This document shows, in pieces, positions 1 to 64,000 of a DNA stretch of 64,000 bases. Where the stretch lies: positions 21,762,001 to 21,826,000 of the forward strand of contig NC_043005.1 of assembly GCF_006345805.1 (NCBI RefSeq), written 5' to 3'. Made by a program: the position numbers and the translations under genes. The notes below the pieces were generated by a model that searched no databases, was not told where the DNA came from, and saw nothing but the letters and a program-made list of their open reading frames with translations. The stretch's first letter is position 1; each line of letters begins with the position of its first letter. Source of the stretch: Octopus sinensis. Its lineage: Eukaryota.

Positions 1-960
1 GAGAAAGCCTTTGAAACTGGTTACTGATGACCTTCTTCTTATAGCTGAATCTCTAATAGATGTAGAGAAGTAATTTCAAGTGTGAAAACAAGGACTTCAA
101 TCAAACGGACTGAGTTAATTTAGCAGAGACCAAAGTACTAGTAAGCAAGAAAGCAGACAGAATACTAATCCCTTTAGAGAGATGACCCTGCTGAATATGT
201 AGAAAAGGTGTTCATAGAAATTCCATATGCTATATTAAGTGCCAGCTATGGATTGCAAGCTCTGGGTGCATTGGAGATGCAGTGAAATTACAGGAAGGTT
301 AACAGGGAATACAGATTTTGTGTGTGGCTAATGTGCAGGCACAATGAACACTAAGAATGTACACGAAATAGACCTCCTCCAACGTCCAAGGGAATCTTTA
401 GAGACAGTAGATAGTTTTCATTAGCTTAGTGAGCAAATTAGTAGTGGAGGAGGTTGCTCTGAAAACATGGAAGCTGGAATAAGAACCAGCTGGGCAAATT
501 TCAGGGAGCTGTTACCTTTGTTGTTAACAGGACACTTCTTGTTACAAGAGTGCAAGATTGGTACATGATGCCTGTGTATGGATAGCTATGCTACATGGCA
601 ATGAAACATGCCATGTAGCATAACTATGACTACAGATGACATACGAGGGCAAAATAAATGAAGCCAGCATGCTCTGCCACATGTGCAATGTCAATGTACA
701 TATAGCATATGTCTTAAGAGAAGAACAAGGTTTAAAAGAGATCAGATATAATGTGTAAGAAAGAAGGCTGCGCTACTATGGTCATGTGATGCATATGGCT
801 AAGAACAGCTGCATAAAGAAGTACTGATTTCTAATTGTAGAGGAAACTTGTGGAAGAGGAAGACCCAGGAAGTTGTGAAAGTGTGGGACAAAGTGGTGAG
901 AAACAATGTTCTGATGTTGAAGAGATGACAAAGGACTGAGACATCTCAACATCCAAGACA
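1..960 (+). mobile_element. Degenerate RTE-clade LINE, RT and C-terminal part
   Basis: Collinear with 13500-14420 ([41 protein letters not shown]), with many stops and frameshifts. Confidence 0.8.
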
Positions 961-2069
961 TCTGAAACATCGAAGATAACAGCAGTTGTGCATTTAACTG
1001 TACACATGAGTTATACTCTGTGTGTGTGTGTGTGCATAAATCAGGATTTATGAAGCATGTATACTGAACACCCTCCTCTATGGATCAGAGACTTGGACGC
1101 TATACACAAGACAAGAGAAGCTCAATGTCTTTCATCTGAGATGCCTATGCAAGTTCCTTGACATCACCTCTTAAGACAAAGTAAGCAACACAGAAGTCTT
1201 GAAACAGGCAGCATTTTCAAGCATGACAGCTATTCTGTGCAAAAGGAGACTAAGATGGCTTGAACTTGTGAAGCAGATGGATAACAAGAGAAAGGGAGGG
1301 AGGGAGGGATGTGTGTTTGTGTGTGTAGAAAAGGCAAAAGAAGAGAGGGATTTTTATACATTTTTTTCCAGCTAGCTAACAGATATTTCCAAAAAGTTGA
1401 AGAATCATAGTTCCCTAGTACAATAATCATATTTATAATGAAAAAGGAGATTAAAGAACCTGATAAAATACTTTACAAGAGTTTTCTGTGAAGTAAAATA
1501 AACCTAGCTAACGAAATTGTTCTCTGATGGATGTAACAATCCTGGTAATATATATTTTAACAAATCCTGGCCAGTCTAACTTGTAAATCCAAAGTTTAGT
1601 CCCTCAGAAAAATTAGTGTGTAAGTATAGAGCATTATAGAAAAGGCATAAAAGCAATGGTAATGGATATGTACATAATTTATTCCAGCTACCTTACACGT
1701 GTTTCTGATAAGACTGGATATCAATTCTCTAATATAATAATCACACTTATTAATCACTCCATAATCACACAATTGAAGAGTGTAGAGAACAGACTGATTT
1801 CACTTCTTTTCTTCAGAGCTAAACTAACTGGTTGCAAGGGAGGAAATTTTTATCAAGTTATTAGCAGTAGGAACTAAGCCATTTGTCTTTATGTAATTAG
1901 CCAGCTAGAGGGAAGTAGGGAGGCTTACACTGGAAAAAGCATTAACGTTCTTCATATCTAACCAAGAAAGAATTGAAATACCAATTACTATCAAATGCTT
2001 ACTATCAAATTTTCACCCTCCTCCTGACATATATTGACCATTGATATTAATTTCTATTATCACTTCCAG

Positions 2070-2240
2070 TTATTACAAAAGTTAACTGCGGACCTCCAAA
2101 AGACATTGTTGGTACAAAGAAATCCTACACTAACACCACCTATAAATCTGAAGTGACCTACACATGTCCAGGAGGACAACAGTTGAAGTCAAAATGTAAA
2201 AATGACAATAAATGGACTCCAGTTGCATCCAGTTGCAAAG
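2070..2240 (+). CDS. Exon S1, Sushi/CCP domain
   Basis: cacttccag|...AAAG|gtaatg; 171 nt; [57 protein letters not shown]. Has the CCP pattern C-x2-P...Y...V-x-Y-x-C...C...W...C. Not in the ORF track. Confidence 0.88.
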
Positions 2241-5200
2241 GTAATGTAAATAGGTTCTCTTCTGTTGTCTCTGTCTAGATATTTTTGTTTAATTTTTTTA
2301 TTAAATATCTTTGTCAGATGAAGAATAACTGACTCCATTACAATTTCCATGGTATCTGTGGCTGGTTGAAGGGAGAGAGAAAACTATTCTCAGAGAAGAT
2401 AATGTCCTAACCTAAATCCATGCAACAGAGTGAACTTAATTAAAGCTACCCAAGATTCAGTTAATGGTATTAATTGTATTAATTTGGGTAATGGATTAAA
2501 TCTGCCAAACAAGAGCAGCAAGTGAGGAAGTGTGTTTTCTCCAGCAGGCTTCTGCATAGTTTCCACCCACCAAATTTCATTCAGAATACTTAGTCTAGAA
2601 GCTGATTTTTAATCATGCAGTCATAAGCTATAAGTTCAGACAATACTACATTCTTGTTAAGTAAACCTCAGCTAACCTAGCAAATTTTTCTCTAAAATTC
2701 TAACTTCAGCTCTCTCACTCATACTTTGTTTCATCCTCTGAAACCCTGTGCAATACAATGCACTGAGTGTTTCTTTACAAGAATTCAGCAATCATCCAAA
2801 ACTTCTGGTGCTCTAATGGTCTTTCATTCCACCATCCTAAATTACACTGAGACAAATAGTAATGGTTTCTGGTTTGGAAAAAAAAATCAAACACATTTCA
2901 ATAGAAAGGGTTTAGTCAATATCATGACCGTCAATACTTGATTGATATTTTATGTTATTGATCACCTACAAGAATAAAAGATAAAGTTAATATTGGCTGG
3001 ATTTGAACTGAAAACATGAATAGATACCATAAATCATTTCTTTCAGTTTTCTATTTCATATTCATGTATACATTTAAAATAAAGATGAGAATGATGATGC
3101 AATTCTCTTGAATGTTGAAGGATCTTTATCTAAAACTAATTGGTGAACCCCTCCATCAAAGATCACCATGAATTCCAAGGACAAGTGTGCTCTCTAATTA
3201 ATATTCTTTGAGATACAGCTTTATGCACTATGGAACCCATCCACTCTCATGTCACTTTCAGAATTTTCCCTACAGGAGAATATCTTCATCCTCATCTTCT
3301 TTACAAGTGAAACTTAAAAAATATAGATTGGAGATTGACCAAAGGGAAGTCCCAATTGCCAGATCTTTCAACCCATCCATCACGCAACCGCTTTTGTTAA
3401 AACTAGCAGACAGAGGAAAAGGAACTTTTCTGCTCAGTTAAAGGAGGCTGTGGGGCAATCATAATGATGGGCTAGAATTGCAACCATATCATCCGTTGTG
3501 CACACAATAGCAGCAGTTTGACATAAAACTACCTGTGACAAATGCCTGGACATGGAATGAGTGCATGGAACAGCTCTCGTGGATAGCAGTTTCTGATGGC
3601 ACATCCATGACTGTAGGTTTATCTTGTACCATTTCCAGGGACTTCAGGTAGTTGTCCATAGTATTATCTAACCAAAACAGTCGTTGAAACAATCTTACCA
3701 ATTCATTCTCATCAGTGCCTAGAGTACCTTTGAGAATATTGGTACTCTTTCCTTTCCACTAATCTTCTATAGATTACTAGAATGTAATACCTATTGACTG
3801 TATTGCTCAAGTCAGATTTGATCTGGTATACTTTGGATTACAATAATCTGACCTTCCCTCTTTTTAAGATTGTAGAATGTGATTGAGAGAGATTTAGTTA
3901 ATATACCTAACATGTACATTCAATAGGAAGCTTCTACTGTGGTAGTCAACAGTAAATGTTGAACTTTTGACAGATCTTACACAGTTTATCCTTTTGTACA
4001 ATTTGATATCTGGTTCAACACAGCCACATGACCCTTTAGATGGTCATAGCAAGTGTAGTCGAGAATACATAGTCAATGATAAAGTATTTATTACAGATGG
4101 AAAACTTTCACTTTGAGCCACAGATGCTCGGGCTGGGCATAGAGCACTTTAATCTTACAAGTTTAGGAGGGAGGGTGACCAGAGCATTTCATGACCTCAC
4201 TGTTTGTGCTATAACTAGCCTATTATTAAAAGATATAAGTACTACCTCATTGTAATCAATTATGTATTCATTGTTTAGGGACATGGCAAAATATAATTAA
4301 AGAAAGCAATAAGTTTATGTGATATTCATCTCTTTCTCAAGGATGGTAACTTACTATGTAAAGTGAACTGACTTAGAATGAGAATCAAGCTCAGATCATT
4401 GGCTCAAAACACTCCGTAAATATTTATAATAAAAGAACAACTTGGGAAAAATACTCGTGGTCACTTCCTGCATGAAAAACAAATAGTAAAGTGACTACTT
4501 ATTGCAGCAAAATATGATGAATTAAAACTTCACTGCCACCGGGTGGCAACATTTTTATGTTAATGACTTATTCTGGTCATAAAATTCAGAAGAGAGAACC
4601 CTGTGAAGATAATCACTTTTCTCTTTCATCTCATTTATAAGTATAATTTTGATAAATTCATGTTTCTTTGCTATATTAAGTTGTGAGGATCTACATTTGC
4701 TGCAGATATATATTTATTCATTAGATTAGGATGAAAGTAAAATTTTTTTTATCCCAGTCAAAATATTTCAAAATCAGTAAAGTCTTGCCATGATTAACTG
4801 ATTTAGCTATATGCTTTTATATTCTGGGTTCAAATATCATCTGGATGTACTTTACCTTTCATACTTCTGAAGTTGATAAAACAAGCATTAATCAAGTACC
4901 AAGATAGATTTCTTCATATGTATCCTTGCTGCAGGATTTGTGGTTTTGTGTTTAAGTTTGGAAACTATTATCATAAACATTGGTAATATCAACAATAATT
5001 ATAATTATTCTTGTTAATGATGTATGGAAAGAATCAGACAAACTATGCTGGGTATTTATTCTGGATGTATAACTTCTGAGTTCAAATCCTGCTTATGTAG
5101 GTCTGCCTTTCCAGGGCCCATAAAATAAAATACCAGTCAAGTGTAAGGGCCAATTTAATCAATGAGCTCCTACCTCAAACTTTTCTCCATCTTTCTTCAT

Positions 5201-8200
5201 TAGAAATTATTGATGTTGTTTTTGTTGTTTCTCTCAATCTTACTTTAATTCCAGTTTCTAAGATTAATTTTGTGAAAGTAGAAGGTACAATTCTTGATGT
5301 ATCTGGAAAAACATTATGGAGTAAGAAAAATGTAACTGCAGATGATTGTGCAGAAAAATGTTTGTCTAATGAAAACTGTTTATCATTTGAAATAACAAAA
5401 AAAAGTAGAAAATGTTACTTATCAAAGAAAACTGCAGCTTCCACCAAGAACATAAAAGCAGCCAAAAGCAAAGATTACTACCAACGAATAAATCGTAATT
5501 ATTCTTTGTTTCTATTTTCCAGTTTTTCTGAAATTTGTGATTACATTTCTATGTCATAATACAGCCTTTTCCAATAAAATATCCACTTATATATACTTCA
5601 TAACATATATATATAGAATTGTTTCTCTAAAGACATTGACAATTCTAACTATAACCACAGACATAAACATGTTCCTGAAAAAAGCAATTTTATGAACTGG
5701 AAATATTGTTAGGGCATTCTTGAGAGGAAATCAGCTACTTTGCCTTCATGAGGCCCAATGTTCAAAGGTTGATTCTTTACGTGCCACTAGCTCAGGTGCA
5801 CTTGGCTTGTCAGGTTCTCTCAAACACAGCACATTGCCAAAGGTCTTAGTCATCAGTCATTGCCTCTGTGAGGCTCAAAGTTCGATGATCAGCACTTCTT
5901 TACACAGCTGTCCTCGTCCATACACATCACATGATCATACTAGTGCAGTCATCTCTCTTGCACACATAACTGTGTCTCGCTATTACTATTTCTTGCAACT
6001 ATCTTTGGAAATCTACCATGCAAATCCTTCTCTTGCTAGTCAGATAATCTTACTACTTTTTCCTGGTTTTTAGCTTCATTTGGTTTTTTGGTTTCCGAAG
6101 CTCCCACTGTGACTCTAACAGCTCTTAATAAACTTTCTTCTCTATTACTTATGTCGGAGCTCTATCTACTCTAGCTAACTCCATGCAGTCCTCCACTGAT
6201 ATTAAACCCCTTCTCCCTTTCACCTTCCTTTCTAGATAAGTATAATGTTGCTATTCCTGCTCCTGGGTAATGTCCTCCATTCATATTGAATTCCTCTCTA
6301 GTTCTTCTGTCTAGATTTGCTAATTCAAACTTTGTCCAATCTACAAAATCTGCTGAATATCTAAGTAACTATACTGCCCAAGTATTTACAGCCTTCACTA
6401 GATTTAGGCCATTTAGTTTTGACTTCATTAACTTTGTCACCTTTCTGATGTATTCCTTCTCAATTTTCATTTTCATTTCTATAGTTAGTTCTCTGTCAGA
6501 TTCTAATACTCCTAGGTACTTGTAACTCTCTCCTTTTTTCAACGAATTTAATATCTGGCCATTTGATGATAGGATGCCTTCACTGCTGACTACCTGTTTA
6601 TTTTTTATGACTGATATTGTGCACTTATCTATGCCAAATACCATACCTATATGTTTGCTGAAGAGTCTTACAGTTCGTATTAAGGAATCTATTTCTATTT
6701 TTACTAAAAAGCTTCAGTTCATCCATGTAGAGAAAATAGTTAATTTTTCCTTTACTGTCTCTAAACTGATTCCTTGCCTTTGCCTTCCTTAATACTAAAC
6801 TGAGGGTGATTAAACATGACACAAATATTAAAGGGATTAATGAGTCTCCTTGGAAAATTCCTCTCTTACAATTAACTTTCCTTAAGGCTGTGTCCTCTGA
6901 GTAGACAACTACTTTCCATTTTTTATGCTATGCTAATTAGCTCTCACTTATGTTGTTTGCAATACTGAATATGCTCAAATATTCACTCATCCATGAGTGT
7001 GGAATTACATCATAGGCTTTGTTATGATATAGCCATGCTATTGATAACTTTTTCTTTTTAGATTTCACTTCTTTTAGAACTGTTTCAGCTGTGTATAGTA
7101 GATCATAGGATCCTCTAGCTTTCTTCCTGCAACATTTCTGTTCCCTTGGCAGTAAATTCTGGCTGTCAAGCTGCTCATAAATCCTTTCTGAAGGCATTCC
7201 TGTGAACAGCTTCTGCTTTAATGGTAAGCAAGGGATTGATCTATAATTACTAGCTATATTGCCTTTGCTTTTGCCTTGAAGTACTTTACTCTCATCCAGT
7301 CTGGTATTACTCCTCCATTCAGGCAATCCTGAAGTTGTTTCCTCAGTCTGTTATGTAAGCTACTAAATTTCTTTAATCAGTTCCCTGAACTAAATCTGGT
7401 CTTGGTCCCTTCCAATTTAGCATTCTTCCTAACACTTTACTCATTAATGCACTAGTTAGTCTTAGATCTGGTTGCTTCAAACTAACTACTTCTTCCCTTG
7501 CTTTTTTTAACCATGCTGGAATTATCAGTATGCTGGACAAAATGCTCAGTGACATTTCATCTATCTGAGTTCAAATTCTGCTGAGGCTGATTTTACTGTT
7601 CATCCTTTTGGGGTAGATGAAATAAGTATCAGTTCAGTGCTGTAATCAATGTAAATGAACTATGACACACTCACACCAAAATTTCAGGTCTTGTGCCTTT
7701 ACTATAAAGAATTATTATTATTACTATTACTATTATGTACTATGTTTAAACATTAGTTAATTATATAGAAATACTATGTAATCAGAATTTTAAATAAAAC
7801 ATTACAAAGCCATCATCATCGTGATCACTTAATGTCTGTTGTTCGTGTTGGCATAGGTTGAACAGTTTGACTCCAGTCTGATTTGGCATAGTTTCTGTGG
7901 CTGGATGCCTTTCCTAATGCTGTCCACTCATTCACTATATTTGTTATACAGACAATTTATTATCAAAAGCACAGTCCATTCACAAAAATATTTTTCAAGT
8001 TGTACATGAATAATATGTACAACTTAAACAATGTAGTGAGCTTTCAAGTATGTCCCATGATATAATAGAATTCATATGAATTTTGAGATGAGTAATTATG
8101 CAGAAATATATTTTTGTGGATGGACTGTGCCTTTGATAAATTGTCTGTATAATATGATGTCCATCTATCTTCTGCTGGTGTACTTTTCTTTAAGATTAAA

Positions 8201-8887
8201 TGGCAACACTTGACACATTGGTTGGCAGTCTATTGAACAGCATTTAGACCCTACAAAAGCACCCCATTAGAATAGGAATATACAAATGGATTATATGCAA
8301 CTTAAAGATTGAAAGAAGATTTCAAATGAGTCTTAAGATTTTCTACACTTACATGAATTCTGAGTTGTCATTTTGTGGATCAATTATTTGTTTATAATAC
8401 ATTATCCACTTAAAACAAATTATGCACCAGATGTTGTTGAATATTTTATTTTTATTTGAGTATAAAATGCATTTCTTGTTTTCTTTTTTCTCTTTTTCCA
8501 GCTGAAGATGTTCATTTTACACTTAAAAGAACTGTCTTACCACATCAAAGTACATTTGAACGGATAAAAGATTCGAGTTTAAAGCAGTGCAATCATGCTT
8601 GTCTTCAAACCCCAGGATGTACCTCTTATGAGTATAATGAAAAAAAAAACTTCTGTGATCGAAGTAACATAACTCACTTGACTCATGACCTTAGACCCGA
8701 CAAAGGTGGATGGGATATTTATATCATTAACCCAGGTCAGTAGATGTTTTTTCATTTCATTTATTGTGTATCGATATGCATGTATGTGCATGTTCTTATG
8801 TATTCACATGTACATACGTGTGTGTGTACTATATATATATATACACACATACATATAGGTATATATGTCTATATATATATCTCTGTT

Positions 8888-8924
<37 letters not shown>

Positions 8925-9266
8925 CATTCAGTAGTTCATATATATAGTGTGTATGTAATTGTGTGTGTAAATGTGTATGAATCATTCAGTAGTACATATA
9001 TCCAAAATAAAGGCACACTCTAAAAATTAGAGTTGTAATATTTAGAAGATAGTTTGTTATGGTTGGTCAGAGAATGACAATTGGTTTTGCCCCTATAAAG
9101 TGCTTAGCTGTATATGCAACTTGTCAGACACAAATAGCCTGAAGCACATAACCTCTCTACATCTCGAGGGAGGAAAAAAATCATGCTCATTTGATTTATA
9201 AACAAAAAGATTCTGGAATGAAGCTCTACTGGCAAAACCTTGCACAGCATACCACAAGGTTTTTAC

Positions 9267-9297
<31 letters not shown>

Positions 9298-12023
9298 AGG
9301 CACATTGAAATGTAGGTCTAACAAGATTGTAGAGATGCTTGAACGGAGGTGTGTTGATGTATGTTGCATCCAATAGGTAAGGTGGAGAGGAGCTTCAGCC
9401 AGGTTCCTCACAGGTAAGACACATAGGTATAAAATCTTCTGGTAAGGTAACGGTGATGGAGTAGGTGGTGTGGGCATACTTCTTGCAGAGAAATGGGTGG
9501 ATGAGGTCATAGAGATAGTCAAAGTGTGCGATAGAGTGCTTAAGCTCAGGCTAGTCTTGCAGAATAGTATAGCTACAATTATATCTACCTATGACTCACA
9601 AGCCAGCCAACCAAATGAACAGAAGTACTACTTTTATGATATTCTTTTGCAGGCTACCTCAAAGTCGAGTGACAATGATCACATTTTTGTGGCTGGGAAT
9701 TTTGATAGGCACGTCGAACAGCAGCCTGGTATCTTCCATGGTGTTCATGGGGGACATGGAATTGGTTTCCAAAAGAAAGAGAGTACAAAGCTACTGAAGT
9801 TCTGTAATGCAAATGACCTACTGATCTGCAACACCAACTTAAGGAAGCCAACCAGCCACCTGATAACCTATCAATCAGGTGACTCTGCTAGCCAGATCGA
9901 TTTTATTCTTACCAGACAGCAGGATGCACGGTTGCTCTTAAATACAAAGACCCTCCCTACTGAAGAATGTACCTTCCAGCATAAACTAGTCATTAGCGAC
10001 TTTAGATTCCAGACCAGAAGGATGCCAAGAAGCACACCAATCTGGAAAAGAAAGATTTGGAAGCTTAAGGGCCCTTCATATACTCAGAGATTTAGGGACA
10101 TCCTAATTGAGAAATTTGATGAGAGGGAGGAGGAGCTACAAACTTGAGACACAGAGGGCAACTAGGAATTCATGCAAGACCACTTGCTGAGTGCTACAGA
10201 CCAAATCTGTGACTGGTGCAAAGTCCCTTCCAGACCTAGGGTAACATAGTAGTAGAACAATACTGTAGATAGGGCCATTAGAGCAAAGAAACAGGCCTGG
10301 AAGAGTGAGGGAAGCAGGTAACTGTATCAGATAGCCAGAAGGGAAACTAGGAGACAGGTATATCTAGCCTGGAGAGAAGCAGAAAAGAAGTTTGCCTATG
10401 TTCAGTGTCATGAGGACCAAAGAACTGAATTATTTCAGATTGCAAGACAGTATGTGAGAGAAGATTGTGATGTCATAGGAGAGAAATGTGTCTGCATGGA
10501 TGAGGGTGCACTTGCTTTTAATGATTCTGCAAAGAAAGAGGCTTTGACATTTCATTATGAAAGACTGCTGAACGTGGAAAATGAATGGGAAGAGGAGAGT
10601 TTGCCAGACTTTGACCCAGATGAGGAACCAGCTACCCAAATCAACAGAGAAAGCCTCTAGCCCATCGGGAATCATTGCTGAGATACTTGAAATATCTGGC
10701 AGTGTGGGTTATGGTCTAGTCACCCATATTGTTAATTAAGTGGTTCATGAAGGTGTCATACCCAATGACTAGTGTAGCAGCACCATAGCCAACTGCTACA
10801 AAGGTAAATGAGATGCCTTAGATAGAAATAATTACAGAGGTATCAAATTGTTGTTTCAGGGGATGAAAATTATGGAGAGAGTCGTAGCTCAACTAATTAG
10901 AGAGAGAGTTAGTCTAGATGAGATGCAGTTTGGTTTTGTGCCAGGAAGAAGCACCACTGATGCTATATTTCTGGTAAGGCAACTACAGGAGAAATACCTA
11001 ACCAAAGATAAACCTCTGTACTGGCTTTTGCTGATTTGGAGAAAGCTTTTGACAGCATTCCTCGATCCCTTATCTGATGGTCAATGCAGAAACTAAGGAT
11101 AGATGAGTGGTTGGTGAGAACTGTACAGGGACACTACCAGTAAGGTGAGGGGGAGTAACGGGTGCAGTGAAGAGTTCAGAGTACAAGGAGGGGTTCACCA
11201 AGGATCAGTACACAGCCCCCTCTTGTTCATCATAGTCCTTTAGGCAATAACAGAGTAATTCAAGACAGGCTGCCCCTGGGAACTCTTCTATACTGATGAC
11301 CTTGCTCTTATAGCTGAACTAGAGAAGTTCCAGGCATCGAAGCAAGGTCTAGAATCAAAGGACCTTAGAGTTAACCTAGCAAAAACCAAAGTTGTAGTAA
11401 GTAGGAAGGCAGATAAACCACAAATCCCTTCAGGTAGATAGGCCTGCTCAATCTGTAGAAAAGGTGTAGGTAGAAACTCCATAAGATGCACCCAGTGTAA
11501 GTTTTGGATGCAAGAAATCTTGAAATAAACTGAATAATGACATTACATGTGTGTGTGTATAATAGGTATTGGGATGCAAACACTATAAGTGCTAACACAA
11601 AACTCTCAGATCTTGAGCCACTCTGTTGCTTCTGCTAAATATATATATATTATGTGTACACAAACATACACACACATATTAGTCAGAGCATGTCTGTGTT
11701 ACTAAGAAGTTTGCAACCCAACAACATAGTTTTAGCTTTATTGTTATACTGTGCAGCATCAGTAAACAATGCCCTCCAGAGAACTTGCTACAAAGGCAAA
11801 ATCGCATATATAGAATTCACACCAAAAACACAATATTGCGACAAACACAACACCAAAGAAACATAACTTAGTTCATATTTCCATACAAATAAATGTACCT
11901 ATCCCTAAAGGGAAAATCTTTATCCTGCTTAGAAAGCACTTTCTCCCAAATTTCAAATATTATACAATCTTCACGAAAGACTTCAAAGTGAAGAAACCAC
12001 TGCTTGAGGTGTATGTATATATG

Positions 12024-12057
<34 letters not shown>

Positions 12058-12061
12058 TATA

Positions 12062-12107
<46 letters not shown>

Positions 12108-15100
12108 TGTGTATGTATGCCTGAATATCAACCTGTTGTTACGTAAATGTCTCTCTCTTTCTCTTTCTATGTAAGTCTCATCATCATTTAATATGCATTG
12201 TCCATTCTGGCAAGGGCTGAACAGTGCAACCAGAGCTGGCAAACTGGAAACTGCACCAAACCACAATCTGATTTGGCATGATTTCTATGGCTGGATGCCC
12301 TTCCTAACACTAATCACTTTACAGAGTGTGTTGGACACTTTTATGTGTCCCCAGACGGATGTTTTTATGTGACATTGCACAGGTGCTTTTAAGTGATGCC
12401 ACACTGGCGCTTTGATATGATGCTGCATGGGTGGTTTTACATGGCATCACACAGGCGATTTTATGTGGAACCACCACAAGTGCTTTAAACTACCAGAAGG
12501 ATCAGTCTTGACAATTCTGCTGTGGAGTATGGCAAGGTACCAGGTATCTCACTCCTTTGTCAACTCATCTGAAAGGTTCACCAGCCTGAGGTCATTCTTT
12601 AGTACTTCATCCCATATCTTCCTGGGTCTCCCACTTCCACATGTTCCATCTACTTTGAGAGATTGGCACCTTTGTATGGAGCTGTCGGCATCCATCTGCA
12701 TCACGTGACCAAACCAGCAGTCTTCTCTGTTGCACACAGCAACCAATTCCTCTTATGCCTAACCTGTCTCTCAGGACCATAGCACTCTGTCAAACATGTA
12801 CACTTACCTTATATATATATCCGAGTTAACAGTTCCTTAGTAGTTAAGGCAATTACAAGCATGAAAACAGGGAAAGCCCCAGGCCCATCAGGAATTACTG
12901 CAGAGATGCTCAAAATATCAGGTAGTGTCGGCTATGGCATAGTCACCCGTATAGTTAACCAGGTGATACACGAAGGAGTCATACCCAATGACTGGTGTAG
13001 CAGCATAATAGTCAACTGCTACAAAGGTAAAGGTGACGCCCTAGATACAAATAACTACAGGGGCATCAAGCTGCTGGATCAGGTAATGAAGGTTACGGAG
13101 AGGGTTATAGCCCAATTAATTAGAGAGAGAGTTAGCTTAGATGAGATGCAGTTTGGGTTCGTGCCAGGGAAAAGTACTACTGATGCTATATTCCTGGTAA
13201 GACAGCTGCAGGAGAAATACCTAGCCAAAGATAAGCCCCTGTACCTGGCTTTTGTTGACATGGAGAAAGCCTTTGACAGGGTCCCCCGATCCCTTATCTG
13301 GTGGTCAATGAGGACACTAGGGATAGATGAATGGTTAGTGAGAGCTGTGCAAGCCATGTACAGGAATGCCGTCAGTAAGGTGAGGGCTGGCAACGAGTAC
13401 AGTGAAGAATTCAGGGTAGAGGTAGGGGTCCACCAAGGTTCAGTCCTCAGCCCTCTCCTATTTATCATAGTCCTCCAGGCAATAACAGAGGAATTCAAGA
13501 CAGGATGCCCCTGGGAGCTCCTCTATGCTGATGACCTTGCTCTAATTGCTGAGTCACTATCAGAACTGGAGGAGAAGTTTCAGGTGTGGAAACAAGGATT
13601 AGAATCGAAGGGCCTTAGAATCAACCTAGCCAAAACCAAAGTCCTAATAAGTAGGAAGGTGGACCAATCACAAACGACTTCAGGTAGATGGCCCTGCTCA
13701 ATCTGTAAAAAAGGTGTAGGTAGAAACTCTATAAGGTGCACCAAGTGTAAGCTATGGACACATAAGAGGTGCAGCAATGTCAAAGGAAGGCTAACTAGGA
13801 AAATAGTTTTTGTCTGTGGCAGATGCTCACAAGCAATAAACACTGGAAATGTGCAGAGACCAACTTCTACCACGTTCCAGGGAGACAAACTAGAAGTAGT
13901 TGATAGCTTCCGCTACCTAGGTGACCAAGTCAGTAGCGGGGGTGGGTGTGCTGAAAGTGTAACTGCTAGAGTAAGAATAGCCTGGGCAAAGTTTAGAGAG
14001 CTCTTACCCCTGCTGGTGACAAAAGGCCTCTCGCTCAGAGTAAAAGGCAGACTGTATGATATATGTATACGTACAGCCATGCTACATGGTAGTGAAACAT
14101 GGGCCGTGACTGCTGAGGATATGCGTAAGCTCGCAAGAAATGAAGCCAGTATGCTCCGATGGATGTGTAATGTCAGTGTTCATAATCGACAGAGTGTAAG
14201 TACCTTGAGAGAAAAGTTGAACCTAAGAAGCATCAGTTGTGGTGTGCAAGAGAGACGTCTGAGCTGGTATGGTCATGTGACGAGAATGGCTGAAGATAGT
14301 TGTGTGCAAAAGTGCTACACCCTAGCAGTTGAGGGAACCTGTGGAAGAGGTAGACCCAGGAAAACCTGGGACGAGGTGGTGAAGCACGACCTTCGAACTT
14401 TAGGTCTCACCAAGCAAATATAACTAGAGACCGAGACCTATGGAAGTATGCTGTACGTGAGAAGACCTGGCAAGACTAGTGAGGCCATAACCCGTGGCCT
14501 CTACCTGGTATATAGCCAGTCGACTTATACGTACCTTTCCTTCTTGGGACACAAAACTCCAATCAAATCAGATATCAGAAAGCAGAACCAAAATCGAAGT
14601 CGATCAACATCAATGGAAATTGCGGCTGTGATACCAGTGCCGGTGACAAGTAAGCGAACCATCCGATTGTGGCCGTTGCCAGCGCCGCCCCGACTGGACT
14701 CCGTGCCTTCATGTCCGTTGCCAGCCTGACCTGGCCCCCGTGCCGGTGGCACATAAAAGCACCATCCGTTCGTGGCCGTTGCCAGCCTCGCCTGACCTCC
14801 GTGCCGGTGGCACGTAAAAAGCACCATCCGTTCATGGCCATTGCCAGCGCCGCCCCGACTGGCCTCCATGCCGGTGGCGCATAAAAGCACCATCCGTTCG
14901 TGTCTGTTGCCAGCCTCGCCTAGCCCCCGTGCCGATGGCACGTAAAAGCACCATCCATTCGTGGCCGTTTGCCAGCACCGTCTGGCACCTGTGCGGGTGG
15001 CACGTAAAAAGCACCCACTACACTCGCGGAGTGGTTGGCATTAGGAAGGGCATCCAGCCGTAGAAACACTGCCAGATCAGACTGGGCCTGATGCAGCCTT

Positions 15101-15604
15101 CAGGCTTCACAGACCCTAGTTGAACCGTCCAACCCATGCTAACATGGAAAACGGACGCTAAATGATGATGATGATGATGATGATGATGATATATATACAT
15201 ATACTATATATATATATCATATATCAATATCTATAAATCTGAAATGCGAAAAGTTTGTTTGTCTGATTTTGGCATTGGAACGGGTTAAAGGTCACTAGAT
15301 ACCGTTAGATTCGCTCCAAAATTGACAGGGACATATCTTAAAAGGTGTCGTTACTAGGGCAAAAAACGCACACCGCCTTCGCCAGCGCTGTCACTCTTTC
15401 TTCCACTGCCTCCCTCCCCACTTCTCTCTCTCTCTCTACGTCTGTCTGCATTCATAGAGAGTTTTATTATCGCCACCACCAACACACAATCATGAGAACA
15501 AATATTATGAATCAGATATTTATTGGGTTAATCTATATATGTGTGTGTGTGTGTGTTCTATATATAAATATGTATATATAGTGTATATATACAAAGTGTA
15601 TATA

Positions 15605-15643
<39 letters not shown>

Positions 15644-18358
15644 AAGTTGTATACCTTTGTATATATAATGCATACCCACACACATATATATACAATGTGA
15701 TTATATTTACATTTATATATTTAATGCGTATATATATATATATATATACAGAGGCCATCCGGATTCCCGTTTGCGCCGTGAACAGGAATTAATCTTCTCT
15801 CTTCGCTCTTATACGCCATTTGGTCTCAACTCTCCCCCCCTCCTCATCTAACCTCACCCCCCTCCTCACCTATCCTTTCTCCCCCTGACCCCTACTTCTT
15901 CAGTCCTTCATCCTTTCACCCCTACTCCCCTTCCCTTCTTCCCTCTTTCTCCCTCCCTCTTCCCCTTCCCTCTGCTCCCTCACTCCCTCTCTCCCCTTCT
16001 CTCTCCCCCCCTCCCTCTTTCCTCCTTCATCCCCCTCATCCCCTTCCTTCTCCCCCATCCTCTCCTCTCTCCCCCTTCTCCTCCCCCTCTTCTTCCCCTC
16101 CCCTTCTCTCCCCCCTCTTCTCCCCCTCCCCCTCTTCTCCTCACTACACCACATGACTTTACACATCACATCACATATGATGTGCCATACTAATACACAC
16201 ACCAACTAATACATACTAATACGTACTAATACATACTAATACATACTAATACATACACCAACCCCATACATACGCACGTCCAGACCAATCTTACGCACTA
16301 ATACTCTCTCATACACACACACACACACACACCCTTATACATACTAATACATACACCAACCCTATACATACACACATCCAGACCCCTCCCACGCACTTTT
16401 AGCTCGTCCCTCAACCCTTTTATCAACCCTATTATCTCCCCTTATTTCACTCTTGCGTCTCATGTTTGATCTTTGACCTCTGGCCGAAATCAGATCGCCA
16501 TGTTGATTCGTTAGCTACTGCACGCTTTTTTTTTTTTTTTTTTTTCTCTCCTTCTTTCTGTGTTTTTCTCTCTCTGTGTAACTTTCTGTTGAAGAGCGCA
16601 GGCTCGAAACGTTAAAGACTTGTTTTATTTATATTTCCTGAGCGCCATACTAGTACAATTGTTCGTTTGTTTTCCACCTGCCTTCGTCTTTTGTTTATTT
16701 TCATAAAGCTTCCCGTTATATATATATACATATATATATATATATGTATATATATATTATGTGTGCATTATGTGGTCGGTTGAGCTGAAATATGCACACC
16801 TATGTTAAAAGTGCTGGCGAGTTTGCATGGCAACTATTTTTTTCCTCGAATGAAAGGGGTGACCTCTAGGACAAAATTCCTCATCTTTTAAAATGTGGCC
16901 CGATTACACCCGAATGAAATCGGTTTATATTAACCAAACAAGTAAAACAATGAAAAACTATGCCATTTTAATCCCAAGTAAGGTCAGGTATCTCTGTAGG
17001 TCTCCTACATATTTGTGAAAAGGGCAGATGTTGTCTCACAAGAAGTTTTACAAGCAAAAGTGTTAGTAAATATGGTAGGTTCAGTTGAAAATTTGCACAC
17101 CTATGTTAAAAGTCCTGGCGAGTTTGCATGGCAACTTTGAGTTTGCTCAATTGAAAGGTGTGGCCTCTAGGGCAAGAGTCCTCATCTTTAAAGTGTGGCC
17201 CGCATAGACCCTAATGAAATCGAGTTATAATACCGAAACGAATAAAACAATGATAAGCTATTTTAATCCGAACAAGATCGGGTTTCTCTGCTATCTATAT
17301 TTATAAAAGAGGCTTTGCATCAAAATTGTGAGCGCGTTTTGCTACGTCAGAGGTTGGCGGCCACACCAGTGGTCAGATCAAGCTGAAAATTGACACAGGC
17401 TTAGAAGGCATGATGAGGCAGAGAGTTGAGTTGGTTAAAACTCACCATCTGGAAAGATGCAGTTGCTATGGTGAGAAGATTCAAGGGAGCTCTAAGCCCC
17501 TCAAGTTTGGCGCGATTGGCATCTAGCCCTATCTATAAAGTGAAAAAGGCGAACGTAGACAGAAATTGGATTTTTATGTTAAAAGGGGTCTAAATGGGGC
17601 TGGAAGGGGATTCAAATTTACAGGAGGGGGTAACTTGAGGGGGGAAATTGAGTGAGAGACGTTTTGTAGCGCTATAGTAGTTGCTTTGATGTGAAAACTG
17701 GGATTTTATTGATTTTGGGGGACAATTGGCAGTCTAGATTGGACACCTTTTGCCCGATTTCTATCAAATTTTCAACATGGTAAAGTGGAAGCGGATTTGT
17801 AATTTTAACGCAGAAATCTAATTTTTTTATAAATGGCAGAGAGATAGATAGATAAAGAAAGATAAAGAGTAAGAGAAAGTCCGAGAGAAAGGAAGAGTAA
17901 GAGAGTGGGAAATAGAGAAACAAAGAGGGAGAATGTGGCGATAAGAAACAGAAAGTAACAACCACAACCTCACCCGTGCATAGAGCGGGTCACCTTAAGC
18001 TAGTCAATATCTATAAATCTGAAATGAGAAAGTTTGTTTGTTTGTCTTGTTTTGACATTGGAACGGGTAAAGGGCACTAGATCCCGTCGAATTGACTCCA
18101 AAATTTACAGGGACATCTAAAATGAGGTGAGGACGTGAGTGGGCTAAGTTAGAAATCCCTGTCTTAAAAGGTGTGGTTACTAGGGCAAAAAACGCTCACT
18201 TTGACAAGACTTCTCTCATTCTCTTATCTGCCTGTCTTCCTCCGTCTCTCTCTCTCCTTCCTCCCTTCCCATTACTTTCTCTCTATAATGACCTTTGACA
18301 GCGTCTACTATCTTTCCCCCGCCGCCTTCGACAACGCTGTCACTCTTTTCTCCACCGA

Positions 18359-18417
<59 letters not shown>

Positions 18418-21400
18418 ACGTCTGTCTGCATTCATAGAGAGTTTTATTATCGCCACCACCAACACACAATCATGAGAACAAATATTGTGATTCAGATATT
18501 TATTGGGTTAATCTATATATGCGTGTGTGTGTGTGTCTGTATCTATATATAAATATGTATATATAATGTATATATACAGTGTATATATTTGTATTTATAT
18601 ATATATATATCTAATTTGTATACATTTGTATATATAATGCGTACACACACACACATATATATATAATGCGAATATATATATTATGTGTGCATTATGTGGT
18701 CGGTTGAGCTGAAAATATGCACACCTATGTTAAAAGTGCTGGCGAGTTTGCATGGCAACTATTTTTTCCCTCAAATGAAAGGCATGACCTCTAGGACAAA
18801 ATTCCTCATCTTTTAAAATGTGACCCGATTACACCCGAATGAAATCGGTTTATATTAACCAAACAAGTAAAACAATGAAAAACTATGCCATTTTAATCCC
18901 AAATAAGGTCAGGTATCTCTGTAGGTCTACTACATATTTGTGAAAAGGGCAGACGTTGTCTCACAAGCAGTTATACAAGCAAAAGTGTTAGTAAATATGG
19001 TAGGGTTCAGTTGAAAATTTGCACACCTATGTTAAAAGTCCTGGCGAGTTTGCATGGCAACTTTGAGTTTGCTCAATTGAAAGGTGTGGCCTCTAGGGCG
19101 AAATTTCTCATCTTTAAAGTGTAGCCCGCATAGACCCTAATGAAATTGAGTTATAATACCAAAACGAATAAAACCATGATAAACTATTTTAATCCCGAGC
19201 AAGATCGGGTTTCTCTGCTATCTATATATATAAAAGAGGCTTTGTGTTAAAATTGTGTGAACATTTTGCTACGTCAGAGGTTGGCGGCCACACCGGGTAG
19301 TCACATCGAGCTGAAAATTGACACAGGCATAGAAGGCATGATGAGGCAGAGAGTTGAGTAGGTTAAAACTCACCATCTGGAAAGATGCGGTTGCTATGGT
19401 GAGAAGATTCAAGGGGGCTCTAAACTCCTCCAGATTGGCTTGATTGGCATCTAATCTTATCTATAAAATGAAGTAAGCGAACGTAGACACAAATTCGATT
19501 TTTATGTAAATGGGGCTGGAAGGGGATTCAAATTTACAGGAGGAGGAAACTTGAGGGGGGGAATTGAGTGGGAGACGTTTTGTAGCGTTACAGTGGTTGC
19601 TTTGGTGTGAAAACTGGGATTTTATTGATTTTGGGGGACACTTAGTGGTCTAGATTGGACACCTTTTGCCCGATTTCAATCAAATTTTCAACATGGTAAA
19701 GTGGAAGCGGATTTGTAATTTTAACGCAGAAATCTAATTTTTTTATAAATGGCAGAGAGATAGATAGATAGAGAAAGATAAAGAGTAAGAGAAAGCGAGG
19801 GAAAGTCCGAAAGAAAGGAAGAGTAAGAGAGTGGGAAAATGAGAAAGGATAGAGAAACAAAGAGGGAGAATGTGGCAATAAGAAATAGAAAGAAAACAAC
19901 AGAATGTAACAACCACAACCTCACCCACTCGTAGAGCGGGTCACCTTAAGCTAGTATATATATATAATGATGATGATGTGTGTTTCTGTGTGTTAGTATG
20001 CAAGTATTGATCCATCAGGGCTCAATTCTTACTCCCTTTTCTCTTTTTTGCTTTACTCATCTGTTTGTATATATGCATTTATATCTGCAGCCAGATTTCT
20101 TCATATTGATCCACTCAAAGTCTTTTATTGCAACATAGACATTTCCTCCCCTTTGTAACTCATTCCCAAACATACATACAAGCACCATTTGTGTCAAATG
20201 TTTTTAACAATTCCAGCTCACCTCACAATTAGCTGTGGGCCTCCTAAAGACATTGTTGGTGCTAAGAAGTTGTACAGAACCAACTCATATAAAGCTGAAG
20301 TGTCTTATATTTGTCCAAATGAAGAACTAATAAAGTCAACATGTGAAAAGGACAGTAAATGGACTCCAGTCCCATCTACTTGTAAAGGTAACATAAATAG
20401 TTTCCTACTTGTTGTCTCAGTTAATGTAATTTTGTTTTATCTTTATGTTAATGTCATTGTCAGAGAAAGAAAGGCTAATTCCATGACAATTTCCATGATG
20501 CTTGTGGTTGGTGGGAAGGAGAAAGAACATTATCCTCTAACCAGAGACATCTCCAAATGCTTGCAACAGAGTACACTTCATTAATACTACACAACGGACA
20601 GGGATGCTATTAAATTGGGCAATGGATTGTCTGCCAGGCAAGAGCTGGAAGTGTAGAAACTTGTCTCCTGTAGGCTTACTAATAGTTTTCATCCACAAGG
20701 ATTAATTGTAAAAGGAGATTTTCAACTCAGACAAAATTCTACCCAATGCCACATTGTTGTTGAATTTGTTACCTCTACAATTATACTATATCTCATCTGA
20801 TAGTTTTTCTCTTAATTTGTAATGTCTTGGTAGTTTTTCTCTTAATTTGTAACTTCTTGATAGATTTTCTCTTAATTTCTAGCTTAATTCTTTCTCATTT
20901 GTATTTTGAATCATCATCCAAAACTCAGTACAATATAATGCCCTGAGTATTAAAAGTTAGCAGTCTTCTGAAACTTTTGATGTTCTTGCTTTCTTCCAAT
21001 CCACTGATGCAGTATCAGGCACTGACTCACATGGCTTCTGATCTTAACTGATTGGCAGTGTTATATATATATGTTTTGTCTTGGTATAAAAGGTGGGCTA
21101 CAATAAATTTGCTGCTCAATACCACAGATGTGCTTATCAGTTACTAGACCTTGACCAGTTGAGCATGTCCCTTAGTGGTTAACAATATTTGCATCTCTGA
21201 TCATAAGTATTGGGGAAGCATCATAGCCATGTATTGAGAGTAATCCCTTGAGGCTTAAATAATTCACCTCTGGAAACATGGGTGTTTCATTCAACATCTT
21301 TAAACACTTTAAACAACCCTTATTCAGGATCCTTTTGCACAGGATAGGCTACTCAACCTGAAGAAAATTCTAACTGGGTTCCACCTGCAAGGTCATGCAC

Positions 21401-24400
21401 TGTTTATCTTGATATGAGGTCACAAGTCGTGCACAGTTGGTTGTGATGCCTGTGCCTGGTGTATCCTTATCAGATAGGTAATCATGATAGGTATATTGGG
21501 TTTCATATATTTGTACCCCAGTGCCATTTAGATTGCATACATTGTTCTGACTCTCTAATTGATGCTCAGAGACCAGACATTATTGTAGTGGATAAGAGAG
21601 AAAGTAATCTAAGACCATAGATATTGGCATACTTGGAGATGCATGCATAGGTGACAAAGAGCTGGTAAAGTTGGAAAAATAGAAGTTTAAAAGACGAAAT
21701 TGCAAGAATGTGAGCAATGAAGAGAGTAACTGTCATCTCAGGAGTTGTAGGAACACCCAGAACACTAAACAAACAAGATTGATGTACTTTGCCTCTTATA
21801 CTACTAAAGTTGATAAAACAAACACTATTCATTCATTTCATGTTTCATTCATTTTCATGTATCCTCACAACAGAATCTGTGGCCTTGTGTTTACGTTAGG
21901 AAGCATTATCATTGATGTTGTTCACATAATAATAATAGTACTTGGTATAATCATCAGACTGAAAGAGTTCTTAAGTTAGAAAAATGCAAGATTTTATGGA
22001 ATTTTCCAATTCAAACAGATAAGAAGACAGAAATTAATAAACCTGACAATGATAGGCAAGGGAAAGTAAATTTGCTTACCGATGGATCCACCATGTCCCT
22101 TTGATTTCAGGATTGTAAAGAAAGATGAAAAATTTAAAAAATACAGTCCCTAAAAATTTGAAGTCGTAAGAATTTGCAATATGGAAACAATAAAGATTGT
22201 GCCTGTAATAGTTGGTGCATTAAGGATATAGACAAATAGTTGAAATAGATTGGAACAGAATATCCTGTAGAGCTTCTACAAAAAAGTTTGCCTCATAGGG
22301 ACAGGAAAAATTAACAGAAGAGTTTTGAGCACTTGAAAGTTTATTGAAAGATTGTGAATACCTAACGTTACAGGTAGTACCCACTACCCACATAAATTCT
22401 ACCAAGAATAAGACCAAACCTGAGTCAAGTCAAATAATAATAATAATAATAATAATAATGATGATAATAATAATAATAATAATAATAATGCAACATATAC
22501 CACCTCATCAGCACAAAAGTGCAACAAAGGATACAATAGAAAATTGCTTGAAGCTATCAGATGTCGAAAAATAATAGTGGTGATGACGACATTGGTGATG
22601 AACATTACCATACTTCAGTTTATGAGAGATGAGAGTTTCTGAAGAAACTCTGGCTGTAACAGCAAAAATGAAGCTGGACCTTTAAGGGAAGGCCTCTCGC
22701 TTGACAGTGGTTCAGTTAAGATGCAGACTGGCTACAGCTATTATCCTAATACAGCATCAGCAGATAATAGGGTAAGGTGGAGGAAGTGAACCAGCAAAGA
22801 AAACAGGATGATGATGCAGTGCTACTTAGAAAGAAAACCTAAAAGAAGGAACGATAGAAAACAGATGCTAACACTTTGGTTAGAGAAGGATATGTTTAAA
22901 GAAACTGATCAGAGATTAGTTGATCAAGCTAATGCTATTAGGAGAAGAAATTGTATGACAGAATTGGAGGTGGAAGAGATCACAAAAGAACAAGAAAAGG
23001 AAGACCAAGCAGGAGTAAAGACAAACAACATAAGAGATGCAGCTCAAACCAAAGAACCTAAAGGAAAAAAATAATAATAGAGCTACCAATAAGGAAGGGA
23101 CAACTGGCATCAATGCCTTAAGTGGTGATTTAAGTGAGGAAGATCAGAATATTTTTAGATGAGTTGCAGGAAGTAATGAATAAAGAAGTAAAAAAAAGAT
23201 TGCCAGCATTAAAAGGCACCAACAGAAGGAAGCTGCTAGAAATAACAAGGAAAGTAGGTTCTGCTATCAGTAAGATAGATACTAAAAATGTAAGAAACAC
23301 TAACTTATTGATCTATGTAGGAGGGCTAGTATTTACTAGAAGATTAGATATTACACAAGGAAAATTTTTAAAAGACCAAATGTGAAAAAAGAGATTACAT
23401 TGTAAAGTGAAGACTTTAAGACAAGATCTGAGTAGAATAGAAGCCTGGAAAACAATCAAGTTAGGAAACACAAGATTAAAATCTTCTCCTGAGAAAAGAG
23501 AAAGGATTTGGGACAGTCATAGAAGAGTTGAAACAATGTATCATGGCAGTAGAAGGTAAGCTTTCCAGATGTCAGAAAAGAATAGATCAGTATCAACAGA
23601 ATAGATTATTTGAGACAGACCAGAAGAGATTTTATAATCAAACAAATAGTGGAGAATGGAATACTGAAGATGAGAAACCTAATGCAGAAGCTAGAAATTT
23701 CTGGAGTAAAATTTGGGGTAAGTCAGTCGCTCATAATGGAGATGTCGTATAATTAAAGAAAGTGAGGGAAGAAGTAGTGAGTGAGAAGCAGCCAGATCTA
23801 AGACTAATACATTGAGTAAAGTGTTAGGAAAAATACCAAATTGGAAGGGTTCAAGACCAGATTTAGTTCAAGGGTTCTGGCTACAGAAATTTAGCAGTTT
23901 ACATGGGAGATTGTGGGAACAACTTCAGGATTGCCTGAATGGAGGAATAATACTAGATTGGATGACTAGAGGAAGAACAATACTCCTAATGAAAGATAAA
24001 AGCAAGGGTAATACAGAAGGGGATAGGTAGTCAAAAGCGAAGGCATCTAATTTCTAGATGACCAGACATTATAATCATTGAAAGAGAGAGAGAGAGAGAG
24101 AGTTATAAGTAGCTAGGAGTATTAGAATCTGACAGAATACTCTGTTCATATATTTATACTAATGCCTCAGTTTCTCATCATCTTTTCATTTTCATTTCCA
24201 TTTTCATTTTAATTTCATTTTCTAATTTTTAAATTTGTTCTTTTTCTTTAAGATAGTTTTTTAATGTTTTTTTCTCATTTCATTTTTCATTTTTCAGTTT
24301 CTCAATTTTTCATTTTGTCAGTTCTCCACGGTATTCTCTTCATTTCTCTATTCTACCATCTTTCACCCCTAGCCTTTGGTTTCCCCATCAATAAACCACT

Positions 24401-25001
24401 AAGTATCACCTCCTTCTTCTACTTGCTCATTCTTTCCTCCTAGCTCGGCTTTTCTTCTCTCAGCATGGCACCCTTTCTCACAATCTGACTATGGCATCAC
24501 CCTGTCACATCTCTCTGTACTATATGTTAACTTTGTCCTTCCTGAGCTGATAAAATATTAATATAATACTAGTCATGTTTAGAAGCCAATTTCATTGACC
24601 AATTCTAACCCCAAATATTTGGCCTACTTTCTGTTAGAAACTAATATCATTGATATTGCTATTGTTGCTATTTTTCATTGGCCTAAATTTTATTTTAACT
24701 CTAGATTCTGAAACCCATTTTGTGAAAGTAAAAGATGCAGTTCTGGATGTACCTGGGAAAAGATTGTTGCACAAGAAAAATGTAACAGCAGATGCCTGTG
24801 CAAAACGATGTTTTTCTGATGAAAAGTGTTTATCATTTGAAATAATTAGAGAAGAAGGAAAATGTTACTTATCAAAGAAAACTGCAACTAAATCTAAGAA
24901 AATGAAATCAGACAAAAGCAGAGATTACTACCAACGAATACAATGTAATTATTCTTAGTATTTGTTTGTTGGATTCTATTTTCCTCTTTTTCTGAAATTT
25001 G

Positions 25002-25044
<43 letters not shown>

Positions 25045-27508
25045 CAATAACAATAATACTGATTTATACTCCTTAGAAGAAGCAAAAGTGAGAGAGTATC
25101 AAGAGGATCTGCTCTCAGAAAGTCAAGCAAATGGAAGTCTCCAGGAAAGGATAAAATTCCTAATATCTGGTTGAATGCCTTCCCAGAGGGCTATGAACTG
25201 CTAACAAAACTTTACAATAATGTTTTGCAACAACCTAGTATGTTTCCCTCTTGGTTAGTTAATGGTGTTTCATTCCTACTTCCAAAAAGTGAAGAAACAT
25301 ATGAACCAAAAAACTATCGACCCATAACCTGCTTAACAACAATGTATAAAATACAAACAACTGTCTTAACTGAATATACCTATCGTTTTTTAATAGAAAG
25401 TGGCATATTTTCTAATTGAGCAAAAAGGATGTAAATGTGGGTCCTATGGTTGTAAAGATCAGTTACTCATCAATAAGATGATCTTGAAAGATTGTCACAA
25501 ACAACACAAAAACTTGTTGATTGCTTAGGTAGGCTATAAAAAAGCTTTTGATAGTCTACCACATTGCTGGATTAAGAAATGTTTGGAAATATGTATAAAA
25601 TAGTACCTACTCTGCAAGATCATGGAGAACCACAATAACTTAGAACAGTGACAATGAATCTCTCAATCTTGGCGATGTAAGACTTTCATGTGGTATTTTC
25701 CTGGGTGACTCCTCTTTTGTCTAGCCTTAATACCTTTCTCGAAATTGCACAATGATATACAATATGGCTATAAAATGTTTGATAAAAATATAAATCATCT
25801 CTTTTACATAAATGATTTAAAACTCTTTGCAAAAAATTACTAACAACTACTTATTAGAAATTGTTAAACAATCCAGTGATGACATCAGGATGCAATTTGG
25901 CCTCGATAAATGTGCAAAAGCTACCTTTATCAAAAGAAAAGTGACAGAAACATCCAATGTTAATCTTGACAAGCAGAATGTCATAAAGGAGGTAGAAACA
26001 GTGGAGAGCTATTTGAAGGTGATGGAATCAGGCATTCAATGATGAGGGGAAGGATCAGAAGAGAAAGTTATCAGAGAGTAAGAGCAATACTCAAGACAGA
26101 GCTGAATGCAAGAAATAGGATTGAAATGATCAATACTTTAGCCATACCAGTCCTGACTAGTCAGTTACTGAAATACATAATCTTGACAGAAAAATACAAA
26201 AATTGTTGACAATACATAGAATGCACCATCCTAAGGCAGATATAGAATGACTTTACCTGTCAAGAAAAGAGGGTGGCCCTGGACTTTTACAACTGTAATT
26301 AACAATGAAGATTGCAACAATTGGCCTAAACACCTACCTGAAAAACTCAGATGACTGGATGTTAAAACTTGTCTCAAAACATGAAAGCAAGAAGTATCAT
26401 ACTCAGTAATAAAATAAGCTAAGAAATATCTAAGTGAATTCCAAATACAACAAATCCCAGAATTAGATGTACTGGAAACAAGCACATAAAAAGCTAAGCG
26501 TATGAAAACCCATGCTAAAATTGCTACTATAGATATATTTCTGATAAACGACAAGAAAATCCTTTCAATGGCAAATAACCAAATGGAGCTAATAATGCCG
26601 ATGTTGACAAAGCCCTTACTCATCTATGGTTAGTGTCTTCTGGTTTAAGATCAGAAACAGAAGGGTTTATCATAGCAGCCCAAGATCAATGCCTACCTAC
26701 AAGGAGCTACCAGACCAACATATTAAAGAATGGCAGTAGCCCAACATGTTGTGTATGTAACCAACAAAATGAAACCATTGATCATATTGTCTCTATGTGC
26801 AGTCTTCTTGCACCTACAGAGTATTTTAACTGATATGGTAGAGCAGCACAATATATTCACTGGGTAATTTGCAAAAATCTGGACCTGCCCCATGATAAAA
26901 ACTGGTGCTTGAAAATGATCACATCTCACTCCTCTAGAACTTCACCATTCAAACTGACAGAAAGATAGATGTAAGTAGGCCAGACATTATAATGAAAGAC
27001 TTCAAACAAAAATCATGCCTCCTCATCGATATGACTGTCCTAATCAACATAAATGTATCTTTCAAGACCTACCAAAAACTGAGCAAGTATAAAGATCTTG
27101 AAATAGAAATTGGCAGAATGTGGAACCTCAAGACTAAAACAATACCTGTTGTCATAGGTGCCCTAGAAATGATATCAAAAGGGGCTGATTGCTACCTAGG
27201 TCAGATACTAGATAACCCCAGAATGGCAGAAATTCAAATGACTGTACTCATGGGAACTGCCCATATCCTACATAACATATTGTCTAAGTAATCTCAAAAT
27301 TTAAAACAAACATAATTTTTATGTTTTCTTAAACATTCTCCCGAACAATACTATGTGCAAAGCCAAATATATGACACCCTAGGCATAATACCAACTTGAA
27401 CTTCTAACTTGTTGTCTCTTGAGGTCTCTGGATGAGACTTGGAGTCAACTTGTACAAGTACAAAGCAAAAGTCAAACGTATAATAATAATAATATCATTA
27501 TTATTATA

Positions 27509-27575
<67 letters not shown>

Positions 27576-28715
27576 GTTAAGCAGTGAACTGGCAGAGTTG
27601 TTAGCACACAGGAGAAAATTTTTAGTGGCATTTTGTGTCTTTATATTTTGAGTTCAAATTCTGCTGAGGTCAACTTGACCTTACATCCTTTGGGTGTCAT
27701 TGAAGTAAGTACCAGTTGAGCACCAGGGTTGATGTAATGAACAATACCTCTTCATCAAAAGTTCTTGTTTTGTACCTATAGTAGAAAGGATTGTTACTAC
27801 TACCAGCAATTGACAATTTGAATAAAATATATTAAAAACCATCTGGTGCATTGTTTTATAAATGGAAAATATATTGTAAAAAATCAATCCATTCAGAAAA
27901 TTATTTTTTAGTGTAATACACGCCCGTAAAAATAAATGTGAATCCTTAGAATAGAGTAAATAAATGTGAAGTACATAATGTCATAAACAAAAACTCACCA
28001 GAATATTTCAGTTATAGACAATCCTTTTGTACATCCCTCTCCTGACAGTCTTCTTTTGTTTTAGATTGAATGGCCATAACAACACTTGACATGCTTGAGA
28101 GATTATCAGCCCTACAAAATCACACCATTAGAGAAGACATGTTCAAACAAATATATAGCCTGCAGCCTGAGCACTGAGACAAGGTTCCACATAAGTCTGA
28201 AGATGGTCCACAGCTCACATACATTCTGATTAGGTTGCCATTTTGTGGATTAGTCATTTGTTTATAATAAATTGTCCAATTACAAAGTTATGCACCATAT
28301 TCTTTACAAATGTGTGTATGTGATTGGGTGAGTGGATGAGTATAAAATATACTTCTTACTTTTTTCTTCTTTTCTAGCTGATGACCAGCCTGTTGCATTG
28401 AGAAACGTTAGCTTTCCAAAGCAGGTTACTTTGAAACAGCTTAAGGATAAAATCTTAAAGGAGTGTAAGAAATCCTGCCATCAATATCCAGGATGTAATT
28501 CTTTTCAGTACAATAAGAAAGACAAGTTATGTGATCTGAGTAATGCGACTCATTTGACTAATGAACTTAAACCCAATGATGGAAGTTGGGATGTATTCAT
28601 TATTAATCCAGGTCAGTAGAGTCCTTCCCCAGAAACAGCTCTCAAGTTAAGAAATTATACATTCTCATCCTAGTATTCTGTATTTTTAATACTCCATCTA
28701 AATTTCTCTCTCTCT

Positions 28716-28777
<62 letters not shown>

Positions 28778-31700
28778 CTATCTCTCTGTATATATATATA
28801 TATATATAATCAAACATAAGCAACAAAAATAACTTCGGTAATTTGGTACAATCATTTCACGGTACATCATTTTATTAAATACTGTAAGTATTACAACAGT
28901 TTTAAAATGTTGAGCAATCATCAGCCATTAATAGAGATTTCCCATTAATACATAATTTTCATATCAATTGATAACATTATAGAGAAGGAAGATATATAGA
29001 CAAAGATATCGATTTAAATTTTAAGAACATTCAGGTAGTAGAGTTTAGCAACTGACTGAAGAATATTCAGAATATTCAGTTATTTTGAACTGCTAGAAGG
29101 TTGGGAAGAAGGATCAGTTGAAAGAAGACAAAAAAGATTTTCTATTTATAGAAATAGGGTTGAAATAGATGTCAGAAGTTCTTTATAAAGAAATTAAGGT
29201 AGAGAGGTAGTTGTAATGCTGTAGAGGCTGTATACTACTATTAGCAAACAGATGTTGGTGTCCTCAGAGTATCTGAATGTTTTAAGTACCCCCACCCCAT
29301 CCTTTCCTTTTTATATATGTAAAACATTCCCACCAGATTCTTTCATTTCTATATCAAACTTTGTACAGAAAAGATTTGCAACATTTAGAAAGCTGGCAGT
29401 TTCTAAATTGCTGTGTTTTGCGCACATCAACAATGACTGCATGTCTTTTCATTTATTGTTTTAACATTTTAGCTACCATGGAGTATCTGAAATAAATAAA
29501 AGTTTTTTAATTGCTTTGAAGAGAATAATATACTGAAAATTAAGTGTCCTGGAATACTTTTTGTACCTTTATATAAAGCACATATATCAAGGTACTTTTG
29601 TACCTTTATATATATGCTTTCTCAAAATAATTTCACAGTATTATGGCATTCTTACAGAATGTCCATGTTAAATATGATGTACAGATTGCTATTCACTACT
29701 CATACTGCTTCTGTCACTAAAATATATGTTTGTGTGTGTGTGTGTGTGTGTGCACGCACGTGCGCATGTGTGTGATTTGATGACATGCATGCCATTGCTT
29801 ATCTTTATTATTTTGCACTCTCTGGCAGAATCGTTAGCGCGATGGACAAAATGCTTAGTGGTATTTTGCCCATTGGTACGTTCTGAGTTCATATTCCACT
29901 GAGGTCGTCTTTACCCTTCATCCTTTTGGAATCAATATAATAAGTACTGGTTAAACACTTGGGTCAATGTAATCAAGTCATTCCCTCCCTCCAAATTGCT
30001 GCCCTTTATTATTTTGCACTCCAAGGTTCTTGCAGTGGAGGTAGACTACACACTGAAGTACAAAATGGGAGGTAAACTACACTCTAAAGTGTAAATGGCC
30101 TGGTAGATGACATACTAAAATGGTACCAAAGTCAAACTATGCCCACTGGATTACTTAACATTCAATTACCATGAAATAGTTATTATGTGTATCTTCTGAA
30201 ATTCTTATAACCAGACATAGAACACTTATTGTTCAGGTATTATTGGATAAGGATAAAAGATTACAGAACCCATCCTGTCTTCAGTGTCTCTGTCTTCCCC
30301 TCCTCGTCTCTCTCTCTCCTCTCTCTCTCTCTCTCACACCTTGTTTTCTTATCTTTCTCTTTTTCTCTTTCACTTTGCCTCTCATATATATCTCTCTATC
30401 TCTAAGATTTATTTATTTATTTATCACTTACTTTATCATTTTATATATATTTTTCTTTATATAGTTTTACTTTTTCATCCTTTTTATTATTGACCATTTA
30501 AGTTTTTTCTTTCATTCTTTTCTTCATTACAATTCTACCTTTTCTTCCTTTTTTCTCTTTTCCTTTCCCTTTCTCTTCCTTTTTCTCTTTTCCTTTCCCT
30601 TTCTCTTCCTTTTTCTCTTTTCCTTTCCCTTTCTCTTGACTTTTTGTCTCTCCATTTCCCTATGACACTTGCTCTCTATCTACTCTCCTTTTCTAACTGT
30701 ACACACAAGATATACTCTGTGTGTGTGTGTGTGTACTTATAGGTTTTGCCATCTATACAACTCCAAATGTTTGACCACTATAACATCATGCAACAAAGTG
30801 TTCCCCTTATGATCCTTTGTGATTAAGCATCCAGTTACTTGTGGAACATCCAATTCATGGTTTTCAAACAACCACAACAGTTAAGTGTACAAGGGGAACA
30901 AATGATATAAACTTGTATTTTGCCTGTGTTGCTCTGTATACCATAACCAATATTACTACTAAGTACAGTAGAAATCACACCACTATACTGGATATAAACT
31001 GGATGAAGATAATCTACATAGAGCTCTAAACTCAACAGTAGCAGTTGTACATCTAACTGTACACACAAGACATACTCTGTGTGCACGTGTGTGTGTGTGT
31101 GTATACATGTAAATGTCTTCAGTTTGTTTCAGTCAATATCTTTTATTCTAAATTTCTCATTATCTCCTTGTTCTCACCCTCCTCCTAACATATTCGCAAC
31201 TGATATCAGTTTCTCTTATCACTTCCAGCTCATGCAAAAGTTAACTGTGGACAACCAAAAGATGTTGCTGGTGCACTTAAATCCTATGATACTACTACCT
31301 ATAAATCTGAAGTGAACTATACTTGTCAAGATGGAGAACAATTAAAGGCAGTATGCCAAAAGGACAAGAAATGGACTCCAGAAGTGTCTTGTAAAGGTAT
31401 TGCAAATAGGTTTTCTCATTTGGACTCTGTCTTTGTTTTACTTTTGTGTTAAATGTCAATGTTAGAGAAATTCTGACAGATCTCCTCAAATTCTTCCATC
31501 AAAGAACAGAAAGTGTGTAAGTGTATTCCCTCCAGCAGGCTTCTGCTAGTTTCCATCCACCAAATTTTATCCACAAGCCTTAGTTATGAATCAAATTTTT
31601 AACCAGGCAGACAAAACTCCACCCACTTCCACATTGTTGTTAAGTAAATTTATTACTTCCAAACCTCAGCTCATCTTGTTTTTTTTCTTAATTTCTATCT

Positions 31701-34700
31701 TTCTTAAACATTGTGTCATCACCTGAAACTCAATACAAGGCATTGCACTAAATCCTTTTTACTAGAATTCAACAATAATCCAAAACGGATTTCTGATGCC
31801 CTAAATTATAATAATACAAATAATGATAATGGTTTCTGATTTTGGGGGGGAAAAAAAACAAGAATTTTTTATAGGAGTTTAGTCAGTATCATCCATTCCA
31901 TTATTTGACTGTTATTTTGTGTTATTTATCCCCACAAGATTAACAGGTAAAGTTGACATTGGTTGGATTTGGAAAGGATTTCTTCCAATGCTCTAATTAG
32001 TACACATTTATGCATTTAATATAAAGATAAGAATGATAATGTAATCCTTTTGAATGTAGAAGGATATCTGACTAGGATCATTTGAAGAACTCCATCATTC
32101 TGTACTCTAAGGACATGTACCCTTTCTAATAATTGTTCTCTGTTAGACAGGTTTATGCACTATGGACCCCAAACACTAACTATTTTTTTCACCTTCATAT
32201 TACTTTCGATAATTTCCCTTGAAAAGAATATCACTTTTTCCATCCTTATCTTTTTTACAAGTAAAACTTTAAAAATACAGATTAGGGATTGACCAAAGAG
32301 AAAAGTTCCTATTGTTAGACTTTTCAACCTCATCCACCATGCAACCTCTTTTGCTATAGCTACCAGACAGAGGAAAACTATCTTCTTTACTCAGTTCAAT
32401 GAGGACGGGGAGCAATCATCATGATCGACTTGACTGACAGATTTGTTGCTGTTTAAAATAAATCTACAAATCAATAATGCCTGGACACTAAACAAGTGCA
32501 TGTAAAATCAATTTCTTGTACCGTGCACATTTGATGTCACTTCTGAGACTAGATTTTATCTTGGACTAGTAGATCTCTTTGGTAGCATTACCAAGAACTC
32601 CAGGAAGTTGCTCATAGTATTCCCATACCAAAATGAATTTTTAAAACAAACTTGCTACCTCGTTCACATCAAAGCTTAGAATATCCCTGAGAATATCAAT
32701 GTTCTTTCAACTCCACTAATCTCATAGATATTACTAGAGTGTAACACCCATCAATTCCGTTGTCCAGGTTAGGTTTCATCCAGCTTACTTGGGATTATAT
32801 TAGATAATCAGGCCTTCACTTTTTGTGTGAGTAGTGTGACTGAGTATGATTTCATTGATATATCTAACATGTGTGTCCATTTAAAGGGCTTCCATGGTGA
32901 CTGGACTGTGGTAAATGTTGAACTTAATATTGCAAGTTAACAGATCTGACACAGCTTTTTCCCAGGTACAATTTGTTCAGCACCACCAACTGACACTTCA
33001 CATGGTCATCCTGATGTTAGTGGACAATATTTGATCCAGGGTTAATATATTCATTGTAACAATAAAACACACATTGACGCACAGATGCTAGGGCTGGGCA
33101 TAGACAACCTGAACCTCACAAGTGTAGGAAGGAAGGGTTGCATGAAGTTTTCATAACAGTAGTTCCTTCAGAAGAAAAGAAAATTACAATCTCATTGTAA
33201 TTAATTATGTATTCATTACTCAAGCACAAAGCCAAACATAATTAGAAAAAGGAATGACTTTATGTGATATTTATGTCTTTCTGAAGTTTGCTAATTGTCT
33301 ATGTAAAGTGAACTGACTTAAACTGAGAATCAAACCCAGATCATTGACTCACAACACTCTGTAAATATTTATACTAAAAGAACAACTAAGGAAGAATACT
33401 CAAGATCACTTTTTGCATGGAAAGCACATAAGAAAGTGGTTACTTCTAGAACCAAGTTGTTATGTCTAATTAAAATTACACCTTCAGTGGCTGAAGTAAT
33501 ATGTTAATGTAAGTAATATTATGTTAATGACTTATTCTGGTCATTAAATTCAGGAGAGACAACCTCATAGAATTAATCAGTTTTTCTTTATTTCACTGAA
33601 AGTATAATTCTAATGAATTAAAATTTCTTAGCTACTTACATTAAGGTTTGAGTATCAACATTTACTACAAATTATATCTGTTCATTATAAATAATGAAAG
33701 TTAATTTATTTTAGTTTTCAAAGACAAAACATCATAAAGTCAGTAATGTGATGGGTGATAATCCATGTGATAACTAACCACATTTATTCATTTCCTTTTA
33801 CATTCCTGGTTCAAATCCCACTTGGTTATAATTCCCCTTTCATATTTCTGAAGTTGATAAAACCAGCTCTATTCAACTACTGAGTTCCATTCGATTTCAT
33901 GAGTCATTGCAGAATGCGTGAATTTATGTTTAAGTTAGAAACTGTTATCATAAATATTGGTAACATTAACAATAATTATAAATATTTGTGTTAGTGACAG
34001 ATTAAGAGAATCATCAGAACATCAGAAAAAATGTGTTGTGGTATATGTTGTTTCTCTTTGACTTCTGAGTTCAGATCTGGCTGATGTCAAATTTGCTTTG
34101 TCAGGGCCAATAAAATAAAATACCAGTCAAATGTAGGGTCCAATTTTACTGATTAACTATTACTTTTGTCGTTCTTTCTACATTATAAATTAGAATTATT
34201 GTTGCTGTTGTTTCTATTCCTATAAATATTTCTTAAATTCCAGTTACTCGGAAATATTTTGTGAAAGTAAGAAGTGGAACTCTGGATGTACCTAAGAAAT
34301 TGTTGTGGAATAAGGAAAATGTTACAGTAGAAGACTGTTCAGCAAAATGCCTTTCTCAAAACAATTGTTTATCATTTGAAATAAATAAAGAAAATAGAAA
34401 ATGTTACTTATTAAAGGAAACTACAGCTACCTCCAAGAAAATAAAATCAGCCAAAGACAGAGATTACTACCAACGAGTAAAACGTAATTATTCTTTGTTC
34501 CTCTTTTTCTGAAATTTGTGATTCTATTTGTACTTCATAATATATAGATCTATATAATTAACCTCGATAGCATTCATAACAACTTGACAAAAGATTTTGT
34601 TAAAAACTTTGAAGCACTTGAATAATTTTTCAGTTTGAAGCACAAAGGCTTTATTGTCACAGCTAAGGCAAATGCTTAAAGGCACAAGAGAAGAAAAGCC

Positions 34701-37700
34701 ATTGATAGACTCTTGTGACAGGGGTACAACATGGCAACAAAACAAGAATTCAGTCATTGGAATGCCATGATGGCCATGTGTTACTAGATCACAAGCAAAT
34801 ATGAGTGGCTTTTCAGCAGCATTTTGCTCATGAGTGGCAAGTTGGGTCACGGAATGGATTTCAGTGCCCACCCCAAAACCCTGCTATGATGCACGGCAAG
34901 AAAAGTGCTGCATTTTTGAAACAATAGGAACCACATTGATAATTTTTGCCTATAACTCTTCTGAATGCAAATTTCAAGATTCAACCCAACATGTTAGTCA
35001 AATTTTGGCACTTGCCCAATTGTCAGATGGGTGATGTGCAAACATGCATGATCACAAACATATCTATCCATGATAACCTCCATTTCATGTGATACATAAC
35101 AGAAAGGATGGACAATAAAGCTTGTATGGATAGGGCCTTGATCAATTTAGATGAAACAAAAGCTTCTGAAAAGGTTGATAAATAATACCTGACTATTGTC
35201 CTCAAAACAGTGAGTTTCACTTCCAATTTTGAAAGTTGGATTACCATAATGTACAACAATACCTGCTCCACTTTCAATTTTCTTTTCAAGTGAAAATTGG
35301 AAAGGAGAACTTGGCCAAAGAGAAAGGTGTCTGTTTTCAGCCCTTTCAATCTGGTCTAAAACACAATCTATTTTGCTAAAGCCATCACACTAATAGAGCT
35401 TCTTTGATCTTCCTGTTTAAAGGAATATGGTGGGATGATTTTCACAATGGACTCAACTGATAGCTTAGGCTATCTTACATACAACAGCAGGTGTTCAAAT
35501 CTTAACTCCACAAGCCAGTAATGCACAGGCAAATGACAAATGCATGCAGAACAGTTTCACCCCTTTGCATACAACAAGTTTGGCCAATGTCATTTCCATG
35601 GCTGTAGAATTCATCTGGAACTGGCAATTCTCTCCTGGAAGCATTGCTTGGGTAGAGATTTCTGGAAATTATCCATGGAGCACCAGACTAAGAGTCCTCT
35701 GGAACAAACCAACCAGTATATTTTCTTTAACACTCAGAGTTTTTTTGACAATGTAGTCATTCTTGCTCTTCACAAATCACTGAAAGAACATCAATATGGA
35801 ACTTCCAGTAACCATATTTCCTAACTGGAAGCAGACTGTAAGTGCTAGACAGCATTCAGATGCCAAGCACCCTGTCTGTATCTTTCTTTGGTGCAGAAAT
35901 GCATCTCTGTCAAAGTGATCTGTGAAAACACACATTTGACAAACGATGAAAAGGAATTGCTGGAAATGTTGCAGCTTTTGTGGGTGTCAAGCGCATCTTC
36001 AACCATGGCCTGCTTAGTCCACCTTTCAGTGAGTGTTGATATGAAATGGAGCACCTGACTAGTGAAGCACATCACTTCTACAAAAAGTAGATGTTCCACT
36101 CCATTCAGAAAATGAGCTGGAGTAGGTGTGAAAGTCATGTGGTAACATATGATGGGGTTGATGTAATTGTTTGCCACTTCTGCCCGACGTTTCAGGCTTA
36201 GCATTCTCTCATTTCTGGGAGATACTGGTTACCTTGCTCATCACCTCATCCCAGTTCTTCTCCACCTGGAGCTCTGGTCCAAATCAGGCCCCAAGTAATT
36301 TAATCTGCCTGACCATCCATACCCACAAGGCTGTTGAACAGTATGGTCCTGCCTCCCCGGGAACTGAGCTGCACACATTGTGGCATTTTGCCCATCTTGA
36401 TGTTCTGAGTTCAAATCCTGCTGAAGTCAACTTTTCCTTTCATCCTTTAAGGAGTCAATATAATAAGTACCACCTGAGTAATCAACTAGCCCTCTCCTCA
36501 CAAAATTTCAAGCTTTGTGCCAACAGTAGAAAGAATCCTAAAGGCAGCAAGCCAGCAGAATCATTAGCATACCAGACATAAAGCTTACTGGCATTTCATC
36601 CATCTTTATGTTTTGAATTTGAATTTCCCACACGGTTGACTTTGCCTTTCATCTTTCAGCAGTCACTGAAATGAGTTGCAGTTGAGCACTGGGGTCAAAG
36701 AAACTGACTTACATCTCCTCCTCACAAAACTTCACATCTTGTGCCTATAGGAAACGAATCATCATCATCATTACAGCATTATTACTCTTTCTAAGACAAA
36801 GAACTGGCAGAATTATTAGCAAACCAAACAAAATGCTTAGTGCATTTCTTCTGGGTTTTACATTCTGGGTTCAAATTCCTTTCAAATTACCTTTGCCTTT
36901 CATTATTTTGGATCAATAAAATGGATATCAGTTGATCATTGGAGCCAGTGTAATTGACTGAGCCCCTAACTGAAAAGTTCAGTCCTTGTGCCTATAGTGC
37001 AAAGAATCTTTATTTTTAACACTAATATTATGTTGTATATTTAAAACTTTAGATAATTATGTACAAGTACCTTATAACAGAAATTTTTTTTAAATATTCG
37101 AAACTCACCTGGTTCATTATTTTCTAAAAGGATAATTCAATATAAAAATACAGTCCATCCATGAAATTATTTTTCTGCATGAGCTGCCCTTCTCAGATTT
37201 AATGTAAATTCTAGTACATCATAAGACACACATGGAACCTTGCCTCACTGCTTTAGGTTGTACATAGTACATTTGTACATCCCCTCTTCTGGTGGTGTAC
37301 TTTTGTTTAAGATTAAATGATCATAAGGATACTTCACATGCTGGTTGACGATCTTTTGCATTATGTTAAGATTCTACAAAAGCACACTGTTAGATAGGAA
37401 GGCACAAATGGATTACATGCAACTTAAATTTTGAAGCAAGGTTTCAAATGTGTCTGAAGATGGTCTACATTCACATGAACTATGACTAAGTTGTCATTTT
37501 GTGGATCAATTATTTGTTTATAATACAGGTATGTCCAACCCATGCTTGCATGGAAAATGAACATTAAATGATTTCTGTGATGATGATGAGGATCACCATT
37601 TAAAACAAATTATGTGACAGATATTATATAGTATCTAATATGTGTGTGTGAATATAAAATGTCTTTTTTGTTTTCTTTCATTCCTTTTTTATCTAGCCGA

Positions 37701-38035
37701 TGATGATGTTTTTACACTTAAAAGGACTACCATACCACTTCACGATACATTTGGTCGGATTAAAAGAGTCACTTTAAAGGAGTGTGAACGTGCTTGCCTT
37801 CAAATTCCAGGATGTAAATCATATGAGTATCATGAAAATAAAGAATTCTGTAATCCATCTAATGAAACTCACCTGACTAATGACCTTAAACCTGACAAAG
37901 ATGGATGGGATATATATATCATGAACCCAGGTCAGTGGAGTGTATTCATTTAATTTTATGTGTGTCTGCATGCATGTACATGTCAGGTTGCCTGCATCTA
38001 CATTTGCACATATGTATTATATGTATGTTTATAAT

Positions 38036-38066
<31 letters not shown>

Positions 38067-40565
38067 CATCAGTTCAAGGGAATCCTGTAGTTTATGGTCA
38101 ATAGCTTATTAGTATCTAGCATACATATGGCTTGTATAGAACACTCAATGCAAAAATAACAGAAGTCTGCATTTTTAAATGAAGTAAATGATGATTGCCT
38201 ACTTATAGGTAATTCAGAACCCTTTTTTTAATGCTGATTTCAAATATGTTTTTAGTTTTTTCCTATCACATACATACATTTTACACAAATGGCTGCCAAA
38301 GTTATGATTTTTCTTGTCATTCATTCCCAGTTGTGGCAGACTTTTAGATAAAAGTATGATAAAATTAAGAGCACATCACTAGAACAGTAATAAAAAAGAT
38401 ATGAATTGTGTGTAAGCCTACATATTGACTAAATATATTTTTTTAATGCACTTACCATGGCTTTAAAGTAATTTTACTCCTTTTCAAACTTCTTTTACTT
38501 TGATTTCCTTCCAACTTTTGGTAGTTACTTGCAGTCTCTCTTTAATGTTCAGCAATAATCTGCCATCATGTTTATATTCCATTCCCCACCCTCTGGTACC
38601 TTCACTCCATTTATTTAAACTCCAGGTGAAATCTCTCACCACGATCTTCACTTAGATTGCCAAGGTACTATAGAAAATAGTCAAGGTGTGAGTGCATTTT
38701 AACATTTATGTTGCACCTAAGCTTTTTGAAGTTTTGCAACGTGGTATCAACTATGACTTTGTAATTAGAACACTTATTGTTTACCAAAAATTTCGTAACA
38801 ACACACTTGAAGCTTACCCATGCCTGTTTTTGTGATTCATTCATGGATTTCTCATAATCTGGACCAACAAATATTCTGCTTTAATTTTCTCACTCGTTAT
38901 ATTTGGGAAATTCTTTTTGAGAGATACTGCAAACATGGTCCATATGCAAGCAAAGATTTAATGAACCATTTCATCAAACCCAGTTTGATGTGCAAAGGTG
39001 GTAGCAGTACTTTTGTAGGTTCAATCAAGGGCCAGTGCAGAATATTTTTGGATCCAAGTAACAAACGTCTCCTTTGTGGTCAGTTTTTAACCATCCAGTG
39101 CTTTTCTATAGCTCTGCTCTCCCATTCACAAAAGAAACATGGCATTTTTGTGTGACCTGCCTGCTGGCCTAAAAGCATGCCTATCGTTTTGAAATCTCCA
39201 CACACTTGCCAGTGGTATTCTGCATACTTTATATTTAACAAGTTTTTTTACGTTTTCATATGTCTCCTTTAGTTGTACAGAATGTGCTATTGGAATGGAT
39301 AAATACTTATTTCCATTGTATAGCAAGGCAGCTTTCAAACTCATTTTGGAAGAATCAATGAATAGCCTTTATTCTGTGGGATTGTTCTCAATCTCAAAAT
39401 AGTTTAGTGGGTTTGGAATATTATAGCAAAACACCACTCATGCATCCTCAGCAAAAAATGGTAACAACTCATGTTCTCTGTGAATCCTTGTCTGGTACCA
39501 GATCGAACCCAATATCTAATACATTCCTTCCAGTCATGAGGCCAAACATCCCTGCAAATTTCATTGAATCCATCCAGCAGTTCTTGAGATATCTTGTCCA
39601 CAGACAAACAAACAAACACGACTGAAAACAATACCTTCACCTTCACTAAGGCAGAGGTCATAATATCGTAGTATACAATATAAAATAACTTTTCTCTTTT
39701 CTTCTCTTTTATTTCTTAATCTTTTTTGTATTTTATACCCCTCATAAAAAATTATCTGTGTTTCTTCTTCCATTTTTCTCATTTCATTATTTTTTCTCCC
39801 TGCAAAAAATCTATTTCTCTCTATATCCTTACTTAAATTTTTTTCTCATAAATATTTAAATTCCTCTCTGAAGTATGCAAACTATAATTTTTCTGTGAAT
39901 AATAGAATAGGTACTTTAGTACATTGAAATGCTAAATAATTAATAGTCATTATAATTTTTCTATGAAATACATTCTAAATTACTATTTTAATATGTAATA
40001 TCGAATTATTTTCCTCTTTTATATCTCAAATCATTTATGTTTACTTTTTTCCCGCCTCAAAAATCTATTTCATCTCTCAATTAGTCTTCAATACCATTAA
40101 CAGCCCACATTCTAATTAAATGACTACTTTATGTCCGTTATCACTTATAGGTCTATTTTTCAAATACATCATAGTATGTTAGCAAGATTTCATTAAATAA
40201 TATCTCTCCACATGACTTTGGTGTCCTAATATATTATTGTTTATGTTATTTGAATATTTGAAAATACGGTCATCATCTTACTTATTTCGTTGCTCACTAC
40301 CAGAAAGTAAACGTCCACTCTGATGATATCCGCCCATAATGTGGGGTTACTTTACATCTAACATTGCTTGAATGGTGATGATCTGAAGCTATTGGCTAGA
40401 TTGAAACATATGTAGGATGCTTTTATGTAGAATTCTTTTTCTTTTGTTTATTCTGTTCCTTTAAATCTCAAATCTTATATGTATTACTTTTTTTTATTGT
40501 GATACAAATAAAATTGACTAAGTATCCACTATATTTCTTCTCAATTTTATATTATATTAACTTTA

Positions 40566-40631
<66 letters not shown>

Positions 40632-43600
40632 TGCTGTACATGTATATAATGTGAGTATATATATATATATATATACACACACATACATTATATACATCTA
40701 CATGAATACATATATATATATATATATGGAAATTGAATAAGGAGATGAACTTTCAAGATGTTGTTAAATCATTTTTATCTTGAATTCTTCTACATGTCTT
40801 CCAACGGATATACTCCAAAATGTCCAACAGGATAAATTATTGTAAGCAATGCATCAATCTCATCAGGAAGGATATACATAACAAACTCATCAGACAGACA
40901 TGTTAACAGAAATAGAAAGTCCTATCATATGTAACATATTTATATTCATATGCACACACTTGTAAACACTCAAATATTTGACATGTAAATATAAACATTT
41001 TATACCTACTAAAAAACACAAATGTATACAACCCCACCACACATACACATTATATACAGGTACATGCATAGATATATACATACAAGTATATTTGTATGTA
41101 TGATGTATGTATTTATATCTGAATGCAAATTTCTTCTGTCTGATTCACTCAATACTATTTATTGTAATATTGCCATTTCCACCTAATTCTCATCCTCCTC
41201 TTAAGATCCACATAACATTCATATCGGTTTCTCTTTTCAATTCCAGTTTACTCAAATGTTAGCTGTGAAACTCCGAAAGATATTGCTCATACATCAAAGT
41301 CCTACAATTCCACCAACTATAGATCTGAGGTGACCTATACTTGTCCAGGGGGAGAAAAGTTCAAGTCAATTTGTGGAAAGGACAACAAATGGACTCCAAT
41401 GATATCTCTTTGTAAAGGTAACATAAATAGCTCCTCTTTTGTTGTCTCTAGATAATTTTGTTTACTTTCTATAATAAATGTCTTTGTCAGGGGAAAACTG
41501 GTTGACTCAATATTAATTTTCTAAGTGTCTGTGGTTGGTATGTGGAAAACATTTCCACAAATTATGCAACATAAATTCTACCCAAGGGCCAGGTAATGCT
41601 ATGAAATTGGGTGATGTGTTAAGTCTGCCAAACAAAAGCTGGAAGTGTAGAAACTTGTCACAAACAAGCTTCCAACATAGAGTCCATCAACCAGATTTCA
41701 TGCACAAAGCTTAGTTGTGAAGCAAATTCTTAACCTCAGACAAAACTATGCAGCTGTTAGGTAAACTTCTTACCTCTATAGCTATTCCTTGATAAATCTT
41801 GATAGTTTTTTTCTCTTAATTTCTAACTTAACCTTTTGCACCCTTGCTTTCTATTGTCATCCTAATCATTTTACAATATAATTCCATGGGTCCTCATTTC
41901 ATAAAACTCGGCAGCCCTTTAAAACGACTTCTGAGACACTTGTTATTTTCCAATTCATACCCTTTAATTATATTATTAATAATAATGCTTCTTGATTTAT
42001 ACACAAAGGTAAGTTTTGATGGGAGCTGTTTAGTCAACACCATCAGCCTTATAACTTGATGTAGACATTATGTCATTGACCTCCAACAAGTATGAAAGGC
42101 AAAGTGAACTCTGGATTCATTTGAACTGATATCCAAAAGTGCTGAAATACATAATTTAAAGCATTTCTTCCAATTCTCTTATTAGTATACATTGATAATA
42201 ATGTTGAAGATGATGATGCAAAATTCTTGGGTGTAAATGGATGTCAGTCTAGGGTTAATTGAAGAAACCCCATCATTGAACATTAGGCTCATCTCTCAGG
42301 AAAAATGGGGAGTGTGAGGCAATTATTGGGATGGAACTCCCAAGATGAATGTTTACTCCAATTTTTGTAACCTAAACTACAGGTTTATGCACTGTGGTCC
42401 CTATCCACTCTTCCTTATCATTCTTATCTGTTTTACAAGTGTTACTTTATGACCAAAATGGAAAGTCCCAGTCATTAGATCTTTCAACCTCATCCACTAT
42501 TTTTGCTATAGCTACTAGATAGCAAAACTGCCTTTTCTTCACTGTTAAAATAAGTACCAGGGTCGATAAAATCAGTACCATTTGAACACTGGGGTCTATG
42601 TAATCAACTTACCTCACTTCTGAACTTGCTGGCCTTGTGCCAAAATTTGAAACCCAATTATTATTCTTGTTGTATTTCATTGGCCTAAATTTTATTCTAT
42701 GTCTAGATTTTAAGAATCAATTTGTGGAAGTAAATGATTCATTGCTTGATGTACCTGCAAAAAAATTGTGGAAAAAGAAAAACGTTACAGCAGAAGCCTG
42801 TGCAAAAAAATGTTTCTCTGATAAAAAGTGTTTATCATTTGAAATAAGCAAAAGAAGTGGAAAATGCTTCTTATCAAAGAACACTGCAGCTACCTCCAAC
42901 AAATTAAAGGCAGCCAAAACCAGAAATTACTACCAACGAATAAAACGTAATTATCCTTTGTATTTTATTACTGGAACTAGCTGGCCCCATGCCATCAAAA
43001 ATCACGGCTAATTGTTGTATTTTATATAGATATAAGGTATATAATAATCACATGTACAAAAATTCATATACTTCCTTACTACATGCGCACACATGTACAC
43101 ATATACTCACACAGCACTGAAATGTTATTTGATTTTTGTTTTCAGCATTGAATGTTCATTCACACATACAAACATTCACATTTTGCCATCACTCCTTCCT
43201 TCCTTATTCATTTATCACCTCTTTCTTCCTTTCTCATTCATATGTTGTGATGGAGAAAAACACAATATTACAAGAGTATTATTATATCACCATCTCACTT
43301 CCATTGCACACACACACTCACACAAATATTCACATACTTCCCTTTTTACATATACACACATAATCACACAGAGTTGAAATGCTGTTTGATTTTTTTCACC
43401 CCCCTTCCTTATTCATCTATCACCCCTTCCTTTCTCATTCATATGTTTTGACAGAGAAAGACACAAGAGTATTATTATAGTAGATTATTGTTGTTTTTAC
43501 TCAGGTTTGGTCCTATTCCTAACAGTATTTATGTGGGTAGCAAGTACCACTTGTAACCTTAGGTATCCACTAGCTTTCAGTAGCCTTTCAAGTCTGGTAA

Positions 43601-44640
43601 CTTTTTTGTACCACCTCGTGTAACTAATAGGCCATTTCAAAATTATACACTACATGCATTATAATATTTACTCTGTGTGTGTGTGTGCATGCAACTGTTT
43701 TGAGTGTGGGTATAAAATTTACTCTTTGTTTTCTTTTTTCTTTCTAGCCAAAGATAGAAAAACTGTGCTTCGTAAAGTTAGCATACTTCAGCAAGATATT
43801 TTAAAACAGCTTCAGAATGTGAACTTAAAGAAGTGTAATGAAGCTTGCCATCAACATCCAGAATGTAATGCATTTGAGTACAAGAAGAGAGAAATGGTCT
43901 GTGATTTGAGTAATGGGACTCATATGACTGATAAACTTAAACCCAATGATGGAAATGGAGATACTTATATCTTTGATAAAAGTGAGTAGAGTATTTTCAT
44001 TTTATTTTTATGTACATGCTTGTGTGTATCTTACATATTAAAATTGAAAATGTGTGTGTGTGTGTGTGTGTGTATTGGTTTGTCCTCATTTTGCACTAAA
44101 ATGGCTCGACCGATTTTGTATGTATGTGGATGTATGTGTGTATGTTTATGTATGTATAAGTATGTACGTATTTATATGTGTGTATATCTCTATATATATA
44201 TATGTTTATATATATATGTATGTATGTATATATATATATAAATTAGAAAAATATATATATATAAATTAGAAAATTTAAATTATACCATTTAGAAAAATTA
44301 CATATTATAGAAAGATTAAATATTAGATAAAACATATAACAATGATTCAGTAATGTGCAAAATAATAAATAAAACATATATATTTGGTATAAAATGTATA
44401 ATATATACATTTTATCTATTATTTTGCACATTACTTAATCATTGTTATATGTTTTATCTTATATTTAGTCTTTCTATGATATGTAATTTTTCTAAATGGT
44501 ATAATTTAATTTTTCATTATTGAATTGATAAAAGGTGGATTTTTTTCTAATTTATATATATATATATATATTATATTTTGTGAAATTTGATTTAGTATTT
44601 CTAAATTGAATTTTTCCCTGTAAATTTGGAATAATATTCC

Positions 44641-44700
<60 letters not shown>

Positions 44701-44962
44701 TGTATGTATGTGTCTATATAGGCTGTGCCTTTCCACTGCCAGTATAGTGTATCTGCCTAAAATAACACACATTATGATATTTGGACTTTTACTTATAGGA
44801 GTATGACTGATTACTTGTATATATATGAATACCTATATTTCTTTGAGTGTAGGCAACTCCTATATGTATGTAGGTGTATGTATGTGTATGGGTGTATATA
44901 TGTGTATGCATGTGAATCTGTCTACATTTGTATGTACCTGTGTAAATATGTATATATATATG

Positions 44963-44995
<33 letters not shown>

Positions 44996-45365
44996 ATGTA
45001 AAAAATATGTTAGTGTATATGTATTTTTATAAATGTGTGTATGGCTGTCCATGTATATATGTGTGTGTAATATATATGTATGTATGTCTATATATATGTT
45101 TTGCATATGTATGTGGACATATATGTATGTATGCATGTAAGTGTCTATATATATATATGCATGCACTTAATTGTATATATAAATATATATTTGTAAATGT
45201 ATGTATGTGTATTTGTATATGCATATATCTATGTTTGTATATAACTATATAGATGTATGTGTGTGTATATATATGTGGGTATATGTATGTATATATCATA
45301 AAATAATATATACCTGAGTGTCCTGTTATGCAAGTTAGAAATCATATAAACTTTTTTTAAATGTC

Positions 45366-45397
<32 letters not shown>

Positions 45398-48300
45398 TGT
45401 ATGTATGTATGTATGTATGTATGTATGTATGTATGTATGTATGTATGTATGTATGTGTATGTATGTATGTATGTATGTATGTATGTATGTATGTATGTAT
45501 GTATGTATGTATGTATGTATGTGCATAGGTGCATATATGCCCATCTGCTTGTATATAAGTATCAAATGAGCAATATCAGATAACAATATCAAGCTGTATT
45601 GTCATAAGTCAGTTGTATTTCCCTTGGGTAAATATCAGCAGCATGAAGTGAAGAGACTTACATGTCTGGCCAACTGCATATTTTCCTCAAAATGTCTTGC
45701 ATATGTGCAGAGGAAGAGTTGACTAGTCTACCTTGACTGCAGGAGGCCCTATTAAATAAACACTTATGCAACTCTGTGTGTGTGCATACGCGTTTCATCC
45801 TCATCATCATCTTTTAACATTCATTACTCTATGCTGGCTGGCATGGATTAGACTTTCTGACTGGAACCAGCCAGAGAGGCATGGTCAACTTCAATGTCAG
45901 CTTTGGCAGGATTTCTATAGTTGGATGCCCTTCCCAACACCAGCCACTTTACAGATTGTGCTGGATGCTTTTGTTCTGGCACCAAGTATATGCAAAACAA
46001 GACCTCCTCATCTGAATGGGGATTAGTACTGAAGAATGTGAAAATATGATAGAGGAACAGGAAAAATTGTCTTACTGAAAAGGTGAAACAATTGCTTTGC
46101 TTGATGGAAAGAGGAAGAGAGATGGTGAGGATGCATTCTGAAGACAAAAGGTGAATATGAGTGATAAAAATAGAGGAGCAGAAAAGGTGGGCCAGTAGGT
46201 AAGTGTACACAGCATATTGCCATTCATCATGGTCCTTTGTCGTCTCCATGAAACTCAGGATCTTGAGATCAGCCTTCACTACTTCATCACATGTATTCCA
46301 GGATCTCCCCAACCATAAGTTCCATCCATTTTAAGTGACTTTGCACTTCTCTGTGCAGCTGTATTCATCCATGTGCATCACATGACTATATCAGCAGTCT
46401 TCTTTCTTACACACAACATCTGATTCTTCTTATGCCTAATTATTTGCACTTTCTAAACATGCACACTGATCTTGCACATTCTTTGAAGCACTTTATCTCT
46501 AGTTTTTTCATATGCTCTAGATATATGGCCGACATCTCACTGCCATGTATTATAGGTGGTCATATACAAGCAATATACTATCTGCCTTTCTCTCAGAGAG
46601 AGATTTTGTTGCCAAAGATGTAATTGCTCTCTGAACTTTTTCCATCTTATCCTTAGTCTAGCAACTACACATGCAGAACATTCTCCTCTACTGCTAATTA
46701 GGTCACCAATGTTACAGAAACTATCAACAACTTCTAGAGAACCTTCTGGTCATCATCATCATCATCATCATCAACGTTTAATGTCTACCTTCTATGCTGG
46801 CATGAGTTAAATGGTTTGACAGGAGCTAGCCAAGCAGGAGCCTGCACTGTTGCTTCTGTGTCTGTTTTTGGCATGGTTTTTATGGCTGGATGCCCTCCCT
46901 AACACCAACCACTCTGTAGAGTGGGTTGAGTGCATTTTACATGACACTCACACAGGCAAGGTCAGTTTGGCATGGTTTTTACAGCTGGATGCCCTTCCAA
47001 ATGTCAACCACTTTACAGTGTGGACTGGGTTCTTTTTAAGTGGAACCTGCACCAGTGGGGATCACCAAGTGAATTTGCAATTCAAAGAGTCTTTGAGAGC
47101 AGAAGGAGCATTGGAAGAGATGACCTTGTGTCAGAGGATGAAAGATTAGAGAGGCAGAAACATTTGTCTTGCTGCAGAGGACGTCCATGGTTACCCAGCA
47201 AGAGAGAGAGAGAGGGAGATGAAGAGAAGAGAGAGAAAGCGAGCAAGAGTTAGCGAGAATGAGGGCAGAAACAGTTGCCTAGAGAGAGAGAGGAGTTAAC
47301 AAGAAAGAAGTGTACTGTCGCAAAGGAGAAATATGGTTACCTAGCCAGAACAAGAGAAAGAAGGGGAGAGAGTGATCAAGAATGAGGGCAGAAACAGGTT
47401 TGTTGCTGTAGGAGAGATACATGATTACTCAGCTGGACAAAAGAATAAGGGAAAGAAGAGAGAGAGAGTAGGAGACAACAAGAGCAGGAGAGGGGTGGCA
47501 GCAAGTGTGTCAGGGTATACTTGCAAGGAATGGGTATCAGGGCATAGATGGGATGGTAGAGTAAGGAAGAGGAGTGGGGGTTAGAATGGGGAATGCAGTG
47601 ACTGGTGAGAATCTGGGTATATAGAGGACGAGAGGGAGGGGGAAGTAATGATACAGTGAGTAGGGTTGTGAAGACTGGATTGAAGTGTGGAAGATAATCA
47701 TAGTGTATGAAGAAGAAATATGAGGAAGAGAAGAGAAACAGTTTGGGAAGTGGGGGATGTAGTTTAGTTTGTTGGCCCAGAGTGTATAAAAGTTTTATTG
47801 TTACATGTGGATGGGACATAACGCTTCTAGAATTCAGGTTCCCTGATGTAGGTGGGTCTTCTCTAGAATTTCATATTGCCAGACATCTCGGTCCAGTGTC
47901 AGTTCATCACTGTACTCATGGCCAACTCTCACCTTACTAACAGCCCCTCTGTGCATGGTTTTTATGGTTCTAACAAACTACTCCTCTACTCTTAACTTCC
48001 TGAGAGACCACCATATAACAGAGTGTAGGACTGTCAAAAACATCTCCAGGTTGATGAAAGCTAAGTGAAGTGGCTTAATCTTGGCCAAATACTTTTCCTG
48101 CAGCTGTCTCACTAGGAAGATGGCATCTGTAGTACTCTCCCCAGGTACAAAACCAAACTGTATCTCATTTAGTGTAATTCTATTCTTAATCGGTTGAGCT
48201 ATGACTCTCTCTGTAACTTTCATGACCTGGTTTAATACCTCTGTAGTTGTTTCTATTTAAGGCATCACTTTTAACCTTGTAGCAGCTAACTATAATACTA

Positions 48301-51300
48301 CACCAGTCATTGCTGTAGTAATATTATAGTTAGCTGCTGATTAGCTATGCGAGTGACTAGGCTGTATCCCACACATCCAGAAATTTTTATCATCTTGGCA
48401 GTGACACCCAATGGTCCAGAGGATTTCCTTGTTTTCATATCCTTAATTGCCTTATCTACTAATCTGCTATCAACTCTGATGGATGGTTCTTCAATTGGTT
48501 CAATATTTGAAAGACTCTCCTTCTCCTATTAATTTTCCACATTTAGTAGCTTTTTGTGGTAATAGAAAATCCACTTCTGAATTCCTGATTGTTCTTAATG
48601 TTTATTATTCCTGCACATCTGTCACAAAAACTACCTCCTTAGCTTGTTACATTAAGGTTTAAGTGTCCACATTTACTACAAATTTATATTTGTTCATTAG
48701 AAGTGATAGAAGTTAAATTATTTTAGTTTTCCAAGACAAAACATTGCAAAATAGGTATTGTGAAGGGTTATAATCCATGCTATAACTAGCCACATTTATT
48801 TATTTGCCTTTACATTCTGAGTTCAAACCCCATTGGTTGTACTTCACATTTCATATTTCTGAAGTTGATAAAACCAGCTCTATTCAACTACTGAGTTTCA
48901 TTCATTTTCATGAATCATTGCAGAATGTGTGGCTTTATATTTAGGTTAGAAACTGTTATCATAAATATTGGTAGCATCAACAATAATTATAAATATTTTT
49001 AACCCATGCCAGCATGGACAATGGACATTAAATGATGATGATGCTGAGTAGAGATGGATTGAGAGAATCATCAGAACATCAGACAAACTGTGTTGTGGTA
49101 TATGTTGTGGCTCTTTGACTTCTGAGTTCAGATCTGGCTGATGTCAAATTTGCTTTGTCAGGGCCAATAAAATAAAATCCCAGTCAAATGTAGGGACCAA
49201 TTTAACTGATTAACTCTTACCTTAAACTTTTGTCCTTCTTTCTACATTATAAATGAAATTATTGTTGCTGTTTCTATTCATATAAATTTGTCTTTAATTC
49301 CAGTTGCTAAGAAAAATTTTGTGAAAGTAAGAAGTGGAACTCTGGATGTACCTGAAAAATTGTTGTGGCATAGGGAAAATGTAACAGCAGAAGACTGTGC
49401 CAAAAAATGTTTTTCTGAAAAAAATTGTTTATCATTTGAAATGAATAAAGAAAATAGAAAATGTTACCTATCAAAGGAAACTGCAGCTGCTTCCAAGAAA
49501 ATAAAATCAGCCAAAGACAGAGATTACTACCAACGAGTAAAACGTAATTACTCTTTACGTTCCTCTTTTTCTGAAATTTGTGATTCCATTTGTACTTCAT
49601 AATATATAGACAACCATTTGTGTAAAGACATTGACAGGTTTATCTATAAGGACAGATATGGACGTGGTCCTCGAAAAGAAAAGCAATATTAGGAAATGTA
49701 AATTCTGTTAAGACATTCTCATACAGAATTTGTTCACTTTAAACACTTTTATGCATGATTGAAGTTGTTTTTCATGCAGTGGTGGCTGTAAGAAAGGACG
49801 CTCTTATATTTCTTAAATCTGCATAGTAGTGGTGGTGGTGGTGGTGGTGGTGGCAGTGGTGGTAGAAATCACTTCAAACTTTGGTACAAGGCCAGCAGTT
49901 TTGAGGGGACAGTATTAGTTCATACCTATGACCCCAATTCTTGATAGATTTAATAATTTATCAAAATCAGAAGGATGCAAAATAGTTTTTCCTGGCAGTT
50001 TGAACTTGAAATGTAATGAGATGGAAGACATACTGCTAGGTAGCATAGCTTTTGCACAGTATCTTGCTATTTGTTGCTCTCCTCTGTAATCTGATACACA
50101 AAATAACAGAAGAAAATGATTATTTCCAGATTTTGGCATGATTATTATGGCTAGATGCCCTTCTTATCACCAACAATTTTACCACATGAAAAGAGTATAT
50201 TTTTTCCATGTTACTAAATTCAAAGATGCTGTCTGCTGGAACTAAAGTGTTCTTCCAAAATAGATATGAATAATTCTATACTGTTAAGAAGGCAGCCAGT
50301 AAATTCACTCACACTGACCTCAAGGATTTTGTCTTTTATTATCATAACCCTTTTCTTTTTGATACCCAGAGTTTCAGAGTAAATTCACTAGATATAGTGA
50401 CCTCATGAATCTCAGGGTGTCATCACTATTATGAATTTTCAGTGTCAAAAAGAGAACTCAGCCATTTATTTTTATATCTGTGAGGAACTTTAACAGGACC
50501 AAAGTCACCAACATACATCAATATTTATCTTGGGTACCATTAAGAAGTTCAAGCACACTCACAGATCAGGTTCATATTACTTGAAATTGCCTACCAATTT
50601 CAAGTAATATGAACAACCATGCCATCAACAGACTCAGGAAGAACTTATTAGGATTCTTGAAGAAGTTTGATTTAAACTAAGGATTACTACAAATATAACT
50701 ACATTCTAGGAATTGGATATCACTTTAATTTTTAAGTCATTTATCACACAAAGTATGCTCCTAAAGAATGCCTAATAAGGAGAGCAGACACCTTCATAGA
50801 GATTTCAACACCTACTCCAAAAATATAAATGAAAGACACTAACTGGCATTTGTAAAAGAATCTCCAATTTAACCTCAAAATAAGATATTTTAGACATTTT
50901 TTACAGTACAATAGAGTTTTAGCTAGTATTGGATTTAGTAAGAAGTTATTAAAAACAGAGCATTCTCCATATCCATACCTGAATAAAATAAGTATGATAA
51001 AAATAACTCAGTCTTCCCTTCAAAATAACTCAGTCCTCCCTTCAACCTACATAAATGTGAATTCAAGTATCTTAATTCTTAGGCACACTTAAGTATCACA
51101 GGCTTATGAATGGCCATAGTATTAATGTTTGTTACTCCTGTCTGGGTAGCATGTATTGCATGTCACATAGGAAAAGCATGCACTTATTCAGACTTTATTC
51201 CAGGCACCTACCTCTAACTGTCAAAATCAATCCAATTTTCCACTGAGAGAATTCTGCATAAGACAGCAGTATACAGAACAACTTCCACTCCACTTGATTG

Positions 51301-54300
51301 TTTCTAAATGAACTACAAGAGACTTACAACTAGTTACTTCAAGGAAAATTTCATGAAGCTTATATAATCTTTCATGTTCATGTATAGCAAAAATTCCACT
51401 TCATTGTTCTCTTTTTCTAGAGACTCCAGAAACAGAAAAACAACCAACCCAGTATAATTTCAAGCTTATACAACATACTCCGCTCCTTATGTACCAGAGG
51501 AATATAATTTCAATTTTTGTCTTTCTGGCTAAGCCATAGACAAAAAAAACACATACATGTGTATGTATACAAGTGGCAGGATTCGCTATATATAAATATA
51601 TATATTTGAGTTTGTGTGTGTGTGTGTGTGTGTAGCTATGTAGCTGTGTATGTTTCAATGCTTGGATATATTGTTCTTGAGACTTTCCAACATTGCTTCA
51701 CTCTAAATCAGACATTTTTTTTTCTTGAACTGAAAGTTTTAAATGCATATCATACTTACCTACCTGCCTGTATACATGTGAATCAACATACATATATACA
51801 GTCAGACAGACAGACACAAGTTGGTAGAAAACACTAGGCCCCTAGCTTACCCATATGTTATGTACAAGCTTTACAAAAGAATTATTTTATTTCAAATACT
51901 TCTGTTATGTTATATATTTAAAACTTTAGATAATATAAGTACCTTATAACTGAAATTTTTATTTTAAATATTTGAAAGTCATCTGGTTCATTATTTTCTA
52001 AATGGACAATTTATTATAAAAATAGAATCCATCCACAAAACTATTTTTTGACATGAGATATCCTTCTCAAAATTAGTACGAATTCTAGTACATCGTGAGA
52101 CACACATGGAACCTTGCCTCACTGTTTTAGGTTGTAGCCAGTACATTTGTACACCCTTCTTCTGATAGTGTGCTTTTGTTTAAGATTAAATTACCATAAG
52201 GATACTTCACATGCTGGTTGTCCATCTTTTGAACTATGTTTAGATTCAACAAAAGTACACCATTAGATAGGAATGCAGAAATGGATTACATGCAACTTAA
52301 ATTTTGAAACAATATTTCAAATGAGCCTGAAGATGTTTTATATTAACATGAATTCTAACTAAGTTGTCATTTTGTGGATCAATTATTTATTTATAATGCA
52401 GGCATGTCCAACTCATGCCTGCATGGAAAATAAATGTTAAATGATTATGATAATGATGATGATTATGATGACAACGACAACCATTGAAAACAAATAATCC
52501 ACCAAATGCTTTTTATATATAATATGCATGTGTAAATATAAAATGTCTTTTTTGTTTTCTTTCATTTCCTTTTTATTTAGCTGATGATGATGTTTTTACA
52601 TTAAAAAAAACTGCCATACCAGGGACTGATTCATCTGATCGGATTAAAGGAATCAGTTTAAAGGAGTGTGATCGTGCTTGTCTTCAAATTCCAGGATGTA
52701 AATCTTATGAATACCACGAAAAATATAGTTACTGTGATCCAAGTAATAAGACTCACCTGACTTATGACCTTAAACCCAACGAATATGGATGGGATATACA
52801 TATCATGAACCCAGGTCAGTGGAGTGTATTCATTTAATTTTATGTGTGTCTGCATGCATGCATGTGTCATTTCATTTGCACATATGTATTATATAAATTG
52901 GAAGACAGCACACTAGAAGTCCTCTGCAATCTATCCTTAACATTTTTTTAATAAGTCTTTTATTACCTGAATACACACCCCCTTATTCCCCATAATGACA
53001 GCAATTTTTCTCTTTTTCTCTCTTTGTTCCTTCTCTCTCTACTTTTCCTCTTACCCTTTGACCCTTAACCACACCTACTCTATCCATTATTTCAGTTCAA
53101 CCTTACACCAAAACATTCATTGATTGTTTAAACTTGCTTTCTTTGTTTTGTCTCATTTTTTTTTTGTGTGTGTGTGTTACTGATTTTTCTATTCTTTTGA
53201 AATTCCTAACAACAATTTAAACTTCAGTGAGGTAATTTCAGTCTGATGACTACATACACTCTGAAGAGCTGTGGAGAGTTCACTATGTAATACTTATGTA
53301 ATGAGCTTCAGCTATTTAAGAAACATATGTAGTTTACATGTTACTTGCTCCACTCCTTTAAATGTTGGATTAATATTCGCATTTTTAGCAGCATTAGTTG
53401 CTAGCAGTGAGTTGTATGGAAACTATCAGTGAGTTCTATGGAAACTATCAGTTTGGATTTGTGTCAAGGAGAAGCATCATCGATGCTATCTTTCTGGTGA
53501 GGCAATGGCAGGAGAAATACTTTGCCAAAAATAAATCTCTGTTTCTGGCTTTTCTTGACATGGAGAAATCTTTTGACAGGGTTCCCCACTCCCTGATCTG
53601 GTGAGCAATGCAGAAATTAAGGATAGATGAGTGGTTATTGAGAGCTGTACAAGCCATGTACAGGGATGCTGTTAGTAAGGTGGAAATGTTCAAGGAGCCT
53701 GAGATGACAGCAGTAGGGGACCAAGAGCTCAGAGCCATATAGGAGCATTGTGAGGATGACAGCCATGTAGACTCTGACTTTTGTGTTGATCTTAAGATGC
53801 TTGTTGTTCCACACTTGCTTGTGCAGTCTGCCAAATGTTTTGTTTGCCTTTGCAAGTCTGTTAATTTCTTTGTCGATACTCGCATCTGATGAAATGGTAC
53901 ATCCAAGATAAATGAACTGCTGTACTGACTTCAGTTCTGTTTCATTAATGGTGATGTGGGGCATCCTGTACTCTTCAGGAGGTGGTTGGAGTAGGACTTC
54001 AGTCTTTTTCAAGCTTAATTCCATCCCGAAGAGCTGGGCGGCCGCTGCAAAGCAGGAAGTGATGCGCTTCAGGGCTCATTCTGTGTGTGCAACAAGTGTG
54101 GCATCATCTACAAAGAGGAGGTCCTGGATCACTTGCTCTTGTGTCTTAGTATGAGCCAGTAGGTGCTGGAGGTTGAAAAGACTGCCGTCAAGACAGTACT
54201 TGATGTAGACACCGTCTTCAGCATTGAGGTCTGCAGTGGCCTGCTTGAGCATCATGCTGAAGAGAGTAGGTGCTAGGACACAGCCCTGCTTCAACAGTTG

Positions 54301-57300
54301 ATGAGGAATGGCTCTAATATGTCACTATTCAGGCGGACTTATCCTTGCTGGTCTTTGTGAAGCTGGATGATCATCAGTAGGAATTTTTGGGGACAGCCAA
54401 GTCAGTTTAGGATCTGCCACAGACCTTTCCTGCTCACAGTCAAACAGTTTTGTCAGATCCACAAATGTTACATAAAGTGGTTTATTTTGCTCCCGCCACT
54501 TTTCCTGGAACTGCCTGAGAATGAAAACCATATCTGTTGTGCTTCTGTTGGCTCTGAAACCACACTGGCTTTCTAGAAGATATTTTTCGGCAATGGACAG
54601 ACCAAGTCTGTTGAAGAGTAGACTTGCTAGAACTTTTTCTGCAGTGGAAAGCAGGATGATCCCCCAGTAGTTTGAGCAGTCTGACTTTTTCCCTTTGTTT
54701 TTATATATTGTAATGATGACAGCATTACACTATATACGTGTATACATACATGTATATTTGTATGTATGTATTTATATCTGAATGCAAATATTTTCTATCT
54801 GATTCACTTAATACTTTTTCTTGTGATATTATCATTTCTTCCTCATTCTTATTGTCCTCCTAAGATTCACATACCATTCATATCAGTTTCTTTTTCCATT
54901 TCCAGTTTACTCACTTATTAATTGTGGACCTCCAAAAGATATTGATCGTGCATCGACATTCTACAATTCCACCATTTATAGATCTGAGGTGACCTATAGA
55001 TGCCAAGATGGAGAAGAACTAAAGTCAGTGTGTACAAAGGACAATAAATGGACTCCAGTAACATCTATTTGTAAAGGTAACATTAATAGCTTCTCTTTGT
55101 TGTCTCTGTCTAAGTAATTTTGTTTACTTTTTGTAATAAATGTCTTTGTCAGAGGTTGACTCCATATTAATTTTCTAAGTGTCTGTGGTTGGTATGTGGA
55201 AAACATTTCCACAAATTATGCAATATTAATTCTACCCAAGGGCCAGGTAATGCTATGAAATTGGGTGATGTGTTAAGTCTGCCAAACAAAAGCTGGAAGT
55301 GTAGAAACTTGTCACAAACAAGCTTCCAACATAGAGTCCATCAACCAGATTTCATGCACAAAGCTTAGTTGTGAAGCAAATTCTTAACCTCAGACAAAAC
55401 TACGTTGCTGTTAGGTAAACTTCTTACCTCTATAGCTATTCCTTGATAAATCTTGATAGTTTTTTTTCTCTTAATTTCTAACTTGCCCTTTTGCACCCTT
55501 GCTTTCTATTGTCATCCCAATCATTTTACAATATAATTCCATGGGTCCTCATTTCGTAAAACTCAGCAGCCATTTAAAACGACTTCTGAGACTCTTGTTA
55601 TTTTCCAATTCATACCCTTTAATTATATTATTAATAATAATGCTTCTTGATTTATACACAAAGGTAAGTTTTGATGGGAGCTGTTTAGTCAACACCATCA
55701 GCCTTATAACTTGATGTAGACATTATGTCATTGACCTCCAACAAGTATGAAAGGCAAAGTGAACTCTGGATTCATTTGAACTGATATCCAAAAGTGCTGA
55801 AATACATAATTTAAAGCATTTCTTCCAATTCTCTTATTAGTATACATTGATAATAATGTTGAAGATGATGATGCAAAATTCTTGGGTGTAAATGGATGTC
55901 GGTCTAGGGTTAATTGAAGAACCCCCAACATTGAACATTAGGCTCATCTCTCAGGACAAATGGAGAGTGTGAGGCAATTATTGGGATGGAACTCCCAGGA
56001 TGAATAATTACTCCAATTTTTGTCACCTATACTACAGGTTTATGCACTGTGGTCCCTATCCACTCTTCCTTATCATATTTATTTATTTTACAAGTGATAC
56101 TTTAAAAATGCATATGAGTGATTAACCAAACTCTATCATTAGATCTTTTAACTTCATCCACCATACAATCATTTTGCAATAACTATTAGATAGAAAAATT
56201 GCCTTTTCTTCACTGTTAAATGAGAGGATGCAATAATTATCAATATGGACTTGGCTGACAAGTTCCCTCTCCCATACAACAGCAGCTGTTACCACAAGTC
56301 ATCAATGTATGAACAATGAATAAGTGCATGCAAAATGATTTTGTTGCACTGCACACATCTCAGACAGCCGTGTTTGTTGGTCTTTCCATCAATTATTTAT
56401 TCATTATTTAGTGACATTACCAGTCATCATTAGAGGAAGCAATGAGACTATGTGATATTCATGTCTTTCTCAAGGGCAGTAACTGACTATGTAATGTAAA
56501 CTAATTGAAACTGAGAATCAAACCCAGATCAAACACCACTCAGCCCATATTTATACTAAAAGAACAACTAGGGGATAAATACACATCGTCACTCCCTGCA
56601 TAGAAAACAAATAATAAAGTGGCTAATTATTGAAGCAGCAAGGTGCCACACATCTATCTCTATTTGTATTTATTCACTAGTTGAGATAAGAGGAAAATTA
56701 TTTTTGTTGTCTCAGGTCAAACGTCGCAAAGAATAAAGTCATTGGTTATAGTCTTTGTCATGACTAACCATATTTAGTTACATTCTGGGTTCAAATCCCA
56801 CCTGAATGAACATTAATCAAGTAGTGAGATCAATTTCTTCATATACATTCTCACCACAGACAGAGTGGCCTTGTGTTTAAGTTCAGAACTTATTCGTTAA
56901 TATCAGTGACATCAATAATAATTATAATTATTCTTGTCGTTAAAGATGATAGATTGACAGAATCATTAAAGCATCAGAGAACAAGTGCTGTGGTATTTTT
57001 TCTGGCTCTTTAATGCCTGATTTCAAATTCTACTGATGTTAAATACAATGCCAATCAAGTGTAGGCGAACAATTTAATCAACCCTCTCCTACCACAAAGA
57101 TTTAGGTTTCTTTCTATAATAGAAATTATTATTATTATTATTATATTTCATTGGTTTAAATTTTATTTTAAATTTAGATGTTAAGAACAAATTTGTGAAA
57201 GTAAATGGTGCATATCTTGATGTACCTGGGAAAAAATTGTTGAAGAAGAAAAACGTAACAACAGATGAATGTGCAGAAACATGTTTGTCTGATGAAAGTT

Positions 57301-60300
57301 GTTTATCATTTGAAATAACCAAAAGAAATGGAAAATGCTTCTTATCAAAGAAAACTTCAGATTCCATCAAGAAAATAAAAGCAGACAAAAGCAGGGATTA
57401 CTACCAACGAATTAAATGTAATTATTCTTTGCATTTTATCACTGGAATTTTCTTTTCTGTTATTTCTGAAATTTGTGATTCCATTTGTACTTCATAATAT
57501 ATAAACAACCATTTCTGTTAAGTCATTGACAAATTTACCTATAAAGACAGGCAAAGACATATTCCTGGTATAAGCATTTTTTGGAACTGTAAATATTGTT
57601 AACACATTCTCAAAAAGTTCCAGGACTACTGATGTTTAATAAAAAATAACTTATTTACCTAAGTTTTAATATCATCTCCTTTGAAATAGTCACCTTACGC
57701 AGCAGTACACCAGTTCCAGTTTTCCTGCCACTTTTGGAATCCAGCCTGGAAGTCATTTTCCACAGGCAAGATGAGCACCTTCCGTGATTTGCTCTTGATC
57801 AGTGTTAAATCGGTGACCTTTATCTAATATGCAAACTAACAGAAGTAATGCCATTTTATGTAACTGTGTAACTCCTATATTTTGTGCTAGGTTTAGTGAT
57901 CACAGTATTAGAATACTCATGAATGCTAGGATGACATTGTTAATACAATGAATTCTTCTGGATCAAAAGGAAAAGTGAGCCATTCCTCTGTATATCTACA
58001 AGAAACTTTCATCAGAATTAAATAGCAAACTTCACTGCAATATTTATCCTGGGCAGCCTCAAGAAGTGTGAGTACTTTCACAGATCAGCTTTATACAGAG
58101 ACAATAGCCTAGAAATTTCAAGTAATATACCATGAAAAGATTTAGGACAAACTAGACATGAATTTTTAATAAATTGGATTCAAACATAGTGATTGCTACC
58201 AATCTAATTACATTCAACTAAGTGGACTTTACTTTAGAAATGGTGTTGGGTATCAGCTGAGTAATACTCCAAGTGAAAGTCTAACTACTAGAACACACAC
58301 CTTTATGGGAGTTTCAATTCTTACTTCTAAGCTGTAATAAGAAAGTTAGTCACTGCAATTACTAAAATAAATTCCACTTTATCCTCAGGAATAAATATTT
58401 TTGATAGTATATTTTACAGTACAAGGTGTTAGCAAAGATTGGCTTTAGTGAGAAGTGAATATAAACAGAACAACTTCCAACTCCACACCCAAAATGAATT
58501 AGAAAGGGAAGAAGTTGATTAACTTCACCCTTCAACATAAATGTCTCCATGAGCAAAGCAAGGGAATTTTTTCTTGTATTGGACACCATTTCTCAAGCAA
58601 CACATAAGCACCACAAACATATGAGCCTGCATAGTGTTAAGGTTAGTTCCTCTTATCTGGATGACATGATACCAGCAGTGTATGTTACAATAGGAAAATT
58701 ATACACTTATCCATTGTTTACTCCAGTCACCCACCTGGAACTGCCAAACTCAATCCACCTCTGTGCAAGAAAACTAATTAATTGATTGTTTGATCAACCA
58801 TTCTGATAATCAATGAATCAGTTATGTTTGTCAAGGTCCTTTCATTGCCACTCACAATCTCTTCAGTGTCATATTCCCTCTACATTATGCTTGAGTCAGG
58901 TCTGGCAGTCTTTTAGTTTTTGGTTCAACATCAGTGTGGTTGTATTGGTGTGAGGGCAAATGTATATGAGAAAGGAAGGAACACAGAAAAATGGAGTGTG
59001 TGTGTATGTGAGAATGTACAATTATGCATGTGAGTTTTCATATGTGTGTTTGTGGTTGACTCTGTGAGTACATACATTAGAACGTGTGTGTCTACAAAGG
59101 TGTATATGTGTGTGTGGGGGGGAATGCATTCATAGCTGCACATGGTAAAATGTTTATATCATTGTATCATTTATCTTTTGGGCCTGTCTTTTTGATCGAA
59201 TGGTGGTGCATCTGTAGGCACCAGTGCATGTGATTATGTATACTGTTCTCCTCGGGCCTATCATACCCAAGAAACCCAAAAAGAGTACCTTGGGAAGCAT
59301 CTAGCACATAGCCAACTTTGTCCACCAAAGCATAAAAAACAATGATAGACTACCCTACAATGCATCCAAATAATAGACTTCTTGTCCTTCATACTGAACT
59401 TTATCTAGAAACTATACACAGCAAAGTTCAGCTCCACCATTCTTATTAAATGAAATTCATGGCCCCCCTTGGTATGTAGTTCACAAGAATCCTGCTATAT
59501 TGTACAATATTAAGATAAATATACTCATAACAGTTTTAGTCAGGCTAGTGAATAACATATCTCCCTTGAGTAAACCATATGAAGTAAAGAAACATGTACG
59601 GGGCTTCATGCATTGCATGCAATTCTCAGGCTGCTACAAAAAAGGCAGTGTCAATATGTACATGAGGGCAAAGAATAAATTAGAGGATATAAGTAAGGAA
59701 ACAAATGAGAGGCACAAGGTCTCAAATTTTGTGGGAGGAGACTAGCTAATTACAACAACCCATGTCCATAACTGGTACTTATTTCACTGAACCCAAAAGA
59801 ATGAAAGACAAAGTCAACCTTGATGGAATCAAACTCAGATGGATGAAATACTGCCAAGAACTTTGTCAAGCATGCTAATGAATTTGCCAGCTCAGTATCT
59901 TACACAACAACATTAATATTGAGACTAAAAATAAGGTAGATTAGTCTGAAGCTGACCTGCAATAGAGAAGGTTTGACATTGAGAGGTCACAAATGATGAT
60001 GAAGGGAGACTTTGACAAGCATAACTGTTTCATTGATTAACTGAGTCATGAATCAAACAATTGATCAGTTGGTTAAATATGTAACAAATTGACGAATAAC
60101 ATAGAAGTTAAATTGTAGCAGTGTGTGTTTATTTTTGGCATTATGACCCTCCAGTCAGAAAACAAAACCCTTTTCAACATACAAGTTTATGTCAAGTGTT
60201 TTACAAACCAAATACAAAAGGATTTGAGCAGAGCTGATTCCAACATTGGGACCAACTCCATGCAAGCATGAAGGAACACTGGCAAAGTGTCCTCTAAATC

Positions 60301-62516
60301 AAAACCTTACCTGTCATTACATGTCTGGTTAGTTGCTCACACTTGATCATTGTACCCCACAGGAATTTACAATTCACATTTTTGGTGACTCCTTCTGGTG
60401 TTTTCTCATACCACATCTTTGCTCTTTGTAGGCTGTGATTTCCACAAAACTCCCAATGGAGCATTCTTGCCACATTGTCATGGTGTTTTGTATTTGTGTT
60501 GTGACAATTTCAGGCATTCACCAATGATGTGCCATGCCATTTTACCCCTCTCACCACATTCTGCTTTTGCTGTTATCACTATCAGTAGTGTTGTCTATTC
60601 TGCACTTCATATAGTTGGTCCTTAACCCTTGTTCTTGAACTGCGCATATGAGTACATCTCTATCTTTAGATCACTCCTCCTCATCCATAGCCACTGGTCC
60701 TCTGTATCTATCTTGGTGTTCACATACATCTCTTGCAAAGTGACCATACAATTTCTTTTCTTTCCATGCTTTTTATTTTTTTATTTCTTGTTTAAATTTT
60801 TCTTTTCTTACTCAATTCTCTGTGTTGATGACGCCAACCTTCTTCGTGTGTTTCAACAGTGGCTCCATGACATTCTTTTATATACCACTCTAAGCTGTTT
60901 TCCTTTGCTTCGATACAATCCTGGCAACTGATCAAACTTCTTCCATTCTTTCTTCTGGACAAGTACAACATATTGGTGTCACTCTTAGGATGGCAGGCTC
61001 TATGTGCTGCCAACACTTTTCTGGTCTTGGTATCCATTTTCTTCATTTTACTCTTTTGCCATTTTATGATTCCTGCTCCATACCAAAGTGATGCTATCAC
61101 CCACATATTAACTGCTTGTCTTTTATCCCATCCAGTCAATTTTGAGTGCAACACCAATGTCAATCTTCAGAAATACTCCATCCTCAGTTGTTCTTTCGTT
61201 TCTTTTCCATTATCCCTTTGGACTCTAGTACAACAAGATATTTGTATTCTTCCATTTCGGTTTGTTTAATCAAGTCTTTATTTGGTTATTTTACCCTTGC
61301 TAGGGACTGTACCTTGCCTCTTTTTAGTTAGATTATTCCACACTTCTTGAGTCCAAATTCCATTCTAGTATCAATACTAAAACAGTGGACCATGTTCACC
61401 AAGGAACTCACTTGTGTCTCATCTTTGCCATACAGTTTCAAATCATCCATGAAGATGAGGTGGTTGATTATTTGGGATTTTTCCTTTAGTTGGTACCCCA
61501 GGTTCATTTTCCTAAGTACCAAGGTCAGGAGTAACATGCAAAGGACAAATAGCAATGGAGATAGGTTACCACCTTGGAAAATCCATCTTCTGATACTCAG
61601 GGTGCCCAAGCTTTTTCCATAAGATGTCAGTTCAGTTTTTCATCCCACCATATTTCTCTTCATGAAACATGTTACATTCCTCACAATTCCAAACAGATCT
61701 AAGCACTTGATAATCCATGAATGTGGAATCATATCAAGCTTTGCAATAGTCAATCTAAGCCATTCCCAGATTTGTTCTCCTTCATTGTTCTCTTGCATTA
61801 CCATTTTGTCTATCAATAGTTGATCTTCAGCACCTCTGCATCTCCTTCTACAGCCTTTTTGCTCTGTCAGTAATATATCGTTCTTTCTGCAGTTCCTCCT
61901 GATTGTAACTTCCACATTAATTGTAAGCAGGAAATTGGTCTGTCATTGTAAGCAGCATTTCCCTTTGATGCATCCTTCAGGCACAGCACCATTCATCCTT
62001 TTGTCAACCAGCCATGGATTTCTCCTTCTTCTTATCATTATTATTGATTTGACTCAGGCTTTGTCTTATTCTTGGCAGTATTTTTGTGGGTAATGGATAC
62101 AACCTGTAACCTTAGGTATCTACTAACTTTCAATAGTCTTTCAAGTGTGGGGAGTTTTTGATATCACCTCATATAATAGATATACTATTTTAAAAAATTA
62201 TGTGATGCATGCATCATGTGTTGAGTGTGTGTGGCGGGGTATAAAATGTACTTATTGTTTTCTCTTTTTTTTTTCCTTCCAGCTGATGATACGGAAATTA
62301 AGCTTTCTAAAGTTAGCGCACCTGGACATAATGTTTTAAAGAAACTTCAGAATGTGAACTCAAAGAAGTGTAATGAAGCTTGCCTCCAACATTCAGAATG
62401 TAATTCTTATGAGTACAATAAGAAAGAAAAGGTCTGTGATTTGAGTGATGTGACTCATTTGACTGATAAACTTAAACCCAATAATGGAAATTGGGATATT
62501 TACATCATTGATACAG
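2070..62516 (+). CDS. Multi-exon gene (partial, open at both ends) encoding a tandem Sushi/CCP + PAN/apple + PAN/apple repeat extracellular protein; 17 exons, 1232 codons in window
   Basis: 17 exons, each AG...GT bounded, phase 1-1, length divisible by 3 and stop-free. Junction codons are also stop-free. No signal-peptide or terminal exon was found between units. Confidence 0.85.
5255..5494 (+). CDS. Exon A1, PAN/apple domain (basic type A)
   Basis: aattccag|...|gtaatt; 240 nt; [80 protein letters not shown]. PAN core C-x3-C-x5-C-x-S-F...C-Y-L. Confidence 0.9.
6230..7510 (-). mobile_element. Degenerate R4/Dong-like non-LTR retrotransposon RT fragment
   Basis: Minus-strand ORFs [31 protein letters not shown]...[55 protein letters not shown]. 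Confidence 0.75.
7510..7730 (+). mobile_element. tRNA-derived SINE
   Basis: B-box-like GAGTTCAAATTC, body tttcatccttttggggt.gat.aaataagta, ATT-rich tail; many related copies in the window. Confidence 0.65.
7805..7930 (-). mobile_element. Short RTE 3' tail fragment
   Basis: Reverse complement of the 15040-15190 tail (ggatgcc.ttccta, gtccaacccatg.., (ATG)n). Confidence 0.6.
8502..8735 (+). CDS. Exon B1, PAN/apple domain (type B)
   Basis: tttttccag|...CCAG|gtcagt; 234 nt; [78 protein letters not shown]. Confidence 0.9.
9290..11500 (+). mobile_element. Degenerate RTE LINE with APE endonuclease (ORF 9470-10147) and broken RT
   Basis: [54 protein letters not shown], then [24 protein letters not shown]. 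Begins right after (GT)n and truncates near 11500. Confidence 0.88.
12175..12800 (-). mobile_element. Inverted degenerate RTE 3' fragment
   Basis: Minus [47 protein letters not shown], followed by the family 3' UTR/tail. Confidence 0.75.
12820..15190 (+). mobile_element. Young 5'-truncated RTE LINE: RT ORF 12861-14423 (520 aa) with internal PHD finger, tandem-repeat 3' UTR and (ATG)n tail
   Basis: [45 protein letters not shown] (13524-13535), FRYLG. A small frameshift near 14418 truncates the last codons ([14 protein letters not shown] continues out of frame). Tail aacggacgctaaatgatgatg. Confidence 0.95.
14630..15020 (+). repeat. GC-rich ~60-66 bp tandem repeat (~6 units, alternating variants) in RTE 3' UTR
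   Basis: Unit gtgccggtggcacgtaaaagcaccatccgttcgtggccgttgccagc followed alternately by gccgccccgactgg or ctcgcctg.cc. Confidence 0.8.
15224..18003 (+). mobile_element. Non-autonomous Helitron, copy 1
   Basis: Starts A|TCAATATCTATAAATCTG; ends with hairpin acccgtgcatagagcgggt (17972-17990) + caccttaag + CTAG. Internal ~295 bp subrepeats; no RepHel ORF. Confidence 0.8.
15750..16718 (+). mobile_element. Penelope-like non-autonomous insertion nested in Helitron copy 1, carrying a hammerhead-like motif (16586-16612)
   Basis: Present in copy 1, absent at the matching TA tract of copy 2 (~18670). Contains CTGTTGA-A-GAGC-gcag-GCTC-GAAA-CGT. Confidence 0.5.
18004..19954 (+). mobile_element. Non-autonomous Helitron, copy 2 (head-to-tail with copy 1)
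   Basis: TC start directly after the CTAG of copy 1; hairpin acccactcgtagagcgggt (19923-19941) + caccttaag + CTAG|T; collinear with copy 1. Confidence 0.8.
20217..20387 (+). CDS. Exon S2, Sushi/CCP domain
   Basis: aattccag|...AAAG|gtaaca; 171 nt; [57 protein letters not shown]. Confidence 0.9.
21000..21560 (+). repeat. Unclassified interspersed repeat-like insertion
   Basis: More GC-balanced block with no counterpart in the paralogous S-A introns (41420-42700, 55080-57170). Family not determined. Confidence 0.35.
21570..22490 (+). mobile_element. R4/Dong-like 3' fragments (REL endonuclease C-terminus, 3' UTR, (TAA)n tail)
   Basis: [11 protein letters not shown]...IDI, KY.DLK.E..R.W....K.VPVIVGAL-type remnants, ending ccaaacctgagtcaagtcaaataataataa. 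Confidence 0.6.
22750..24140 (+). mobile_element. Degenerate R4/Dong-like LINE, N-terminal/pre-RT part
   Basis: [86 protein letters not shown]. Confidence 0.75.
24705..24944 (+). CDS. Exon A2, PAN/apple domain (type A)
   Basis: aactctag|...|gtaatt; 240 nt; [80 protein letters not shown]. Confidence 0.9.
25002..25058. repeat. (AAT)n microsatellite
   Basis: Visible; similar tracts at 22435-22490 and (ATT)n at 27497-27575. Confidence 0.95.
25058..27495 (+). mobile_element. Degenerate R4/Dong-like LINE (RT, CCHC motif, REL endonuclease, 3' UTR) flanked by TAA repeats
   Basis: [96 protein letters not shown]...TIPVVIGAL. Confidence 0.85.
27580..27800 (+). mobile_element. tRNA-derived SINE
   Basis: ggcagagttgttagcac...GAGTTCAAATTC...gtaccagttgagcac...tagtagaaaggattgttact. 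Confidence 0.7.
28378..28611 (+). CDS. Exon B2, PAN/apple domain (type B)
   Basis: ttttctag|...CCAG|gtcagt; 234 nt; [78 protein letters not shown]. Confidence 0.9.
29815..30005 (+). mobile_element. tRNA-derived SINE
   Basis: ctggcagaatcgttagcgcgatggacaaaatgcttagtgg...gttctgagttca...aataagtact. Confidence 0.7.
30550..30640. repeat. 30 bp pyrimidine tandem repeat (~3 copies)
   Basis: ttctcttcctttttctcttttcctttccct repeated. Confidence 0.8.
31229..31396 (+). CDS. Exon S3, Sushi/CCP domain (one codon shorter)
   Basis: cacttccag|...AAAG|gtattg; 168 nt; [56 protein letters not shown]. Not in the ORF track. Confidence 0.88.
34244..34483 (+). CDS. Exon A3, PAN/apple domain (type A)
   Basis: aattccag|...|gtaatt; 240 nt; [80 protein letters not shown]. 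Confidence 0.9.
35000..35450 (+). mobile_element. Tx1/L1-like RT relic (plus strand)
   Basis: [21 protein letters not shown]....F...F.SWI.IMY resembles ALINLDQSKAFDRVDH.YL. Confidence 0.55.
35470..36330 (-). mobile_element. Tx1/L1-like C-terminal relic (minus strand)
   Basis: [10 protein letters not shown]...[18 protein letters not shown] and C-terminal ETVLHAFV.C zinc-knuckle remnant. Confidence 0.65.
36360..37010 (+). mobile_element. Cluster of three tandem tRNA-derived SINE copies
   Basis: Three consecutive heads with g/tTTCAAAT- or tttgaattt-type B boxes near 36410, 36615 and 36870, each followed by tttcat...aagta/gagttg bodies. Confidence 0.65.
37697..37930 (+). CDS. Exon B3, PAN/apple domain (type B)
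   Basis: ttatctag|...CCAG|gtcagt; 234 nt; [78 protein letters not shown]. Confidence 0.9.
38700..39420 (-). mobile_element. DNA transposon relic, probably CMC/Chapaev3-like transposase
   Basis: [32 protein letters not shown] and [27 protein letters not shown] on the minus strand, frameshifted. Family assignment is from memory of the motif, not from a search. Confidence 0.6.
39480..39665 (-). mobile_element. Short Helentron/HINE-like non-autonomous element
   Basis: Minus strand: acctctgccttagtgaaggtgaaggt hairpin, (GTTT)n/GTCT, then gatatctcaagaactgctggatggattcaatgaaatttgcag. Confidence 0.4.
40570..40630. repeat. (TA)n microsatellite
   Basis: Directly visible. Confidence 0.95.
41247..41417 (+). 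CDS. Exon S4, Sushi/CCP domain
   Basis: aattccag|...AAAG|gtaaca; 171 nt; [57 protein letters not shown]. Not in the ORF track. Confidence 0.88.
42707..42946 (+). CDS. Exon A4, PAN/apple domain (type A)
   Basis: atgtctag|...|gtaatt; 240 nt; [80 protein letters not shown]. Confidence 0.9.
43748..43981 (+). CDS. Exon B4, PAN/apple domain (type B)
   Basis: ctttctag|...|gtgagt; 234 nt; [78 protein letters not shown]. Confidence 0.88.
44050..45530. repeat. Compound AT-rich microsatellite field including (TA)n, (TG)n and a long (TATG)n at ~45365-45525
   Basis: Directly visible; source of many spurious ORFs. Confidence 0.95.
45790..48620 (-). mobile_element. Degenerate, interrupted RTE LINE (RT region 47850-48620, C-terminus 46200-46620, tails at ~45800 and ~46760)
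   Basis: [10 protein letters not shown]...[27 protein letters not shown] (47978-48223); [13 protein letters not shown]; (CAT)n tails. Confidence 0.75.
49304..49543 (+). CDS. Exon A5, PAN/apple domain (type A)
   Basis: aattccag|...|gtaatt; 240 nt; [80 protein letters not shown]. Confidence 0.9.
52581..52814 (+). CDS. Exon B5, PAN/apple domain (type B)
   Basis: ttatttag|...CCAG|gtcagt; 234 nt; [78 protein letters not shown]. Not in the ORF track. Confidence 0.88.
53390..53690 (+). mobile_element. RTE RT fragment
   Basis: [24 protein letters not shown]...[15 protein letters not shown]. Confidence 0.8.
53690..54715 (-). mobile_element. BovB-like RTE RT fragment (different family from the main RTE)
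   Basis: [77 protein letters not shown]...FGRL. Confidence 0.75.
54906..55076 (+). CDS. Exon S6, Sushi/CCP domain
   Basis: atttccag|...AAAG|gtaaca; 171 nt; [57 protein letters not shown]. Not in the ORF track. Confidence 0.88.
57178..57417 (+). CDS. Exon A6, PAN/apple domain (type A)
   Basis: aaatttag|...|gtaatt; 240 nt; [80 protein letters not shown]. Confidence 0.9.
57605..57830 (-). mobile_element. Mariner-like transposon 3' remnant
   Basis: Minus strand reads [11 protein letters not shown]...(frameshift)...[11 protein letters not shown], like the mariner C-terminus; TIR-like aaaaagttccaggact at ~57612. Confidence 0.55.
60270..61990 (-). mobile_element. Degenerate R4/Dong-like LINE (RT to CCHC region)
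   Basis: [74 protein letters not shown]...[20 protein letters not shown]. Confidence 0.8.
62030..62150 (-). mobile_element. R4/Dong-like 3' UTR fragment shared with 43490-43620
   Basis: Reverse complement of 22330-22435; same fragment and position upstream of B4 and B6. Confidence 0.6.
62283..62516 (+). CDS. Exon B6, PAN/apple domain (type B)
   Basis: ccttccag|...ACAG|gtcagt; 234 nt; [78 protein letters not shown]. Confidence 0.9.
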
Positions 62517-64000
62517 GTCAGTAGAGTATTACCATTTTATTTTTATATGCATGTCTGTATATCTTTATATATATGTATATGAGTGTGTCATATATATATA
62601 TTTGAAAGCATTGGCAATGATAAATCATATTACAGTACTTCATACTCGTGGAGTGCTGTTCTAAAAGCATTTCATTTATGCTTGTGCATGCCAGGCCCTG
62701 CCCCTAAACTAATTCTGCTTCATCAAGCATTCCCAAATCTCATTACACTAACCCACCCGAACACCCATCCATTCATTATTTCTCTATTTGTAGCACTAAT
62801 TGGCACCTGTAATGACTTGAGAGCAGAATTTGCATATATCATTTCCCCCATCCATTCTTTGTACTACCAGGTTCCTCCTTCCCTTCCCCCATCCCCTACT
62901 GGTACCACTTCCATCCTTCATTCTTGTTACCTTCCCTTCCTACATTATTGACATTGGTCACTTCCTGTCTGCCACTTCACTTCTCTCTCCCTCTTCTCTG
63001 CCAAACTCCATCATAACACCTCACATATCTGCTATCAGCCAACCATAAGTACCTCAATATCTCTTTCTCCACTACTCCTACACTTTGCCCTTCCCCCCTC
63101 ATCTTCTGACATCTTCCTAAGCCACATCTATCTTTCTCATCTTATACCCTCTTCATACTGACATTACCCATCAACTGCATATTCACCTTTGTTCATCACT
63201 TACTACGTTCACTTCTAGCCTCATCTGTTTCCATCATTTGCTCTCCCCTCACTTACTTATAAAATTACTTGCCCCTTTCTTCCTCCTCACTGATCCTCTG
63301 TATATATCCTCTCTTATACGCAACTTGTAAATTGTAAATTTTAATCTGGCGACCATTCACTACCATTTTTATTTTCTTCCTAGCTACACTCATCTACCCT
63401 TTCATAATGTGAAAATGTTAGCCATGCACCTATCATGTGTTTAAAAAGTAGAAGTTTAAAAAGTAACACACATTGATATGTATAACAAAAATAAAACAAG
63501 GTAGAAAATGCTAAAATAATTTTATTGCGAAGTACATTTTAGTACCAGTTTCCAGCTTTTAAACTTTTTCAACTAAGAGTAAAATACGAAAAACAATTAA
63601 ATTGGAGAAAAAAATTAAGTGAAATGTTTTGTAAATATTTCCATAGTCTTCAAATAGTCTGTCTCTTGCTCTCTCTCCCTTTGTGAATACTTGGTAGGTA
63701 TGCAGTAGCAAATCTGAAGAAATAGTTTTATGAGTACAAAGAATTGGTTTAGAACAAGAACAAGAATCAGGAGGAGGAGAAGATGAAGAGAAGTAGGAGT
63801 AGGGAAAGAAGGGGAAGAAGGAGAAAACAATGAAAAAGACAAGTGGTGTGACACAGTAAATTGTTCATGACCTAAAAGTGACCTTTTGTGGTCTTAACAG
63901 TGATGGTTGGAATTGTTCTAAATTCTTGTAGTAGTTTCATCTGTGGTGGAAGCATTCAAAAGAAGTTTATATTTTGCTTCTTTGCTCATGCACTGATTAT

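Follow-up and report, generated by a model that had tools for sequence, protein, structure and literature searches.

The window analysed here, a stretch of 64,000 nt of Octopus sinensis DNA, is an internal fragment of a larger gene. We think it fairly probable that this is a giant gene found only in Octopus, expanded by duplication of exon blocks, whose product would be a secreted, glycosylated and multivalent string of CCP-PAN-PAN units that ends in a GON domain and binds its ligands through pairs of PAN domains. The fragment comprises 17 plus-strand exons within positions 2070-62516, each of which encodes a single Sushi/CCP domain (S), a PAN domain of type A (A) or a PAN domain of type B (B), in the order (S-A-B)x4, A-B, S-A-B (Table 1). 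When single S, A and B peptides served as tblastn queries, exactly 17 strong matches were obtained. Together with the splice sites, these recovered the same number and order of stop-free exons and the same coordinates that an earlier reading, made from the sequence alone (hereafter the sequence-only reading), had proposed. That reading had also described each exon as one domain in phase 1-1, and the AG/GT borders, phases and Pfam domains agree with it.

Table 1. Exons of the array and the largest intron, in window positions.
Feature	Position	Strand	Length	Remarks
S1, one Sushi/CCP domain	2070..2240	+	171 nt	phase 1-1; Pfam Sushi 24.8 bits alone (cut-off 20.7)
A1, PAN type A	5255..5494	+	240 nt	phase 1-1; PAN_1 E=7e-12, 45.4 bits alone (cut-off 21.4)
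B1, PAN type B	8502..8735	+	234 nt	phase 1-1; PAN_1 E=4.5e-7, 30.1 bits alone (cut-off 21.4)
S2, Sushi	20217..20387	+	171 nt	phase 1-1; tblastn and HMM scan
A2, PAN-A	24705..24944	+	240 nt	phase 1-1; tblastn and HMM scan
B2, PAN-B	28378..28611	+	234 nt	phase 1-1; tblastn and HMM scan
S3, Sushi	31229..31396	+	168 nt	phase 1-1; deletion of one codon
A3, PAN-A	34244..34483	+	240 nt	nearest paralogue A5, 80% aa
B3, PAN-B	37697..37930	+	234 nt	nearest paralogue B5, 71% aa
S4, Sushi	41247..41417	+	171 nt	nearest paralogue S6
A4, PAN-A	42707..42946	+	240 nt	
B4, PAN-B	43748..43981	+	234 nt	donor GTGAGT
A5, PAN-A	49304..49543	+	240 nt	expected preceding S missing, frame retained
B5, PAN-B	52581..52814	+	234 nt	91% identity to first domain of P0012
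S6, Sushi	54906..55076	+	171 nt	86% identity to P0012
A6, PAN-A	57178..57417	+	240 nt	80% identity to P0012
B6, PAN-B	62283..62516	+	234 nt	ends in phase 1; 79% identity to P0012
Largest intron	8736..20216	.	11.5 kb	decayed non-LTR retrotransposon copies, GC-rich 61/128-nt tandem repeats, 1.3-kb internal duplication

For each exon match, a single AG...GT pair is compatible with phase 1 at either end, and every exon length is divisible by 3. The acceptors are all YAG and are preceded by a tract of 80% pyrimidine, as against 47% upstream of background AGs; the donors read GTAA.., GTCAGT or GTGAGT. Splicing yields a product of 1231 aa, consistent with the more than 1200 aa estimated earlier, with 0 stops where ~71 would be expected for intron-like sequence (P ~1e-32), given that 5.8% of the triplets in introns are stops. 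None of the 68 cysteines or the 34 splice dinucleotides has been lost, and the window has no N.

Both outer borders of the array, at the start of the first exon and at the end of the last, are in phase 1; hence neither end of the gene lies in the window. The window has no initial or terminal exon, start, stop, signal peptide or membrane segment. A permissive HMM scan in six frames detected no additional S, A or B exon on either strand of the window, nor in the flanks at 1-2069 and 62517-64000. The S exon expected at the head of the fifth unit has left no relic in 43982-49303, where a sensitive blastn search with the S exons and their flanks and the permissive HMM scan gave low-complexity matches only. 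Because every exon is phase 1-1, the reading frame survives this absence. Rfam matched no RNA family in the window.

The sequence-only reading had called for a Pfam search of the spliced protein with HMMER. This returned two significant families, PAN_1 in 12 stretches (307.5 bits, E=1.2e-93) and Sushi in 5 stretches (57.2 bits, E=2.3e-15); individual exons also exceed the gathering cut-offs by themselves. Each S in the window contains four cysteines and the CCP tryptophan, the latter invariant across the five S exons. Each A and B contains the four core PAN cysteines, as against six in true apple domains. Type A and type B domains share only 16-32% identity and thus represent two old subtypes.

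To describe the fold, we used an AlphaFold model of P0008, a relative from O. bimaculoides, built on an alignment of eight family members. The model has a mean pLDDT of 68 and a pTM of 0.30, as expected of a flexible string. Its PAN domains reach pLDDT values of 75-87 and consist of one helix packed on a sheet, and its CCPs are all-beta with modest pLDDT. In a Foldseek comparison with the PDB, the best matches were the apple domains of factor XI and prekallikrein (E=3e-9); beta2-glycoprotein I, the Toxoplasma MIC4 apples, the Sarcocystis lectin SML-2, AMA1 and the HGF N domain were also matched. By sequence, only the CCPs of CR1, CR2 and DAF (with CR2 and CR1 best, E=8e-7 to 1e-4) and MIC4 (4a5v, E=5e-5) were found in the PDB.

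The A and B domains therefore belong to the PAN/apple superfamily (Pfam clan PAN) by both profile match and four-cysteine helix-plus-sheet core, and the S domains to the Sushi/CCP/SCR family by Pfam match, four cysteines, tryptophan and all-beta form in the model. They are not apple domains in the strict sense of factor XI and prekallikrein: each has four cysteines, and neither the window product nor its relatives carry a trypsin-like domain.

The spliced window product is basic (pI 9.2, 15% Lys) and contains 68 Cys, 18 N-X-S/T sequons and no membrane-spanning hydrophobic segment. The positions of two kinds of sequon, NVT in type A and N-x-T in type B, are conserved family-wide. The extracellular domain types, the invariant cysteines, the conserved sequons, the lack of a membrane segment and the signal peptides borne by small relatives are indirect evidence that the product is secreted.

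A word-indexed protein search revealed eight relatives, all from O. bimaculoides or O. vulgaris, which form strings of S-A-B or S-S-A-B and carry the automatic names 'uncharacterized' or 'SVEP1-like'. An exhaustive HMMER search with P0004 as the query, against 1.84 billion cluster representatives clustered at 50% identity, added O. sinensis models and a 279-aa MetaClust protein, P0012 (UPI0006955489). The clusters behind the HMMER matches further gave a 4470-aa O. vulgaris model, P0155 (CAI9728790.1). In total, 12 Octopus models contain S-A-B or S-S-A-B strings. The relatives include LOC106869390, LOC128248837-40 and LOC106869402 in O. bimaculoides, LOC118764741/2 and XP_036361599.1 in O. sinensis, and CAI9728790.1 and its neighbours in O. 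vulgaris. Their exons likewise encode one domain each in phase 1-1, with lengths of 171, 237-243 and 225-234 nt, and their introns are homologous between units. Variant orders occur among them, namely S-S-A-B, A-B-A-B and S-B.

The databases hold no exact protein match to the window product. The best, at 83% identity overall, is P0012, whose B-S-A-B order is collinear with B5-S6-A6-B6 of the window and whose residues are identical at three junctions. Each of the remaining window exons has its best database protein match at 62-82%. The window would accordingly represent another part of the array than these proteins do, or another Octopus-like species. When the window DNA was compared with the fetched Octopus loci, it shared TE copies at up to 90% identity (mostly 80-88%), homologous exons and introns at ~65-80%, and nothing else.

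Beyond the family, HMMER scores fall steeply towards CCP strings (amphioxus CR1-like and SVEP1-like proteins), gastropod and cuttlefish GON proteins, Argonauta and annelid multi-PAN proteins. The exhaustive HMMER search found no repeated S-A-B order outside Octopus, within clusters that at 50% identity could hide other octopod genera. In line with this, no paper in a searchable literature library mentions these genes or an octopus PAN/Sushi/GON protein. This supports the sequence-only reading, to which no described family with a repeated CCP-PAN-PAN order was known. Its claim of novelty needs qualifying in one respect: fragments of the architecture were already annotated as 'uncharacterized' or 'SVEP1-like' models. 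Relatives already have annotations in three Octopus genomes, so the family had been seen, though never studied. Its domains, and the way in which its exon phases work, are classical; as a description, the novelty lies in the repetition of CCP-PAN-PAN, in the size of the locus and in the restriction to Octopus.

The homologous loci of the three Octopus species extend over more than 0.5 Mb and probably encode ~10,000 residues that end with a GON domain. In O. bimaculoides (CM046610.1, 88.25-88.82 Mb), P0003, P0007, P0002, P0008, a 4083-aa model and P0004 are arranged head to tail on one strand, and a CACHD1-like gene comes after P0004. Within the 220 kb fetched out of this span of at least 568 kb, we counted 104 distinct exons of the S, A and B types, without any change of strand. 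In O. vulgaris (OX597823.1), successive models of 4470, 861, 857 and 3597 aa are found, and 32 same-strand exons cross the model borders. The O. sinensis locus contributes 7 same-strand exons, some of them outside the model. Overall, AG..GT borders, phase 1-1 and a length divisible by 3 were found together for 144 of 152 exon matches, and the relatives' gene models use the same predicted junctions. An array of more than 0.5 Mb on one strand that ends in GON thus most likely represents one gene of ~10,000 codons, which annotation has cut up. Its product would then likely be one giant secreted protein of roughly 10,000 residues.

A real, if unlikely, contender is the view that separate genes lie here in tandem, every one of them with a few S-A-B units and its own promoter and terminator. 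The NCBI and ENA annotations do divide the loci into models of 380-4470 aa. Moreover, higher-order periods vary along the locus, and in-frame stops 2-7 codons beyond every B donor could terminate short isoforms. However, all 12 models lack both a signal peptide and a plausible first exon; their starts are an internal Met of a domain or unrelated sequence. At the 3' end, 11 of the 12 read through into an intron, and only P0004 has a natural stop, which follows its GON domain (E=6e-33). The gaps between models are filled with intact phase 1-1 exons, further such exons lie upstream of the first model in O. bimaculoides, and assembly gaps of 881 to 6524 N in several loci of that species can alone split a model. 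The lack of an initial or terminal exon in the window likewise argues against a row of short genes.

Regarding the ends of the proposed single gene, the sequence-only reading had expected signal-peptide and terminal exons outside the window. P0004 in O. bimaculoides provides a GON-domain end, and no signal-peptide exon was found in the loci. The 5' end was not reached in any species, as the upstream flanks of the loci L003 (O. bimaculoides) and L008 (O. sinensis) still contain array exons. Among the protein matches, none was a spliced product of a read assembly; the two read-assembly sequences inspected, P0040 and P0088, are unspliced genomic ORFs.

The introns of the window range from 0.8 to 11.5 kb and are homologous between units, with 64-70% identity over kilobases (e.g. 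2498-5561 versus 31489-34542). Therefore, whole exon-intron blocks have been duplicated. Between B domains, identity reaches 0.62 at lag 2 and 0.54 at lag 4, compared with 0.41 and 0.40 at lags 1 and 3; the A domains follow the same trend more weakly. The peak at lag 2 identifies the window array as three copies of a two-unit (six-exon) block, from which the S of the fifth unit has been lost. This period emerged from the lag analysis; global sorting of the exon subtypes into two or three clusters was uninformative. Whereas the higher-order period is two units in the window, it is four units with a doubled S in the O. bimaculoides loci L002 and L003. We propose that the array expanded through tandem duplication of whole exon-intron blocks, with a two-unit block operating in this window. 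Given exons of one domain in phase 1-1, the gain or loss of any of them would leave the frame unbroken.

Selection was assessed on 15 collinear, reciprocal-best exons of O. bimaculoides and O. vulgaris. The pooled values are dN 0.085, dS 0.098 and omega 0.87 (S 0.75, A 1.08, B 0.73). Over 18.7 kb, the introns between these exons show 89.3% identity and 6.9 gap openings per kb; dS thus equals the neutral rate. Only 2 indels were seen in the exons, both of 3 nt, as against ~21 predicted from the intron rate. The 200 nt flanking the exons are ~93-95% identical, compared with 89% for deep intron, a pattern that splice sites in use would produce.

A site-wise parsimony count (SLAC-like) over 58 S, 44 A and 45 B exons from three genomes recorded no non-synonymous change at any of the cysteines, nor at several residues of the core, with an overall omega of 0.63 for S, 0.88 for A and 0.75 for B. 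The cysteine columns of S are fully conserved except for one at 93%, owing to the S3 deletion. Nominally positive sites numbered 10 of 211, which is no more than chance and would not survive multiple-testing correction. Among paralogue pairs within the window, omega ranges from 0.33 to 1.9. The scarcity of indels, the invariant cysteines and the kept splice sites demonstrate that fold, frame and splicing are under purifying selection. Most surface residues change at a near-neutral rate, which fits either relaxed constraint, as in structural repeats, or purifying combined with diversifying selection, as known from recognition proteins.

The same conservation around the exons could be taken to mean that the array is a pool of cassette exons, from which variable skipping or choice would generate many isoforms and a somatic diversity of recognition. 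Such a pool is compatible with a single giant gene. It would be served by exons that are all one-domain and phase 1-1, by a natural loss of S5 that keeps the frame and by the variant unit orders of the relatives. Symmetric 1-1 phases, however, are what shuffled extracellular modules generally have (Patthy) and call for no special cause, and we regard variable exon use on this scale as improbable. That the window array is a decaying, non-functional duplicate which merely looks intact is scarcely credible: near-neutral amino-acid change (omega 0.6-0.9, with paralogue pairs above 1), the loss of one S exon and the lack of an exactly matching database protein could be read in this way, but no stop has appeared where ~71 are expected, exon lengths are exact while introns are full of indels, cysteines, splice dinucleotides and strong polypyrimidine tracts are all intact, and the orthologues of O. 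bimaculoides and O. vulgaris show the same constraint.

When comparing the array with known proteins, the closest likeness in fold is to factor XI and prekallikrein, which also contain tandem modules and whose apple domains bind protein ligands. There are clear differences in architecture. Whereas factor XI and prekallikrein consist of four six-cysteine apples that are packed as a disc and fused to a serine protease, the octopus product has four-cysteine PAN domains that alternate with CCPs in a long string, and it has no protease.

Toxoplasma MIC4 and Sarcocystis SML-2 contain tandem PAN pairs that resemble the A-B pair, and MIC4 is the sole PAN sequence match in the PDB. MIC4 binds galactose. 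The PDB entries of SML-2 name it a lectin, and one of its galactoside complexes is among them. By analogy, the two proteins may serve as a functional model for the A-B pair. However, they are small, lack CCPs and share only 16-17% identity with the octopus domains.

The S domains are of the CCP type seen in CR1/CR2, DAF, beta2-glycoprotein I and SVEP1, with four cysteines and a tryptophan. Unlike these CCP strings, the octopus array uses a single CCP, sometimes two, merely to punctuate PAN pairs. The VWA, EGF, pentraxin and HYR domains that are hallmarks of SVEP1 are absent; only PAN, Sushi and GON (in P0004) were detected, besides a spurious weak MBD match. For this reason, 'SVEP1-like' is a misnomer.

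The GON domain was seen only in O. bimaculoides P0004, whose model ends B-GON, and the window holds none. P0004 shares this domain with ADAMTS9/20 and GON-1, and it is without their metalloprotease or thrombospondin repeat. Closer in form are the Sepia pharaonis proteins GON-Sep-2 (SP-Sushi-GON) and CAE1175485.1 (PAN-Sushi-Sushi-GON) and gastropod PAN-GON proteins, in all of which GON is C-terminal and 41-45% identical to the P0004 tail. This likeness in sequence suggests that the giant gene may have grown inside a small ancestral PAN/Sushi-GON gene.

Two further proteins show PAN repeats. Argonauta hians GAB1601772.1 (356 aa) has a signal peptide followed by A-B-A-B; it contains the A and B subtypes in A-B order at ~32% similarity and has no CCP. 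Proteins of the annelid Dimorphilus gyrociliatus contain 17-19 PAN domains in a row, with 22-24% similarity and again no CCP. Unlike the octopus array, neither shows S-A-B periodicity.

PAN/apple domains bind proteins or carbohydrates, and CCP modules act as spacers and as recognition modules. On this background, we envisage the product of the giant gene as a disulfide-rich, N-glycosylated and basic extracellular protein in which CCP(Sushi)-PAN(A)-PAN(B) units would follow one another like beads on a string. By analogy with the PAN pairs above, the A-B pairs would be the ligand-binding modules, for glycans or proteins, and the CCPs would be spacers. Joined in this way, the units could make the protein a binder of high valency, or a scaffold, whether in a secreted matrix, in mucus, in the egg coat or in a layer of humoral recognition. 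The sequence-only reading had likewise proposed a possible role in immune, mucus/salivary or gamete recognition. Selection would keep the fold, that is frame, cysteines, core residues and splice sites, and leave the surfaces free to drift or diversify.

A bolder version of this proposal is speculative and, in our estimate, rather doubtful as a whole. It holds that the array of more than 0.5 Mb is one gene for a secreted protein of ~10,000 residues with ~45-50 CCP-PAN-PAN units, an octopus innovation derived from a small PAN/Sushi-GON ancestor. The fast-changing PAN surfaces, possibly with variable exon use, would then provide species- or pathogen-specific recognition, for instance in egg coat, sperm, mucus or humoral immunity. 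If so, the product would rank among the largest known mollusc proteins.

Cephalopod genomes are known for lineage-specific gene expansions; to our knowledge, their large orphan loci have been looked at in very few cases. The array offers a clean case of an architecture found only in Octopus that arose over more than half a megabase from block duplication of three symmetric one-domain exons. Three reference genomes mis-annotate it as a row of truncated genes, and these gene models can be corrected. The array also lends itself to the study of how giant extracellular proteins are shaped in nature by exon-block duplication, gene conversion and near-neutral evolution of their surfaces. Its product may be a multivalent, lectin-like constituent of octopus mucus, egg coat or immunity, a candidate role that is open to direct testing. 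Should the string be mere structural filler, the result would be a useful annotation fix with no conceptual advance.

The introns also preserve traces of other processes. Their TE ORFs, which the sequence-only reading had described as nearly all decayed, were fragments of non-LTR retrotransposons wherever scanned; the largest, at 12861-14423, encodes 520 aa of a reverse transcriptase, and part of an endonuclease is found at 9470-10147. Microsatellites and tandem repeats are present as well. Finally, the S4/S6 exon pair at first appeared to diverge faster than its intron (79% identity versus 96% in the 250 nt downstream), a pattern that could have been read as positive selection. This reading was dropped. 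A sliding-window comparison showed that the immediate flanks are 80-88% identical, like the exon, and that a block of ~800 bp deeper in the intron is 94-100% identical. This block is probably a gene-conversion tract.

In the three Octopus genomes compared here, what is a single continuous array of exons on the same strand (loci L001–L008) has been divided by the reference annotations into several models. These models begin within domains and finish in introns, and the stretches between them contain intact exons without annotation. The 'SVEP1-like' product names given to them have no justification in the domain content.

Along the array, the Sushi (S) and PAN (A and B) exons are arranged in higher-order periods. 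O. bimaculoides loci L002 and L003 show a four-unit period (S-S-A-B, S-A-B, S-A-B, S-A-B), and in both the identity between B exons is maximal at lag 4. Whereas L002 and L003 repeat every four units, the period in the window is two units; amplification therefore drew on different blocks in separate parts of the locus. Small relatives are found in other cephalopods. These are Argonauta hians GAB1601772.1 (P0036; signal peptide followed by A-B-A-B), Sepia pharaonis GON-Sep-2 (P0160, R4FJA6; signal peptide, Sushi and GON) and S. pharaonis CAE1175485.1 (P0018; PAN-Sushi-Sushi-GON, an N-truncated model). The three proteins, for which no publication was found in the literature, look like ancestors or building blocks of the giant Octopus gene.

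The intron at 43982–49303, between B4 and A5, would be expected to hold the S exon of the fifth unit. No S remnant was found in this intron, which carries a microsatellite and fragments of transposable elements; the exon is lost and has left no trace. The reading frame is nevertheless intact because the exons follow a phase 1-1 design.

The introns 3' of S4 and S6 share a block of ~800 bp with 94–100% identity between the copies, whereas the adjoining S4 and S6 exons and their near flanks are just 78–88% identical. Compared with the other units, the intron bearing the block reaches 64–66% identity. Judged from these identities, the block looks like a recent gene-conversion tract that comprises intron sequence only.

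All B exons of the window are followed by an in-frame stop 2 to 7 codons beyond the donor, and read-through would end in …NPGQ* or …GQWSVFI*. Hypothetical intron retention past any B exon would close the protein cleanly, with its last unit complete.

Array loci (chromosome coordinates) and window features (window positions)
Feature	Position	Strand
Array, O. bimaculoides	CM046610.1 88.25-88.83 Mb	
Array, O. vulgaris	OX597823.1 24.01-24.19 Mb	
Array, O. sinensis	CM016867.1 20.76-20.81 Mb	
Stops past B donors	8736-8741, 28612-28619, 43982-43989, 62517-62524; also equivalents after B3, B5	
Non-LTR endonuclease fragment	9470-10147	+
Second partial non-LTR copy (80% to 12866-13758)	10643-11508	
520-aa ORF, RVT_1 (E=2e-32) and PHD-like finger	12861-14423	+
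GC-rich tandem repeats, units 61/128 nt and 78 nt	14708-15015 and 15927-16114	
1.3-kb direct duplication (copies 90% identical)	16728-18016 and 18653-19967	
~800-bp block, S4 copy	41575-42374	
~800-bp block, S6 copy	about 55240-56040	
71-aa ORF in block, two near-identical copies	41844-42059 and 55499-55714	
TATG-type microsatellite, 576 bp	44947-45522	

The 11.5-kb intron between B1 and S2 carries remnants of non-LTR retrotransposons, among them the 520-aa ORF, the endonuclease fragment and the second partial copy. The O. vulgaris and O. sinensis loci contain copies of the window retrotransposon with 81–90% identity, and the family is therefore common to Octopus. The same intron holds the direct duplication, which includes internal repeats of ~220 bp, and the GC-rich tandem repeats, where GC content peaks locally at 0.47 within AT-rich surroundings.
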